64,000 nt of DNA from the NCBI GenBank assembly GCA_963696715.1, contig CAVOLC010000004.1, positions 13,616-77,615 of the forward strand. The letters run 5' to 3'. Shown here piece after piece: positions 1 to 64,000 of the stretch. The stretch comes from an uncultured Acidobacteriota bacterium (GTDB lineage: Bacteria > Acidobacteriota > Terriglobia > Acidiferrales > UBA7541). Position numbers and translations under genes: made by a program. The notes under the pieces were generated by a model. It had not been told where the DNA came from. It saw only the letters and a list, made by a program, of their open reading frames with translations, and searched no databases. Position 1 is the stretch's first letter, and each line of letters starts with the position of its first letter.

Positions 1-515
1 GCAAAATCAAAGTCAACGAGCATTATCAAACTGATGTGCCGCACATTTACGCGGCTGGTGACATCATCGGTTTTCCCGCGCTTGCCAGCACTTCCATGGA
101 ACAAGGCCGGCTGGCAAGTTGCCACATGTTTGGTGCCTCCTCTGAACGCATTCAAGAATTGTTTCCGTACGGTATTTACACCATCCCGGAAATTTCCATG
201 GTGGGCCAGAACGAGGAACAACTTACTGCCGCCAAGGTTCCTTACGAAGTGGGCATCTCGAAGTACGCCGAGCTTGCGAAGAGCATGATGCTCGGCGACG
301 AGACCGGCATGCTAAAAGTTCTCTTCGATCGCAACACGCTAAAACTTCTCGGCGTTCACGTAATCGGCCAGCGCGCCACGGAAATCATTCACATCGGCCA
401 GGCCGTTCTTTATTACGGCGGCACGGTTGACTATTTCCGTGACACCGTCTTCAACTACCCGACACTCGCCGAAGCCTACAAAGTGGCCGCACTCGACGGC
501 CTGAATAAGCTGTAA
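1..515 (+). CDS. sthA: Soluble pyridine nucleotide transhydrogenase-like flavoprotein, C-terminal part (5' end outside window)
   Basis: Frame 3 is open from the window edge (KIKVNEHYQTDVPHIYAAGD...). It carries the class-I pyridine nucleotide-disulfide oxidoreductase FAD motif and the C-terminal dimerisation domain (FNYPTLAEAYKVAALDG). Stop TAA at 513-515. Confidence 0.8.
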   Translation, partial: KIKVNEHYQTDVPHIYAAGDIIGFPALASTSMEQGRLASCHMFGASSERIQELFPYGIYTIPEISMVGQNEEQLTAAKVPYEVGISKYAELAKSMMLGDETGMLKVLFDRNTLKLLGVHVIGQRATEIIHIGQAVLYYGGTVDYFRDTVFNYPTLAEAYKVAALDGLNKL

Positions 516-730
516 TCGAGTCCATCCAAGACTGCTCCACTACGGGTAGCCGTCGGTTTTGCGCGCACTTCCGCTATACGGCTGCTGGGGCATGCTAGAC
601 AATTCCGCCGATGTATGTGCGGTCCTGTGCGAAGCTGAAGAGCCATCGGACAGAGCCACCTGGCATTTGATAACTAAGGATAGGAACGCCCATGCAGCCG
701 CACGCAGCCAGCGATAGCGCTTTAGGCACA

Positions 731-750
731 ACGTTCACAAACGTTCACAA
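731..750. promoter_or_regulatory. Perfect 10-bp tandem direct repeat ACGTTCACAA x2 upstream of the Ig-repeat lipoprotein gene
   Basis: Read directly: acgttcacaa acgttcacaa, about 120 bp upstream of the ATG at 874. A regulatory role is only a guess. Confidence 0.3.
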
Positions 751-873
751 AGTACTATTGGACGTTTCTTGGGAAACCCTCATGTTCGGTGCACCACAGT
801 TGAACACCTTGTTGGCCGGTGCTCTCCTTACTCGTTAATCAGATTGGTATCTGTACCAAAGGCGGAAAAATTG

Positions 874-3800
874 ATGAAGAATTTGTCGCTCCTTCTCGCT
901 ATTGCGATGGTATTCGTGTTGTCTAGTTGCAGCTCTTCCACTCCAAAGCCCAGTGTCACGCTGTCCCCGAGCGCAGCTCAGGCAATCGACCAGGGGCAAC
1001 AGAAGAACTTCACCGCCGCGGTAGCCAACGATTCAACCAAGGCAGGAGCGACTTGGACTTGTTCCGGCGCGGCCTGCACCGCGCTGACAAACGTGTCAAC
1101 GACATCGGCTACGTTCAGCGCTAGTGGGACAACGGGAACGGCGATGATCACCGCGACTTCAGTGACGCAGACGACCGCGTCCTCGAACGTTACGGTGACC
1201 GTCACTGCGGTACCGGCCATATCGAGCACTCAAGCGCAAGTGACGGCAGCGCCAGCAACCGCCGGCGTCGCTTACAATTTGGCATTGGCGGCCACAGGTG
1301 GCGCGGGAACGCTTACTTGGAGCGCCGTAGGTCTTCCTGCCAACGGGCTTTCTATCAACTCGAGCACCGGTGCCATCTCTGGAACGCCGACAGCCAAAGG
1401 GACTATCAACTTCACTGCTACGGTGACGGATTCGAGCTCGGCCGGTCCGAAGTCTGCATCAACAGCTTTTATCCTCACGATTAACAACCCGGCTGCACCC
1501 ACGATCACTACCACACAAGCGCAATTGACGGCGGGGCCAGCGACAGCGGGCTCTGTGTATGGCTTCACTTTTCATGCCAGCGGAACTGGAGCGCTTACAT
1601 GGAGCGCGGTAGGCCTGCCGGCTGACGCATTGGCGCTAGCCGCAAGCACGGGCATTGTTTCCGGAACGCCGACATCCAAGGCGACGATCAGCTTCACTTT
1701 GACTGTAAGCGATACGTTCGGCCAGTCTTCTGCCGCAACAGCATTCACGCTCACCGTCAACAATCCTCCGGCACCAGCGATCACGACTACGCAGGCACAA
1801 GTAACCGCGGCACCTGGCATGGTGGGAAGCGTTTACAGTTTTACATTCCACGCCACCGGGACTGGGACGCTCACGTTTAGCGCGGTGGGCCTGGCGGATG
1901 GGCTTTCTCTGAACTCAAGCACCGGAGTGGTTTCGGGTACGCCGACGTCGAAACAGAGCGTGTCCTTCACTTTGAAAGCCAGCGATACTTTCGGCCAGTC
2001 CTCGGCTGCGACGGCGTTCACGATCACGGTAAACAATCCTGCGCCGCCAGTAATTTCGACGACAGTGGCCCAAGTACCCTCTGCTACCGTAAACGTTGCG
2101 TATAGCTTTACCTTCCAGGGATCCGGCTTCGCGCCGCTCACATGGAGCACTACTCCCTTGCTGAGCGATGGCCTTTCGATAAATGCGAGCACCGGGAAAA
2201 TAACCGGCACGCCGACGACGGCAACAACGTTGAATTTCAGCGTTTCGCTAACGGATGGAGTGGGGCAAGTGACCACGGTGAACGGCTTCTCGATCGTGGT
2301 CAGCACCGAGAGCATCGCGTTCACGCCCTCGGCTCCCACAACGGTAACTGCCGGCGGCACACTGACGGTTAACGCCACAGTTTCAAACGATGCCGGGAAT
2401 GGAGGCGTGAATTGGTCGGTCACATGCGGCAGCGCTTCTTGCGGATCGTTTGTCACAAGCCACACGGCGAGCGGAACGGCGACAACCTACGACGCGCCGC
2501 CGGTGCCACCAACTGGCGGAACGGTGACGATCACGGCGACCGCGGCTGATGCTCCATCGCCGAAGGTTTCCGCAGTGGTTACAGTTAGTGCGCTGCCCCT
2601 TACTATCACGACGAGTTCATTGCCCAACGGAACGGTGAACACCGCCTACAGCGCGACGATTACTGCCAGCGGCGGCGTTCCACCGTATACTTTCAGTCTG
2701 GACGCGGCCTCCAGTGCGCTTCCTACACCCTTAATATTTAACCCAGGCAGTCCATCAGCAACGATCACCGGCACACCGGCCGCAGCCAGCACAACGAACA
2801 ACATCATCGTGGACGTGAAGGATTCTGAAGGCACGCCGATGACGGCGCAAAAGACTTACTCGCTCACGATCAATGCGACGACAGCAGCTTGCAACAAAGG
2901 TAACGAGTCCTTCCTGAAGGGACAATACGCCCTACAGTTACAGGGGTTCGATAGCAACGGGCCAGTAGGGCTGGTCGGCAGCTTCACCGCCGACGGCACC
3001 GGAAAGATTACTGCCGGTGAGGAGGACGTCAACGACAGCACCACGGGCACGACACCACCGCCGCTTTCCATTATCGCGGCAGGCAGCTCCTACTCCGTGG
3101 GCTTGGACACTAACGGCGGCTATCGCGGGTGCATGACCATCGCCACTTCGGCGGCAACCTCTACGTACCGCTTCTCCCTCAACCAGATTAGCTCGAATGT
3201 GGCGTTCGGCGGTCAGTTGATCGAGTTCGATTCGACCGGCACGAACGCAACGGGTGGAATGTACCAGCAAACCGCTTCGGCGTTTTCAAACACGCAGGTC
3301 AGCGGCAACTATGCGTTCGGCGCATCTACGTCGGAGTCAGTGACGACTGCACAACGGTTCGCCATGGCCGGAGTGTTCAGTGTATCGGGCACTACGATCA
3401 GTTCCGGCAGTGTGGACACAGATGAGAACGGCAATGTGAACAATCATTGCACCACCCCGTGTACTTTCACGGGCACGCGTGGAAGCCCCGATTCGAATGG
3501 GCGAACCACGTTCTCGATAACGCCCACCGGAGCGATTTCCGCCGTTGATATGGTGTACTACACCGTCTTCACGGGCGCATTAGTGATGATGAATACCGAT
3601 ACGCAAATCAACAACGCTCCGTTTGTCGGGGTGATCATGCAGCAATCGGGAGAGCCGTTCTCGGACACTTCGTTGAGCGGCACCACCAGTGTCATCTATG
3701 CGACTGGGCTATCGGGAGGGACTCCGCCGACCGCCAATACGCTCGTTGGACTGGTGCAATTTACCAGCCCGAACAATTATGCGTTCGACGCCGACCAAAG

Positions 3801-4347
3801 CGGCAACGGGACGATCAGCACTCAAAGTGACACAGGCACGTTCAGCGTCGCGGCGAATGGCCGATTGACGTTAACATCCAGCGGGAGCGGGGGCGGCCAC
3901 AATCCCACAATTTACCTTGTGAAGCCGGGCAAAGGATTCCTGGTAGGCACGGACAACTCGGTTACCGTAGGCTCCTTCGAACCACAATCGGCCGGACCAT
4001 TCTCGAATGCGTCCGTGAGCGGGGTATTTGGCTTTGGGAGCATCTTGCCCGCGGAGCCAAATGTTGACTATCAGGAAGGCTGGGTCAATTTCAACGCTGC
4101 AGGAACTGTCTCGGGGGAGAGCGACAACATTACGCTCGGCAGCGCCCCGAGTGTCGGTGGAACGTTCTCCCAGGATTATTCGGTGGCCTCAAACGGCCGG
4201 GGAACGGTCTTCAAATCCGGACTGAGCACCACACCGAATGTAATTTTCTATGTGGTGTCGGCGACGAAAGCCGTCCTCATGAAAGCATACAGCGGCTCGG
4301 GCACCCAGGTGAGTTCGAATCCGGAAATCTCGGTGGCCCAGAAGTAG
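874..4347 (+). CDS. Large secreted lipoprotein with tandem putative-Ig (cadherin/dystroglycan-like) and Big-like domains
   Basis: The internal ATG at 874 gives MKNLSLLLAIAMVFVLSSC, a signal peptide plus lipobox Cys. Four consecutive ~95-aa repeats carry ...LTWSAVGLPxxLSxNSSTGxxSGTPT...; a fifth related module has ...SSLPNGTVNTAYS...GGVPPYTFS. The ~470-aa C-terminal region has no motif I recognise. Confidence 0.8.
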   Translation: MKNLSLLLAIAMVFVLSSCSSSTPKPSVTLSPSAAQAIDQGQQKNFTAAVANDSTKAGATWTCSGAACTALTNVSTTSATFSASGTTGTAMITATSVTQTTASSNVTVTVTAVPAISSTQAQVTAAPATAGVAYNLALAATGGAGTLTWSAVGLPANGLSINSSTGAISGTPTAKGTINFTATVTDSSSAGPKSASTAFILTINNPAAPTITTTQAQLTAGPATAGSVYGFTFHASGTGALTWSAVGLPADALALAASTGIVSGTPTSKATISFTLTVSDTFGQSSAATAFTLTVNNPPAPAITTTQAQVTAAPGMVGSVYSFTFHATGTGTLTFSAVGLADGLSLNSSTGVVSGTPTSKQSVSFTLKASDTFGQSSAATAFTITVNNPAPPVISTTVAQVPSATVNVAYSFTFQGSGFAPLTWSTTPLLSDGLSINASTGKITGTPTTATTLNFSVSLTDGVGQVTTVNGFSIVVSTESIAFTPSAPTTVTAGGTLTVNATVSNDAGNGGVNWSVTCGSASCGSFVTSHTASGTATTYDAPPVPPTGGTVTITATAADAPSPKVSAVVTVSALPLTITTSSLPNGTVNTAYSATITASGGVPPYTFSLDAASSALPTPLIFNPGSPSATITGTPAAASTTNNIIVDVKDSEGTPMTAQKTYSLTINATTAACNKGNESFLKGQYALQLQGFDSNGPVGLVGSFTADGTGKITAGEEDVNDSTTGTTPPPLSIIAAGSSYSVGLDTNGGYRGCMTIATSAATSTYRFSLNQISSNVAFGGQLIEFDSTGTNATGGMYQQTASAFSNTQVSGNYAFGASTSESVTTAQRFAMAGVFSVSGTTISSGSVDTDENGNVNNHCTTPCTFTGTRGSPDSNGRTTFSITPTGAISAVDMVYYTVFTGALVMMNTDTQINNAPFVGVIMQQSGEPFSDTSLSGTTSVIYATGLSGGTPPTANTLVGLVQFTSPNNYAFDADQSGNGTISTQSDTGTFSVAANGRLTLTSSGSGGGHNPTIYLVKPGKGFLVGTDNSVTVGSFEPQSAGPFSNASVSGVFGFGSILPAEPNVDYQEGWVNFNAAGTVSGESDNITLGSAPSVGGTFSQDYSVASNGRGTVFKSGLSTTPNVIFYVVSATKAVLMKAYSGSGTQVSSNPEISVAQK

Positions 4348-4403
4348 TAGCGCGGCCAACGGAGGATGACCGGCGAAACTGAAAACAGTCCGCGAATCGA
4401 AAA

Positions 4404-4438
4404 GGGCTGGCGCGGTTACCGCGCCGGCCCTTTGTATT
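4404..4438 (+). terminator. Rho-independent terminator candidate
   Basis: GGGCTGGCGCGG-tta-CCGCGCCGGCCC followed by TTTGTATTT, 57 bp after the stop of the lipoprotein gene. Confidence 0.6.
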
Positions 4439-5086
4439 TAACAGGAGAGCAGAGAATCTCGCGACGCTCGCTGACCTAAGCGGCGGCCAGGCGGTAGAAG
4501 CTGAGCGCGGCATCGCCTTCGAATCAGACTGTCTCCGTCTCATCCTATGGGATTCAGGTCGGCGATATCACGTTAATGGCAATGGGAGATGGTTTTGGAA
4601 ACGTATTGGCCCTCGTCGCCGATGATCAAGATGCGAACGGATCACTTCTGCCCGCAGGATCGTTCTATACAACCGGTTACGCGGTCAGCGGCGTCTGTGG
4701 CGGAACCGCCTTTTACGACAAGCCTTTTTCAAAGCGGGGCACAGCAAATCCGATCCGTAGAACACCCCGCCCTCACCGCCGCTTAGTGAACAACAGATTC
4801 GACCGCGAGTTCGAAGATTCGAAGAGGAGATAAAGAATCGCGAACAGTTACCGCCGCGGGTAATGATTCTAAATCTCGAATGGTAGTGGGAGCAAAACGA
4901 TTTCTAATCGCGTCTCTCGATTGCAAGCATAGAGGCATTTTGACACAATATCGTTTTTGACGTAACCGATTACTCCCCTATTTAACTGACTAAGGGCCGT
5001 CCTAAGAGCTTAAAAATCGCTTAGGCCCCTATGTAATTACAGTGCTTTTGGGAGCCGTTTTTATGCGCCCCGTAGGGTAGACACGG

Positions 5087-5204
5087 ACCGGACGCTAAAC
5101 GGACGTTGAGCTGTTATTTGACGAAAGCAGCGAATGGCGTAAGATATTATGCACCAGTAAGTTGGGCCTGTAGCTCAGGTGGCTAGAGCGCGCCCCTGAT
5201 AAGG
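5087..5204 (+). repeat. Left copy of a 118-bp direct repeat (77 bp of tRNA-Ile upstream region plus 41 nt of the tRNA 5' half); putative attL
   Basis: Matches 26223-26340 at 113/118 positions. All 5 mismatches lie in the upstream 77 bp and the tRNA part is identical. Homology stops after CCTGATAAGG. Confidence 0.8.
5164..5204 (+). pseudogene. tRNA-Ile(GAU) 5' fragment (acceptor 5' strand through anticodon loop)
   Basis: GGGCCTGTAGCTCAGGTGGCTAGAGCGCGCCCCTGATAAGG is identical to nt 1-41 of the intact tRNA at 26300. The 3' half is absent and the sequence continues CTGTTAGG. Confidence 0.85.
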
Positions 5205-5301
5205 CTGTTAGGACATTTCTCTTACCCCAGACTTTTCAACGTAATAGCCTAACCCTTCATTCAGTTGCCGTGTTTCCACTCTTCGCTGATGTTTAACCTA
5301 T

Positions 5302-5339
5302 TTCGCTGATTTTTGATCCATACCGGACGCTAAACGGAC
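5302..5339 (+). repeat. 38-bp perfect copy of the integrase 3' end plus proximal att arm
   Basis: TTCGCTGATTTTTGATCCATACCGGACGCTAAACGGAC is identical to 26203-26240 (last integrase codons, stop, and start of the 118-bp repeat). A degenerate second ...CTTCGCTGA lies just upstream at 5281-5289. Confidence 0.8.
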
Positions 5340-5572
5340 ACCAACAGTTGAGAGGCTAGAACTCACTCAGGAAATAAAGCGAGCGCATGAGCCTTTCTCG
5401 TAAGGCGGTTTCCTCACAAAGCAAATGGTCATCGCACAAGAGGGATGAAAACTCCGCTCAGTACAGCACAATGTCAGCAATTCTCGACATTCCGATGGGC
5501 GGTTTCATAGGGCCATGAAAACTAGACATAAACGCGAAAACACCTGAATGGCTGGGCGTTTTTCGTCGAGTT

Positions 5573-5691
5573 GGGGACGTTCGTACAGAGAATAAAATGC
5601 TATACGCAGCAGAGTGCATCGCTTTTCCCCAGGCACCACGTAATACCCGCACCGTTTTTAATTCTCTTCGATGAGGACACCCCGGCGATCT
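5573..5691 (+). repeat. 119-bp repeat unit, copy A (conserved ends, divergent core)
   Basis: The 5' GGGGACGTTCGTACAGAGAATAAAATGC and 3' GCACCGTTTTTAATTCTCTTCGATGAGGACACCCCGGCGATCT are shared with the units at 9425-9661. Confidence 0.8.
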
Positions 5692-5711
5692 GAAAGCGCG
5701 CAATCACACCG

Positions 5712-5798
5712 TGCTCGTGTCCACGCATTGCCTACTCGCGCTTCCGATACAACACTAAGACTTATCGGGAGTTAGCAAAGTGTTCGAATAGCCCGTTC
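5712..5798 (+). repeat. ~85-bp short repeat related to the right flank of the 225-bp repeat family
   Basis: Aligns with 13219-13295. Contains CGATACAACAC (like the IR core CGACGCAACAC) followed by GACTTATCGGGAGTTAGC (like GACTAACCGGGAGTC at 11135). Confidence 0.6.
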
Positions 5799-5822
5799 AC
5801 TGGTAGTAGGCCGGGTGCATAT

Positions 5823-8216
5823 CTATTGATGCCCCGTCATTTTTCGTTTCACTTCTGCGAACCGGGGATCGCGCATCAGTTGGGGCTGCTCGATAAAGAG
5901 CCAGAACAACATTGTGGAGCGGACGTCGGCGGCCTTATTCATCCAGATGAAGGCGCGATCGGTATCGCCGAGCGCAAGGTAGTCGTCAACTATGTCGAAA
6001 GCATCGCTATGCCAATGGTCCTTCTCCCAGCTTGCCAACGAGTCCTGCAAATCCTTTTGCGTCACGCCCTTTGAACCGGAAACTGTATATATTTTGCGAA
6101 TCTGTTCGATCTCTTGGGGGGTTGCACCAGCAGCGATACGCGACTTCACATCTTCCTCGAAAGCTTCTTTCAACATGCCCTTCCTCTGGTAGCATTCGGA
6201 GAGACTATCGCGCAGCAAATGCTGGTGTTCTAGATTTGGATTCAGTTCTGCGAGGGTTTTGTTAACTTCCGCGATCGCTTCATCACAGCGGCCCACCTGC
6301 CTTAACCGGTCGACGAGCATGTTTCTCACGGGCACGGAAAGAGGGTCCACTTCCATGCCCTTGCGGATCGCAGCGATCGACTCATCGGGGCGGTTCAGGA
6401 CGCCAAGGAGAATGGAATAAAAATGGTAGGCCGTCGCGTAATTCGGGTTGAGAGCAATCGCGCGCTTAAGCTCCTCTTCCGAGCCTGAAAAGTCCCACTC
6501 ATACACCATCTTGACGACTCCCAGGGACGCGTGGCCTTCTGCCAGGTTTGGATCCAGTTCGATTGCCTTCAGTGCCGCAGCCTTGGCCATAGGCATCGCT
6601 TCGCGAGGCGGCAAATGTCCCCAGACATAACCGAGATAGAAATAAGTGTCAGCCAATCCGGAGTAAGCAGGCGCATAGGTCGGGTCCTCCCGGGTGGCCT
6701 GCTCAAAATAGTTCCTCGCTTTGCCCAGATCCTCTTCGGTCCGCAGGTTCCAGAAGAAACGGCCTCTTAAGTAATCTTCATGAGCCTCAGGATTGACGAT
6801 TGGCGCGTTCGATAGCCGCGCTTGTTCACCCGGCGTAAGCTTTGCTCGCACCTCGTCAGCGATGTCACGAGCCAATTCGTCCTGCAATGTGAGAACATCC
6901 TGCAGGTTACGTTCGTAACTCTTCGCCCACATGTGACGGTCGAGCTTTGCTTCAATCAGTTGCGCCGTGATTCGAACCCGGTTCCCCGAGCGTGCGACGG
7001 AGCCTTCCACTACTGCATCCACGTTCAACTGCTTGGCGATCTGCGGAAGTGATTCCTTGGTTTCGCGAAACTGCAAGGCCGAAGTCCTGGAAGTGACGCG
7101 TAGTGCGCTGATCTGAGCAAGGTTGGTCGTCAACTCATCCGTAATCCCGTCAACAAAGTAGTCCTGCTGGGGATCGCCTGAGAGGTTGGCCAGAGGAAGT
7201 ACCACCAGTGACTGGATCCGCAGAGCACTCGCGGGATTCGACGAATGTCTCCAATCCCCAGGATTGAATTTGAAAAGCGCGCCTGCCAAGAGCAGAGTAC
7301 TCAGTAACCCGAGACCAGCGGCATAACCTCGCCAGCGCGAGGAGGATCTTATCTCTGGAGCCTGAGAGGAAGGACTGGATAGCGCTTCAAGGTCACTTCT
7401 CAACTCGCGGGCGGTAGCATACCGCTTTCCCGGCTCTTTCTCCAAGCACTTGAGGATTATTTCGTTGAGGCGATTCGGTGTGTCACTGCCGGGTTTTCCC
7501 GGCGTTGGAGGCGTCCGATGCAAGATGTCATCGGTCAGATGGGTGGTTAGATCTTCGCGGAACGGCCGTCGACCTGCCGCCATTTCATAAAGAACCATGC
7601 CGAGCGAATAAATATCTGTGCGGCCATCCACATCGCGACCCAAAAGCTGTTCTGGAGCCATATAGGGCAGCGTGCCGACAGGCCCGCGCGTTTGGACCAA
7701 CTCCTCCAGCGTGGTTTCACTATCTGGGCGGATCAGTTTCGCCAAACCGAAGTCGAGCACCTTGGCTTGGCCATGCTCGCTCACAAATACATTCGCCGGC
7801 TTAACATCTCGGTGCACAATGCCCTTGGCATGAGCTGCTTCCAGCGCGTCTGCAATCTGCGACCCCAGCTTTGCAATTTCTGCAGTTTCAAGAGTGCGAG
7901 CAGCGATGTAGTGCTTCAGGGTTTGTCCTTCGAGCAGCTCCATCACGATGAACTGTCGCGCGTGGAACTCGTCGATGTCGTGGATCGTGCAGATATGCGG
8001 ATGGTTCAGCGCTGAAGCAGAGCGGGCTTCTCGCCGGAAGCGTTCGATTGCGACTGCGTCGGAATGCACCACTTCGGGCAGGAATTTCAAGGCCACAAAC
8101 CGGCCGAGCCGCGCGTCTTCGGCCTTGTAGACCACACCCATACCACCACCGCCTAAGTGTTCGAGGATGCGGTAGTGAGATACGGTTTGCCCGGGGAGTA
8201 GGGGGAAATCCGCCAT
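5823..8216 (-). CDS. Ser/Thr protein kinase with C-terminal TolB-N-like and TPR region
   Basis: Hanks motifs are present ([29 protein letters not shown]), then a hydrophobic segment and TPR-like repeats ([10 protein letters not shown]..., [11 protein letters not shown]...). Confidence 0.9.
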
Positions 8217-8280
8217 CGGCGCACATCTTAGGTTGAGCCAAAGGGCAAGTCAACAAAGACAGACTGCCCGCCAGCTAAGT

Positions 8281-8490
8281 CCTTCCATGAGAAGGCCGGT
8301 GAGTGTCAAGTCTGTTCTTTCATTTTTTTTCTCTTTTTTTCTTCCTTCTTCTTTCTTCTCTGTTCAAATTGTTCCCATGGAGTCAAGCCGCCTCTGTCGC
8401 CACCCTTCCATCCGCACTCTTTTTTTGAGCGATTGTCGCTCGGTGCAAGTTGGGTGTACTCGATTCAGTAGGTGCTGCTACCTGATGCCG
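8281..8490 (+). repeat. Solo ~210-bp copy of the terminal part of the IS110/IS1111-like element's 3' non-coding end
   Basis: Homologous to 20671-20883. It includes CCTTCCATGAGAAGGCCGGTGAGTGTCAAG, a 60-75-bp polypyrimidine tract and ...GAGCGATTGTCGCTCGGTGCAAGTTGGGTGTACTCGAT.CAGTAGGTGCTGCTACCTGAT. No transposase is adjacent. Confidence 0.75.
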
Positions 8491-8560
8491 CGCAGAGATG
8501 GAACAGTTGCGGCGAATCGGGAAACTCTTTTTCTTTGGCTTCGAACTGGTGAGGCCTTTT

Positions 8561-9196
8561 TCAAATTGCAGCGATGTTCCCCTTCGCAGACTCAGCAGCT
8601 GGATCATAACCAAAAATCACAAAGTGTTCACCGCATCCTCCATCTTTGCCGTGACAAATCCAGCGGATGCGGAATAGCACTTGATTTCCGAACTGGGTTT
8701 CAAGGATTTCAGGAGCCACATCCAAGCGTAGAACGACACGGTTAATGTATTTCAGATGTACACTCTTCAGAACCAACTCGCACTCGTCGATGATGTTCCC
8801 ATAGAGCTGAATAAACTTGGACCATGCGTCAGGCTCCGTGAGGAATCGAGTCGGCAGTTTGTTGGCATTGAGAAACTGTTTCAGTTCATCTCGAAACTTC
8901 TCCAGCTTCGTTGTTTGTTCGATTTCCTTCTCAATTTCTCGCGGTATTTCTTCATTCTTAACAAGGAACGGGTGTGCACTGTCGAACCGTTCTAGGATTC
9001 GCTTCGCGCCAGCCCTGGTCATCCTTGTATGAAGTGCAAAGGAACAATAGAAATCCAGTGCAAAATAATTCTCCAGTTCACCTGCCTGTTCAATCGCCTT
9101 TCGTATTTCAGCGAGAATGTAAACTACCTGTCGCTCGGTCGTCACCTCTAGTTCGAGCTCGGCTTGCAATTTCCTGAGAATGGAGTTGCGACTCAT
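8561..9196 (-). CDS. Hypothetical protein (211 aa), no recognisable domain
   Basis: Clean ORF in a visibly AT-richer stretch. Its ATG overlaps the stop of a 29-codon HTH-like ORF (ATGA). Confidence 0.6.
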   Translation of the reverse strand: MSRNSILRKLQAELELEVTTERQVVYILAEIRKAIEQAGELENYFALDFYCSFALHTRMTRAGAKRILERFDSAHPFLVKNEEIPREIEKEIEQTTKLEKFRDELKQFLNANKLPTRFLTEPDAWSKFIQLYGNIIDECELVLKSVHLKYINRVVLRLDVAPEILETQFGNQVLFRIRWICHGKDGGCGEHFVIFGYDPAAESAKGNIAAI

Positions 9197-9282
9197 AGGC
9201 TCGCCAGGTTTTTTGGTTCGATATCACCTTGAGAGAGGTGCTGTTGCTCGCGGAGCTCACGAAATTTTTGTCTGATTTCCAT
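9193..9282 (-). CDS. 29-codon ORF resembling the N-terminal half of an XRE-type HTH (possibly the split 5' part of the 211-aa gene)
   Basis: MEIRQKFRELREQQHLSQGDIEPKNLASL* has the XRE pattern ...lrelReeqglSQ.dlA... The downstream ORF starts MSRNSILRKLQ, which resembles the second HTH helix (vSrstIsriE). Confidence 0.4.
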   Translation of the reverse strand: MEIRQKFRELREQQHLSQGDIEPKNLASL

Positions 9283-9424
9283 CCGGCGAGACTACACTAG
9301 GACTGTCTGGCCCAGCAAGGATACGATCATGACTGAATCACTAACGCCATCTCATTGTGGCGGAGAATGTAGCATGGAACGTTCTTTGTGGGAATTCGAC
9401 CGTAAATCTGAGTTGTTAGATTAT

Positions 9425-9661
9425 GGGGACGTTCGCACAGAGACTAAAATGCAACGTGCTGCAGAACGTACTTCCTTTCCGAGAGAACGACGCAATTAGG
9501 GCACCGTTTTTAATGCTCTTCGATGAGGACACCCCGGCGATCTGGGGACGTTCGTACAGCGAATAAAACGCAACAATCCAAGAATGCACTTCCTTTCTTA
9601 GAGAACGACGTAATTAGCGCACCGTTTTTAATTCTCTTCGATGAGGACACCCCGGCGATCT
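9425..9661 (+). repeat. Two tandem units (119 + 118 bp) of the 119-bp repeat family
   Basis: Units at 9425-9543 and 9544-9661 lie head to tail. Their ends are near-identical to copy A and their cores are ~70% identical to each other. Confidence 0.85.
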
Positions 9662-9904
9662 AGACAGCAGGCATAAATTCAATAGTTTTTCTGAAATTTT
9701 GCCCGAGACCATGTACCGCAACAATCACACGCTGCGGAACAGCTGTGAACGCGAAAACCCGGCCAGGACTTGACCCGAGCCACAAGGGCACAATTTGATT
9801 GAGCCGATCGCGATTAATCACACGACAGCTTGCACAGTTAACTAAGTCCGTTTGGTGCTACCTTTTCAAATTGTCAGCATCGAATCGCTAAGGGGGAGAC
9901 AAAT

Positions 9905-10891
9905 ATGCGAGCTGCAGTCGTACCCGCTGTGAACGGTTCCTGGGAAGTGAAAGACGTTCCACAACCTCAACCCGGCCCCAACCAAGTCCTGGTTAAGATG
10001 CACGCAAGCGGCATTTGCTATACCGATGTGCATGAAACACTCGGACACATTCCAGGACCATTTCCCCGAATCCTCGGCCACGAGCCGGTCGGCGAGATCG
10101 TGGCCGTGGCGCCCGACGTCACCACGCGCAAGGTAGGTGATCGCGTCGGCACCGCCTGGATTCAATCCACGTGCGGACGCTGCGAATGGTGCCAGCGCGG
10201 CCGCAGGATGTTCTGTCCTTACATGAAGGGCACAGGACTTGATGCACAAGGAGGCCACGCCGAGTACATGCTGATGAATGCCGACGCGACCTATCTGATT
10301 CCGGACAAGATTTCATACGAGCAAGCAGCGCCGATCTTCTGCGCAGGCTACACGGTCTACAGCGGGCTGCGCTGGGCCGATCCCCAGCCGCACGAGCGCG
10401 TGGCCGTACTTGGAATCGGCGGCCTTGGACACCTCGCAGTTCAGTACGCGAAGGCTGCGGGCTTCGAGACCATCGCGATTTCGCACTCACCTGACAAAGA
10501 CAAGTTGATCCGCGAGCTCGGCGCGGATGAAATTGTCCGCGACGGAAAGAGCCTTGCCGCAGCGGGCGGCGCGGACATCATCCTCAGCACTTCCAATTCG
10601 ACGAAGTCCATGGTGGACAGCATTCAGGGTTTACGGCCAGACGGCCGGTTGATCACAATGGGAGCAGACGCGGAGCCACTTTCCGTCTCGCTGATGGATC
10701 TCATCATGAAGCGCATCCGCATCATCGGCAGCCAGCAAAACGGCCCCGAATATCTTTACGAAGCCCTTGATTTCGTAGCCCAAGGAAAAGTTAAAACGAT
10801 AGTCGAGACTTACCAATTGGCTGAGGCTCCGAAGGCGTATCAGCGTGTCGTCGACGGCAAGGCCCGCTTTCGCGCCGTCCTGACGATGTAA
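9905..10891 (+). CDS. Zinc-dependent alcohol dehydrogenase (MDR family)
   Basis: GICYTDVH, GHEPVGEIV and the structural-Zn CGRCEWC motif are present, plus the GIGGLGH Rossmann motif. RBS AAGGGGGAG lies upstream. Confidence 0.9.
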   Translation: MRAAVVPAVNGSWEVKDVPQPQPGPNQVLVKMHASGICYTDVHETLGHIPGPFPRILGHEPVGEIVAVAPDVTTRKVGDRVGTAWIQSTCGRCEWCQRGRRMFCPYMKGTGLDAQGGHAEYMLMNADATYLIPDKISYEQAAPIFCAGYTVYSGLRWADPQPHERVAVLGIGGLGHLAVQYAKAAGFETIAISHSPDKDKLIRELGADEIVRDGKSLAAAGGADIILSTSNSTKSMVDSIQGLRPDGRLITMGADAEPLSVSLMDLIMKRIRIIGSQQNGPEYLYEALDFVAQGKVKTIVETYQLAEAPKAYQRVVDGKARFRAVLTM

Positions 10892-10920
10892 TACCGGTTT
10901 TGCCTGTCCTTTACACGCCT

Positions 10921-11145
10921 GATTAACGCTGCCAGCTCAACCGGTCGACGCAACACCATCCAATACATTGATTCGACAATGCTTCCCCGGGAGAAGCGAT
11001 CCGTTTGGCTGTACTCGGTCAAAACCTAGCCAGGGTAGTGTTCCGGCTGATCTAACCCTAGCGAGCGATTTAAGCCTTGTTTTCAATGCGAGTTGGGTTC
11101 GACCTGAGTGTTGTGTCGACCCATTGAGACCACCCGACTAACCGG
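10921..11145 (+). repeat. 225-bp repeat, copy 1 (flanks plus 198-bp IR-bounded core at 10933-11130)
   Basis: Near-identical to 19885-20110. The core is bounded by CTCAACCGGTCGACGCAACAC ... GTGTTGTGTCGACCCATTGAGAC. Confidence 0.85.
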
Positions 11146-11184
11146 GAGTCAGCGAAGATGTAACCCGTTAAATCTCTGGTAATT

Positions 11185-12126
11185 TTGACAATGGAAGCAA
11201 TCGCGCGCTGTAGTACGTTGTCTCGTACCGGCGGAAACATGAGTCCTTCTGCACACCTCGGTACGCAACCTGGGGTACAAAGAGAGGCGCTGTTCATCGA
11301 CGCTGACCCGGAAGTTCGCGAGATGCTTTGGAACTTGCTTGATCCATTGGTTTGGAACATTCGGCATGTGCCAGACAACAAGACCGCGCTGGAACAGGCC
11401 AGCTCTAGACATTTTGACCTGATCCTCACCAGCGAAAAAACTTCCGGCAAGGAAGACGTTGGACTGCTCCGCAAAATTCGAAATATCCGCCCCCACACGC
11501 GGCTTATTATCCTTGTGGAAGAAAGTGTGCCAGCGGATGTGATTGCCTCCATGCGCGAACACGCTTTCAGCTACTTTTCAAAGCCGTTTTCGCTGCCGAC
11601 GCTTGCCGACATGGTGCTTACCGCAGCAGAGGAACCTTGCTGGGATGACGGCATCGAGATCATCTCGGCAACATCAGACTGGATCCACCTTGCGGCATGT
11701 TGCGAGTTAAAGACGGCGGACAGGCTGATTCAGTTTATGCACGAAATTGCCGACTTACCCGAACCAGAAAGTGATGCGGTGGCATTTGCATTTCGCGAAA
11801 TTCTGATGAATGCAATCGAATACGGCGGGCACTTCCGCAGCGACCAATACGTGGAAATCTCCTATGTGCGAGCCAAGCACATGGTGATGTGTCGCGTGAA
11901 AGATCCTGGCGAAGGTTTCACGCTGGATGAAATCGAGCACGCTGCCATCGCCAATCCAGACGAGGACCCCCTTCGCCACATGGAAATACGAGAGGCAAAA
12001 GGGATGCGCGCGGGAGGTTATGGCGTCTTGCTAACTCGAAAGCTGGTGGACGAACTTATATACAGCGAAAAAGGTAACGATGTTTTGCTCGTGAAGTATG
12101 TTGGGGTATCCCCGTCATCGAACTAG
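11185..12126 (+). CDS. Atypical (pseudo-)receiver domain fused to an RsbW/SpoIIAB-like HATPase domain
   Basis: A REC-like fold is suggested by LFIDAD...DLILTS...LIILVEE...SKPF. The HATPase part has an N-box (EILMNAIEYG), G1 (DPGEGF) and G2 (GGYGVLL). The start codon is uncertain; an internal Met at codon 19 is possible. Confidence 0.75.
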   Translation: MTMEAIARCSTLSRTGGNMSPSAHLGTQPGVQREALFIDADPEVREMLWNLLDPLVWNIRHVPDNKTALEQASSRHFDLILTSEKTSGKEDVGLLRKIRNIRPHTRLIILVEESVPADVIASMREHAFSYFSKPFSLPTLADMVLTAAEEPCWDDGIEIISATSDWIHLAACCELKTADRLIQFMHEIADLPEPESDAVAFAFREILMNAIEYGGHFRSDQYVEISYVRAKHMVMCRVKDPGEGFTLDEIEHAAIANPDEDPLRHMEIREAKGMRAGGYGVLLTRKLVDELIYSEKGNDVLLVKYVGVSPSSN

Positions 12127-13218
12127 ACCGCGCGGCACTTGGTCGAGTAGCCGGGCGCCATTGCTGGCGCCCAGCCCTCTAAGAACCGGACTTGAAGGTT
12201 TCCCATTCATCCGGCTCGAGCACCCAAAAACGCCCCCATGAAAAACGAGGACGCGGCCTGATTCAAAACGAATCAGACCTACTCGATACTGACTGGCTGC
12301 CGATTCGCACGGCGGTGGAATCACCGGTCGTGTGTGAAGCTGCACCAATGGCTTACGCCATCGTCATTTGCTTTGCTTCATGCATCGGTTCCTCAAGAGT
12401 TCTCGAGTTGAGCACCAACGGGAAGTCAGCTCCGTTTCCGGCGAGGTGATCTTGTCCCACGAGGCGACGCAACCTCTATCTGCCCGATTACAGGGCAGCC
12501 TTCGCTTTCTCCCATTTCCGTTACCCGCATCGCCATGGGTGCCATCTTGCGATGGACTTTCCCCTTGCGAGGAGCGATACGGGCTTACCCTGTTCCGCTG
12601 AAATGACGCGATCGGTTAGATCTGCTCTCTACGCCGGCAGTGTTGATTACCCATGACAGAGAAACCGGAAGCCTCTGTGCTCACTGCCAGAAGAGCCGCG
12701 CAGCATTTTAGGCTCTCTTCGGATGACGACGCTTGCGAGCATTTGTATATTCTGATCGTACGATCAAGCCTAGGCCCGTCTCCACCTAATGCTGGCAGGT
12801 ACACCGTTGCCTCACGGTTTCGGCGCCGCTCTTGCGAGCGTGGATACATTGTCCAAGGGCTCCAGAACAGTTCGTTACCTCCCCGCTCTGCCTTGTAGGC
12901 TACGTGCGATGGGACGCACGGTCTGATCGAGTTCCTCCTCTCCAGACAATCATTTTCAGCAGCTTTCCAGGTCGCACCTCGGTTATCCGACTAGAACGAA
13001 GCCGCTTGCGCGGCAGACGCTGCGCGTGCTAGTCTCCGAAAGTCGTGCTGTAGCATGACGTCTTGAATCGCCATTTTCATTTTCGGCTGGTTTCGGCAAC
13101 TGGTGTAAAGTCTGTGAGTTACAGGCAAGAATCGATTCAATTCCCATAGCCCCGCATCTGCCCCAACCACAAGCGGCTTCCTTCAAGTCGCTCTATCGAA
13201 AGCGCGCAAGCGCGCCAT

Positions 13219-13295
13219 GTTCGTGTATCCCTCTTGCCGCTTCGCGCTTCCGACACAGCACTAGGACTTACCAGGAGTTAGCCAGTGGCCCGTTC
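13219..13295 (+). repeat. Second copy of the ~85-bp short repeat
   Basis: Aligns with 5712-5798 (…CGCGCTTCCGACACAGCACTAGGACTTACCAGGAGTTAGCC…). Confidence 0.6.
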
Positions 13296-13448
13296 CAAAG
13301 CAGATGGCCGTATAACAGTCACTTGGCAAAAACGAATTTTGTCCTCTGCCCAAAGATACCGATGGTATTTGAAAATTGCTGCCTCTCAGTCTTTTCGCGG
13401 AATCAGCCATGCTATCGAACTGCCCCAATACTGTCCCTTGGTCCAGAT

Positions 13449-14882
13449 GTTCGTAGCAAGTTAAAAGGTCCGGTTTTTGTAGTAAGTGAGTTGTCCGGTT
13501 GACAGTTAATCACCCGCCGCCGTCGAGGCTGTGGGGAAGTGGGAATCCCGCGCTTTGGGCGGGATTCCCAAGCGCGGTGGGAAAGTCTGCTTTGCGACTT
13601 TTCCACCGCGCGGCTTCTGCACAGCCTCTTGCCGATCGCTACTGATCCAAGGCAGCCCCTCGGCGTTGTAGCGCCCCACGCAATGCGGCCCATAGCGGAG
13701 GCTCAGCGTTCCATCTAGGTGCTGATGCAAGGTCACCGTACAGCCCGCCAACGTGGCTCGCCAGCGTACCGGCTGGATCTGCAAAGACAGATTTTGAAAG
13801 CTCACCGTGTTGTCGCGGTTCACCGTGCGTTCAAACTGCAGCGAAAAGACCCCTTCCAAATCTCGCTGCCGGCACGCCGTAAAGGCACTGCCCCCCTGCG
13901 TCGCGGGCACCCGGAACCGCACGTTGAACGCAGCGATGTACTCTTCCTGCAGAAAAGCGTTCGCCGCCTCCACCGTCGTGATCGCCCGCAAGCGCAACTC
14001 TTGCGGCAGTCGTCCCTGCCAAGTGCCAAAATTGCGCTCGCTGCGTCCTCGTGCCTGGGGCGAGTAGGCCGGAATCATCCGCACTCCCAACTCCCGCAGC
14101 GCCCGTCCTACCTGCGTCACACGCGCGTGATCTACCTTCTGGCCCGCCTTGGGCGTCAGCCAAAAATGGCTGCCCCGGTCGCTATACAAGGCGCAGAACA
14201 ATCCCTGCTGCTCGATCACCTCGCGCAAAGCGGCCATCACCGTCTGCGTCGATTCCTCCTGCACCAGTTGCGCGTAGTAAATCTCACTGGTGGCATCATC
14301 CAGAATCACGATCAGATCGTGCCAGCGCTCGTCTCCCAACCAACGGTGCCGGCTGCCGTCGATGTGCAGCAGCATCCCCGGCAAGGGTCGTCGCGGTCGT
14401 CGTTTGCGGTGCGCTCCGCGCTTGCGCCCCCGGGCCACCATCCCCGCTCCTTGCAGAATCCCTTTCACCCAGCTGTAGCTGAGCCGAATCCGATGCTCGG
14501 CCCCCAGCTTCTCGTGAAAGTGCTGCACATTCAGATCGAAATAATGCTCCCGGTACAGCTCCAGCACCCGCTCCACGGTCGCTAGCGGCACGCGCTTAGG
14601 CGAAGGCTTTCCTCGCCTGCGGTCGAACAACCCGCGGAATCCGAACTCCTCATAACGCTCCCGCCAGCGCCGCATATGCCGGTCACTGATGCCCAAGATC
14701 TCGGCCGCTTGCCACCAGCTGATCTTCTTGGCCATCGCTTGCAACATCACTTCCTGTACTTTCATCGCCCGCTCCATGGCGGCTTGTGTGTAGGAGTTCA
14801 TGCCTTGCATGGTCCCCTACCACCGCCCGAAAAGCGGACATATCACTTGCTATCTCAACCGGACATATCATGTGCTACTGAC
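13449..14882 (-). mobile_element. ISNCY-family (IS1202-group-like) insertion sequence, 1434 bp, flanked by a 19-bp direct duplication
   Basis: Imperfect terminal IRs: GTTCGTAGCAAG..GGTCCGG versus the reverse complement GTCAGTAGCACA..TGTCCGG. ACTGTCCCTTGGTCCAGAT occurs at 13430-13448 and again at 14883-14901. Confidence 0.75.
13506..14810 (-). CDS. ISNCY-family DDE transposase
   Basis: An N-terminal HTH (WWQAAEILGISDRHMRRWRERY) is followed by an rve-like DDE core (LHIDGSRHRW..., ILDDATSE..., YSDRGSHF...SPQARGRSER). Confidence 0.8.
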   Translation of the reverse strand: MQGMNSYTQAAMERAMKVQEVMLQAMAKKISWWQAAEILGISDRHMRRWRERYEEFGFRGLFDRRRGKPSPKRVPLATVERVLELYREHYFDLNVQHFHEKLGAEHRIRLSYSWVKGILQGAGMVARGRKRGAHRKRRPRRPLPGMLLHIDGSRHRWLGDERWHDLIVILDDATSEIYYAQLVQEESTQTVMAALREVIEQQGLFCALYSDRGSHFWLTPKAGQKVDHARVTQVGRALRELGVRMIPAYSPQARGRSERNFGTWQGRLPQELRLRAITTVEAANAFLQEEYIAAFNVRFRVPATQGGSAFTACRQRDLEGVFSLQFERTVNRDNTVSFQNLSLQIQPVRWRATLAGCTVTLHQHLDGTLSLRYGPHCVGRYNAEGLPWISSDRQEAVQKPRGGKVAKQTFPPRLGIPPKARDSHFPTASTAAGD

Positions 14883-15071
14883 ACTGTCCCTTGGTCCAGA
14901 TTGACCTAATCTCCTCGCTACCGTATGCTCTCGCGCACAGCAACCAGGCTTGATCTACGAATGGCCCCGACTATTATTATGTCCCCGGCGCACGGCTGGA
15001 GTGCAAATGTCTAGGTTGATATCAACCAGTGCCTGGATTGAATCGACCTAAGGAGAAACAAGGAGAGTGCC

Positions 15072-16898
15072 ATGGGCGAAAAACACCTCAGTAGTGTCGA
15101 TAAAAATGCCTCCCTACGAACTAAAGTGGACAATCCAAAGAATTTGCCTGATCGTTCGGGCACCCCGCCTTCAGCCAGCCGTCGGAAGTTCCTCGGAAAC
15201 GTAAGCGGTGTTGCCGTCGCTGCCGTGACAGCCGGCGCGATCGGCTTGGAACCCCTGCTCGGCGGAAAAGAGTCGGTCGCCGATGCGTCGGTCGTACCCT
15301 ATCGTCCTGAGGGCCGCGAGGACAGAAGCCTCAACTACCGCGTAAAGACGGCCAACGCCGAGAAGATCGACGTCGGGGAGCAACCAGACAATGGCGACGC
15401 GACGAGATTCACAGACTTCAGCGGCAGCTACAGCAAAGCCTCGTTGCACGACGCCCTCGGCGTTCCGAATGCTGCATCCTGGCTTAGCCTAAAACATGCC
15501 CTCAAGAGCGGCGAGTTTGAAGACTTCGAAAATATCATTGTTGGGACGCCGGGCGGGGGACCCAACTCGAAACACAATGGACCACAGGCTGCCCTTGCAT
15601 TGGACTTGGAGGGCCTCGACTCACATGCCACCGTCGTCCCACCCGCGCCGAGCGTCACCAGTAACATTACGGCGGCCGAGGAGGTCGAGCATTACTGGGG
15701 TGCTCTGTTAGCCGACGTGCCGTTTACCGAATATCCGACGAATTCGCTGGTTGCTCAGGCTGTTGCCGACATGAATAGGCTGTCCTTCCTCAACACCAGT
15801 CAAAATTTTGAGTACCCGTTCCCGGTCACACCGGGGAATCTGTTCCGCGGGCAGTTCGTCCCGGGCGACGGCAACGTCCAGGGGCCGTATATCTCGCAGT
15901 TCATGGTTCAGCCGACGTTCTTCGGCGCGCAGCCCCTCAGCCAGCAGTACCAGACGTTCCTCCCCTTGGGGGGCGGCGGAAGCGACTTCATGATCTCGGT
16001 CAGCGAGTACCAACAGATCCAAAACGGCGGAGCCTCGGTTGGCCAGTTGGCTTTTGACCCAACGTTTCGGTTCATCCGAAACGGTCGAGACCTCGCCGCG
16101 TATACTCACGTGGACGTGCTCTATCAAGGGTACTTTATCGCCTTCCTCGTGCTGGCGGGGATAGGCACGCCGCCGAATCCGGGTAACCCCTATATCGGCT
16201 CGAGGACCGAAAAAGCCTTCTGCACCCTTGGCGGGCCAGACGCCGCAGCGACGCTTGCTGAAATGGCCACGCGAGCGCTCAAAGGCGCCTGGTTTCACAA
16301 GTGGATCAAGGACCTGCGAATGCGGCCAGAGGAATATGGGGCCCTGGTGCAAGCGAATCTTACCAACTCTACGCCAGCTCCCCAGGCGGCGGGGGCGCTG
16401 CACAAAGACGTCCTGAACTCAGCGGTGCTTCCCATCATCAAGCAGACCTATGGCAGCTTCTTGCTGCCACAGGCATTCCCGGAGGGTTCGCCGACCCACC
16501 CATGCTATCCGACGGGTCACGGAACGGTCGCAGGTGCGTGCATCACTGTGCTCAAATTCTTCTTTGATGGCAGCCAGAAGATCGAGCCGCTGCTCACACA
16601 CGCCGGACGGGACGTGGTCATGCCAAGCACGGACGGTCTCTCGCTCAATTCCTACACGGGCGCGGACCGAGACAATCTGGACATCAACGGAGAGCTGAAC
16701 AAGCTGGCGTACAACATCTCATTTGGTCACGGGATTCACGCTGGCATCCACTTCCGCAGTTCAACCTACTGGTCGATCCTGCTGGGCGAGCAGATTGCGC
16801 TCAGCATGCTGCGGGACCGGGCCAAGTCCAACAACGAGCCGTTCACGATCAGCATCACGAAATTCGACGGAACGACCGCAGTCATCACCAATCAATAA
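15072..16898 (+). CDS. Vanadium-dependent haloperoxidase / PAP2-superfamily protein with Tat signal
   Basis: Twin-arginine signal SRRKFLGNVSGVAVAAV. PAP2/haloperoxidase motifs: KxxxxxxRP-like (KDLRMRPEE), PTHPCYPTGHG and SFGHGIHAGIHFRSS. Confidence 0.75.
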   Translation: MGEKHLSSVDKNASLRTKVDNPKNLPDRSGTPPSASRRKFLGNVSGVAVAAVTAGAIGLEPLLGGKESVADASVVPYRPEGREDRSLNYRVKTANAEKIDVGEQPDNGDATRFTDFSGSYSKASLHDALGVPNAASWLSLKHALKSGEFEDFENIIVGTPGGGPNSKHNGPQAALALDLEGLDSHATVVPPAPSVTSNITAAEEVEHYWGALLADVPFTEYPTNSLVAQAVADMNRLSFLNTSQNFEYPFPVTPGNLFRGQFVPGDGNVQGPYISQFMVQPTFFGAQPLSQQYQTFLPLGGGGSDFMISVSEYQQIQNGGASVGQLAFDPTFRFIRNGRDLAAYTHVDVLYQGYFIAFLVLAGIGTPPNPGNPYIGSRTEKAFCTLGGPDAAATLAEMATRALKGAWFHKWIKDLRMRPEEYGALVQANLTNSTPAPQAAGALHKDVLNSAVLPIIKQTYGSFLLPQAFPEGSPTHPCYPTGHGTVAGACITVLKFFFDGSQKIEPLLTHAGRDVVMPSTDGLSLNSYTGADRDNLDINGELNKLAYNISFGHGIHAGIHFRSSTYWSILLGEQIALSMLRDRAKSNNEPFTISITKFDGTTAVITNQ

Positions 16899-16930
16899 CG
16901 CTTGCTAGTGGGTGGGTCCGGTCACTGCTT

Positions 16931-17160
16931 GATAAACGCTGCGGTCTCAATGGCTCGACGCAACACCTGCTCGAAGCCCACGCGCAGGGCCTTAAGCAGC
17001 TACGGATCGTTCGCGAGCGCTGATTCAATCGGAACACCATCCTGGCTAGGTGTGATTGATTACAGCCGGACATTTCGGTTCTCTACAGGGAAGCACTGTC
17101 CGATCAACAGCTTAAAGAGTGTTGCATCGACCGGTTGAGCTCGCACGACTAATCGGGAGT
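16931..17160 (+). repeat. 225-bp repeat family, copy 2: same flanks, IR-bounded core (16943-17142) in inverted orientation
   Basis: The left flank GATAAACGCTGC and right flank CGACTAATCGGGAGT are in the same orientation as in copies 1 and 3. The reverse complement of the core aligns with the copy 1 core along its whole length (diverged). Confidence 0.75.
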
Positions 17161-17244
17161 TGCCACCCTCACTGTCAATTCTGACAGTTCCCCGCTTGGC
17201 TGGCCTATGAAAGCATCAATCTACTTAGTCCAACAAGAGCTAGC

Positions 17245-17964
17245 GTGAAGCACCTCTCTGCCAGGTCAAGATGGTTTCTTCGCTTCGCTCTGTTCGCGTC
17301 CCTGTCGACGCCTCTGTGTCCTCGGGTGCGCGCTCAACAGACCCAAGCTGAGTTACTCCCGGAGATCGACACCTACGTGCGTCTCACGGACAGATACACC
17401 TTGATGTTCATGGCGGCTCGCTCGACCGATGGGAACACAGTGAATTCGGCTCAGATTGGTCCGAATTTCGACATCAATTTTCGTCCGTTACGACGAAGGG
17501 TGATCCGTACGAACGACGCGGACAGAGCGAACTTCTTGACCTTGCGGGTCGGATACCAATATCTGAAGAATGTGGGCACATCGAACGAAAATCGTGTTCA
17601 GTTGGCTCTGACTTCACGCTTCCATCTGCCCTGGTCGCTGGAACTGGCTGAGCGGAATCGCGTCGACCTGCGTGTTATCAGCGGTCAGTTTTCCTGGCGC
17701 TACCGCAATCGTCTGACTCTCGATAGAAGCTTCTCCATTAGGTCTTTGTCGTTCTCGCCGTACGCCCGAGGAGAGATCTACTTCAACAGCCTGTCGGGCA
17801 CTTGGTACAAGAACACATATTCATTTGGCGCGACGTTCCCTATTCGCAAGCGATTCGAATTGGAGGGCTATTATGAGCGTGAGAACACCACCGGCGGATC
17901 GCCGCCACACGTCAATGGAATCGGGACAACTCTATCCATCTATTTACGCAGGAATCCAAGATAA
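17245..17964 (+). CDS. Putative outer-membrane beta-barrel protein (DUF2490-like)
   Basis: GTG start and a signal peptide ending ...VRAQQ. Alternating beta-strand pattern with an aromatic-rich C-terminus. The family assignment is tentative. Confidence 0.55.
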   Translation: MKHLSARSRWFLRFALFASLSTPLCPRVRAQQTQAELLPEIDTYVRLTDRYTLMFMAARSTDGNTVNSAQIGPNFDINFRPLRRRVIRTNDADRANFLTLRVGYQYLKNVGTSNENRVQLALTSRFHLPWSLELAERNRVDLRVISGQFSWRYRNRLTLDRSFSIRSLSFSPYARGEIYFNSLSGTWYKNTYSFGATFPIRKRFELEGYYERENTTGGSPPHVNGIGTTLSIYLRRNPR

Positions 17965-18100
17965 GTGGTTAACGGTGCGATGGGGCGCATCTTGACGCTC
18001 GCCACGCCGAACTTAATCGAGCTTTCTACCGGCGTAATTACGAAAACAGGAGTAAGCCGACTCGCCGGGGAGTCGAGCTGAAAGGATTCGTTCGCTGCGT

Positions 18101-19531
18101 TTATTTCACCGGCTGGATGTCCGGCAGTTTCCAAGTTTTTTCTAAGAACCGTTGCTCGGGACCATACAGTCTGAAGTAAGCGAACCAGTCATTTCCCGCA
18201 ACGGTAGGAATCCAGTTTGCCTCCATGCCCTCTGGTGCCTTTGGGCCAAAATAAACATCCACCGACCCGTCAGCGTTCCTCTTGGCCTTCTGGTCGTAAG
18301 AATCTAGAGAAGGACGCGACACATTGCGAATGAGCGCGCACGTTGCGTGCCCGTAAATCGTCACTGACCAGAATTGTTTGACAGGCACGTCGCCGGGTAC
18401 GCGCAATCGGTAGGTTTCCTCGCCGTGTAGCCGTCGCCCCGTTGTATCAAAAAACGTGACGAGGTAGCTCTGCCCCGCTCCCAGCTTCTTGGGCGGGCAG
18501 AAGAAGCTGTAGAACGCAATCCCCCTCGCATCCACGTCCAAAATGCCTTCAGTCTCCCAAGTAAATCCACTTCTCACGGCGCTGGGCGGCACCGGTACGT
18601 CCCACTTGCTGTCAGACCAATAAGGCGAGCCAAACGTTACGAGCCGGTCCATTAGCCAACCGTGGGCTTCCTGTGCCCCAGCCCTCAGGGCCGCCTGCGT
18701 TGCTTCATTGGGTTTGAAGTCCTTACCCTTCTCAATTCCTATGGTCGGCAGCATTCCGATCATCGCTGAATCCCGCGGCTGGATGGGTTCTTCATTGAGC
18801 ATTCGAGCAAGGCTCGCGTAGAAAGTTTCGTCGAATCGAGGAACGGTGTCCCAGATGGTGTCCACCAAGTCGACATACTTGGACTGCGGCGGTGCGTCCG
18901 ATTTGCTTAACGGATAGATGCGGATGTGTTTCAGATAAGTGATTGCCTTCTGCACTGTCGCTTCATCCTCGCTTTTTACGATGAGGCGCAATCCAACGAA
19001 TCCGTTGTAGGTTTTCATCGGTACGACAATATAGCCGGAGGGCACGGCACCTTGATGGCCGGGAGGCAATAGCAGATATTTCCCGCCTTTCCCCTGGTCC
19101 TCACCCGCAAGGCCAAGGTCCGTAACCGGAACTTGCCAAGCATCAACGACAGTGCCCATCAATGCAGCGTCTCCTGTCGCAGGCAATTCAAGCACCACAG
19201 GCCCGGCTTGACTCGTGTTGACGAACGAGAAGACATAACGAACCGAGGTGTTCGGTGTCAGGCACTGAAGTTTCCAGTTCGCTGGCCGGGACCAGAAAAT
19301 AACGTCGCCATATGTTGCCTTAGCATCGCGGAAGAATGCCTGCCGCATCACGTCAAAATTGACGATGGGCATACCCCAAATCGCCGCGTCGACGGCCCGG
19401 CGTTCCATCGTTCGGCGGTTCAACTCTTCAGACGTAAGCGGGGTTGTGTTTTGCGCAATGGTCGATTGCGCCAACAGAAGTAAGCCGATAATGAGTGTCG
19501 ATACGAGCTTTGCCATAAGCTTTTTCTCCAT
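18101..19531 (-). CDS. DUF1254/DUF1214 domain-containing secreted protein
   Basis: The internal Met gives MEKKLMAKLVSTLIIGLLLLAQS, a signal peptide. ...RRAVDAAIWGMPIVN...GKYLLLPPG... is typical of the DUF1254-DUF1214 pair. Confidence 0.7.
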   Translation of the reverse strand: MEKKLMAKLVSTLIIGLLLLAQSTIAQNTTPLTSEELNRRTMERRAVDAAIWGMPIVNFDVMRQAFFRDAKATYGDVIFWSRPANWKLQCLTPNTSVRYVFSFVNTSQAGPVVLELPATGDAALMGTVVDAWQVPVTDLGLAGEDQGKGGKYLLLPPGHQGAVPSGYIVVPMKTYNGFVGLRLIVKSEDEATVQKAITYLKHIRIYPLSKSDAPPQSKYVDLVDTIWDTVPRFDETFYASLARMLNEEPIQPRDSAMIGMLPTIGIEKGKDFKPNEATQAALRAGAQEAHGWLMDRLVTFGSPYWSDSKWDVPVPPSAVRSGFTWETEGILDVDARGIAFYSFFCPPKKLGAGQSYLVTFFDTTGRRLHGEETYRLRVPGDVPVKQFWSVTIYGHATCALIRNVSRPSLDSYDQKAKRNADGSVDVYFGPKAPEGMEANWIPTVAGNDWFAYFRLYGPEQRFLEKTWKLPDIQPVK

Positions 19532-19884
19532 GACTAGACTGCAGCGTCGAGCTATTCCCCAGGACCCCGCAGGTGTATTCCAAGGCATAGCGATTGTTGT
19601 CTTGTCAGCCAAGCAATGCTACTGGCAGAAGTTACAGTACGTCGTCCTCGGGCAAAAAGGACTCAACTCCCGATGGTCCTAGGAGACCACAAAATATTGG
19701 GCTCTCCCCGCCGTGTGCGTTTTGTGAATGTGCCAGGGCATCGTACCTCTTGCGTTGCGCTTGCGCGCGTGCCTGTGGCGCTGGTTGCGCATGCCACCTT
19801 GTCATTTGCTGAACACAAGCCCGAATTGAGAATGACGCCGACCATTGCGGGTGGATGACGGAACTCGGAATAACCCAATTGGAC

Positions 19885-20110
19885 GATTAACGCTGCCAGC
19901 TCAACCGGTCGACGCAACACCATCCAATACATTGATTCGACAATGCTTCCCCGGGAGAAGCGATCCGTTTGGCTGTACTCGGTCAAAACCTAGCCAGGGT
20001 AGTGTTCCGGCTGATCTAACCCTAGCGAGCGATTTAGCCTTTGTTTTCGATGCAAGTCGGGTTCGACCTAAGTGTTGCGTCGACCCATTGAGACCACCCG
20101 ACTTACCAGG
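19885..20110 (+). repeat. 225-bp repeat, copy 3 (core 19897-20094, same orientation as copy 1)
   Basis: Near-identical to 10921-11145. Confidence 0.85.
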
Positions 20111-20189
20111 CACTACCGGCGAGTTGGAAACTGACGACAACCCGGCAGAAAGGAAGGATACTAGCGTTCGCAAAAGGAGGTCGGCAAGC

Positions 20190-20870
20190 ATGACAGAACG
20201 ATTCGCCAAAGGCCCGAGCACGTGCGTTTCAAAGATAATCAAGGCACCGCGTACGGCGATCTATCAGGCTTTCCTGGACCCGGACTCCGTGGCCTTATGG
20301 CTTTCGCCGGACAATATGAAAGGCCAGGTGCATGCCTTCGACGCACGGGAAGGTGGCATATTCCGAATGTCGCTCACGTACTTAGACCCACAGCATTCAT
20401 TGGGCGGCAAAACTTCCGAAGACACGGATACTTTCCAAGGGAGATTTGTCGAATTGGTCCCCTACTCGAAGATTGTGGAAGTCGTTGAGTTCGAGTCGCA
20501 GGACCCGGCATTTGCAGGCGAGATGAGACTTACCGTTAGCCTCGCCGACGTCGATGGAGGAACCGAAGTTACAATACTCTGTCAGGACATACCAATAGGA
20601 ATTCGGCCCGAAGATAACGAACTAGGCTGCAGGGAATCTCTGCAGAAGCTAGCTGCTCTCATGTCAGTGCCTTCCATGAGAAGGCCGGTGAGTGTCAAGC
20701 GTTTTCTCTCGTTTCTCGTTTCTCTTTTCTCTTTTTTCTTTCTTCTTCTTTATTTCTTCTTTTTCCAAATTGTTCCCATGAGCCAAGCCGCCTCTGTCGC
20801 CACCCTTCCATCCGCACTCTTTGTTGAGCGATGGTCGCTCGGTGCAAGTTGGGTGTACTCGATCCAGTAG
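20190..20870 (+). CDS. SRPBCC/AHSA1-like protein whose 3' end runs into the IS110-like element
   Basis: RBS AAGGAGG is followed by the ATG at 20190. MTERFAKGPSTCVSKIIKAPRTAIYQAFLDPDSVALWL... is Activator-of-Hsp90-ATPase-like. From about 20671 the ORF reads through the repeat and polypyrimidine tract (…FSFFFLLLYFFFF…). Confidence 0.7.
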   Translation: MTERFAKGPSTCVSKIIKAPRTAIYQAFLDPDSVALWLSPDNMKGQVHAFDAREGGIFRMSLTYLDPQHSLGGKTSEDTDTFQGRFVELVPYSKIVEVVEFESQDPAFAGEMRLTVSLADVDGGTEVTILCQDIPIGIRPEDNELGCRESLQKLAALMSVPSMRRPVSVKRFLSFLVSLFSFFFLLLYFFFFQIVPMSQAASVATLPSALFVERWSLGASWVYSIQ

Positions 20871-22320
20871 GTGCTGCTACCTGATTAGCGACCTCTGTTC
20901 CCCCTTTCGAAGGAAACTGGTCCAGGCACTGTCGCAGTCACCTGATCTCGGCGGTCGAGCTCGGCTGTTTGGATACCCTCTCTCTTCTTTCCTTCTTCTT
21001 TGCTCCTTTTTTTCTTTCTTCCTGACTTTCTCAGTTTTTCACAGAGAAATTTCGCGCCAGGATCGCCTAGGAACGACGATGGCCAACTCCCTCGACCCCT
21101 AGCATCCCCGGTTTTGTGGAGAGCTCTTCACTCTAGGCCACGGCACGCATCTCTTTGTGGCTATTGTGCAGTGGTTCGTAGACCTCTCCATTCACCCACA
21201 ACCGATGCAGCAGTACCGCTAGCTTTCTCGCCACAGCAACCACGGCTCGTTTCTTGGCATTTTTCCCACCGCGCGCCGCCAGTTTTAGACCCCAACGCCG
21301 TAGATCACTGTCTGCTCCAAAGGGTCCCAGGATGTAGTGCGCCCCCTGCACCAGCATGGTCCTCAAATAAGGGTCTCCTTCTTTACTGATGTGCTTCTGT
21401 GGTTCGCTCTGCCCCGAGTTCCGACGGCCAGGTCGCAACCCCAGAAAACAGCCGACATCCCGACTCTTCCGGAAGCGATGCGGATCTTCCAGGGTCAGCA
21501 CATAGGTCAGCGCGATCTGTGTTCCTACACCCTTCACCTGTTTGAGCAGCGCGACTTGCGGGTAGCTCTCCTTGGCGATTTTCTCCATCCGTGCGTCGTA
21601 TTCCTGGATACCCTCGTTCAACGATTCGACTTCTTTGAGCAACGGCTCCAGAACCTCGCGCAACTCGGTGCACCATCCCGCGGCCAGCTCCCGGCTCACC
21701 TGCTGCGTGCCACACCGGGGCAGTCGTAGGCCATAAGACTTCACCAACCCGCGGGCGGCGTTCACCAAGGCGGTTCGCGCACGCACTAGTTCGGCCCGCG
21801 CCCGGATCACCGTCAGGTGGATTTGCGCCTGGGCACTGCGATGCCGCACCGGCCCCAACAGCTCGGGATCGATTCGTGCCAGCCGTGCCAGGGTTCGCGC
21901 ATCGTGTCGATCATCTTTTCGAGTGCTCTTGGTAATCAATTGCACCTTTTGCGCGTGCGCCACGAGCACCTGGTGTCCCAGCTTGCTTAGCAGCCGGCTT
22001 ACCCAAGGAGAATGTGTTCCGGTCTCCATGGCAATAAGACCCCGCGGTATCTTCTCAAATATCTGTTTCATCGCTTCCGGTGTCGTCGCCACTTTCTGTT
22101 CCAGAAGGATTTCGCCCGCTTCATCCAAAACGCAGTAGCACGACCAGCGATCTCCCAGATCCAGACCGATCGTGAGCTTGTGTCCTTTGAAAATCATGTT
22201 TCCCTTTACCCGAACAGTGCTAGTCTTTTTCATAGCCGGTCTCCTTTTCTCGTGCGCTTCGAGCGCGTCGATCATTGGGAGCGTATCGCATCCCGCTGGA
22301 GACCGGCCTTCTCATCCCAT
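20671..22320 (-). mobile_element. IS110-family (IS1111-like architecture) insertion sequence, ~1.65 kb
   Basis: A 14-bp perfect sub-terminal inverted repeat ATGAGAAGGCCGGT lies at 20676-20689 and ACCGGCCTTCTCAT at 22302-22315. There is ~80 bp of 5' non-coding sequence and ~457 bp of 3' non-coding sequence after the transposase. Confidence 0.65.
21133..22233 (-). CDS. IS110-family transposase (DEDD recombinase)
   Basis: LTIGLDLGDRWSCYCVLDE..., GLIAMETGTHS and ...KDDRHDARTLARL mark the N-terminal DEDD domain. GVGTQIALTYV marks the C-terminal Transposase_20-like domain. Confidence 0.85.
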   Translation of the reverse strand: MKKTSTVRVKGNMIFKGHKLTIGLDLGDRWSCYCVLDEAGEILLEQKVATTPEAMKQIFEKIPRGLIAMETGTHSPWVSRLLSKLGHQVLVAHAQKVQLITKSTRKDDRHDARTLARLARIDPELLGPVRHRSAQAQIHLTVIRARAELVRARTALVNAARGLVKSYGLRLPRCGTQQVSRELAAGWCTELREVLEPLLKEVESLNEGIQEYDARMEKIAKESYPQVALLKQVKGVGTQIALTYVLTLEDPHRFRKSRDVGCFLGLRPGRRNSGQSEPQKHISKEGDPYLRTMLVQGAHYILGPFGADSDLRRWGLKLAARGGKNAKKRAVVAVARKLAVLLHRLWVNGEVYEPLHNSHKEMRAVA

Positions 22321-22456
22321 CTGATTAACTAATCGGAAAAGTAGAGTACTAGCCCGGAACATGTTCGATTATCCGACTTACGAACGCCCGAACCACAACA
22401 GTATTCGCGACCCCAGTTCAGTCCTTATAGAGGCACGGTATGCTAAGGTAATCTCA

Positions 22457-22963
22457 ATGCAGCTTGCCCTTTCCAACTGGATTCGAGTTTTGCTCGGAAC
22501 GTTGTTCATATTGTTTGTGTTTTCATCTTTAGCTCCACAGGAAACGCAAATCAATGCACTTGCGGAACAGATGGCGGAATCGCTCGCCCACTCCAAGCAG
22601 AAGATGGTGGCAGTCTTTGCTTTCGTCGGACCTGATGAAACGGAGGCTCTCGGCCAAAAGCTCGCTGATGAGTTTCGCGAAGCACTCGTCAAATCGGCAC
22701 ACAGTTTTCGAGTGGAAGATAGCTCTCGGTTCCTGGGAATACTGGGGAAGAATGGCGCGTTATCTGCAAGCATCGATGATGCAAACACCGCTTCGTGGTT
22801 TCTTCGCGACTCCGATGCGGACACTTCGATCTTAGGCACGGTATCGGACGAAAGCGGCGGTTTGAAGATATCTGTGTAGGCCGTTCGCGTACGGGACTCT
22901 CATCAGATTTGCAAGTTCGAGACGTCCATGCCTCTTACCGACGACCTAAAGGCAATTGTATAA
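22457..22963 (+). pseudogene. Secreted/membrane-anchored hypothetical protein interrupted by an in-frame TAG
   Basis: MQLALSNWIRVLLGTLFILFVFSS is a TM/signal segment. The ORF stops at TAG 22877-22879, but the same frame stays open for 27 more sense codons (AVRVRDSHQICKFETSMPLTDDLKAIV) to the TAA at 22961-22963. Confidence 0.4.
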
Positions 22964-23044
22964 CTGAGAACATCCATATCATCGGAATGTCGAAAGAAAG
23001 GGCTATCTTTACCTCTAGATTAGCGGGGACGAAACTCTACAATC

Positions 23045-23854
23045 ATGGATCAGATCTCCCAGCAGCCGATCAGACGATTTCCACGCCTAGCGACAGGACG
23101 TGAAACTGCGGCTTTCAAGAAAGTGCTTTGGAGTAAGACAAATTTAAAGTTGAAAGTGAAAAAGAAGCCTCCTTCTGTGGAATTTTGCTTCGATCTTCCT
23201 CTTCCTCAAGACATTGCGCGCTTGTATCCATCGGTGAAAACCTTATTCTTCGGGCCCGGCGCTGATGCTTTCGAGAAAGATTTATCGCGGGCTTACTGGG
23301 GCGTCAGTTCGGGGAAGAAAGTCAGCAACTTCATACCGAACTTATTGCATTTGGTTTATCGGAATGCAATCAATCGGTGGTTGGAGAGAGCCTGGAAGGC
23401 TGTACCTGGACGAACAAAAAAAGAAATCTCCGATTACGAAGATCAAGCCACGAAAAAGAGGGGGAAACAACCTGACGCTATCGCGGCTCTTTGGGCGGTG
23501 CATCGATTTGAGAGCCTGCAGAAACAGCTGAAGTCTCTCAGGAACTCTTATGCACTTAAAAAGTTTGACAGACCGTCAATGTGGCGTCGTGCTGAAAGTA
23601 TCGTAACACGCGATGTTTTGTCCAAGACCTTGAAGACACTCGTCGGCAACGAAAACATAGACGCTATTTTCGTGGACAGGCGTGTCACAGAGGAGCGAAT
23701 CGCGCTCGTAATGCTCAGAATAGAATTCGATCAAAAATATCCTGAAGAATCAAATCGTGGAATTACTTTGAAAAAATATCTTTCGCTTGGTGAAGAGTTA
23801 AGACTTGCGCTTTCCGCGGTTCCCAAGCCTCACGTGATCCGGTCCTCCTCATAG
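23045..23854 (+). CDS. Hypothetical protein (269 aa), island-borne, no recognisable domain
   Basis: Clean ORF in the AT-richer island end, immediately upstream of the rep-like gene. Confidence 0.55.
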   Translation: MDQISQQPIRRFPRLATGRETAAFKKVLWSKTNLKLKVKKKPPSVEFCFDLPLPQDIARLYPSVKTLFFGPGADAFEKDLSRAYWGVSSGKKVSNFIPNLLHLVYRNAINRWLERAWKAVPGRTKKEISDYEDQATKKRGKQPDAIAALWAVHRFESLQKQLKSLRNSYALKKFDRPSMWRRAESIVTRDVLSKTLKTLVGNENIDAIFVDRRVTEERIALVMLRIEFDQKYPEESNRGITLKKYLSLGEELRLALSAVPKPHVIRSSS

Positions 23855-23946
23855 CTGGTACCAGCTACCCTTACCCTAATTTGCGTTCCCGGGCAATACT
23901 CGCTTTGTATCGAGAGATTAGCTGCGGTCTAAGGGAGTCACAGAAC

Positions 23947-24813
23947 ATGCCAGCTCACAAACTTGTATTGCTTTGCAAGAACATACGTCGACCCTATTTG
24001 GGCACGGTCAAACTTCTCGGTAAGCGGGTCGGAGGATATTCCCGCTACATCGATTTGAGAGAAGGGGAAGAACGGCTGCCGGTGCGTCTTTATCAGGGAG
24101 GCATCCACGACGGCATCAATAAACTTCAATTTGATGACGAAATTGCCCAGCTCGGATTGACAAAAACACGAGAGATTGTAAACGCCATCTGCGGTCCCCG
24201 CGACGAAGTCAGGATTTCAAGGATCGATTGGTGCCTCGATCTACCTGGCATTTCCGTTGTTGATCTGGCGTTGTACTGTCGCGTTGCACGATCGCAGACG
24301 TTTGCCCTTCACCGGTCCCGTAGCGGCATAACATTCTATCTCCGACGCTCAAAGGCCTTTACCCTGCTGTTTTACGATTGGGTGGGCAAGCGCCGCGCGA
24401 GCCATCATCCGTTAGCGAGGTTCTATGGGCCGAACGATCACCTCACCAGGATCGAAGTGCAACTAAGAGGTCGCGGACTGCCTTTTCGGGACTTTGACGA
24501 AATTGAAGACTATGCGGAGATGCACCTTCTGTTAAATCTCTCGTTCTGGGAATTCGGACTCAAAAAGAAAAGACTGACAGTGATGCAGGATTTAGCAGCT
24601 GAAGGATTTCTCAAAAGGATCGAACAATACGGGGTCGCAGGAACATCCAAATTGTATAGCCCTCAAGTGTTTGCCGGCCTCTGCAAAAAGTTTCTGATCC
24701 CAGCCAGTAAATCGCCTGTTCCTGACCTAGACGAGCTCATGCAAAAAAGTAAACGTGATTGGCTGGAAGATCGTATTCGATTCCCTCGGCTTCGCGAACC
24801 GGACGCACAATGA
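23947..24813 (+). CDS. Replication initiation factor-like protein (Rep_trans-type, rolling-circle)
   Basis: RBS AAGGGAG is followed by the ATG at 23947. Three motifs resemble Rep_trans: SRIDWCLDL, ITFYLRRSKAFTLLFYDW and LTRIEVQLRG. Confidence 0.55.
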   Translation: MPAHKLVLLCKNIRRPYLGTVKLLGKRVGGYSRYIDLREGEERLPVRLYQGGIHDGINKLQFDDEIAQLGLTKTREIVNAICGPRDEVRISRIDWCLDLPGISVVDLALYCRVARSQTFALHRSRSGITFYLRRSKAFTLLFYDWVGKRRASHHPLARFYGPNDHLTRIEVQLRGRGLPFRDFDEIEDYAEMHLLLNLSFWEFGLKKKRLTVMQDLAAEGFLKRIEQYGVAGTSKLYSPQVFAGLCKKFLIPASKSPVPDLDELMQKSKRDWLEDRIRFPRLREPDAQ

Positions 24814-24954
24814 TCGGACTACATGGGGCTAGGAAGATGTCGCTTTGCCTGTATGTACCATATAGTACCCTAAGTGCGTCCAAATGTTTGCAGAGCAGTA
24901 ATCATTTAAAGGTGGCATTCATAATCTCGTTCCAATGGATGCAGGGACTACGTC

Positions 24955-25161
24955 ATGCCACTTGAGCGCGACGGTCACGATGGCGTTCGCCTCTTGAATG
25001 TGCGAGAGGCAGCCCGTTTCCTGGGAACCACGCCGAAAACGCTATACACGATGGTCTGGCGGCGCGGGATTGTGTTTGTGAAGATTGGCCGCAGCCTACG
25101 ATTTGATGTGAGGGACCTCGAACAAATTATCGAAAAAGCGAAGGTCAGGCCAAGCCAGTAA
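24955..25161 (+). CDS. Excisionase-family (AlpA/MerR-like) helix-turn-helix DNA-binding protein
   Basis: LLNVREAARFLGTTPKTLYTMVWRRGIVFVKIGRSLRFDVRDLEQ is the classic excisionase-type HTH. It sits directly upstream of the integrase. Confidence 0.75.
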   Translation: MPLERDGHDGVRLLNVREAARFLGTTPKTLYTMVWRRGIVFVKIGRSLRFDVRDLEQIIEKAKVRPSQ

Positions 25162-25193
25162 AGCAAGAAGGAAGGGGAGGTAGGGGAGAAAAC

Positions 25194-26210
25194 ATGGGCC
25201 TGTACAAGAAAGGAGAGTTATGGGGTATCGACTATTACGATGGGTGTCGGCGTCGAAGGAAACTCGTTGGATCGTCGAAGAGTCAAGCCAAGAGGGAACT
25301 CTCGAAAAGGAAAGAAGAGCGTGCTTGTGGCCGGTCCGAAGATTCCCCAAGAGTGGAAGACCTACCATTCGACCAGTTCGCGGAGCGGTACAGGGAGGAC
25401 GCAAGAGTCACCAAGCGGGGATTCCGCAATGAAAGCTATCGAATCGATCAAATCTGCGAATTTTTCGGAAAGTGTAAGCTATCTGCCCTCACAGGCGGAC
25501 ACGGGCAACAGTTCAAAATGCATACGAGCAGACGTGTCGGTCCGGCGGCCGCAAACCGATTGCTAGGCAACTTGAAGCACATGGGTTCGAGCGCAGTGGC
25601 CTGGAACAATCTATCTACCAACCCGTTTAAGGATCTGAAGTTACTAAAGGTTCCCAAGCGCCCCGAACGAATTCTTACGAAAGAAGAGGAGAATCGACTC
25701 CTGGCGTCTTGTAGTCAAGTTCGCGCGCCCCTTCTGCTAACGAGCGTCTTGATTGCGTTGAATACCGGAATGCGCAAGGGCGAGATTCATGGACTTAGAT
25801 GGGAACATGTAGATCTTCCGAATCGATTTATCTCCGTCTGGAACGGCAAGACAAACGAAAGTGACCGACGCATTCCGATGAACGAAGTTGTCTTCGAGCT
25901 ACTAACCCATCTCTCCCAACAACCTAAGGACGAATTTGTTTTTCCCAGCCCTCGGAAAAAGGGCGAACCATTTCGAGACCCGAAAGTGGGGTTTATGAAG
26001 GCCGTGCAACTGGCGAAGATTCCCCATATACGCTTTCATGATCTTCGACACACGTTCGCAACTCGTCTCGTGCGTGCGGGAGTCGATATTGTTACTGTTC
26101 AACATCTACTGGGGCACAGCAATATAAAAATGACGTCCCGCTATGCTCATTCGGACGCTGATGCTAAAATGCAAGCAGTTAAGCGTCTGGATTTCACTGG
26201 TGTTCGCTGA
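25194..26210 (+). CDS. Tyrosine-type site-specific integrase
   Basis: The C-terminal catalytic region has ...GMRKGEIHGLRW...HDLRHTFATRLVRAGVDIVTVQHLLGHSNIKMTSRYAH (R..HxxR..Y). Confidence 0.9.
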   Translation: MGLYKKGELWGIDYYDGCRRRRKLVGSSKSQAKRELSKRKEERACGRSEDSPRVEDLPFDQFAERYREDARVTKRGFRNESYRIDQICEFFGKCKLSALTGGHGQQFKMHTSRRVGPAAANRLLGNLKHMGSSAVAWNNLSTNPFKDLKLLKVPKRPERILTKEEENRLLASCSQVRAPLLLTSVLIALNTGMRKGEIHGLRWEHVDLPNRFISVWNGKTNESDRRIPMNEVVFELLTHLSQQPKDEFVFPSPRKKGEPFRDPKVGFMKAVQLAKIPHIRFHDLRHTFATRLVRAGVDIVTVQHLLGHSNIKMTSRYAHSDADAKMQAVKRLDFTGVR

Positions 26211-26222
26211 TTTTTGATCCAT

Positions 26223-26340
26223 ACCGGACGCTAAACGGACGTTGAGCTGTTATTTGACGAAAGCAGCGAATCGCGTAAGATGTTACCCACCAGTAAGCTG
26301 GGCCTGTAGCTCAGGTGGCTAGAGCGCGCCCCTGATAAGG
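26223..26340 (+). repeat. Right copy of the 118-bp direct repeat; putative attR
   Basis: See 5087-5204. It begins 12 bp after the integrase stop and ends in the anticodon stem of the intact tRNA-Ile. Confidence 0.8.
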
Positions 26341-26376
26341 GCGAGGTCGGTGGTTCAAGTCCACCCAGGCCCACCA
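26300..26376 (+). tRNA. tRNA-Ile (anticodon GAU)
   Basis: Manual cloverleaf: acceptor GGGCCTG/CAGGCCC, D arm GCTC/GAGC, anticodon stem CGCCC/GGGCG with loop CTGATAA, T arm GGTGG-TTCAAGT-CCACC, and encoded ACCA. Confidence 0.9.
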
Positions 26377-26396
26377 TTCAAATCAGGTCCGGCCCG

Positions 26397-27667
26397 GAGA
26401 CATGGGTGACACAACGTACCTAAGACATAGGTAACACTTTTGGGCCGAAGGGATTTTCGAGCGGTTCGAGCACCCGAGTCTCCAGATCGAAGTATCCCAG
26501 ATCATAATCCATAAAGCTCACCAGCCAGATATCGTCGTGCACTTCTTTGATGCCGACGGCTTGGCCGGCAAAGACCTGGCTGAAATTGATTTTCTTATTG
26601 CCCAGACAGATGCGCCCGCATCGAGTGACCACGATAGTTTTATCGTGGAGGGGATAGTCGATGTCCGGCAAGCCGGTGTAGGGACGCGGGGAAGGTTGGT
26701 AGACCTCCGCGGGACACTTCATGTCCAGAGCTTCGTGAGGACGCTCCTGGTTGAAGATCTCGATGAAGTCATCGAACTTGGCCTGCTGCTGAAGAAAGTT
26801 TGAACCAGCTGGCTTGGTAGTTTCTTTCTTCAAGGTCAGATGCATGCGCTCATGGCGGCCATTTTGCTGGGGATGGCCCGGCTTGATTCGTTCAATGCCG
26901 ATACCCAGCCTGAGCCACCAAACCGCCAGCTTGCTCAGGTTGAACAAAGCGTGAGCGGAAGCGAAGGGAACACCGTTATCGCTACGGATGTTGGCCGGCA
27001 GGCCGCGCTCCTTAAAAAGCCTTTCAAACACGGTGAAAGCGTAGTCTTCCTTGGTGGAAGAGAGGGCTTCACAAGTGAGCAGAAAACGGCTGGCGTGATC
27101 GGTGACCGTCAGCGGAAAGCAGTATTGGTGATTTCCCAGCAAGAACTCGCCTTTGTAATCGGTACACCACAACTCATTGGGTCGCTGGCCTAACGAGAGC
27201 GGCGTCCCTTGGGCGCGACGACGCACGCGACCGCAGCGCTCCACCAGACCGTAGCGATCCAGCACCGCATGGATGGTACTTTTGGCCGGGATGGGAATAC
27301 CGGAGAACCGGCGCAGCAAGCGCTCACGGATTTTACGAGCACCCCAGCTGGGGTGCTCGTGCTTTACGTTCAAGATGAAGTTTTCCACCTGGAACGGAAG
27401 TTGGTTAGCGTAGCGATACGGACGACGGCTTCTGTCCGTGAGCCCCTGCATGCCGCATTCCTGATAGCGGTCGAAGATCTTGTAGCCGGTCTTGCGGGAG
27501 ATACCAAACTCCCTGCAAAGTTCCGCCATCGCCTCGCCGGCTAGCCGGCGAGCCACAAACTGCAGTCTTTCATCCATTACCGAACACTCCTTCCAAGGCA
27601 TCACTCCCTCCCCTTTACGGGGAAAAGTGTCACCTATGTGTCCGGTACAATGTGTTACCTATGTCTC
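26397..27667 (-). mobile_element. IS481-family insertion sequence (~1.27 kb) about 20 bp downstream of tRNA-Ile
   Basis: Imperfect terminal IRs of ~45 bp: GAGACATGGGTGACACAACGTACC..ACATAGGTAACACTTTT versus the reverse complement GAGACATAGGTAACACATTGTACC..ACATAGGTGACACTTTT. I could not define a target duplication. Confidence 0.7.
26420..27604 (-). CDS. IS481-family transposase (rve integrase core)
   Basis: MPWKECSVMDERLQFV... and HTH (LCREFGISRKTGYKIFDRY) are present. DDE core: WCTDYKGEF..., IRSDNGVPF..., GHPQQNGRHERMH. Confidence 0.85.
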   Translation of the reverse strand: MMPWKECSVMDERLQFVARRLAGEAMAELCREFGISRKTGYKIFDRYQECGMQGLTDRSRRPYRYANQLPFQVENFILNVKHEHPSWGARKIRERLLRRFSGIPIPAKSTIHAVLDRYGLVERCGRVRRRAQGTPLSLGQRPNELWCTDYKGEFLLGNHQYCFPLTVTDHASRFLLTCEALSSTKEDYAFTVFERLFKERGLPANIRSDNGVPFASAHALFNLSKLAVWWLRLGIGIERIKPGHPQQNGRHERMHLTLKKETTKPAGSNFLQQQAKFDDFIEIFNQERPHEALDMKCPAEVYQPSPRPYTGLPDIDYPLHDKTIVVTRCGRICLGNKKINFSQVFAGQAVGIKEVHDDIWLVSFMDYDLGYFDLETRVLEPLENPFGPKVLPMS

Positions 27668-27837
27668 AGGCCGCTCACCAATCCATTGGAGACAACAGCG
27701 TTTTCCGTGCTTGTCGACTGTGCCGATCTGTCGCGATTTCGCCAGGCTCGCGTGATTTTATGGCGAGTGACAAGAACGGCGTCACTTGCTCCAGGCAAAT
27801 AAGACAATCTACAGGTTGTGCTAAAATCATTGAAGAT

Positions 27838-28449
27838 ATGAACGCATCCCACATAATCATGCGGTATCTAAGGGTCGCCAGCGCCACGCTGTTTCTTCTT
27901 GCGCCGAGCGTTGCGCGTCCTCAATCGCGCGAAATGTCCTCGCGACAGGTATCCTCTCGGGAGGCCCAGGATCATCGCCTGCTGCTTTACAACACGCACA
28001 CCGGTGAGCGGATCGATATCGTTTACCGCCGTGGCGAACAGTACATTTCGGGCGCGCTCGGGAAACTCGATTATTTCTTGCGCGATCATCGGACCGGCGT
28101 CGTCCGCCATTTCGATCCGCGCCTGTACGATATCCTCTCCGATCTCACGTCGTCGGTCGGGCATCCCGGCGGCGAGATTGACATCGTCTGCGGCTACCGC
28201 ACCCCGTCAACAAACGAATCGCTGCGCGCTCATACTACCGGGGTAGCCAAGAACAGTTTGCACATTCAAGCGGAAGCCATCGATCTGCGTATGCCCGGCA
28301 TCGACACGATCACCCTGCGCAAGGCGGCTCTTGCACTGCGCCGTGGCGGCGTAGGTTACTATCCTCACTCCGACTTCATCCACGTTGACACCGGCCGTGT
28401 CCGCCAGTGGTGTTTCGACTGCCCCGCCAACCTGATCAGCGGAGACTAA
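27838..28449 (+). CDS. DUF882 / peptidase M15A-like protein (YcbK/MepK-type murein endopeptidase)
   Basis: LLLYNTHTGERIDIVYRRGEQY...LDYFLRDHRTG...IDIVCGYRTPSTNESL...SLHIQAEAIDLRMPG...GGVGYYPHSDFIHVDTGRVRQW. The track ORF starts inside the IS end, so the ATG at 27838 was chosen. Confidence 0.75.
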   Translation: MNASHIIMRYLRVASATLFLLAPSVARPQSREMSSRQVSSREAQDHRLLLYNTHTGERIDIVYRRGEQYISGALGKLDYFLRDHRTGVVRHFDPRLYDILSDLTSSVGHPGGEIDIVCGYRTPSTNESLRAHTTGVAKNSLHIQAEAIDLRMPGIDTITLRKAALALRRGGVGYYPHSDFIHVDTGRVRQWCFDCPANLISGD

Positions 28450-30188
28450 CCCGGGTACGGATATCCTTTATCGAGGACCTTCTCAAGTGTGGCATCGTGT
28501 CCATAGATATCATCGTAAAAGTGAACGACGCCGTCTTCCGAGACGATAACGGTGCCATAGACGATTAAAACCGGAATCGGCTTCGCAAGATTCACCTGGC
28601 GGTTTGGATCCCCGTTCATTGCCGCGCGGACGCGGTCCATGTTCCAGCCCCCCGGGTTATCTCTCAGGACCCAAACGGCCAGATCGGCAGGCTTCTCCAG
28701 CCGAATGCAGCCGTGGCTGAAATCCCGCCGCGATTTCGCGAAGAATTCCTGCGCGGGGGTGTCGTGCATGTACACGCTGTAGTCATTCGGAAAGATAAAT
28801 TTCACCAGCCCAAGTGAGTTTTTCGGGCCTGGCATTTGCCGGATGAAGAGCTTGCCGGCCCGGAGTTGGTCGAGCACGTCACCCGTCACATTGCCTGACG
28901 CAACAACCTCCTGACGGTTGTTTACAACCTCGAATCCTTTCTTTGCCAGATAGTCGGGGTCGCGGGCAATGCGCAAAAAGAATTCAGATCTTGCGATGGA
29001 ATACGGAACATTCCAGTAAGGGTGGAATATTACGTACGCCATTTTGTCCTCAAAGACCGGTGTACTGTGGTCGTAGGCTTTGCCGACCACGACGTTCATG
29101 GTCAAAGCGATCTTGAAGTTTTCGTCGTAAGCGCGTAGGCGAAATTCAGGGATGTTCGCAACGATGGGCGCCTTTTGATAAGCAAGAGGCAGCCACCGCC
29201 AGCGCTCGAGAGTGAGTTGCATTTGGCGGACACGCTGGCTGAGCGGCACATTCAGGTCATCCAATGTTTGCTTGCCGATTTTCCCGTCAGGGTCTCGGCC
29301 ATGCCGGCGCTGAAAGCTTTTGACCGCGTCTACAACCGGACCTTGATAAACCGTTCCATCGGCCGGAACATTTGCGTCAGGAGGCAGGTCGCCCACCAGC
29401 CTGAGGAAACGCGTAAGTTGAGGGACCCCGGCGTAGGAATCGCCCGTCGCGATTGTCTTCCCTGTAGCAGGAAGCAGTTCTCCGTTATATTTCTTCGCAA
29501 ACTGCATATAGGTGTTCAGGGCTTGAATTGTCCGCCGGTAACCGGGGAATGGAGGCTCTACTTGCGCCAGGACGCCCGCAACGTCGGAAGCATCCACAAC
29601 ATCCTTTTTCAGGAATTCGGGCAAATCGTATTTCTTGGCCTCGACGTCAAAACCAAAGTCAAAATGCTTCGGATTCACCTTGCCGATGTGAAGGTCCGAG
29701 ATGTATCTCATCACGCAGACGGTCAGCGCTGCATCGAACCGCACCGCGTCTGCTTCTGACGGTTGCCCCGTCGCAGGCTTGAGTTTCGCCAGCCTCCCGG
29801 CCCAACGCGGACTGTCATAATCGTCCGCGGACAATCCCTTCTCCTCTGCCTTCGATAGGATCGCGATTATTTGCTGCGCCTGTGCGGTAGGCTCCATTCC
29901 CCTTACCCATGGCAGGGAGTACCCATACGACTCGTAGAATTCCTGCACGTGCTTGACGTAATCGCTGAAATCGAGCCAGCGCAGGTCCGGGAGATTTCCC
30001 GCCTGTACGATTGCGCGCAGGGAACTTTGGCCCTCCGGGCTGAGCTGTTGGGGTGGCGCCACTTGCGCCGAAGTTTCTGCTGATGCACGTGTTCGCCTCG
30101 CCGAGCCGATGCCGTGAGTCCACAACAGTGTAATTGCGACCAGCGCTAGAATTATCAACAGGACCTTGACAATCGATGATCGCTTCAC
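28446..30188 (-). CDS. L,D-transpeptidase with PG-binding domain (YcbB/LdtD-like)
   Basis: PG_binding_1 (AVKSFQRRHGRDPDGKIGKQTLDDLN) and a YkuD catalytic region (…HDTPAQEFFAKSRRDFSHGCIRLEKP) are present. The GTG at 30188 is preceded by GGAGGA and gives a signal-like N-terminus VKRSSIVKVLLIILALVAITLLW. Confidence 0.85.
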   Translation of the reverse strand: MKRSSIVKVLLIILALVAITLLWTHGIGSARRTRASAETSAQVAPPQQLSPEGQSSLRAIVQAGNLPDLRWLDFSDYVKHVQEFYESYGYSLPWVRGMEPTAQAQQIIAILSKAEEKGLSADDYDSPRWAGRLAKLKPATGQPSEADAVRFDAALTVCVMRYISDLHIGKVNPKHFDFGFDVEAKKYDLPEFLKKDVVDASDVAGVLAQVEPPFPGYRRTIQALNTYMQFAKKYNGELLPATGKTIATGDSYAGVPQLTRFLRLVGDLPPDANVPADGTVYQGPVVDAVKSFQRRHGRDPDGKIGKQTLDDLNVPLSQRVRQMQLTLERWRWLPLAYQKAPIVANIPEFRLRAYDENFKIALTMNVVVGKAYDHSTPVFEDKMAYVIFHPYWNVPYSIARSEFFLRIARDPDYLAKKGFEVVNNRQEVVASGNVTGDVLDQLRAGKLFIRQMPGPKNSLGLVKFIFPNDYSVYMHDTPAQEFFAKSRRDFSHGCIRLEKPADLAVWVLRDNPGGWNMDRVRAAMNGDPNRQVNLAKPIPVLIVYGTVIVSEDGVVHFYDDIYGHDATLEKVLDKGYPYPG

Positions 30189-30339
30189 TGGATTCCTCCA
30201 CACTTCACGGCAATCCGTACAGCCCCACAAGATAGCGCTCCGACAGGTTATCTCAAAGAATTTCCGATTTGGATAATCGTCCGGTAATGGACCAGTTCTT
30301 GATCTTGGTCGGCAGCGGCCAGCGATACAACTGGCAGTA

Positions 30340-31761
30340 TTGACAGTTTCAGTGCGTACAATCCTTGCTACTCTCAATCCTCACTTGTTAACGACTATAG
30401 GTCTGAGACGAATGCTGCAAACCCGGGACTTAAATCAAATGTCTATTTCGAGCGCCTCTATTGGCAATAAAAAAGCGGGCCCGGTTCCTCATGCAAATAC
30501 ATCACAAACCGTCCACCGGCTCCGAAATTCTCTGCGCGTTCTGCGCTGCAAGACCATCGTTGGCATGGTCGTCCTGGTTTCTCTTCTCATCTATTTCAGC
30601 CTCGGAATCCACTATGCTCTCTACAAACCGGTCCGCTCCTCGAACTACATTTGGGCCGTTTACCACGTACACTCGACTTATTCGGACGGCCTCAAGGCGC
30701 CAGAGGAAATCGCTCGTCAAGCCCGGCTGGCAGGCGTCTCGCTCGTGCTGCTGACAGATCACGGCAATCCAAACTTTGAATCCTCTGCGCTCCACAAAGA
30801 GTTCGACGGCGTAACAGTGATAGGCGGATCGGAAGCCAGATTGCCGGATGGACGTCTCACATTTTTCGGCGCGCGAAATGTCCCCGATATTGCGCTCGCC
30901 ACATTTCCTCCACAAGCAATGAAACAGGCACGTGAGTGGGGAGCGTTCCCGGTTGTGGCTTACTCCGAAGATCCACTCTATGGCTGGCGCTATTGGGAAA
31001 CCGATTTGGTCCCCGGTGGAATCGAATTGTCGAACATGTTCACCTGCGTCCGCAGCGTTTCGGTTTACGACAAGCTTGCTCTAATTCTCTTCTATCCTTT
31101 CTCTCACTATTACTTCATTAAAAGCGTTTCTTTTCCCGCCAAGTCCTTCGCTCACTGGGACGATCTTCTCCAGCGCGGGAAGATATGGAGTCTGGTGGCC
31201 TCCGATGCCCACGGCGGATTCCATGTAGGGAAATCTGTGACGGTGAATGTCCCTTCTTACGCAGACGTTTTCTCCTTCGCTGGTTTGGGCATCGACAAAA
31301 AGTACGCGACACAACCCGAGCAGGCCATACGTAATGGCGACTTTTTTAACTGCATTCGCGGTGCCGGTGAGCCGGAGTTATTTGATTTCTACGCCACCGA
31401 TAACGGAGTGATTTACACAAGCGGTAGTAACCCGCCCGAGAAATCGGATCTGCATGTGATGGTTGAAGTCGCGGGTCTGAGGACACAGCTGATCCTGAGA
31501 AGGAATGGCAACATCGAGCGACAAGTCGATAGCCGTCGCCTCGACGTCCCGGGAGCGGTGGCAGGAGTCTATCGGCTGGAAGTATATCTCTTGAACCATC
31601 CCTTACTGCCTGCAGACGTCCCATGGATTGTGTCCAACCCGATCTTTGTTGGAGGTCTTGCGACGCCGCACCACCGCGAGTTGAACTCTGAAACCACGAG
31701 TCTCCCCGGGTCAGAACGAATCGCGTCCATCCACACTTCTACAGCGGGAGCGGCGAGGTGA
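30340..31761 (+). CDS. PHP-domain (CehA/McbA-like) metal-dependent phosphoesterase, membrane-anchored
   Basis: VYHVHSTYSDG...VLLTDHGN PHP motifs follow a TM segment. The start is uncertain: TTG at 30340 in the track, with in-frame ATGs at 30412 and 30439. Confidence 0.65.
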   Translation: MTVSVRTILATLNPHLLTTIGLRRMLQTRDLNQMSISSASIGNKKAGPVPHANTSQTVHRLRNSLRVLRCKTIVGMVVLVSLLIYFSLGIHYALYKPVRSSNYIWAVYHVHSTYSDGLKAPEEIARQARLAGVSLVLLTDHGNPNFESSALHKEFDGVTVIGGSEARLPDGRLTFFGARNVPDIALATFPPQAMKQAREWGAFPVVAYSEDPLYGWRYWETDLVPGGIELSNMFTCVRSVSVYDKLALILFYPFSHYYFIKSVSFPAKSFAHWDDLLQRGKIWSLVASDAHGGFHVGKSVTVNVPSYADVFSFAGLGIDKKYATQPEQAIRNGDFFNCIRGAGEPELFDFYATDNGVIYTSGSNPPEKSDLHVMVEVAGLRTQLILRRNGNIERQVDSRRLDVPGAVAGVYRLEVYLLNHPLLPADVPWIVSNPIFVGGLATPHHRELNSETTSLPGSERIASIHTSTAGAAR

Positions 31762-31874
31762 TTTTTAAAGTCTGCGCACGCGTTCGAGGAAACTCTAAGG
31801 TAATGCACGCCATTCGTGCTAATTTACATCATCCCCGGAACCATAGGTCGCCATCAACAATAGAAGGAGCTCAC

Positions 31875-32498
31875 GTGAGAAGACTCGCGGTTCTGATTCT
31901 AGCGGTGTTGGCTGGGCTTACGGTCTTGGACGCCAAGTCCACGAAGTTAGTGTTCACCTGGATGAATCCGAACTACTCCGGCGAACATTTCAAAAACATT
32001 CTTGTGCTGGGCATAAACGGCAAAGTAGAAAATCGAGCCGAATTTGAAGATCAACTCTCGGCGGGAATAACAAGGCCGGGGATTCAGGCCATTCCCAGCT
32101 ATTCGCTCATTCCCAGACCCAATTCAAAGCCGATCGACATGGATCAATTGAAGGACGTGATTCGGGGACAAAACATCGACGCCGTCGTAGCTACCCGCTT
32201 GATAAAGGTCGACACCAAGGTCACCACTATTCCCGGACAGGCCTATGCCCCGTATGGGTACTACAACACGTTCTATGGCTATTACGGCGCAATCTATCCG
32301 GTGGTCTACGCGCCCGACTATCTCCGGGTGGACAAAACCGCGCAGATCGAAACGAATTTCTATTCAACGACCAAGCCGGATGGAGTCCTTATCTGGACCG
32401 GAACCAGCGACACAGTGAATCCGAAGTCGCCTTTAAAGGCTATCGATGCAGTTGCCAAACTCATAGTGCAAGAATTGGAAAAGCAAAAAATTATCTGA
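31875..32498 (+). CDS. Hypothetical secreted protein / lipoprotein-like
   Basis: RBS AAGGAG (31864-31869) is followed by the GTG at 31875. The signal peptide is RRLAVLILAVLAGLTVLDA. No domain recognised. Confidence 0.55.
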   Translation: MRRLAVLILAVLAGLTVLDAKSTKLVFTWMNPNYSGEHFKNILVLGINGKVENRAEFEDQLSAGITRPGIQAIPSYSLIPRPNSKPIDMDQLKDVIRGQNIDAVVATRLIKVDTKVTTIPGQAYAPYGYYNTFYGYYGAIYPVVYAPDYLRVDKTAQIETNFYSTTKPDGVLIWTGTSDTVNPKSPLKAIDAVAKLIVQELEKQKII

Positions 32499-32535
32499 TC
32501 GACCGCCGTGTCGGGACGTGGCTCAAGTCTTATGG

Positions 32536-33612
32536 TTAATGGTTGAAACTGACGTTGAGGCCTGTGGATAGAATCACATCGTTCGGCTTCGTCCCTACGA
32601 TCGGCGGGTTTGAAACGTAACGATCGCTAAAGCTCAACTGCCAGCCCAGCCACTTATTAATCTTTGTAACCGAGCCTGCATCAGCGGCAAAACGATATTG
32701 GCTGATGTCGCTCAGGTCCGGATAGAAATAGAAGTCCTCGGTGACTACAGTTATAGCACCGAACTTATGCATAAATATTTCTCCAGCCGTAATTCCGGGA
32801 AGATTTCGATTGACGTTCATGCCCGGGGTGGTAGATCCGCCACTGTATGTTTCACGCGTGTAATTCATCCCGCCAAGCAGATCCAGTGTGGTGTTGGGGT
32901 TGTTGATCCAGTGCCAGCCCAGCCCGCCGGTGAAAATCGATCTCAAATTCAAACCCTGCAATTCATCGTGCGTGAAATCACCGCTGACAAATCCGAACAA
33001 CCTCTTTGTGAAGTTATGACCGTATTTTACTCCTCCCATGATCTCATTGGCTGTGACACCGCTGTTTACACCTCCATTGCTTGAATAGATCGAAGACTCG
33101 TACATCGTCAACTCGTCCGTCAGCGTCTTGCGATCTGCCGTGACACCCGTGTTCAGGTTCGTCGTATCGCTATTTCCACGCGCAAGGGCGAATCCGATGT
33201 TCACTCCGCCCTTCCACCCTTCCAGAAGACTTGGATGCAGGCTTTTTTCGTAGGCTGCTTGTTGGTCGGCGGAACGGACAATCGTGACTTGAGCGAGGGG
33301 CACTTGGACATCGGCCGAGCCCGCGGTACGTACGGTCATGTTTGTGCCATCCGTGGAGATAATTCCATTCACCGTTTTTTTCTCGGAGGTGACAACGTAA
33401 AGCGCCTTATCTGAAGCTACTTCTTTCACCGCGGGCCAACTTATTTTTATCTCGCCTGCGTAATCCGTCTTAAAAGTTAGGTTCTTGCCGTCTGAGGTGA
33501 CGATTGTTCCGCTCAAATGATCGCCGTTGCGGAGCGTCACCGAGTCTGCAGCGGCCGTCAAAGTTGCGGTTAAGAAAATAAACACGGCCACAAGAACATG
33601 CGTCATCTTCAT
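32536..33612 (-). CDS. DUF481-like outer-membrane beta-barrel protein
   Basis: Signal peptide MKMTHVLVAVFIFLTATLTAAA. An N-terminal ...TLRNGDHLSGTI... motif and a C-terminal beta-barrel ending ...GLNVSFNH are present. Confidence 0.65.
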   Translation of the reverse strand: MKMTHVLVAVFIFLTATLTAAADSVTLRNGDHLSGTIVTSDGKNLTFKTDYAGEIKISWPAVKEVASDKALYVVTSEKKTVNGIISTDGTNMTVRTAGSADVQVPLAQVTIVRSADQQAAYEKSLHPSLLEGWKGGVNIGFALARGNSDTTNLNTGVTADRKTLTDELTMYESSIYSSNGGVNSGVTANEIMGGVKYGHNFTKRLFGFVSGDFTHDELQGLNLRSIFTGGLGWHWINNPNTTLDLLGGMNYTRETYSGGSTTPGMNVNRNLPGITAGEIFMHKFGAITVVTEDFYFYPDLSDISQYRFAADAGSVTKINKWLGWQLSFSDRYVSNPPIVGTKPNDVILSTGLNVSFNH

Positions 33613-34029
33613 GATTTCCCCCGTCTGAGAGAACAACTAAGATTAGCGAACGTCGTAAACAAGCGCTGGGACAGCAATTGTAGTGCTAGCCATTTCGGAA
33701 ATCCTAACTTCATTTCGTGGAGCCGAGACCCTCAACATTATCGTTATATGATCGGTTCCGCCACCGATGACAATTGCCCCTAGTAAAGATGTTCGGTCCA
33801 TCCCAAAATCGGGCATGCCCTAAACAGCTCTAGCTACCAGCAAGACGTAAACGCTTTGCTGGTATAAGCTTGGAGTAGGACGCCAAGGCATGACGGTTGC
33901 TCTATTTATGCTTTCACACCACGGCTCTGGAGCGTTTTGACGAATGGCGCGATTTTGCCAGGCCTTCTCTCGCAGGCCCAGCAGCCGGTTTCAGTTTAGC
34001 TGAAGACTCGAACGTCAAAAGGGGTGGGT

Positions 34030-36660
34030 ATGAAGAAGTTCGGTTTCATTCTCTTGGTATCGTATCTTGCGGCGATTGCACCCGCCACATTTGGGCAGCA
34101 TATTCCAGACTTCGCCACGCCCGATCACTACCAGCTCATTATTACGCCGGACTTCGCGAACGAAACCTTTGCAGGCGATGAAACCATCCGCATTCGTTTT
34201 CTTAAGCCATCCGCGTCCATCACCTTAAATGCACTAGAGATCAAGTTTTCGGAAGTAACGATCGCCTCCAGCGGCAAGACCCAGACCGCCCAAGTGACCC
34301 CGGACGAAAAGAAAGAAACGGTCACCTTTACAGTGGCCGAGCCGCTTGCAGCCGGGCCAGCCGAAATCCACGTCCGCTATTCCGGAATCTTAAACGGCCA
34401 GCTTCGCGGCCTCTATTTGAGCAAAGCAAACAATCACAAATACGCGATTACGCAGCTGGAGAACACCGACGCGCGACGGATGTATCCGTCATTTGACGAG
34501 CCTTCCTACAAAGCAACATTCGACATCACCACAATTATTGATAAAGGCGATACCGCCATTTCAAACGGCAAGATTGTCTCAGACACGCCTGGACCTGGCG
34601 ACGGCAAACACACGCTGAAGTTCTCCACCACGCCCAAAATGTCGTCTTACCTCGTGGCGCTCGCCATCGGTGACTGGGAATGTTTGGACGGCAGCGCCGA
34701 CGATATTCCCATTCGCGTTTGCGGAGTTCCCGGTAAGAAGCAGTACGCTGGCTTTGCACTGGAAGCCGCTGAATTCACGATGAAGTTTTACAATCATTAT
34801 TTCGGAATCAAATACCCATACGGCAAGCTCGATATCCTGGGTGTCGCGGATTTCTCCGCTGGCGCTATGGAAAATACCGCCTGCATCATCTCTCGCGATT
34901 TAATCTTTGTGGATCCCAACCACACACCGTATTTTCTGCGGAAGATAGTCGCGCAGGATCTTGTCGCGCACGAGATGGCGCATCAGTGGTTCGGTGACTT
35001 GGTCACCATGAAATGGTGGGACGACGTTTGGCTGAATGAGGGCTTCGCCACCTGGATGTCATTCAAGCCCATGGAAGCGTGGAAGCCTGAATGGAACTTG
35101 CAGACCGACGCCGTCCGTTCAAGCACGGGTGCCATGGACACCGACTCCCTCAGTTCCACTCGCGCGATTGAGGCTCACGCCGATACGCCTGCACAAATTC
35201 AGGAGCTCTTCGACAGTATTACCTACAACAAAGCCGCCGCCGTGCTCTCAATGGTTGAGGGCGATCTCGGCGGCGAGGTCTTCCGCAAAGGAGTGAATTC
35301 CTACCTTGCGAAATATTCTTATGCCAACGCTACTTCGGAAGATTTCTGGAACGAAATTACTCAGGTATCGCATCAACCCGTGGACCGCATCATGGAGAGC
35401 TTCGTCAAGCAGCCCGGCGTCCCGCTCGTAACCTTGCGCACGGCCTGCGATGGCGGCAAAACAAAGATTACGCTGTCCCAGCAGCGTTATTTTTCCGACC
35501 GCACACTGTTCGAGGCGGCCTCGAAGGAACGGTGGCAGATTCCGGTTTGTTTGAAAATAAGCGCCGGTGAGAAATGTGAGCTCCTGGGCCTCCAAGAGCA
35601 ACAAGTCATAGTGCCGGGATGCGGCTCGGCGGTTTTTGGCAATGCAGGCGCACGCGGCTATTACCGCTCCGGTTATGATCCGGAAAATTTGAAGCTGATT
35701 TCTTCTTCGGCCGAGCGCACGCTCTCGGCCGGTGAACGATATCTGCTTCTTAACGACGTGATCGCGCAGGTGAGTCTAAATCGCCTAACCACGGGAGACG
35801 TGTTGGCGCTTGCATCGGACATGAAAGACGATACTTCCGCTGCCGTAATGAATTACCTGTTGAATCAACTCACCTTCGCCGACGACTACCTGGTAAACGA
35901 TGCCGACCGCGCACAATATCAGGCCTGGATTCGTTCCACGTTTGGTCCCGTCGCTGACAAGCTTGGCTGGGTTTCGACTCCCGCTGATTCAGACGAAACG
36001 CGTTCACGCCGCGCCACTCTACTCGCCATCCTCGGTTCGGTAGGCCGTGATCCCAAGGTTGTTAAGATGTCGCAGGAATTTTTTGACAAAGCCCTCAATG
36101 GTGAGCCGGTCGATCAAAACTTGCTTTTCGCCGCCGTCCGCGTCGCAGTCCGCGACGGTGACGCCACCATGTACAACAGAATTTCGGGTCATTTTGCGCT
36201 AATCAAGTCTCAGGATGACTTCATCCTCTTTGGCCAAGCACTATGTTCATTCAGCGATCCTGCCCTGCTTACCCGCACTCTGAACTTTGCGATCTCTCCA
36301 GCGATGCGCGCGCAGGATGCGCCGCAAGTGATCGGTGCGGTCATGCAAAATCCCGCGGGGCGCCAGGTTGCTTGGGATTTCAGCCGCCAGCATTGGACCG
36401 AGATAGAAGCCAAACTCAGCAATTATTCCGAGGCTTCCTTGGTGCAGTCCGCCAGCGTATTTTGCGATACGGCTAAGCGCGATGAAGTGCAGCGATTCTT
36501 CACCGAGCACAAGATTCCCGCCGCCGAGCGCGAGTTGAAATTGACGCTCGAACAAATCAGCGCCTGCATCGATGTTCGCGCGCACCAGCAGCCACTTCTG
36601 CAAGCCTGGCTGCTGAAAAACCAACCCAGCACCGCGACCAACAGCTCGGGGATGAACTGA
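34030..36660 (+). CDS. pepN: M1-family aminopeptidase N
   Basis: GAMEN exopeptidase motif and zinc site HEMAHQWFGD...(18)...WLNEGFA. A signal peptide and an ERAP1-like C-terminal domain are present. Confidence 0.9.
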   Translation: MKKFGFILLVSYLAAIAPATFGQHIPDFATPDHYQLIITPDFANETFAGDETIRIRFLKPSASITLNALEIKFSEVTIASSGKTQTAQVTPDEKKETVTFTVAEPLAAGPAEIHVRYSGILNGQLRGLYLSKANNHKYAITQLENTDARRMYPSFDEPSYKATFDITTIIDKGDTAISNGKIVSDTPGPGDGKHTLKFSTTPKMSSYLVALAIGDWECLDGSADDIPIRVCGVPGKKQYAGFALEAAEFTMKFYNHYFGIKYPYGKLDILGVADFSAGAMENTACIISRDLIFVDPNHTPYFLRKIVAQDLVAHEMAHQWFGDLVTMKWWDDVWLNEGFATWMSFKPMEAWKPEWNLQTDAVRSSTGAMDTDSLSSTRAIEAHADTPAQIQELFDSITYNKAAAVLSMVEGDLGGEVFRKGVNSYLAKYSYANATSEDFWNEITQVSHQPVDRIMESFVKQPGVPLVTLRTACDGGKTKITLSQQRYFSDRTLFEAASKERWQIPVCLKISAGEKCELLGLQEQQVIVPGCGSAVFGNAGARGYYRSGYDPENLKLISSSAERTLSAGERYLLLNDVIAQVSLNRLTTGDVLALASDMKDDTSAAVMNYLLNQLTFADDYLVNDADRAQYQAWIRSTFGPVADKLGWVSTPADSDETRSRRATLLAILGSVGRDPKVVKMSQEFFDKALNGEPVDQNLLFAAVRVAVRDGDATMYNRISGHFALIKSQDDFILFGQALCSFSDPALLTRTLNFAISPAMRAQDAPQVIGAVMQNPAGRQVAWDFSRQHWTEIEAKLSNYSEASLVQSASVFCDTAKRDEVQRFFTEHKIPAAERELKLTLEQISACIDVRAHQQPLLQAWLLKNQPSTATNSSGMN

Positions 36661-36955
36661 TCGTTGCAGTCTTGGACGCCGAATCCCGGATAAGGTCGCT
36701 TTGACCCGGGGATGCTTGTGCCTTCCCAATGTCCGTTTCAGCAACATGCCATCCCACAAGCGGTCAAAGCGCTCGTCCTGCTCCGGACCTTCTTAGCATA
36801 AGTCTTTTTCCTTCATAAAAATACGCAGCAAAGCCCGAGGCCCGATATTTGCTTCAAATCTGGAGCAAGATCTGGGGTGTCTTCTGGAATCCCACTTTCG
36901 CATGTAACTCGTCACTCTTCGTTGTTCTTTTGGGGCGGCAACCGAAAGGAGAAAC

Positions 36956-37396
36956 ATGATGGCAAGAACGGAACGCATTCGGGAAGCATTTGATCGGCCC
37001 CTCGACTTGAACTATCTCCACGAACGTGAACGCGCGGGCTGGCGCTTGGTCGGCATTGAATGGGAACGAGAGGTGGAAAGTAGCGATGCCCGCGAACCCA
37101 GACTGCTCGAAGAAGCTCCCTTCGGTTCGCAGGTCTCTGCGGATTGCGAGCACTTGGAAGAGAACCCTCCTGAAATGCAATTTCTTCTTTCCATGATGGA
37201 GCTGATCATCCAGGATATTTCTCTAACCAAAGTTGCGGAAGAACTCAACAAGAAGGGATTTCGTACGCGCAAGGGCGCAGAATGGGGTCCGGTCGCCGTC
37301 TTCAACATGCTTCCGCGCCTCATCGAACTCACTCCTCGGATTTTCGCCAGTCAGGAATGGGTCGAGCGTCGCAAGCGGCTTTCTCTGGTCTACTAA
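36956..37396 (+). CDS. Small protein with a serine-recombinase 'Recombinase' DNA-binding domain but no catalytic domain
   Basis: EEAPFGSQV...ENPPEMQFLLSMMELIIQDISLTKVAEELNKKGFRTRKGAEWGPVAVFNMLPR follows the PF07508-type pattern (P.G......E...v..if.....s...ia..LN..G..t..G..W....v..iL.n). Confidence 0.55.
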   Translation: MMARTERIREAFDRPLDLNYLHERERAGWRLVGIEWEREVESSDAREPRLLEEAPFGSQVSADCEHLEENPPEMQFLLSMMELIIQDISLTKVAEELNKKGFRTRKGAEWGPVAVFNMLPRLIELTPRIFASQEWVERRKRLSLVY

Positions 37397-37529
37397 AGAG
37401 TGAACCGTCGCTGTTCTTGACAGAAAGGCTTTCCCCCCAATACAGTTACGTCTGTAAGCATCTTATACCTTTGGTGTATTTCCCTGCATCAACATGGGCC
37501 GTGAAAATTCATTCTTCTGGGAGCTCGAG

Positions 37530-38471
37530 ATGCGCAAAACAATCTATGTTTTATCGGTTTTTTTAACTCTCGCGGCTGTCTTGGTGAGCGTGGTTCGAAC
37601 GTACGCTCAAGACCAATCGGCGTCCGTCAATGTGACCACGGTTGTCACCGTCCTGGGCCCCAAATACACCGCTCCTCCTGCTCTTGGAAAACAAGATATA
37701 AGTGTCACGGAAGGAAAACAGAAACGAGAAGTCACTGACTGGATCCCAGCCCAGGGGGATAAGTCCGCGCTTCAGCTTGCTATCGTTATCGACGATGCCG
37801 ACAACCAAGAACTCGCTACTCAACTCAACGATTTGAGGGGTTTTATTAACTCCCAGCCGGGAAGCACGGGCATCGGAGTGTTTTACGCCAGCAACGGTAC
37901 CGTCCAAGCCGCTTCCCAGTTTAGTACGGACCATGAAGCCGTTGCAAAAACTGTCCGCATACCTCTCGGATACACCGGCGCGTATTCCAGCATCTATCTT
38001 TCAGTCATGAGTTTGATTAAAGGCTGGCCTGTGACCGGTGGTGCTCGCCGCGAGATTTTGCTGATCGCCGACGGCATCGATCGGTTCCGCGGCGATTACC
38101 CAATCAGCCCGGATGTTGACGCGACGATCGACACCGCGCAGAAAGCCGGCGTTATAATTCATTCGCTCTTTGCCACTGGTGTAGGACGCGCCAGCCGAAA
38201 TTCGTTTCGCCTAAACCTCGGCCAAAGCAATCTTTCCAAGATATCGGACGCCACTGGGGGAGAGGCTTTCTTTCAAGGCTTTTTTACTCCCGTGTCGTTC
38301 GGTCCGTTCCTTCAACAGCTGGACATGGTTCTAAAAAATCAGTATTGGTTCAGCTATGCCACCCCGCGATCGAAAAAGACCAAAGGCGAACTCCGCACGT
38401 TCCGTGTTCGAACCGAACAAAAAGGCGTAGAAATATCGGCGGCGGATAGAATTTTCGTTCCCGGACCCTAA
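37530..38471 (+). CDS. VWA-domain protein (VWFA-related acidobacterial type)
   Basis: Signal peptide MRKTIYVLSVFLTLAAVLV. The LQLAIVIDDADN...GIGVFYASNGTV...ILLIADGIDR pattern is of VWA/MIDAS-like proteins. Confidence 0.7.
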   Translation: MRKTIYVLSVFLTLAAVLVSVVRTYAQDQSASVNVTTVVTVLGPKYTAPPALGKQDISVTEGKQKREVTDWIPAQGDKSALQLAIVIDDADNQELATQLNDLRGFINSQPGSTGIGVFYASNGTVQAASQFSTDHEAVAKTVRIPLGYTGAYSSIYLSVMSLIKGWPVTGGARREILLIADGIDRFRGDYPISPDVDATIDTAQKAGVIIHSLFATGVGRASRNSFRLNLGQSNLSKISDATGGEAFFQGFFTPVSFGPFLQQLDMVLKNQYWFSYATPRSKKTKGELRTFRVRTEQKGVEISAADRIFVPGP

Positions 38472-38749
38472 ACAATATTTGGTGCCGAACTCGACGAAAT
38501 GAAAGTGACGCTGGCGTCGCAACAAAATGAGACCCGCCATTATCTTCTGTCTCGGGGGCTCGTTCTGCTTGGCCCGGAAACCTGCTGAATGTCGACGCAG
38601 GATTCCACCCAATCCTTGGCCTTCACCTTCGATAAGCACGGTAGATTCAGCGGTGTAGAATCCGGACCAGCTTTCTCCCGCCCTTCGCCGTAAACGTTCG
38701 AATTGATTGGAGACGGATGTCGTGGAGGGTCACAAACTCGGCGTGAAGC

Positions 38750-38783
38750 CCGAAATAAAATGCGGGAAGCATACGGCTTCCCG
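38750..38783 (-). terminator. Rho-independent terminator candidate after the PIG-L gene
   Basis: On the minus strand: CGGGAAGC-cgtat-GCTTCCCG followed by CATTTTATTTC, 6 bp after the stop. Confidence 0.55.
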
Positions 38784-38788
38784 TATCC

Positions 38789-40243
38789 TTACTGCGGTAA
38801 CGCGTGTGAACGCAACTGAACCCGGAGCTTAATCGCCCCGATGTTCTGGCCTTTCGACTCCGCTGTAACGGACACTTCGCTGGTCTGTTTCGATTTGGTT
38901 TCTGACGATTGAAGTTGCGGCACCGCGATCTCAATTGTCGCCGCGTCTTCTTCCCCGGCTCGAACCAAGTAGAGATCCGCTCCATTGTTTACGGTCCAAC
39001 CGTTCGGTACCGTGGCGCTCAGCTTGATCCCTTGCGTCGCGTTCGTCGGATTATGCAACCATACCGGAATTGACAGTACGCCGGCCGCGGCGACTGCAAT
39101 CTCTGGAACGTCCAGTTGAGGCAACCGCTCTAAGCCATGAGCGAGACGAAAATCGCGGTAGAAACTCCACGGTCCGCCCAGTTCGATCGAAAGGTTCGTC
39201 GGCATAGTTTGTGGGAAGAATGTCCGGGGAGCAGGAATTGCGGAAGAAGCGGAAATGTTTTCGAACATGTCTCCCGTGGCGCTTCCACCTGCCAATGACT
39301 TGCCCAGAACAAATGTTTGTTCGGCCCCCCAGCCGCCCTCTGGATCGGTTGCCTGCTTTTCAAGCTCTTGCTCGCTCATCTTACCGAGCGAATCAATATA
39401 TTTTTTCTCTTGGGTTTCGTGCGCCCGGAAGGATTCCAGAGCAACTCGCCAATAAGGCATATGGCGCGATTTGGAAATCCCCAAGACTGAGTACGACGGG
39501 CCCGAATCTTTAAAGTTTCCAGTGTCGGGAGCGTCAAAGTAATAGATCTTTTTGGGCTGCCAGGGGCGCAGATTTTCCAAGTGAGGTTCTAAGCGCCGCG
39601 TTGGTCCAGCCACTTGAGATGCGAAGACGGCAGAATCACCGGCCAGATCGAACGCTTCGGTGGCGAGCACGCTGGCGGCCTGATGATCGCCGTGATCTTC
39701 GCCGATGAACACGCCAGGGAAAAATGTCAGGATAACTTCAGGCCGGGTTAACCGGACGAGCCGCACCATCTCTTCCAGTGCTGCTCCATGTCCCCAGGTT
39801 GCCAGCGACTGAAGCACGTTTTGACTGGCTGTATCCTTGCCACCCAGAAACCACACATTCACAATTCCAAGTGACGCGCACGCTCTGCGCGCTTCAATTT
39901 CGCGAATGTCTGCCAGAGCTGCGGCGTGCTCCGCTCCTGCTTGGTTTGATCCGCTTCCTCCGCGCGTGCCATAAACCACCGCCACGCGCTTGCCTTCATC
40001 GATGGCCCTCGCTAGATAAGGTGTCACTGCCGCTTCGTCGTCAGGATGGGCAACCACAACAAGAATCTCGGCTTTATATCGTTCATCGGGGCCCAGAAAC
40101 GTTCGCGGCGTCTGCGAATCTTGCGAAGGAAGTGCCAGAGCAAACATGCTGGCGTGAAAGATTGCACTTCGTGCGAAGGGCGAACCTCCAAGCAAAAGCG
40201 AAGCTGCGAGAAAAGGGGTCACCAGCGGTCGAAAATACTTCAT
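38789..40243 (-). CDS. PIG-L/LmbE-family N-acetylglucosaminyl deacetylase with C-terminal extension
   Basis: VVAHPDDEA...YGTRGGSG...HGDHQA motifs are present. The signal peptide starts at the internal Met (MKYFRPLVTPFLAASLLLGG). Confidence 0.8.
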   Translation of the reverse strand: MKYFRPLVTPFLAASLLLGGSPFARSAIFHASMFALALPSQDSQTPRTFLGPDERYKAEILVVVAHPDDEAAVTPYLARAIDEGKRVAVVYGTRGGSGSNQAGAEHAAALADIREIEARRACASLGIVNVWFLGGKDTASQNVLQSLATWGHGAALEEMVRLVRLTRPEVILTFFPGVFIGEDHGDHQAASVLATEAFDLAGDSAVFASQVAGPTRRLEPHLENLRPWQPKKIYYFDAPDTGNFKDSGPSYSVLGISKSRHMPYWRVALESFRAHETQEKKYIDSLGKMSEQELEKQATDPEGGWGAEQTFVLGKSLAGGSATGDMFENISASSAIPAPRTFFPQTMPTNLSIELGGPWSFYRDFRLAHGLERLPQLDVPEIAVAAAGVLSIPVWLHNPTNATQGIKLSATVPNGWTVNNGADLYLVRAGEEDAATIEIAVPQLQSSETKSKQTSEVSVTAESKGQNIGAIKLRVQLRSHALPQ

Positions 40244-40340
40244 CCTGGACCTCACCGAAATGAAACCGAAACTTGCAAACGCATCGTTTCTCGCATTTCA
40301 AGCCTTGGATCAGCAGGCATATCAATGTAACTGTCGCAAA

Positions 40341-40838
40341 TCACCTTGCAGGACGACGACTTGATCGAGAAGAGTCCGACTGACCAGGTAACGCCATAAT
40401 GGTAGAAAGCGAAGTCGCGCACAAGATTTCCTGGTTGTCTTTCACCACAAAAACGTCCGCGGCGCAAACCTTCAAAGTCCTGCCAGAACGCAAAACACGG
40501 CCTCGAGCTATTAGCAGTTCTCCTTCAGCCGGCGTCACAAAATTGATCTTGTATTCCACGGCGAGTACGCTGGAATCCGCCGGCATCGTGGTGTAAGCCG
40601 CATAACCTGAAGCGCTGTCGGCGATCGAGGCGGTCACTCCCCCATGAAAGTATCCGTGCTGCTGCGTGAGCTCGGCGCGCTGCCGCAAGCGGATTTCACA
40701 TTCGCCTGCACCGAGTGCGCCCAATTCCGCGCCGAGATGTTTCATTAGTCCCTGGCGAGCGAAACTCTCGCGGACGTGCTGGAAGGTGGGAACAGTTGTC
40801 GCGGAATGTATCTTTGTTTTCACTCGATGTTTGGACAT
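40341..40838 (-). CDS. PaaI-family hotdog-fold thioesterase
   Basis: ...GYFHGGVTASIADSASGYAAYT...VEYKINFVTPA...ARGRVLRSGRTLKVCAADVF. The start was moved to Met28 because the longer ORF would overlap the 16S terminator hairpin. Confidence 0.75.
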   Translation of the reverse strand: MSKHRVKTKIHSATTVPTFQHVRESFARQGLMKHLGAELGALGAGECEIRLRQRAELTQQHGYFHGGVTASIADSASGYAAYTTMPADSSVLAVEYKINFVTPAEGELLIARGRVLRSGRTLKVCAADVFVVKDNQEILCATSLSTIMALPGQSDSSRSSRRPAR

Positions 40839-40898
40839 GGAACGAACAGAATAAGTAAGCAACGCAGCTTTCAGATGCGGAAAAATTAGTGAAGATGC

Positions 40899-40937
40899 AA
40901 AACAAAAGCCCCGGCTCAATTTTCATTGAACCGGGGC
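40899..40937 (-). terminator. Rho-independent terminator candidate downstream of the 16S rRNA gene
   Basis: Minus-strand reading: GCCCCGGTTCAAT-gaaa-ATTGAGCCGGGGC followed by TTTTGTTTT, ~180 nt after the 16S 3' end. Confidence 0.6.
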
Positions 40938-41117
40938 CTGCGTTTGTCTGCAAACTCTTTGACTTCGGATGAGACTTACCAGAACCCGTCCGGCCCATTG
41001 AGTGCTTCTCCACTCGACAAGTCGAGAGGAGAAACGGACCGAGCTCCCGAGATCCTAAGATCCGGGATGAAGAGTCGTGCCTGCTACCGAAGCAGGTCGT
41101 ACTCCCTTTTCTTTTAG

Positions 41118-42652
<1,535 letters not shown>

Positions 42653-42858
42653 ATCTGGTGTTCCATCCGTGGCAAGATTCGATTCGCATCGAGTTGCCAC
42701 GATTGGTAACGAACTTTAAATCGCTCGGTTTATCTCAATTCGCCTTGCTCCGGTACACTTGGAACAAGGCAGTAACCAAACGGGTTCTGGCATGTATCAT
42801 CCGATTGTCAAAGAGCAGGTACTCCCAGGTCAACTGGAAGAACTACAGACGAACCCCC

Positions 42859-42887
42859 ATCCTACAGAAACACAATTTCAGAGTCAA
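42859..42887 (-). promoter_or_regulatory. Candidate sigma70-type promoter for the 16S gene
   Basis: Minus strand: TTGACT (42887-42882), 17-nt spacer, TAGGAT (42864-42859), with an A/T-rich stretch upstream. This is ~200 nt before the mature 16S 5' end. Confidence 0.4.
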
Positions 42888-43280
42888 GCAATTTATCCTA
42901 GAAAAAAGGCGCACTACAAAAAAGTTTAATTATGAAGGGCCGGGGATTGGGGCACAGGTAATTTGCGGGAATCGCGGTGTGAAAAGCATCGGAAAACCGG
43001 CACATAAATGTTGCGGCAGTTTGAAAAGGGGAGACCGGAACACAGGGCAATGAGTGGGAAGTGAAACGACTAAGTGTTAATTGGGATCCAGTTGAAGACG
43101 GTGAGGATGGATGAAGCCGATAGGGATATCCGCAGCTCCCAAGCTGGAGCGGTGCTGACCCGCAGCGCCAGAGGTTGCCATAGGCTTCAAAGCGCCGGAC
43201 CTGCTACGTCTGTGGTAATTCTACCGTGTTTGTCGATGCTTTCAACGATACTGTTAAACATTCATTTTCACATGTATGTA

Positions 43281-43364
43281 TATGTAAAACCGTATGTAAA
43301 ACGCATTATGTGTTTTTGAATTCCTGTAACACACTCATTATAAATGCATTATTTTATGTAAAAC
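43281..43364. promoter_or_regulatory. Three copies of TATGTAAAAC within a ~110-bp AT-rich island; possible -35/-10 (TTGAAT-17-TATAAA at 43316-43344)
   Basis: TATGTAAAAC occurs at 43281-43290, 43293-43302 and 43355-43364. The island lies in the intergenic region between the 16S promoter region and the TonB-receptor gene. Confidence 0.3.
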
Positions 43365-43474
43365 ATGGACTTCAACGTGCGATAGGGTGAGCAGCGCGGA
43401 CTATATTCGCATGGGGGCATGGGGTGTCAATCAAGTTTTCGCCAATTTCCTCAGTTAAATCTCTAGGAGGCTGT

Positions 43475-46400
43475 ATGAACTGGAAGCGCTTTCTCGTCGC
43501 AATGTTTGCGGCGTTGCTACTGCTGCCGAGCGTAAGCATGGCGCAGAGCATAGTAACGGGTGGTGTGGGCGGAGTCGTGACCGATCCGTCAGGGTCAGTG
43601 ATTGTGGGCGCCACCGTAAATTTGAAGAATAACGATACCGGTGAGTCCCAGACGACGACCACGGGCTCCAGCGGTACTTATCAATTCACGCTGCTAAAGC
43701 CGGGTACTTACGTCTTGTCCGGATCGCAGAGCGGTTTCAAGCAGGTAACCGAGTCAGTCAACGTACTGCTCGGTCAAACCGCCACCGCAAACTTGAAGTT
43801 AGAGCTAGGGAGCGGCTCGATCACCGTGGAAGTGACCGGACAGGCCGCCTTGCTTCAAACCGAAGACGCGAATATTGCCTCGAACTTTGACACGACTCAG
43901 ATTCAAAATATTCCCAATCCGGGCGGCGACATCACCTATATCGCGCAGACTGCGCCCGGCGTGACGATGAATAACTCGTCGGGGGGCGGCTACGGCAACT
44001 TTAGCGCATTTGGCATGCCGGCTACCTCGAATCTCTTCACCGTCAACGGCAACGATTACAATGACGCTTTCTTGAACCTGAACAACTCGGGCTCGAGCAA
44101 CCTGTTGCTGGGTGGCAACGAACTTCAGGAAGTCGCCGTTGTCAGCAACGCCTATACTGGACAGTATGGCCGGCAAGCGGGTGCCCAGATCGACTACAGC
44201 ACGAAATCGGGCGGCAATGCCTTCCACGGCAATGTGGTGTACAACTGGACCGGACGAGAGCTGAGTGCAAACGATCCCATCAACAAAGCATTCGGCGGCC
44301 CCAGGCCGTTTGAAAACAACAACCAATGGGCAGCATCTATTGGCGGACCGATCATCAAAGACAAGCTCTTCTTTTTCGTGAATAACGAAGGAATCCGCTA
44401 CATCTTTGGTTCGATTCACACGCCAACCGCACCGACGCCCGCTTTCCAGAGCTACGTGCTGGGCAATGTGCCGCAGGATCCACTGACGCAGGCGTTCTAT
44501 ACCAACGCTTTCAGCCTGTACAACAATGCTCCGGGGATCGCCACCGCGACTCCGAATGCCGATAGCTGCGCGGGATTTGCAACCCCACCCCCGGGGACCA
44601 ACGGAATGTGCACGGAGTCTTGGACGCAATCGGTGTCCAGCGGCAACAAAGAGTGGCTGATTAGCGGCCGCGTGGATTACAACCTAAGCGAAAATGACAA
44701 GATCTTCGGTCGCGTGAAGTTTGACCGCGGGACTCAGCCGACCTACACAGACTCGATCAACCCCGTGTTCAACGACTTCAGTATTCAGCCTCAAGATGAG
44801 GGCCAGTTCAACTACACCCACATCTTCTCGCCGACGGTGGTGAACAACTTTATCTTCGCCACACTGTATTACTCGGCGATCTTCGGAACCTTGAATCCAG
44901 GGCCATCGCTGGCTATTTTCCCGGGCAACCTGGCATTTGGAGTTGATGGATCAGGCGTGACCGCGCTCGGGACAGGGTCAGGAAATCCAGGCGGGTTCGC
45001 GCAGGGCTTTCTGTACCCACAAGGCCGCAAAGTTGAGCAGTGGGGAGTTGTCGACGACCTTTCCATTACCAGGGGAGTCCACAGTTTCAAGATGGGCGTG
45101 AACTTCCGCAAAGATGACATCACGGACTATACGGCCGCACAACAGACGCTGTATCCGGCGATTAATGCCACTTTGTTCGGTTTTGCGAACGACCAAGTTG
45201 CGCCTCCGGGCTGCACCGATCCAACCACCGGGCAGCTCGGTTGCGGGAGCGTGTCTTACAACTTCGCGGTTCACGACCGGCAGCCGGTTTCCTATTACAG
45301 CTTTGGTGCGTACTTCCAGGATGAGTACCGCGTCAGTTCCAAGCTGAAGTTTACGCTGACGCTCAGGGCTGATCGCAATTCCGGTGGAACTTGCAACAAA
45401 CATTGTGCCAGCCTGCCGGTTACGCCTTTCAGCGACTTGCCGCACGGAGAAACCATACCGTACAACCAGTCGTTTATAACCGGAAACAAGACCATCATCC
45501 CCGGCATCGAAAAGGTTGTGTTCGAGCCGAGGTTTGGGATGGCCTGGAGCCCCATTGGCCAGAATACGGTCATCCGCGCGGGCATAGGTCTTTTTAGCGA
45601 CCTGTACCCCGGCTTCATTCTCAGCGGATTCAACACGAACTTTCCACAGGTGAATTTGTTTAATGTGCCAACGCAAAATGCAACGGTCGCGTTCGATAAC
45701 CTTCCTCCGGGGAGCACCGCATTTCCGAACAGCGGCCCGGCTATCGTAGCGGGGTGCAACACTGCCTTCACGGACAACTACCTTAGTGGCGGGAGCTTGA
45801 CGACCGGCGGTTCCAGCGGCGGCGGTTACCAGGGTGCGGCGATTCCGTTTGGAGGTTGTCTCAACTCACTCGGTGCGCTATCAGTTCCTGGGCTCAACGA
45901 CGTCAGCCGAACACTCAAGAATCCGAAGTATGTTGAGTGGAACCTTGAGATTCAGCGCACGCTCGGATCACATACCGTGCTTTCGGCGAACTACGTCGGC
46001 AACCACGGTTATGATGGGCTGATCTCCAACCCTGACCTGAACGGTTTCGGTTTTGGCACACTTCCAACCGCAGCCCCAGACCCACGCGTCGCCAGAGTGA
46101 ATTTTCTGTACAACCAGGGAGTGTCGAACTACAACGGAGTGACTTTCTCGATCCAGGAAAACAACTGGCACGGATTGAGCGGCCGCTTCAACTATACCTA
46201 CTCCCACGCGTTGGATGATCTCTCAAACGGCGGCTTATTGCCGTTCAGCGTGATCACCAGCATCACTTCACAGATCGACCCCAACAACCTGGCCAAACAG
46301 TATGGTTCAGCAGATGAGGATGCGCGGCATCAAATTTCGGCCAGCTACCTTTACCAACTGCCGTTCAAGAGCGAGAACCGACTGGTGAATGCTGCGATCG

Positions 46401-46918
46401 GTGGCTGGGTTGTTTCCGGCACGTGGTTTTATCGAACCGGCTTTCCGTTTACGGTAGTTGACACTGCGACGGCCGGCGCGCTTGCGGGAAACAACTTGTC
46501 AGGGGCGCAGATCATTATGCAGCCGGTTCCAGGCTTTACCCGTAGGAACTTCGGGGGGCATTGCATATTCGTCGTAGAGACCCCGTGCTTCACGACGGCT
46601 GATTTTGAACCCGCCACAGACTTCACCGGCTCGGTCGTGGGCCGCAACGCATTCCGCGCTCCAGGATTCCTGGGCGGGGACTTGGGTGTGCGGAAGAACT
46701 TCAATATCACCGAGCGTGTGACGTTCCAGCTGGGATTGAACGCTTACAACTGGCTCAACCACGCAAATTATGGCTCGCCCTATCCGGGCACCGGTGGCGG
46801 CGCAATCTTCGGCACCACGGTCGTCACCCAGACACCGCCGACTTCTCCTTACGGAGCGTTTGCGTCTGCTGCGACGGACCAGAGGATTGCTCAGATCACA
46901 GGGAAGCTGATTTTCTAA
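43475..46918 (+). CDS. TonB-dependent receptor with N-terminal carboxypeptidase-regulatory-like domain
   Basis: RBS AGGAGG is followed by the ATG at 43475. Signal peptide ...SVSMAQS; CarboxypepD_reg fold (GGVVTDPSGSVIVGATVNLKNNDTGESQTTTTGSSGTYQFTLLKPGTYVL); plug/barrel region; terminal aromatic residue (...GKLIF). Confidence 0.85.
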   Translation: MNWKRFLVAMFAALLLLPSVSMAQSIVTGGVGGVVTDPSGSVIVGATVNLKNNDTGESQTTTTGSSGTYQFTLLKPGTYVLSGSQSGFKQVTESVNVLLGQTATANLKLELGSGSITVEVTGQAALLQTEDANIASNFDTTQIQNIPNPGGDITYIAQTAPGVTMNNSSGGGYGNFSAFGMPATSNLFTVNGNDYNDAFLNLNNSGSSNLLLGGNELQEVAVVSNAYTGQYGRQAGAQIDYSTKSGGNAFHGNVVYNWTGRELSANDPINKAFGGPRPFENNNQWAASIGGPIIKDKLFFFVNNEGIRYIFGSIHTPTAPTPAFQSYVLGNVPQDPLTQAFYTNAFSLYNNAPGIATATPNADSCAGFATPPPGTNGMCTESWTQSVSSGNKEWLISGRVDYNLSENDKIFGRVKFDRGTQPTYTDSINPVFNDFSIQPQDEGQFNYTHIFSPTVVNNFIFATLYYSAIFGTLNPGPSLAIFPGNLAFGVDGSGVTALGTGSGNPGGFAQGFLYPQGRKVEQWGVVDDLSITRGVHSFKMGVNFRKDDITDYTAAQQTLYPAINATLFGFANDQVAPPGCTDPTTGQLGCGSVSYNFAVHDRQPVSYYSFGAYFQDEYRVSSKLKFTLTLRADRNSGGTCNKHCASLPVTPFSDLPHGETIPYNQSFITGNKTIIPGIEKVVFEPRFGMAWSPIGQNTVIRAGIGLFSDLYPGFILSGFNTNFPQVNLFNVPTQNATVAFDNLPPGSTAFPNSGPAIVAGCNTAFTDNYLSGGSLTTGGSSGGGYQGAAIPFGGCLNSLGALSVPGLNDVSRTLKNPKYVEWNLEIQRTLGSHTVLSANYVGNHGYDGLISNPDLNGFGFGTLPTAAPDPRVARVNFLYNQGVSNYNGVTFSIQENNWHGLSGRFNYTYSHALDDLSNGGLLPFSVITSITSQIDPNNLAKQYGSADEDARHQISASYLYQLPFKSENRLVNAAIGGWVVSGTWFYRTGFPFTVVDTATAGALAGNNLSGAQIIMQPVPGFTRRNFGGHCIFVVETPCFTTADFEPATDFTGSVVGRNAFRAPGFLGGDLGVRKNFNITERVTFQLGLNAYNWLNHANYGSPYPGTGGGAIFGTTVVTQTPPTSPYGAFASAATDQRIAQITGKLIF

Positions 46919-46947
46919 CCTAAACCACATCACAGTCACAGTAAGAA

Positions 46948-46977
46948 GGGCGGCCCACAAAGGGCCGCCCTTTTTTT
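46948..46977 (+). terminator. Rho-independent terminator of the TonB-receptor gene (also the group II intron homing site)
   Basis: GGGCGGCCC-acaaa-GGGCCGCCC followed by TTTTTTT. Confidence 0.8.
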
Positions 46978-48848
46978 GTGTGCCGAGCATGTTCGATAGC
47001 TTGGAGGTGAAAGTCCTCTACCCATCTTGATGGAAGAGAAGGGTTAGTGAAGCGCAAGGGCCAAGCCGCGAGGCGAGGTCTGAAAGAAGCGTGAAGCAAA
47101 CACGCGAGCCGATGGACAAGAACTGGATCTGAGGCCTACGGTGCCGGGCGAGCGAGCGAATGATCGCGAAGCCCACATCCATCAAAGGCACTGGTGGTAA
47201 ATCCAGCGGTTGTGCGTGGAAGGCGATCGAACTTACCTCGGGAGATCTGCTGCATGTCACGGAATCGTGACTGAGGGTGGAGAGATTCACTCTGACCGTG
47301 CGGCAGAAGTCAGCAGCGGGCGTAGTAGTCGCGCAAGCGATGAAGGCCCAAACAGCAGGGAGCGGCAAGTAGGACGCAGGACTCGATGAGCGACAAGCGG
47401 CAGAAGAACCAGCTAGTGCTGGCCTTTACTGAGGAGGGGAAGAGTGAAGCTCCGAAGACTTCTCAGGAAGGGACCGAATCGCTCACGGCGAAATGCGAAA
47501 CCGAACGTCCAGCTAGTCAGGGGCAGTTGATGGAAGAAGTCTGCGAGCGGGCAAACTGCTGGCAGGCTTACAAGCGAGTAAAGGCGAACAAAGGAAGTCC
47601 GGGAATCGACGGCATGAAAGTCGGCGAGCTCTCGGGCTACCTGAAGCAGCACTGGCCCTCCATACGGGAACAGCTGTTGCGTGGGACCTACCAACCACAA
47701 GCGGTGAGACGGGTGGAAATACCGAAGCCGGACGGCGGGGTGCGAAAGCTTGGCATCCCGACGGTGCTGGATCGACTGATCCAACAAGCGGTCATGCAGG
47801 TTCTGCAACGCAGATGGGATCCGACATTCTCCGAACACAGCCACGGGTTCCGCCCGAAACGCTCGGCGCATCAAGCGGTAGCCCAGGCACAGCGGTACAT
47901 TGCTGAGGGTCATCGCTGGGTGGTGGACCTCGATCTTGAGAAGTTCTTTGATCGGGTTAACCACGACAAACTGATGGCATCGATCTCTCGACGGGTAACC
48001 GACAAGAGAGTGCTCCGATTGATCGGGGCGTTCTTGAAAGTGGGTGTGCTGGAGAACGGGCTGGTGAGTCCGGCGGAAGAAGGAACACCGCAAGGTGGAC
48101 CGCTCTCTCCGCTCCTATCGAACATCGTGCTCGACGAACTCGACCGCGAGCTCGAACGGCGCAAGCATCGCTTCGTACGGTATGCGGATGACTGCAACAT
48201 CTACGTCCGCAGCCAACGAGCGGGACAGCGAGTGATGACGAATATCACGCGCTTCCTCACGCGACGGCTCAAGCTCAAGGTGAACGAGACCAAGAGTGCG
48301 GTGGCCCGACCAGTAGAGCGGAAGTTCTTGGGGTTCAGCTTCAGCAACAACAAGGAACCGAAGCGGCGCATTGCGCCGAAGGCCTTGTTGCGCTGTAGGC
48401 AGAAAATTCGGGAACTGACGCGACGGACGCGAGGAATCAGTCTAGAACAAATGCTGAAGGAACTGACGGCCTACTTAAGGGGCTGGAAGAGCTACTTCGG
48501 CTTCTGTCAGACACCCTCGCTGCTGAAGGCCCAAGATGAATGGATACGGCGTCGGTTGCGATCCATGATCTGGAAGCAGTGGAAACGCGGAAAGCAGCGG
48601 TACGCGAAGTTGCGTCATCTCGGGATCGGTCGGGACCTCGCCGCACAAACGGCGAGCAGCCCACACGGCCCTTGGCATCTGGCGAACAGTCCGGCCCTTG
48701 CTATCGCGATTCCTATCGCTTACTTCGATTCACTTGGTCTCCCTCGGCTGTTACACGGCGATGCGTAACCCTCTGAACCGCCGTACGCGGACCCGCATCT
48801 ACGGTGGTGTGGCAGGGGTAGACGGGTGACCGTCTCCCCTATGCCGAT
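46978..48848 (+). mobile_element. Bacterial class C (IIC) group II intron
   Basis: The 5' end GTGTGCCGAGCATG starts immediately after the terminator T-run. Domain V is GAACCGCCGTACGCGGACCCGCATCTACGGTGGTGTG (48775-48811). A domain VI hairpin has a bulged A (about 48841). The 3' end ...GAT at about 48848 is accurate to a few nt. Confidence 0.8.
47386..48768 (+). CDS. Group II intron reverse transcriptase/maturase (no endonuclease domain)
   Basis: RT motifs are present: GIDGM..., RRVEIPKPDGGVRKLGIPTVLDRLIQQA, GFRPKRSAHQA, LDLEKFFD, TPQGGPLSPLLSNI and the YADD box (VRYADDCNIY). The maturase X domain has ...LRGWKSYFGF. Confidence 0.9.
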   Translation: MSDKRQKNQLVLAFTEEGKSEAPKTSQEGTESLTAKCETERPASQGQLMEEVCERANCWQAYKRVKANKGSPGIDGMKVGELSGYLKQHWPSIREQLLRGTYQPQAVRRVEIPKPDGGVRKLGIPTVLDRLIQQAVMQVLQRRWDPTFSEHSHGFRPKRSAHQAVAQAQRYIAEGHRWVVDLDLEKFFDRVNHDKLMASISRRVTDKRVLRLIGAFLKVGVLENGLVSPAEEGTPQGGPLSPLLSNIVLDELDRELERRKHRFVRYADDCNIYVRSQRAGQRVMTNITRFLTRRLKLKVNETKSAVARPVERKFLGFSFSNNKEPKRRIAPKALLRCRQKIRELTRRTRGISLEQMLKELTAYLRGWKSYFGFCQTPSLLKAQDEWIRRRLRSMIWKQWKRGKQRYAKLRHLGIGRDLAAQTASSPHGPWHLANSPALAIAIPIAYFDSLGLPRLLHGDA

Positions 48849-48977
48849 TGTTCAGTCGCTCGTCAGCCCAAAGAGACTCTGTCTTCGTATTTCAGCAAAT
48901 GCCACTCGGATAATGAGGACTGCCTGTGCAGCAGCTGGCGCAGCCCTCCTTAGGCGGTTGGAGACGAGAAGATAACT

Positions 48978-50006
48978 TCAGTGTGTGGGACTCGCTGCTG
49001 GAGTTAGCGCGCCTTTAGCGATGCTTTCCTGTACCTGTTTGCGGATTTCTTTAGCCCGGACTCCGGCCGGGCTGTCAGGATCCAGCTTGATGTAGGCATC
49101 GAGGTCCTGAATCAGCGCGGGATAGTCTTTTTGGCTCAGGTGAATATTGGAGAGCAGGCGATAGATAATTGCGGAACCAGGAGAAAGAGACCGGGCTTGC
49201 TCTGCAGATTTTTGCGCATCTGCAATCTTGTTTTCATTAAATAAAATGCGACCGAGCTGGTAGTAACCAAACCACGCGTTGGGACTCAACTCCAGCCCGT
49301 GGCGTGTCATTTTTTCGCTTTGAGCCAAGTCTCCGGTGTCGATCAAAAAAGAGGCTAACCCGATAACGGGTTCGCCGAATTTATCATTGCTTACTTCGAT
49401 GGACTTGCGAAAGTTCTTCTCCGCGTCAGGACGAGTTCCCAGAGTCAAATAGGCCATACCGAGCTGGTAATAGGCTTCGTAAAAACCCGGCGCGATTGAA
49501 ATCGCTTGTTGGAAGTCCGCCAGTGCCGCCTGCGCATTCTTATCCGAATATAATTTCTTTTCACCGGAGGCCATCAGGTCGCGAGCCTTCTGCGGCATAG
49601 ACATTTCATGCGCAGAAACCCTTGCAGCCGTAGAAGCATCTGCCGAGGCACCCGGGTTCGGAGTAAGGTAAATGGACATTCCCCGGTCCGACATAAAGCT
49701 TAGATCTACCGAGACGGTATAAACCTTATACCCTACGGCGTCGACCGTCAGTTTGTAATTGGTACGGCGGAGCTGCCGAAAATTGAAGTCGCCGGAATCA
49801 TTGGTGATGGATTGCTGGATTAGATTATCGCCACCGTCCGACAATCGAACGGTGGCGTGTTCCACCGGTCTCTTTCCGTCTTCCGAATAGATCGTGCCGG
49901 TCATACTGACTGTGCCTGACGGGGAGCTTCCGCCTTGGGCAGCAGTACCACGCGGCACCAGCAGAAGGATAACGAGAAGGAAAACTGGGACACAAAGCCG
50001 GGTCAT
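48978..50006 (-). CDS. Secreted CarboxypepD_reg-like domain plus TPR-repeat protein
   Basis: After a signal peptide comes GTIYSEDGKRPVEHATVRLSDGGDNLIQQSITNDSGDFNFRQL, then TPR-like repeats (AYYQLGMAYL..., GYYQLGRILF...). Confidence 0.75.
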   Translation of the reverse strand: MTRLCVPVFLLVILLLVPRGTAAQGGSSPSGTVSMTGTIYSEDGKRPVEHATVRLSDGGDNLIQQSITNDSGDFNFRQLRRTNYKLTVDAVGYKVYTVSVDLSFMSDRGMSIYLTPNPGASADASTAARVSAHEMSMPQKARDLMASGEKKLYSDKNAQAALADFQQAISIAPGFYEAYYQLGMAYLTLGTRPDAEKNFRKSIEVSNDKFGEPVIGLASFLIDTGDLAQSEKMTRHGLELSPNAWFGYYQLGRILFNENKIADAQKSAEQARSLSPGSAIIYRLLSNIHLSQKDYPALIQDLDAYIKLDPDSPAGVRAKEIRKQVQESIAKGALTPAASPTH

Positions 50007-50126
50007 AGGACACCTCCTCCGGCTGAATTGGGCAGATTATACACCCATCACGCGGAAGGAAAACAGCTTCCATTGCCTGAACTTTGGACCCGGGCGCTTC
50101 GTCTTTCAGAGCGCTCTATGAGCTTG

Positions 50127-51200
50127 CTAATCGGCTGAGGGAGGAGTTGCTAGCTTCTTTAGCGATTCTTCGAATGGAGCGCGGGCTACGCCGCGTTCGG
50201 TGATGATGGCGGTGATGAAGCGCGCGGGAGTCACGTCGAAAGCGGGATGCGCGGCGTGGACGTCGGCTGCGATGCGCACGCCGGCGAGGTGGGTGACTTC
50301 CTCTTCGGAGCGCTGTTCGATCGGAATGTGTTCGCCGGACGAGAGCGAATAATCGATGGTGGAAATTGGAGCGGCCACGTAGAAGGGCACATCGTTTTCT
50401 CGGGCGATTACGGCAATTCCGTAGGTTCCGATTTTGTTCGCCGTGTCGCCATTGCGCGCAATTCGATCCGCGCCCACTACCACGGCTCCGACGCCGCCTG
50501 TCTTCAGGAAATGTCCCACCATGTTGTCGGTTATAAGGGTTAGCGGGATGCGATCCTGATGGAGCTCCCAGGCCGTTAGGCGTGAGCCCTGCAGATACGG
50601 CCGGGTTTCCGGTACGATGACTTCGATGCGATAGCCCCCTTCGACCGCCATGCGAATGACTCCGAGGGCGGTGCCGATGCCCGCGGTGGCGAGCGCGCCG
50701 GCGTTGCATTGCGTCATTACGCGGCCGCTTTTGGGCAGGAGTTCGGCGCCAAATCGTCCAATACTTTTGTCGCCTTCACGGCGCTCTTCGTGGACTTTCA
50801 GGGCTTCGTCGACTAACGCTGTGCGGATTCGATCCAGGCCAGGTGCGTTTTCCTTCGAAGCGACTTGGGCGAGTTCTTCGAAGCGAAGTTTGAAACGCTC
50901 GATGGCCCAGAATAAATCCACGGCGGTGGGACGCGTTCGCGCGAAGGTGTCACAAATAACTGGAAACTCCGCGCGCAATTCTCCGAGCGATTTTGCTTTT
51001 GACCTTTGAACAGCGAGCGCAATACCCATTGCTGCCGCGACACCAATTGCAGGCGCTCCACGGATTACCATGTCCTTGATGGCTTTCGCGAGCTCTCGAT
51101 AATCGGTATAGGTGTGATGGACTACTTCACCAGGCAGTCTGCGCTGATCGAGCAGAACGACGCCGTCCGATGTCCAACGAATTGGCTCAACCGTGTGCAA
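50127..51200 (-). CDS. mtnA: S-methyl-5-thioribose-1-phosphate isomerase
   Basis: ...[12 protein letters not shown]...[17 protein letters not shown]...[20 protein letters not shown]...[19 protein letters not shown] places it in the eIF-2B-related MtnA family. Confidence 0.85.
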
Positions 51201-51237
51201 GTGTTGTCTCCATGAATCTCACGACTTCTGAATTGCG

Positions 51238-52176
51238 TTACAGCATTCCCGGCAAATGGCGCAAGCCGTGCGTCACGATAAGAAGTCCGATGACCTGCAT
51301 AGAATTATAGCTTGTATGAATCACAAAACTTGCGAGAACGGTCCGGGAAGCGGCGCGCGCGAACGTGAGCACGATTCCCACGAAGACCAGCAATGCAATC
51401 TGGCTCCATCCTCCCCACAATTGTGAGGCGTGTAACAAGCCGAAAAGCATTCCGGTGGCAACGATTCCCCAGCCTTTTCCGAAGGAGCGCGCCACCACGG
51501 GATAAATGTAGCCCCGAAAAACTGTTTCCTCCACTAAGGGAGCAAGCAGCACCGCAATCAGCATGAAAAGGACTGTCGTGTAGCGATCCTGGAAAAGCGT
51601 TTCAATGGGAAGATTCTTCTTGGGAGGAAATAATGCGGATCCAACAGAGACGATTACTGAAAGGAAAAAACCGCTGAGAACTAATCCAAAATAGGTGGCG
51701 GGCGGAGGTATCCGGCCGGTTTCGAGTTTGCGCCAGCCAATTGTGCGCCAGAACGAGGAATGAAAACGCACGCGCATCTGAATTGCAAGGTAGGCTAGCA
51801 AACCTAGGTCCAGCAGCACCTGAATGAAAATGCTCAGCAGGTTGATGTCATTCGGAGACTCTTGAATGCTCTTTACATTGACGCCGGAAATCGCGAGGCC
51901 CATGGTGACGACCAGGCTAATCAAAATGAACCCGGCGATGGCCAGGATTAAGAGCAAAACTAAGTCCGTCCAGCTCCACGGGACGCGAAGATCTTCAGGG
52001 AGGTAAGTCGCGGGAGGCGGAATATTTCCCAATGCGCCTGAAGTTGAGGCGGTTTGGAGCGGATGAGCAAGTGGCGACTCCGCGGATGATTCGCGGCGCG
52101 TTGAATCAGCGGGATCCGGAGAATCAGGAGATGGCCCAGCGTCCGGAGGAAATAAGTTATTTTCGTCTTGGGTCAT
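51238..52176 (-). CDS. CPBP-family intramembrane glutamic endopeptidase (CAAX protease-like)
   Basis: Multi-TM protein with EETVFRGYIY (motif 1) and ...FGLLH... / ...SFVIHTSYN (motifs 2 and 3). Confidence 0.8.
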   Translation of the reverse strand: MTQDENNLFPPDAGPSPDSPDPADSTRRESSAESPLAHPLQTASTSGALGNIPPPATYLPEDLRVPWSWTDLVLLLILAIAGFILISLVVTMGLAISGVNVKSIQESPNDINLLSIFIQVLLDLGLLAYLAIQMRVRFHSSFWRTIGWRKLETGRIPPPATYFGLVLSGFFLSVIVSVGSALFPPKKNLPIETLFQDRYTTVLFMLIAVLLAPLVEETVFRGYIYPVVARSFGKGWGIVATGMLFGLLHASQLWGGWSQIALLVFVGIVLTFARAASRTVLASFVIHTSYNSMQVIGLLIVTHGLRHLPGML

Positions 52177-52235
52177 CGAAAGTTACGGCTCACGGTGAAT
52201 ATCTTGCATTCCTCGGATCGTTTGAGCGATCTAAT

Positions 52236-55067
52236 TCAATTCGCGTGTTTTCCGTTCGTGTGATTTGTGTTGCAGCCATTGCCATTCAATGCGCGGGCGA
52301 GTATCTGGCCGGTATAGGATTTCTTCACGCGAGCAACTTGCTCGGGTGTACCTTGCGCGACGATGCGGCCGCCTTGTTCGCCGCCTTCGGGCCCGAGATC
52401 GATGATCCAGTCGGCCTGTTTGATCACATCGAGATGATGTTCGATGATCAACACTGTGTTGCCCAGTGTAACGAGGCGGTTTAGCACGCCCATTAGTTTT
52501 TTTACGTCGTCGAAATGCAATCCGGTGGTGGGCTCGTCGAGAATGTAAAGCGTGCGGCCGGTCTGCCGCCGAGAAAGTTCGCGAGCGAGTTTTGTGCGTT
52601 GCGCTTCACCGCCCGAAAGAGAAGTTGCCGACTGTCCGAGCTGAACATAGCCGAGGCCGACGTCCACGAGCGTCTGCAACTTCTGCTGAATCGCAGGAAT
52701 GTTTTCCATCACTTTGAGCGCGTCTTCAATGGGCATATCCAGCAAATCGGAGATCGAATGACCTTTGTAACGCACGGCGAGGGTCTCGGCGTTGTAGCGC
52801 TTGCCTCGGCAGACTTCGCAGGTGACGTAAACGTCGGGAAGGAAATTCATTTCGATGCGGCGCTGGCCGTCTCCCTGGCACGCTTCACAGCGCCCGCCTT
52901 TCACGTTGAAACTGAAACGTCCCGGACGGTATCCACGTTCGCGTGATTCGGGCAGCATGGCAAAAAGATCGCGAATGGGCGAGAAAACGCCGGCGTAAGT
53001 GGCTGGATTCGAACGCGGCGTGCGGCCGATGGGAGCTTGGTCGATTTGAACCACTTTATCAATCTGCTCGATTCCTTCGATAGCCCGGTGCGCACTGGGC
53101 TTCTCCATTGAGCGATAAAGCTTCGCGGCCAGCGCGCGATAAAGAATGTCGTTCACCAGAGTGGATTTCCCGGAACCCGAAACTCCGGTTACGACGGTGA
53201 GCAGGCCCAGCGGAAATGTGACATCGATGTTCTTGAGATTGTTGCCGTGCGCACCGAGAATTATCAGGGATTTCCCATTGGGGCTGCGCCGATGCTCGGG
53301 AACGGGGATTGAAACTTTCCCGGAGAGGTATTGACCCGTGAGCGAGTCGGGATTCGCGGCGATTTCGCCGGGTGCTCCGGCGGCCACCAAATGTCCCCCG
53401 GCTTTTCCCGCACCGGGCCCGAGATCGACCACATAGTTGGCACGACGGATGGTCTCTTCGTCATGCTCGATAACCAAAACGGTGTTGCCAAGGTCGCGCA
53501 AGGTTTCCAGCGTGCTGAGCAGGCGGCCATTGTCGCGCGCATGCAAGCCAATAGATGGTTCATCGAGCACGTACAGCACGCCACGGAGGCGCGAACCAAT
53601 CTGCGTGGCCAGGCGAATCCGCTGTGCTTCGCCTCCCGAAAGGGTCGCGGCCGAGCGATCCAGAGTAAGGTAGCCGAGGCCAACGTTTAAAAGAAACTCG
53701 ATTCGCTCGGCGATTTCGCTCAGCGGACGCCCCGCGATTTTTCTTTGACGCAAAGTGAGCTGGCCACGAATCTTGTCCACCGCGGCACGCGCTTGTGACA
53801 GCGGCAAGGAGGTGAAATCGGCGATCGACAATCCCGCGATTTTTACAGCCAGGCTCTCCGGCCGCAAGCGACGTTCGTTGCAAGCAACGCAAGGAACCGC
53901 GGACATATATTGGGAGACCCACTCGCGATAAGTGTCGGACTTGGATTCTTCCAGGCTGGTCTCAAGATGCCCGAGGACGCCTTGGAAATTAAGGCCCTTG
54001 CTGGAGCCACCGTTCGCAGGGTTACCCTGGAGGATCAGATTTTGCACTTTTCGGGGCAGCTTTTCGAAGGGAGCATCGAGATCGAATCCATGCGCAGCGG
54101 CGGCGATGCGCAGAGTGCGCTGCAAAAATGTCGAGCCCGAGCCGGGACCGAGGCCGCCCTCGAAGAGCGGCTTGGTCCAATCCACGATCACTTTTGCCGG
54201 ATCGAAGTCAAATTTCGAGCCCAAGCCGTGGCATTCGGTGCACGCTCCGTAAGGAGAATTAAAGCTAAATGAACGGGGCTCGAGTTGCGGCACCGAAATT
54301 CCGCAATCCGGACAAGCGAGTTTTTCGGAATATACGTGCTCTTCGCCACCCACGACAGCAATGGTCACAAGCCCGCCGGTGAGCTTCAAAGCGGTTTCCA
54401 CGGATTGTTCGAGCCGCTGCGCGATGCCGTTCTTGAGCAGCAGCCGATCGACTACGATCTCGATTGTGTGATTTTTTCGCCGGTCCAGCGGGATGGGCTC
54501 GTCCAAATTTACGAGTTCTCCGTCAACACGAGCCCGGACGTAGCCTTCTCTTGCGTACTTCTCGAGTTCTTTTTTGTATTCGCCTTTGCGGCCGCGCACC
54601 ACGGGTGCCAGCACCATGATGCGCTCTTCGGGTTTCAGCGCTGCGACCGCCTGCACGATTTGTTCCGTGGACTGGCGCGTGATGGGCTTGCCGCAATTGG
54701 GACAGTGTGGTGTGCCAATGGCGCAGTAAACCACGCGCAGGTAGTCATATATTTCGGTAATGGTGCCAACAGTCGACCGAGGGGAGCGCGTGGTGGTTTT
54801 CTGCTCGATGGCGATAGATGGCGAAAGGCCCTCGATCGAATCCACATCCGGGCGTTCCATCTGGTCAAGAAATTGTCGCGCGTAGGAAGACAACGATTCG
54901 ACGTAACGCCGCTGGCCTTCGGCGTAAAGTGTGTCAAAGGCGAGCGAGGATTTGCCGGAACCTGAAAGCCCCGTCACCACGGTGAGAGTATTGCGTGGGA
55001 TTTCCAGGTGGATATTCTTCAGATTGTGCTGCCGGGCGCCCCGGATTACGATTTTCTTCAGGCTCAT
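52236..55067 (-). CDS. uvrA: Excinuclease ABC subunit A
   Basis: [19 protein letters not shown]...[28 protein letters not shown]. There are two ABC modules, zinc-finger Cys clusters and LSGGEAQR signatures. Confidence 0.95.
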
Positions 55068-55516
55068 TTTGAGGATGTGCACCCGCCGCACGGCCGACCT
55101 AGTACACAGAGGACACAGCGAGCACAGCGTAACCTCTCAACATAGCAAGGTGCCCTTACTGAGGTCAAGTTAAGAGGCGAGGCAAATCCCCTTGAGCCTC
55201 GACCGTGAGGGCTAGACCGGAAATTTTACGGGCTTCTTGGATTTTTTACCGGGCGAAGGATATGAAAGGCTACTGTTTTCAGTAAGATAGCTTTGGTTCA
55301 TGACGTGCGACTAGTGGTAGCGTCAGAGGGAAGGAAAGCCGAGGATCCCTTCGGGGATTGAGGGCTGGGCCGGCTTCCTTCCCTCGGCTTAACTTCGTCT
55401 CACCTTCGATTTTCCTTCAGCTGCGATTCCATTCGATGTTATGTGTAGTACTAATCTGCGCTGCCCTTGACACCCCGTGCGGTGACAGATACGGTTGGCA
55501 GTAGGCGCTCACCGAC

Positions 55517-56188
55517 ATGGCCAATCAGGTCTTTGATCTCGAAGCTTTTCACGCCACGCCTCTTGAGCGCGCGCCCTACGAGCATGTTGTCCTCCGGAAC
55601 TTCGTGAAGCCCGAAGCGCTCCGTCGCATTAATTCCGATTATCCCCAGATCTCACAATCGGGCAGCTTCCCGCTCGACTCCGTCAAATTCGGGCCCGGCT
55701 TCCAGGCTTTGGTGTCGGCGCTAGAGTCTGAGGAGTTCCGCAAAGTCTTCGAGAAAAAATTTGGGGTTGACCTTAGCAGCCGTCCTACCACTATCACCGT
55801 GCGTGGCCGCTGCGGCGCGCACGACGGCAAGATCCACAACGACTCCACTAGCAAAATTATTACCGTCCTGCTTTACCTGAATTCTGCCTGGGACGATTCC
55901 GGCGGGCGCCTGCGTCTGCTTCGTTCGCGTGACGACATAAACGATGTAGCTGTTGAAGTCCCGCCTTCCGATGGAACGCTTGTCGCATTCTTGCGTTCCG
56001 ACCGTTCCTGGCACGGACATTTGCCGTTCGAGGGTGAGCGCCGCGTGATCCAATTCAACTGGGTCAACGATAGCAGTAACCAGCGCCTCGCTCTTTTCCG
56101 TCACCGCCTCTCCGCTTCTGTGAAGCACCTCCTTAGCGCCATCCGGCCTGCTAAGGCGCCGCAGCCCGAAGATCCCGCGCAAATGTGA
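55517..56188 (+). CDS. 2OG-Fe(II) oxygenase-superfamily protein
   Basis: An HxD...H arrangement (GKIHNDSTSK...SWHGH) sits in a ~220-aa protein typical of prolyl-hydroxylase-like 2OG oxygenases. Confidence 0.6.
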   Translation: MANQVFDLEAFHATPLERAPYEHVVLRNFVKPEALRRINSDYPQISQSGSFPLDSVKFGPGFQALVSALESEEFRKVFEKKFGVDLSSRPTTITVRGRCGAHDGKIHNDSTSKIITVLLYLNSAWDDSGGRLRLLRSRDDINDVAVEVPPSDGTLVAFLRSDRSWHGHLPFEGERRVIQFNWVNDSSNQRLALFRHRLSASVKHLLSAIRPAKAPQPEDPAQM

Positions 56189-56294
56189 CGCACCGCACCT
56201 CGCGAGCATACGGCCATAGCCTCCCACTTCGAAATCACTTACTATAATCCGCGCTGCGTCGTGGCTGTTCCTCCGGCCCGTCGCTGTGTCCTTC

Positions 56295-57320
56295 ATGACT
56301 CATACATCACAACGTTTTCTAGTCGTGCGCCTCAGCTCGTTGGGTGACATCGTCCACACCATTCCGGCAGTGGCCGCCCTGCGTTCGAGCTTTCCTTCCG
56401 CCAGGATCGATTGGGCTGTGGATCAGCGCTGGTCCCCGCTTGTCGAGCTTGTTACGGTCATTAACGAAACGATTTCTCTTGGCCGCTCGGTTCCCGAAGT
56501 TCTCTCCGCCGTTCGACGACTCCGGCGTGCTCGCTATACTTGCGCCCTGGATCTTCAGGGTCGCTACCGCTCGGCTGCCCTTTCCTGGCTTTCCGGTGCA
56601 CCTCGACGCATCGGCCGTGACCGCGAAGCCACCCGCGAACCGGGCGCTACTATTTTTTATACCGACCGAGTGATTCCTACTGGCCGCCATATCGTGGACA
56701 TGACTGTAGATCTCGCCGTGCGCGCCGGAGCGCAGCCGCAGCTCGAGCCGCAGTTCCCACTTCGAGTTCCGGAAAATGAATTGCTCGCTGTCCGCGAGAC
56801 ACTCTCGTGCCAAGGCGTTTCCGGCGAATACGTCGTCGTCAGTCCCGGCGGGGGCTGGAAATCGAAATGCTGGCCACCGGACCGCTTCGGCGCGCTCTGC
56901 CACTTGCTTCTTGAGCGCCATGGTATCCCCATGGTCGTAAATATCGCTCCCGGCGAGGAGAACCTCGCTCGTGAAATTGTGTCCGCCGCAGGTTCGGGGG
57001 CACCGCCAGTCGTCTCACTCTCGATTCCCGGGCTCGCCGCGCTTCTGGCTCAGGCGCGCCTCGTTATCGCTGCCGACACCGGCCCGTTGCATCTTGCGGC
57101 AGCACTTGGCACACGTGTCGTTGGCCTGTTTGGCGCCACCGATCCGGCGCGCAACGGTCCGCTTCCACGCGGCAACGTGGTTCAAAACGCTTCTTCCGAG
57201 CCTTTCGCATATCTTCGCGGCGATTACGTCCGGCTGGATTCCTATTCAGCCGCTATGCTGTCTCTCTCCATCGAGCAAGTTCTTGCCGCCGTCGAACACG
57301 AAATCAGCATCACCGCTTAG
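56295..57320 (+). CDS. Glycosyltransferase family 9 (LPS heptosyltransferase-like)
   Basis: RFLVVRLSSLGDIVHTIPAVAALR...IDWAV... at the N-terminus and ...VIAADTGPLHLAAALGTRVVGLFG in the C-terminal part. The start could instead be the GTG at 56286. Confidence 0.8.
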   Translation: MTHTSQRFLVVRLSSLGDIVHTIPAVAALRSSFPSARIDWAVDQRWSPLVELVTVINETISLGRSVPEVLSAVRRLRRARYTCALDLQGRYRSAALSWLSGAPRRIGRDREATREPGATIFYTDRVIPTGRHIVDMTVDLAVRAGAQPQLEPQFPLRVPENELLAVRETLSCQGVSGEYVVVSPGGGWKSKCWPPDRFGALCHLLLERHGIPMVVNIAPGEENLAREIVSAAGSGAPPVVSLSIPGLAALLAQARLVIAADTGPLHLAAALGTRVVGLFGATDPARNGPLPRGNVVQNASSEPFAYLRGDYVRLDSYSAAMLSLSIEQVLAAVEHEISITA

Positions 57321-57470
57321 CGTTGTTCTCGAGCGAAGCTCCGCAATCGCTGAGAGCTACAAGAGCAAAAGAGATTCCAACTGACACCGGAACTAGACCG
57401 ACGCCATGAGCGAGTTCGAACTGAATCCGCCGTTGTGCAATAATCTCTTCCCACCCGACGAGTGCGCTAC

Positions 57471-57546
57471 TGGGGCGTGGTCCAATCGGTAGGACGCTGC
57501 ACTGTTAATGCAGACGGTGGTGGTTCGAATCCACCCGCCCCAGCCA
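57471..57546 (+). tRNA. tRNA-Asn (anticodon GUU)
   Basis: Manual cloverleaf: acceptor TGGGGCG/CGCCCCA, D arm GTCC/GGAC, anticodon stem CTGCA/TGCAG with loop CTGTTAA, T arm GGTGG-TTCGAAT-CCACC, and encoded GCCA. Confidence 0.9.
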
Positions 57547-57894
57547 TTCTCCATTTTGCACACGTTGGAAGGTCAGGTCGAAGGGCTTTCTATATGTGGG
57601 ATCAACACTTGCGGCGTCAATTTTGCAGTTCGAAAGTACGATTCGGAGCAATTTTGCTTTTTCGGCTGGTTGTTGCTTAACGTAAAGAAAATAAGCCTTA
57701 TTCGCCAGTTCTAAAATCTTGATTCCGTCCAAGATTCTCTCCGAGTTCTGTTGTGCCGACCTGTCGAGCGCCCTAAGAATCTCTTGTTCCTCCTCGTTCC
57801 ATTCCGAAGACCTCGCTTCCCAGAACGATTCGGTGATTTTGCCATCCAATTTGTCGAGATAAGCCTGCTCGTTGCGGCGGCGTACCTGCGCCAA
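57505..57894 (-). pseudogene. C-terminal fragment of a large serine recombinase, 3' end overlapping tRNA-Asn antisense
   Basis: ...YLDKLDGKITESFWEARSSEWNEEEQEI...ILELANKAYFLYVKQQPAEKAKLLRIVLSNC...TYRKPFD resembles the coiled-coil/C-terminal region of island serine recombinases. No resolvase catalytic domain lies upstream. The last 13 codons (WLGRVDSNHHRLH) are antisense to the tRNA T-arm and acceptor. Confidence 0.55.
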
Positions 57895-58004
57895 TCGGTT
57901 CCGCAGCCCCTCGCTTTCAGTTAATCAGGCATGAGTCCAATTCAGTGCGTATTTATCCTGGTTATCGATAGGCGGATCTGTAAAAAATGACAAACTATTC
58001 GCAT

Positions 58005-60818
58005 TCAATTCGGCAAGGGGCCTGAGTCACGCAGCAGTACAACGTCTGATTCGTCATGAACGCGTAACACGCCCAGGATTTTGCCATCGGGCGAGAATTG
58101 GAATGTATGAATCGTATCAGACTGAAAATTCGTAATCTTTCGGCCCGGGGTACCGTCGAGCGGCTGAAGCCAGAGGTTGTACGTACCGTTTTCCCGGATA
58201 CTATACACCACCGCTTTTCCGTCCGGCGTAAACTGCACGTAAGACTGATCATTCGCAGCGCGTGGATCGGGTTCCAGAAACTGGTTGGGCTTCGGCGCGG
58301 CCACATCCATATTCATAAGAACAATCTGTGCTTGTCCAGTTTCAGATCTCGTAATCGAGAAAGCGAGGAGTTTATTATCGGGTGAGAAAGAAAATCCCAA
58401 ATCGAGAGTAGCCTTGGGAATGATAGCACCGGACAGGGTCTCCGCAGTTCCGCCGCCAATGGGTACCCGCTTGATTTGCAACGACGCCTTATAATCCTGG
58501 TAGTACACCCACTTTCCATCCGGAGAACACTTCGCGTTCACGTCGGCTTGACCGTATGTAAGTTGTTTTTGGTTCGAGCCGTCGGCGTCGAATCGCCAGA
58601 TATGTTGTTGCATGTCGCCATGGCCCCCCCAGGTAACGATGACGTATCGTCCCGCGGCACAAGATGCTATGTAGGGAATAATGGCACTCGGATCATTCAC
58701 GAGCATCGTCTTTCTGGATCCGTCAGAAGAAATCCGCGTCACGCTAGAGGAGTCATCGACATAAAGATCGGTATTACTAGCCCAGCTAAATTGTATTAAG
58801 TTCCTATCCGAGGCGAGGACCGGTTTCGGAGACTCTTCCGCGGAGCCTCCGGCCGGTAAAAGATAAAGGGTTGGCGTTAATTTATCTTGGACGGTCGCGA
58901 GTGTCTTCCCGTCCGACGAGAGCGTGAGTGTGTTGTAGCTATTTATGTCTTTGGTAATGGGGCGGAACTGGGCGCTAGCTTTGGAGACAAAGCCGACTTG
59001 GTGGCGAGTAAAACCGGTGCTCCTTCCCCTGTAAACGATTAGAAAGCCTTGCCCATCCGGCGACCACACGAGACCGTGGATAAAGAGGTCATTAAAAGCT
59101 GCCAGTGTCCTAGTCTTGCCCGATGCCACCTCCACAAGATGGATCGAGGTAATTCCTTCACCCGCCACAATAACAGTGGCAATCTGCTTCCCGTCTGGTG
59201 ACCAAGACAGACTATATGGTTCGGTCCCAACGATAGGGCCATCGGCGACCAGTGCCTCATGCGTGCCATCCGTGTCTACCGTAAGCAACTGATATTTTCC
59301 GAAATCGGGTTTGTTTTCGCGAACATACGCGAACTGTTTGCCATCGGGCGAGAACGCTATCCCAGAATCAATGTCGCGAACTATGATTTGCGGCGTGCCT
59401 CCCAGTACAGGGGCTCGATAGAGGCTGAGCTGAGTACCCTCGGCGTTTGCCGCCTTGCGAAAGTACATGTAGTTGCCATCCGGCGAAAACGCGAGGTCTT
59501 CGAGATCATCGTCGGTTGGCGGGATGACTGTGGTATTGCTGTTTGTAGGCACGTGACGAAGCGAAAGGCTCTGCTTGCCCTTGTCTTCCAGCCCAATGAG
59601 AAGGTACTTGCTGTCGGGCGAAATTGCGCAAAGCGTAGAATGTCCATCATCCGTGATTGCAGACATCGAAAAATTCTCAAATGGCATGACCCGCTTCCTC
59701 GTGAAAACGGAATATACACCGTAACTCGCCGTGGCGATCAGCACTAGCAGGGCCATGGCCACGCCGATCAGTCCCAGCTTGTGTTGCTTCGCTGCTTGAA
59801 TAACCACGGAACTACCCGACGCATGCACGGGGGACGCACCATTCCGGGACGCAGGGGCTGCGAGAGGCAATTCCTCTGTGGCTGAGTCTGATTCTGCACT
59901 GGGCCCGCGCCGACTCGACTCTGAATCGCGCCTCAGGCGCTGCAGGTCAGCGCGGATGTCCGCGGCGGACTGATAGCGTAGTTTTGAATCTTTCTCGAGG
60001 GCCTTGGAAACTATGCGTTCAAGCTCGGGCGGCAGATCGGGGTTGAGTCTTACCGGAGCCACTGGCGTGCGATTTAGGATTCCGTCCGTTATTACGCCCG
60101 AGGTTTCGCCCCGGAAGGGCAAAGTGCCAGTGGCCATTTCGTAGAGTACAACGCCGAAGCTGAACAGATCGGTGCGCGCATCAACTTCTTTGCCGCGCAC
60201 TTGTTCAGGGGACATATAGGCGACAGTACCAACCGCTGTGCCCGGGCTGGTGAGGTGTTCGGCGCTGATCCCCGCGGGCATTTGGACCGAAAGGGTGGCA
60301 TCATCCGACGGAGATGGAATTGCGCTCAAGCGCATTTCTTTAACGAGGCCAAAGTCGAGGATCTTTGCGTTGGAGCGGGACGTGACAAAGATGTTGGCAG
60401 GCTTGATGTCGCGGTGGACGATGCCTTTGGCGTGTGCAGCTTCAAGCGCGTCGGCAATTTGGATTGCAAGCTCCAGGAGATCATCGAGAGGGAGTGGCTT
60501 GCCGGAGATACGATGCTTCAGCGTAGTGCCTTCCATGAATTCCATGACGATGAAGGCGCGGCCGTTTTCTTCGCCAATGTCGTGGATGGTACAGATATTT
60601 GGGTGATTTAGGGCGGAAGTGGCCTGGGCTTCGCGCTTGAAGCGTTCGAGAGAGGCGGGGTGGTCGGCCCATTCGTCGGGGAGAAACTTCAGTGCGACCG
60701 CGCGGTGCAGGCGTGAGTCTTCAGCTTTGTAGACGACACCCATTCCGCCGCTCCCCAGCTTTTCCAGGATGTGGTAGTGGGAGATGGTGTGGCCAATTAT
60801 GGAGGAGGAATCGGTCAC
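58005..60818 (-). CDS. Ser/Thr protein kinase with C-terminal TolB-like (PD40/WD40-like) beta-propeller repeats
   Basis: Hanks motifs ([29 protein letters not shown]), a TM segment, then repeated ...SPDGK... propeller blades. Confidence 0.9.
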
Positions 60819-61086
60819 TGGCGGTGCATGTTACGCCCAACGCCCCAACGCAGGCAAATGCGTAGTACCTTGCTATAGGAATCCGAATCTATGTACAAAA
60901 TGTCCTCGGCATCTTCGACATTCACAAGCTCGGAGAGACTGTCCGCCTTCGGTTTACCAATTCCGGATAACTGTTGATGAATGCCCTTACTACTTGTAAT
61001 GGCAGCTGCTAGGCTAACTCCTGGTCATTCGCATAATCGGAGAAGGGAATTTCCAATTGTCCGGTAAACGCGTTCTATAAGAGGGG

Positions 61087-61536
61087 ATGTCAAGAAAAAA
61101 GCTTCCCCTGCGACTGGAAGTCGGCCACCGCTCGGCCCTTTACCTTCTGGCTCCCCAAAATTTGACAATCTCAAATCCGAAACCTACGATAGCCGCGAGA
61201 GGTGCCAGCGGAGGCTTTTCTGTGCCTACTCGCCAATGCCCCTATTGCGGAAAGCTTGTGTCCGACTATCTGGCCGAGTGTCCGTATTGTCACGAGGCAA
61301 TTCCGGAGCTCCGCGGGGCTGCTCCTCGCCGCTCTGACGTCGGACGGAGAAAAATTCGCCAGGGGCTGCTGTACATGCTTCTAGCTGCGGTCATTCATTA
61401 CTTCGCAGGTGGTTACAGCGCGATGGAACTTCCTTTCCCCATTCAGCCTGTGGTGACCGTCTATTTGGCACCCGTACTCTTCTTGGGCGGACTCGGCCTA
61501 AGTCTTTATGGCTTCTATTTGCACCGTAAAGCTTGA
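61087..61536 (+). CDS. Zinc-ribbon membrane protein (hypothetical)
   Basis: A CPYCGKLVSDYLAECPYCHE zinc ribbon is followed by two hydrophobic segments. The N-terminal extent is uncertain. Confidence 0.5.
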   Translation: MSRKKLPLRLEVGHRSALYLLAPQNLTISNPKPTIAARGASGGFSVPTRQCPYCGKLVSDYLAECPYCHEAIPELRGAAPRRSDVGRRKIRQGLLYMLLAAVIHYFAGGYSAMELPFPIQPVVTVYLAPVLFLGGLGLSLYGFYLHRKA

Positions 61537-61720
61537 GTCCATGCGATTCGCTTCTCAAGAAAGCTAAGAAATTGGGGATAAGGCTGGAACCTAGCAAAAA
61601 GAAAACTATTCACGAGTAACCCCGGATTAAGGAACAACCACAACTGTTTCGTGGGCGCCTTCACTACACGGCGTCAGATGCAGAAGACCTGAATACGAGT
61701 CGGTTACTTTACATAGACCT

Positions 61721-61915
61721 TTATCGCCCACCTCTGGAGGGTGCCGGGCGTTCTGGCCTGAATGATTGCCACTCGCGTATTTGTTCGGACAGCTCGCTCT
61801 TCTCGCGGTCGTCCGTGGCATTTTCCCACCGACGCCGAAGCTCTTCGAGTCGAGCATCCACAAATCCGGCTCGACCTGATTTGTGCCCTATTTTGTCGCG
61901 ATTGCTGTATTCCAT
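61721..61915 (-). CDS. Small hypothetical protein (64 aa)
   Basis: RBS GAGGAG lies 8 nt upstream of the ATG. The protein is charged and helical-looking (…RLEELRRRWENATDDREKSELSEQIREW…). Confidence 0.5.
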   Translation of the reverse strand: MEYSNRDKIGHKSGRAGFVDARLEELRRRWENATDDREKSELSEQIREWQSFRPERPAPSRGGR

Positions 61916-62001
61916 GTTCAGATTGCTCCTCGTTTAATGTGGGAATATCACTATTGACTTTGGATTCATTTTGAAACGGGTTCCAAGCAGTAGGGTTGAT
62001 T

Positions 62002-62220
62002 TCACGTTACCGCCCATCGAAAGAATCGATTGCTGCAATCCTCCCATCGAAATGGAACTACGGCCAGGATTTTTAACCAGCGTTCAACGATTCCGTGCCG
62101 ACGCGACCTGCACAGGAACCCGCCTCCACACTTAGGGCATGATCGTTCGATTTTCCGATCCATTTTTGTTCCTCTTGAAATGAATGCCATCCTCCTACCA
62201 GGTTCGGAGTGCGGACTCAT
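62002..62220 (-). CDS. Small zinc-ribbon-like hypothetical protein
   Basis: CPKCGGG...RSRRHGIVERWL...PFRWEDCSNRFF resembles a two-knuckle zinc ribbon whose second CxxC is degenerate. It may start at the internal Met (62163). It overlaps the upstream ORF by ATGA. Confidence 0.4.
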   Translation of the reverse strand: MSPHSEPGRRMAFISRGTKMDRKIERSCPKCGGGFLCRSRRHGIVERWLKILAVVPFRWEDCSNRFFRWAVT

Positions 62221-62465
62221 TCAATGTCTACAAACCTGCGGTCTCCGAGAAGTTCAGGTTCGGTTTGCCGCTCGATTGGCGAAAGTTTCCGATGAACCTT
62301 AATTAGCTGGCTCAGGAAATAGGTAGAACGATGCCCATTTTCGCAACGGGCCGGATAGGTTGTTTTGGGAGCGAAGATTTCTTCCTGCCTGTCCATTCTA
62401 ATTATCGCAGCGACCGCAATTTCTTCGCACAGGTCGCACCTGAAGCTAAGATAGTACGATGCCAT
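62217..62465 (-). CDS. Small hypothetical protein (82 aa)
   Basis: RBS GAGGAAA lies upstream. It contains Cys/His pairs (CDLCEE...CENGH). Confidence 0.45.
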   Translation of the reverse strand: MASYYLSFRCDLCEEIAVAAIIRMDRQEEIFAPKTTYPARCENGHRSTYFLSQLIKVHRKLSPIERQTEPELLGDRRFVDIE

Positions 62466-62539
62466 GTTGCTTTCCTCTGTAGCGTGCGAAGGTCTACCGA
62501 AGGCCCTCGAAGGGCAGCCGCTTAAGTTCCGCTTTGTCG

Positions 62540-62782
62540 CTAAATTTTCTCTTCACGTTTGAGTTCGCCGACTGCGCTCTTCTCCCCCTCAAGTTTCAAA
62601 ACATCCAAGGCCGATAGCGCGCGTTGCATATCCGCGCGCTCATCCCGGGATATATGTTGGTAATCCTCAAAGACGTGCGCATTGATTGCGAGTTCGGCGG
62701 CTTTCGCACGAGCACCGAGTTTCTCCCGGTCTAACTCAAAAACAGCAGCCTGGTACAAAGTCCGCCAATGACTTTCAGACAT
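62540..62782 (-). CDS. Small hypothetical protein (80 aa), paralogue of 63226-63441
   Basis: RBS AAGGAG lies 9 nt upstream of the ATG at 62782. The N-terminus MSESHWRTLYQAAVFELDREKLGARAKAAELAI aligns with MNQTEWYAIYAAALSECNLANLPTRIREAETAI. Confidence 0.55.
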   Translation of the reverse strand: MSESHWRTLYQAAVFELDREKLGARAKAAELAINAHVFEDYQHISRDERADMQRALSALDVLKLEGEKSAVGELKREEKI

Positions 62783-62914
62783 GTGCTGGAGCTCCTTGTT
62801 CCTGTCAGTTCGATCTCGTTTGCTACGGTAAAGCCGTCCGCGAAAGTCCTTCTTAATGACAGTGCGGCGATGATTAGCCGCATCCGTGAGAATGTTGATG
62901 CAGCGCAAAATCGA

Positions 62915-63150
62915 TTACAACCTGTCTTGCCAGCGGAACACACCTTCCGCGGTACTGCGAGACTTGTGATTTACTCGAAACACTTCAGATTGGAGAACGG
63001 GCTTATTGCCGAATGCCGCGCTGGCGATCCCGCTGAGCGTTGCGAGGTGTTCTTCCTCGCGGACGATCAGATACCCCTCGTCGTCAATCTGTATGCCGGA
63101 CGAAATCCGGTCGCCGAGTTTGGTATCGAGTGGTTCCCCTTCTCTGCCAT
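62915..63150 (-). pseudogene. Small gene with an apparent frameshift
   Basis: GAGGAG-taaaa-ATG (63150) opens a frame that stops after 27 codons. An adjacent frame with no start codon stays open to the TAA at 62915-62917 (…KLGDRISSGIQIDDEGYLIVREEEHLATLSGIASAAFGNKPVLQSEVFRVNHK…). Confidence 0.35.
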
Positions 63151-63225
63151 TTTTACTCCTCTGCCGATTAAGTGTTCGGCGTTGTCAGCGATGAACGAAT
63201 GTGATCGAGCGGTTTGGTTGCCCGG

Positions 63226-63441
63226 TCAGAGGTGACGTAGGAGAGGCTTTTGCAATGTGCGCAGACCGAATAGGGCATCTGAAAGCAACTCTCACTCGTG
63301 GCACGAATCGGAGTCTTCAGCCAGACCCTGGACTCGGATGAAGATAGCAGTTTCCGCTTCGCGGATTCGCGTGGGAAGATTAGCGAGATTGCATTCACTA
63401 AGGGCGGCTGCGTATATAGCGTACCATTCGGTTTGATTCAT
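63226..63441 (-). pseudogene. Paralogue of the 62540-62782 small protein, interrupted by an in-frame TGA
   Basis: The ATG at 63441 (RBS GAGGTG) gives 49 codons, then TGA (63292-63294). The same frame continues ELLSDALFGLRTLQKPLLRHL to the TGA at 63226-63228, matching the family's C-terminal ...A..DAL..L..L pattern. Confidence 0.45.
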
Positions 63442-64000
63442 TTAACACCTCGGCCAAATGCTTTGACACAACACGAGACTTTTGGTAGTGCCATAAGGCT
63501 GTGGGTCCTGTACCCAGCGGCGAATGCTGTCTGATTTCGCAGGGAGCCGTAGGTGGAGGGCATGCTTACGGCAGGATGCTAGTGAGACACTTCGACCGTA
63601 CTCGTTTTGATGCCGGAAAGCTACCACAAACGACTGAAGCTAATAGGCGAAGGGCCGAGATGTGTGAAACCCTAAATCCAATTCGTTAGGGATTTATGCC
63701 AGTGCGCCAAATCAGCTGAGCTGTTGTTCTTAGCGTGCTTGTCACGTGGTGACTTTCTGGCAGAAACCATGCCTGAGTGATTCTGGTCAGGCCATTTAAA
63801 TTTCTTAAGGGAAGTTCGCGGCTACATACGTGTTGGGTGAATCGTCGATGAACCTCAACCTGATGCTGTTCTTGCTGTGTCAGATTTTTCGGATTTGGAA
63901 ACGTCCACGAACAAGCAGTGCATGCGAAACATTCGCCATCAAATGGCCTCTGGTCCGCACCAAAGCCACGGGTACCGGAATGAGCGTTCCTACTTCTTCG

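Follow-up and report, generated by a model that had tools for sequence, protein, structure and literature searches.

A probable integrative island inserted in reversed polarity at a tRNA-Ile(GAU) gene of a soil acidobacterium

How does the front half of a tRNA gene come to lie 21.1 kb upstream of its intact counterpart, on the same strand? The locus that raises this question belongs to a soil acidobacterium, and was analysed as one stretch of 64 kb, hereafter the window. A single intact gene for tRNA-Ile(GAU), scoring 68.7 bits against Rfam, is present there. The isolated fragment, nt 1-41 of the same tRNA, belongs to a direct repeat of 118 nt that begins 77 nt upstream of the tRNA. The original prediction had described this repeat, with 113 of 118 positions identical and an end in the anticodon stem, and MAFFT alignment, a repeat search and blastn within the window (E = 1.5e-51 for the pair) agree on it. 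Within the 64 kb, a 31-nt stretch of its upstream part has exactly two occurrences, for 0 expected. The features concerned are the following.

5087-5204, plus strand: putative attL-side repeat copy, with displaced promoter region and tRNA 5' half (tRNA-Ile nt 1-41 at 5164-5204); repeat alignment, blastn
26223-26340, plus strand: putative attR-side repeat copy, with probably island-borne upstream region and tRNA nt 1-41; repeat alignment
26300-26376, plus strand: intact (presumably restored) tRNA-Ile(GAU); ARAGORN, Rfam

Just as had been predicted, all five mismatches between the copies (left-copy positions 5136, 5146, 5150, 5151 and 5162) lie upstream of the tRNA start (5164 on the left, 26300 on the right), and no difference falls within the final 42 nt. 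The match ends with tRNA nt 41, so that it takes in just 2 nt of the 3' strand of the anticodon stem; the stem-loop DNA reads CGCCC-CTGATAA-GGGCG. The sequence to the right of the left core was considered as a decayed tRNA 3' half and rejected, its similarity not being significant; a weak Rfam tRNA match at 5164-5235 (E = 0.49) probably rests on the perfect 5' half.

Some 21 kb separate the two copies of the repeat, and at the right end one meets, in this order, an excisionase gene, a tyrosine integrase gene, a spacer of 89 nt and the intact tRNA gene. A gene order of hypothetical, rep, xis and int had been proposed here; xis and int stand on good profile matches, and rep on a single weak one.

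22361-24813, plus strand: core-module genes without family assignment (172 aa, 269 aa, 288-310 aa) in Pfam, PHROGs and NCBIfam
24955-25161, plus strand: excisionase, gene intact; HTH_17 / TIGR01764 profile match, above cut-off
25194-26210, plus strand: tyrosine integrase, gene intact; PF00589, E = 3.8e-38

The integrase gene ends 13 nt before the right repeat copy, and the protein has all its catalytic residues (R194, K219, H282, R285, H308 and Y317). In an AF2 model (pLDDT 84) strands at 2-6, 9-16 and 19-26 and a helix at 29-44 precede a linker, so that a lambda-Int-like build in three domains is predicted: an arm-binding N domain, a SAM-like domain and a catalytic domain. The full-length lambda Int structures 1z1b, 1z1g and 5j0n align to the model over about 340 columns, and the catalytic domain matches that of the HP1 integrase (1aih, E = 8e-14). 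The likeness to the lambda type thus comprises the predicted N domain of three strands plus a helix, the SAM-like and catalytic domains, and an excisionase gene upstream, yet sequence identity to lambda Int is only 18-20%. The last gene of the core module, coding for 288-310 aa, is kept beside xis in relatives and may specify a Rep_trans-like protein, as suggested by one homologue that matches Rep_trans weakly (E = 0.012); the window's own protein has no match in Pfam, PHROGs, NCBIfam or the PDB, and its single-sequence AF2 model (pLDDT 32) is uninformative. The G+C content of the core module is lower, 0.47-0.52 against about 0.55.

We consider it probable that the window holds an integrative island that entered in reversed polarity, by a crossover in the anticodon loop, with an attP site carrying both a promoter and the tRNA 5' half. 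The displaced fragment is indeed the 5' half, lying upstream as a direct copy, with the integrase next to the restored gene, in keeping with the reversed polarity first proposed. The target would have been a free-standing tRNA-Ile(GAU) gene. The crossover had been placed in the tRNA 5' half; a position within the tRNA fits, and its best location would be where the repeat ends on the right, in the anticodon loop, rather than any point of that half, since the displaced 5' half is direct and ends at nt 41, just past the loop, while the stem provides an inverted core. After integration the tRNA gene would be a hybrid, with promoter and 5' half from the island and nt 42-77 from the chromosome, while the former chromosomal promoter and 5' half would have been left 21 kb upstream as attL. 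The excised circle should then show the junction ...CCCCTGATAAGG|CTGTTAGGAC (26340|5205), and the repaired chromosomal site, with the left-type promoter and a whole tRNA, the junction 5204|26341.

The attP site itself would have lain just after the integrase gene, and consisted, in this order, of a 38-nt block, a sigma-70-like promoter, tRNA nt 1-41 and a P' arm on which the block occurs a second time, some 100 nt past the crossover. That second copy, a third and partial occurrence of repeated sequence at 5302-5339 (100% identical to 26203-26240 in the repeat search), had escaped the original prediction.

5118-5145, plus strand: promoter-like site TTGACG-16-TAAGAT, displaced copy; consensus scan
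5205-5342, plus strand: putative P' arm of the island, with the 38-nt block 5302-5339; repeat and motif comparison
26203-26240, plus strand: candidate P-arm 38-nt block (integrase stop, spacer, ACCGGAC-N4-AACGGAC), kept in close relatives; repeat, relatives' alignment
26254-26281, plus strand: promoter-like site TTGACG-16-TAAGAT, 18 nt before the tRNA; consensus scan

The right block starts with the final 8 nt of the integrase gene, continues through a spacer of 12 nt and takes in the opening 18 nt of the 118-nt repeat. Each block holds two CGGAC repeats, 11 nt apart, within the motif ACCGGAC-N4-AACGGAC (5321-5338 and 26223-26240). We read the CGGAC repeats as candidate arm-type sites, and the sequence that Int would contact as ACCGGACGCTAAACGGAC; the nearly symmetric distances of the blocks from the cores (the left one starts 97 nt to the right of its core, the right one ends 100 nt to the left of its own) are in keeping with this. 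Direct-repeat motifs that flank the core on either arm, at a distance of about 100 nt, would be another trait in common with lambda; a block of 38 nt is however much longer than lambda arm sites, of roughly 10 bp. A perfect duplication of such a length, unusual for arm sites, counts against the preferred reading, as it might stem from a nested event. TTGACG-16-TAAGAT, a match to the consensus at only 9 of 12 positions, is found in both window copies, and may act as a sigma-70-like promoter. That one att partner must supply the promoter and 5' half of the expressed tRNA had been anticipated, and this putative promoter, together with a spacer that relatives keep with the integrase, fits that expectation.

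Do other elements of the family behave in the same way? A profile search of genome contigs with the integrase alignment, in which the relatives among the matches listed were 25-38% identical, served for a survey of polarity, alongside metagenome relatives with integrases 59-77% identical (L082, L084, L087, L088, L107, L108, L111, L113, L114-117 and L203-208). The relatives bear the names Sulfotelmatobacter or Acidiferrales. In every metagenome relative with DNA beyond the integrase, tRNA-Ile(GAU) follows it on the same strand, at a distance of 89 nt in most and of 91-93 nt in L082 and L087; past the CCA end of the tRNA each sequence is different, homology stopping at the tRNA 3' end. Judging from these comparisons, reversed polarity is a trait of the integrase family. 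In their aligned spacers a conserved block ends with ...ACCGGAC-N4-AACGGAC; the -10 element TAAGAT is kept in all but L114, and the -35 element TTGACG in the nearest relatives. In L087 the tRNA-Ile gene is convergent with sthA; the idea of an inversion rests on this one locus and on a weak co-occurrence of He_PIG.

The cargo is as it had been listed from the sequence: kinase, ADH, receiver/HATPase protein, Tat-exported haloperoxidase-like protein and two insertion sequences all find profile or PDB matches.

5823-8216, minus strand: Hanks-type Ser/Thr kinase with TPR repeats; profile matches
9905-10891, plus strand: zinc-type alcohol dehydrogenase (ADH); Pfam
11185-12126, plus strand: receiver domain fused to an RsbW-like HATPase_c_2 domain; profile matches
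12142-12921, minus strand: ORF-less group II intron RNA (D1-D4 at 12774-12921, D5-D6 at 12142-12219); Rfam
13465-14892, minus strand: IS481-like insertion sequence (transposase 13506-14810, imperfect terminal inverted repeats); Pfam, repeat search
15072-16898, plus strand: vanadium-haloperoxidase homologue with twin-arginine signal; PDB match, motif
17245-17964, plus strand: DUF2490 protein; Pfam
18101-19612, minus strand: DUF1254/DUF1214 protein; Pfam
19845-20870, plus strand: AHSA1/SRPBCC protein; Pfam
21133-22275, minus strand: IS110-family transposase; Pfam

The haloperoxidase homologue, of 608 aa, matches a vanadium bromoperoxidase (PDB 7qvw, E = 1e-61) and has the twin-arginine motif SRRKFLG. 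Among the larger ORFs of the island no Pfam structural domain of a prophage (capsid, tail, terminase, lysis) was detected, and among those scanned between 5.2 and 26.2 kb Pfam and NCBIfam gave no relaxase, coupling protein or type IV secretion component. Of seven proteins scanned against PHROGs only the integrase and the excisionase match; IMG/VR contains no match to the tRNA-Ile 5' half, and its integrases are only distant ones. As part of the whole reading, we take the element to be, probably, a genomic island that integrates with its own integrase and excisionase, with no phage structural or conjugation genes among its larger ORFs.

Three other histories must be weighed. In a serial, nested one, 20.9 kb would have been inserted recently with the 38-nt repeat (5302-5339 / 26203-26240) serving as att site, at a place that lies ahead of the tRNA promoter and overlaps the integrase stop; an older element of the same family, since deleted almost entirely, would have left the 118-nt repeat as its scar, and the present tRNA and its promoter would be chromosomal, fossil DNA. 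The inner repeat is identical at 38 of 38 positions when the outer one has five mismatches, the inner pair of repeats is nested within the outer pair, the left copy resembles element DNA, and fossils reduced to integrase end, spacer and tRNA do exist (L089). We nevertheless find this history improbable: the 38-nt block has direct repeats only, with no inverted core for a tyrosine recombinase, while the end of the outer repeat coincides with the anticodon stem-loop, the classical symmetric core. Furthermore, it requires a mini-element of 235 nt as an intermediate and an integrase family with two different cores, and makes a coincidence of the near-equal distances between blocks and cores (100 and 97 nt). 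Still less credible, and indeed very doubtful, is the proposal that the complete tRNA-Ile gene is cargo of the element instead of an att site, and the 118-nt repeat an unrelated segmental duplication. Integrase and tRNA are found together in all relatives, and two close genomes bearing sthA have no tRNA-Ile where L087 has one; against this, the left copy stops within the tRNA at the anticodon stem with no 3' half following, relatives cease to be homologous past the 3' end of the tRNA, and T-stem variants of the tRNA do not track the integrase tree (a neighbour-joining tree, to be taken as a sketch).

The last history accepts an old integration in reversed polarity as real, and sees in the 21 kb what is now a fixed mosaic that no longer excises as a unit, in which attL and attR enclose decayed elements, IS copies and a group II intron. 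The window and its relatives have in common only xis-int and one neighbouring gene, the island contains two IS elements and an intron, most of the 10-22 kb region is chromosome-like in G+C, and relatives display no left end within 8-10 kb. It is unlikely all the same: integrase and excisionase are intact, and the 42-nt core region and the 38-nt blocks, which match without a single difference between the two att sides, argue for sites that are recent or still competent. Under the preferred reading, an integrative island bounded by the 118-nt repeat, mobility may persist to the present day.

An empty site was sought on either flank. On the right, three long contigs (L118-L120), with M15 peptidase homologues 83-85% identical, gave none; they have only the M15-YkuD pair in common, and the tRNA gene nearby is tRNA-Gln or tRNA-Lys, not tRNA-Ile. 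On the left, none appeared in L121 and L122 (sthA homologues 88-90% identical), where synteny is lost at the sthA stop codon and there is no tRNA. Synteny with the nearest genomes thus breaks on both sides of the island. A second complete island was not recovered either: L107, L111, L113, L114 and L203-L208 have no tRNA 5' fragment, second block or CGGAC pair within 8-10 kb upstream, a 10-kb flank that may be too short. As for reads, only soil-metagenome Logan contigs cover parts of the region, at 2-7x and thus too shallowly for an empty site to be expected, and these contain no informative joints and no circle.

Islands in reverse orientation at tRNA genes are already known, as reported in the papers that cite them (Zhao and Williams, 2002, J Bacteriol 184:859, cited in PMC6563490 and PMC1635311). 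Table 1 of Islander gives 159 islands with a 5' tDNA fragment out of 3919, under a rule that such a fragment must lie upstream of the tDNA, with lengths of 2-200 kb (PMC4383910). Here an intact tDNA at one end is paired with a cognate, like-oriented fragment at the other, upstream, with the integrase inside and a length of 21.1 kb, as that rule demands. The island is therefore a new instance of a rare kind that has already been described. With the other 5'-fragment islands it shares a tyrosine integrase and a displaced tDNA 5' part upstream of the restored gene, the displacement implying that the element must carry the 5' part and its expression signals; it differs in its acidobacterial host, in its target, tRNA-Ile(GAU), and in the length of the common segment (118 nt, including the promoter and putative arm sites).

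It also resembles another group in having the edge of identity at the anticodon stem-loop, where the stem gives inverted core sites. This anticodon-loop class of tRNA-integrating elements was reportedly described by Williams in 2002, and phage HP1 is its classic case. Its members usually take along the part of the tRNA gene that runs from the loop to the 3' end, and they sit 3' of the gene, whereas the present island is the mirror image.

The window thus offers a clean, fully bounded case of a rare mirror-image integration at a tRNA gene, in a poorly studied phylum, and points to a whole clade of integrases dedicated to the reversed mode at one target. Since such an island must carry a working tRNA promoter, the packing of attP (arm sites, promoter and half gene, within about 235 nt), a change in expression of the host tRNA and a constraint on decay are all directly testable. 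Island-finding software, for its part, must accept 5' fragments and handle nested repeats. Is the decay of such islands limited by the need of the host for the promoter that they brought? It is possible, and we propose it tentatively, that they work as a promoter ratchet at tRNA-Ile, each arrival swapping in its own promoter and 5' half, so that later decay could never remove the integrase-proximal end; were this true, the tRNA-Ile(GAU) gene of this lineage would be permanently driven by mobile-element DNA. The left repeat copy is as similar to the integrase-proximal spacers of relatives as the right copy is; it may therefore descend from an earlier element instead of representing a naive attB, a point against the preferred reading. 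Decayed relatives retain integrase end, spacer and tRNA, as expected if the tRNA now depends on an island-borne promoter. A ratchet would explain, as serial turnover, this likeness of the left copy together with the stub of L089, where only about 110 nt of the integrase are left, and the state of L203, where the integrase is present and xis is absent.

The repeat that the original prediction placed at the root of this structure was confirmed in every detail. Two direct copies of 118 nt (5087-5204 and 26223-26340) agree at 113 positions (113/118; blastn within the window, E = 1.5e-51) and contain the 77 nt located 5′ of a tRNA-Ile(GAU) gene, the only one of the window, followed by nucleotides 1-41 of that tRNA. 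The five mismatches (5136, 5146, 5150, 5151 and 5162) are each 5′ of the tRNA start, and the final 42 nt do not differ. A 31-nt piece of the non-tRNA part is found exactly twice in 64 kb, where no occurrence is expected. Identity between the copies ends 2 nt inside the 3′ strand of the anticodon stem when the tRNA is parsed into an acceptor (1-7), a D arm and an anticodon arm with 5′ strand CGCCC (28-32), loop CTGATAA (33-39) and 3′ strand GGGCG (40-44).

Features of the window, with coordinates and strand where assigned
12142-12921, minus strand: ORF-less group II intron RNA (Rfam)
24955-25161: excisionase, 5′ of the integrase (TIGR01764 above cut-off; phrog_66)
25194-26210, plus strand: intact tyrosine integrase (PF00589, E = 3.8e-38)
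26300-26376, plus strand: tRNA-Ile(GAU) (Rfam, 68.7 bits)
Island cargo: Hanks kinase with TPR repeats
Island cargo: zinc ADH
Island cargo: receiver-HATPase_c_2 protein
Island cargo: vanadium-bromoperoxidase homologue (PDB 7qvw, E = 1e-61; SRRKFLG Tat motif)
Island cargo: DUF2490, DUF1254/DUF1214 and AHSA1 proteins
Island cargo: IS481-like transposase and IS110 transposase

The integrase adjoins the right copy, its stop codon 13 nt ahead of the repeat. Residues R194, K219, H282, R285, H308 and Y317 are conserved in an alignment with 31 homologues. The AlphaFold2 model, built from a 32-sequence alignment (mean pLDDT 84), comprises an N-terminal three-stranded sheet and helix (residues 2-44), connected by a low-confidence linker to a SAM-like domain, after which comes the catalytic domain. 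Foldseek aligned it with full-length lambda Int (1z1b, 1z1g, 5j0n) over some 340 columns, the top score being that of Tn1549 Int; sequence matches of the catalytic domain are to archaeal XerA-type recombinases and to HP1 integrase. The module had been described as hypothetical-rep-xis-int, and its xis and int parts stand. Three genes assigned to no family lie 5′ of the excisionase (172, 269 and 288-310 aa). The last of these is kept beside xis in relatives (44-46% identity), and the sole hint of its function is a sub-threshold Rep_trans match (E = 0.012) in one homologue, which makes a putative 'rep' a lead, not a finding. The G+C content of the integrase module is 0.47-0.52, against about 0.55 overall.

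A block of 38 nt at 26203-26240, ACCGGACGCTAAACGGAC, opens within the integrase gene (its final 8 nt), crosses a spacer of 12 nt and takes in the initial 18 nt of the 118-nt repeat. It recurs with 100% identity at 5302-5339, where it forms a third, partial copy. In the integrated state, 97 nt separate the left core from the start of the block on its right, and 100 nt separate the right core from the end of the block on its left, so that in the circularised element two identical blocks would be nearly equidistant around the promoter and half-tRNA. Lambda-type integrases use their N domain to bind short direct repeats located on each arm of attP. By analogy, the pair of CGGAC motifs, 11 nt apart, conserved in the family and present on both arms, is a candidate for arm-type sites of this domain. 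A consensus scan also located TTGACG-16-TAAGAT in both window copies (5118-5145 and 26254-26281).

Homologues of the integrase number about 1900 at E <= 1e-20. Soil and peat metagenomes, together with Terriglobia MAGs, are the source of the closest ones (50-77% identical), and flank proteins point to Candidatus Sulfotelmatobacter and Acidiferrales. In every relative whose contig runs past the integrase, a same-strand tRNA-Ile(GAU) follows (loci L082, L084, L087, L088, L107, L108, L111, L113, L114-117 and L203-208), after a spacer that mostly measures 89 nt (91-93 nt in L082 and L087); the sequence past the CCA end is distinct in each lineage. Alignment of the spacers brings out a conserved TTCGCTGATTTTTGATCCA-N-ACCGGAC-N4-AACGGAC, which is exactly the duplicated 38 nt of the window. 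Among relatives that match the strict pattern, the block is present once per locus, always at the integrase stop. The -10 element TAAGAT, 18 nt ahead of the tRNA, is conserved except in L114, and the -35 element TTGACG in the nearest relatives. From this alignment and the consensus scan, the promoter-like site and the tRNA start are contiguous with the integrase gene and co-conserved with it. Such contiguity is what reversed polarity requires of the putative promoter and 5′ half, and the reversed-polarity interpretation initially put forward was correct: the displaced part is the 5′ one, and a spacer with a putative promoter accompanies the integrase. Downstream of the tRNA, DUF481 comes immediately in L107; in L203 (10334-16888, P0024 loci), Fic, RES and small genes take up 6.5 kb before it, perhaps through another insertion at this tRNA, on the conventional side. 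For that segment, no 3′ tRNA fragment was found.

The structure is probably an integrative island whose attP, carrying a promoter and a tRNA 5′ half, recombined at the anticodon loop of tRNA-Ile. The circular element would read, in order, integrase stop, block, promoter, tRNA nucleotides 1-41, some 97 nt, and block. Int would recombine this attP with the anticodon-loop DNA of the chromosomal tRNA-Ile(GAU), the inverted core sites being supplied by the anticodon stem. At attL, the former promoter and 5′ half would be joined to the P′ arm of the island; at attR, the island's block, promoter and 5′ half would be joined to chromosomal nucleotides 42-77. The reverse reaction, with Xis, would free 21.1 kb.

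Other scenarios deserve consideration. That the interval is an immobile mosaic trapped between old att sites appears unlikely: it does contain IS elements and an intron, its middle has a chromosome-like G+C content and little of its cargo is common to relatives, but int and xis are intact, and core and block copies are perfect. We find it quite unlikely that the structure is nested, with the 38-nt repeat as att of a recent insertion and the 118-nt repeat as an older scar. The perfect identity of the former and the order in which the two are nested would suit this view, yet the block has direct repeats only, without an inverted core, and it is the 118-nt repeat that terminates exactly at the anticodon stem-loop. 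That the tRNA is mere cargo, unrelated to the 118-nt repeat, is highly improbable, since the fragment ends inside the tRNA.

All of the cargo originally listed (Hanks kinase, ADH, receiver-HATPase, haloperoxidase-like Tat protein, two IS elements) is present in the interval. With neither phage structural genes nor conjugation genes among the ORFs scanned, the island is, on those genes, neither a prophage nor an ICE. The intron, without intron-encoded protein, has the receiver-HATPase gene on one side and the IS481-like element on the other (D1-D4: RF02012, 12774-12921, 89 bits; D5-D6: RF00029, 12142-12219, 51 bits). Another repeat, with a unit of about 118 nt (TGGGGACGTTCGTACAGAG...GATGAGGACACCCCGGCGATCTG), lies near the left end of the island at 5572-5692, where it matches no Rfam family, and as a tandem pair at 9424-9544 and 9542-9662. 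Just to the right of the first copy, the stretch 5734-5775, where most matching metagenome contigs lie, has a word depth of 57-269x in soil metagenomes, where its neighbours have about 7x, and is therefore widespread. Two further intergenic repeat families inside the island, of about 205 nt (8281-8486 and 20670-20885; long CT-rich tracts, 75-95% identity) and 226 nt (10921-11146 and 19885-20110; 96%, the first 70 nt or so also inverted at 17088-17160), are in reversed order at their two locations.

In relatives, the integrase-proximal end persists as the rest decays: of the integrase, L089 retains just the final 110 nt or so, then block, promoter and tRNA; in L087 and L088 the integrase is internally deleted, and L203-208 have an integrase without xis. 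This is expected if the tRNA depends on that end. The left copy resembles the relatives' spacers as closely as the right one does (67/77 and 66/77, respectively, to L107; 61/77 and 62/77 to L111). This fits a relic of an earlier element of the same family, through serial replacement; it also fits a family attP that was copied from the hosts' native upstream region and has been kept close to it.

No empty site was found in the nearest right-flank (L118-120) or left-flank (L121, L122) genomes. In the former (M15 peptidase 83-85% identical), the M15-YkuD pair alone is shared, and other tRNAs are there; in the latter (sthA 88-90% identical), synteny ends at the sthA stop, without a tRNA. Nor was a second complete island found: L107, L111, L113, L114, L203 and L204 have no tRNA 5′ fragment or second block within the 8-10 kb available. 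In public runs the region occurs only in shallow soil-metagenome contigs, with no joints seen. A second IS481-family element (26394-27670; transposase 26420-27604, minus strand; 48-nt imperfect terminal inverted repeats) starts 17 nt past the tRNA-Ile 3′ end, outside the island, between the tRNA and the M15-YkuD genes. The window itself opens within an sthA-like NAD(P) transhydrogenase gene (3-515, plus strand). In the metagenomic L087 (2774-4087), an 82%-identical sthA and an identical tRNA-Ile are convergent, with 47 nt between that gene and the tRNA 3′ end; in the closer L121 and L122, a Fer2/MoCoBD operon comes after sthA instead. On thin grounds, an inversion of about 769-26400 might have occurred in the window's genome, with the IS481 element at one breakpoint.

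Among the matches listed, polarity was surveyed in 80 distant homologues of 25-38% identity, all from reference genomes. A tRNA lies within 600 nt of the integrase in 29, and in 24 of these the two genes are on opposite strands, which is the usual polarity and places the island 3′ of the tRNA gene. Four have it on the same strand just past the integrase 3′ end (L002, Leu; L003, Asp; L006, Arg; L057, Leu); in L078 it is on the same strand but upstream. The tRNA-Thr of the metagenomic L091, too short for the tree, is also same-strand. In a rough neighbour-joining sketch the Ile clade is monophyletic, and the other four same-strand cases sit nearby amid usual-polarity members, so that polarity seems to have switched within one integrase family, plausibly so given the symmetric core.

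Reverse-orientation islands at tRNA genes were reportedly described by Zhao and Williams in 2002, and anticodon-loop sublocation of integration at tRNA genes was reportedly treated by Williams in 2002. Islands that replace a tRNA gene's 5′ part on integration are rare but known, according to work cited in a passage of PMC6563490. The Islander algorithm accepts a 5′ fragment upstream of the tDNA, and counts 159 islands of this type, compared with 3760 that have a 3′ fragment (PMC4383910). The window island agrees with the 5′-fragment class in every structural trait compared, and is a member of this already known, uncommon kind. As an example it has both boundaries defined, and its attP is unusually explicit (candidate arm sites, promoter, half gene). 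The comparisons are also evidence that a whole acidobacterial integrase clade uses reversed polarity at tRNA-Ile(GAU), leaving promoter-bearing fossils. Finally, the distant same-strand relative L057, from a Deltaproteobacteria MAG, has 66 nt from the 3′ part of tRNA-Leu(CAG) duplicated at 4084-4149, upstream of the integrase and 6.6 kb upstream of the intact gene (10760-10842), a configuration that Islander would reject.
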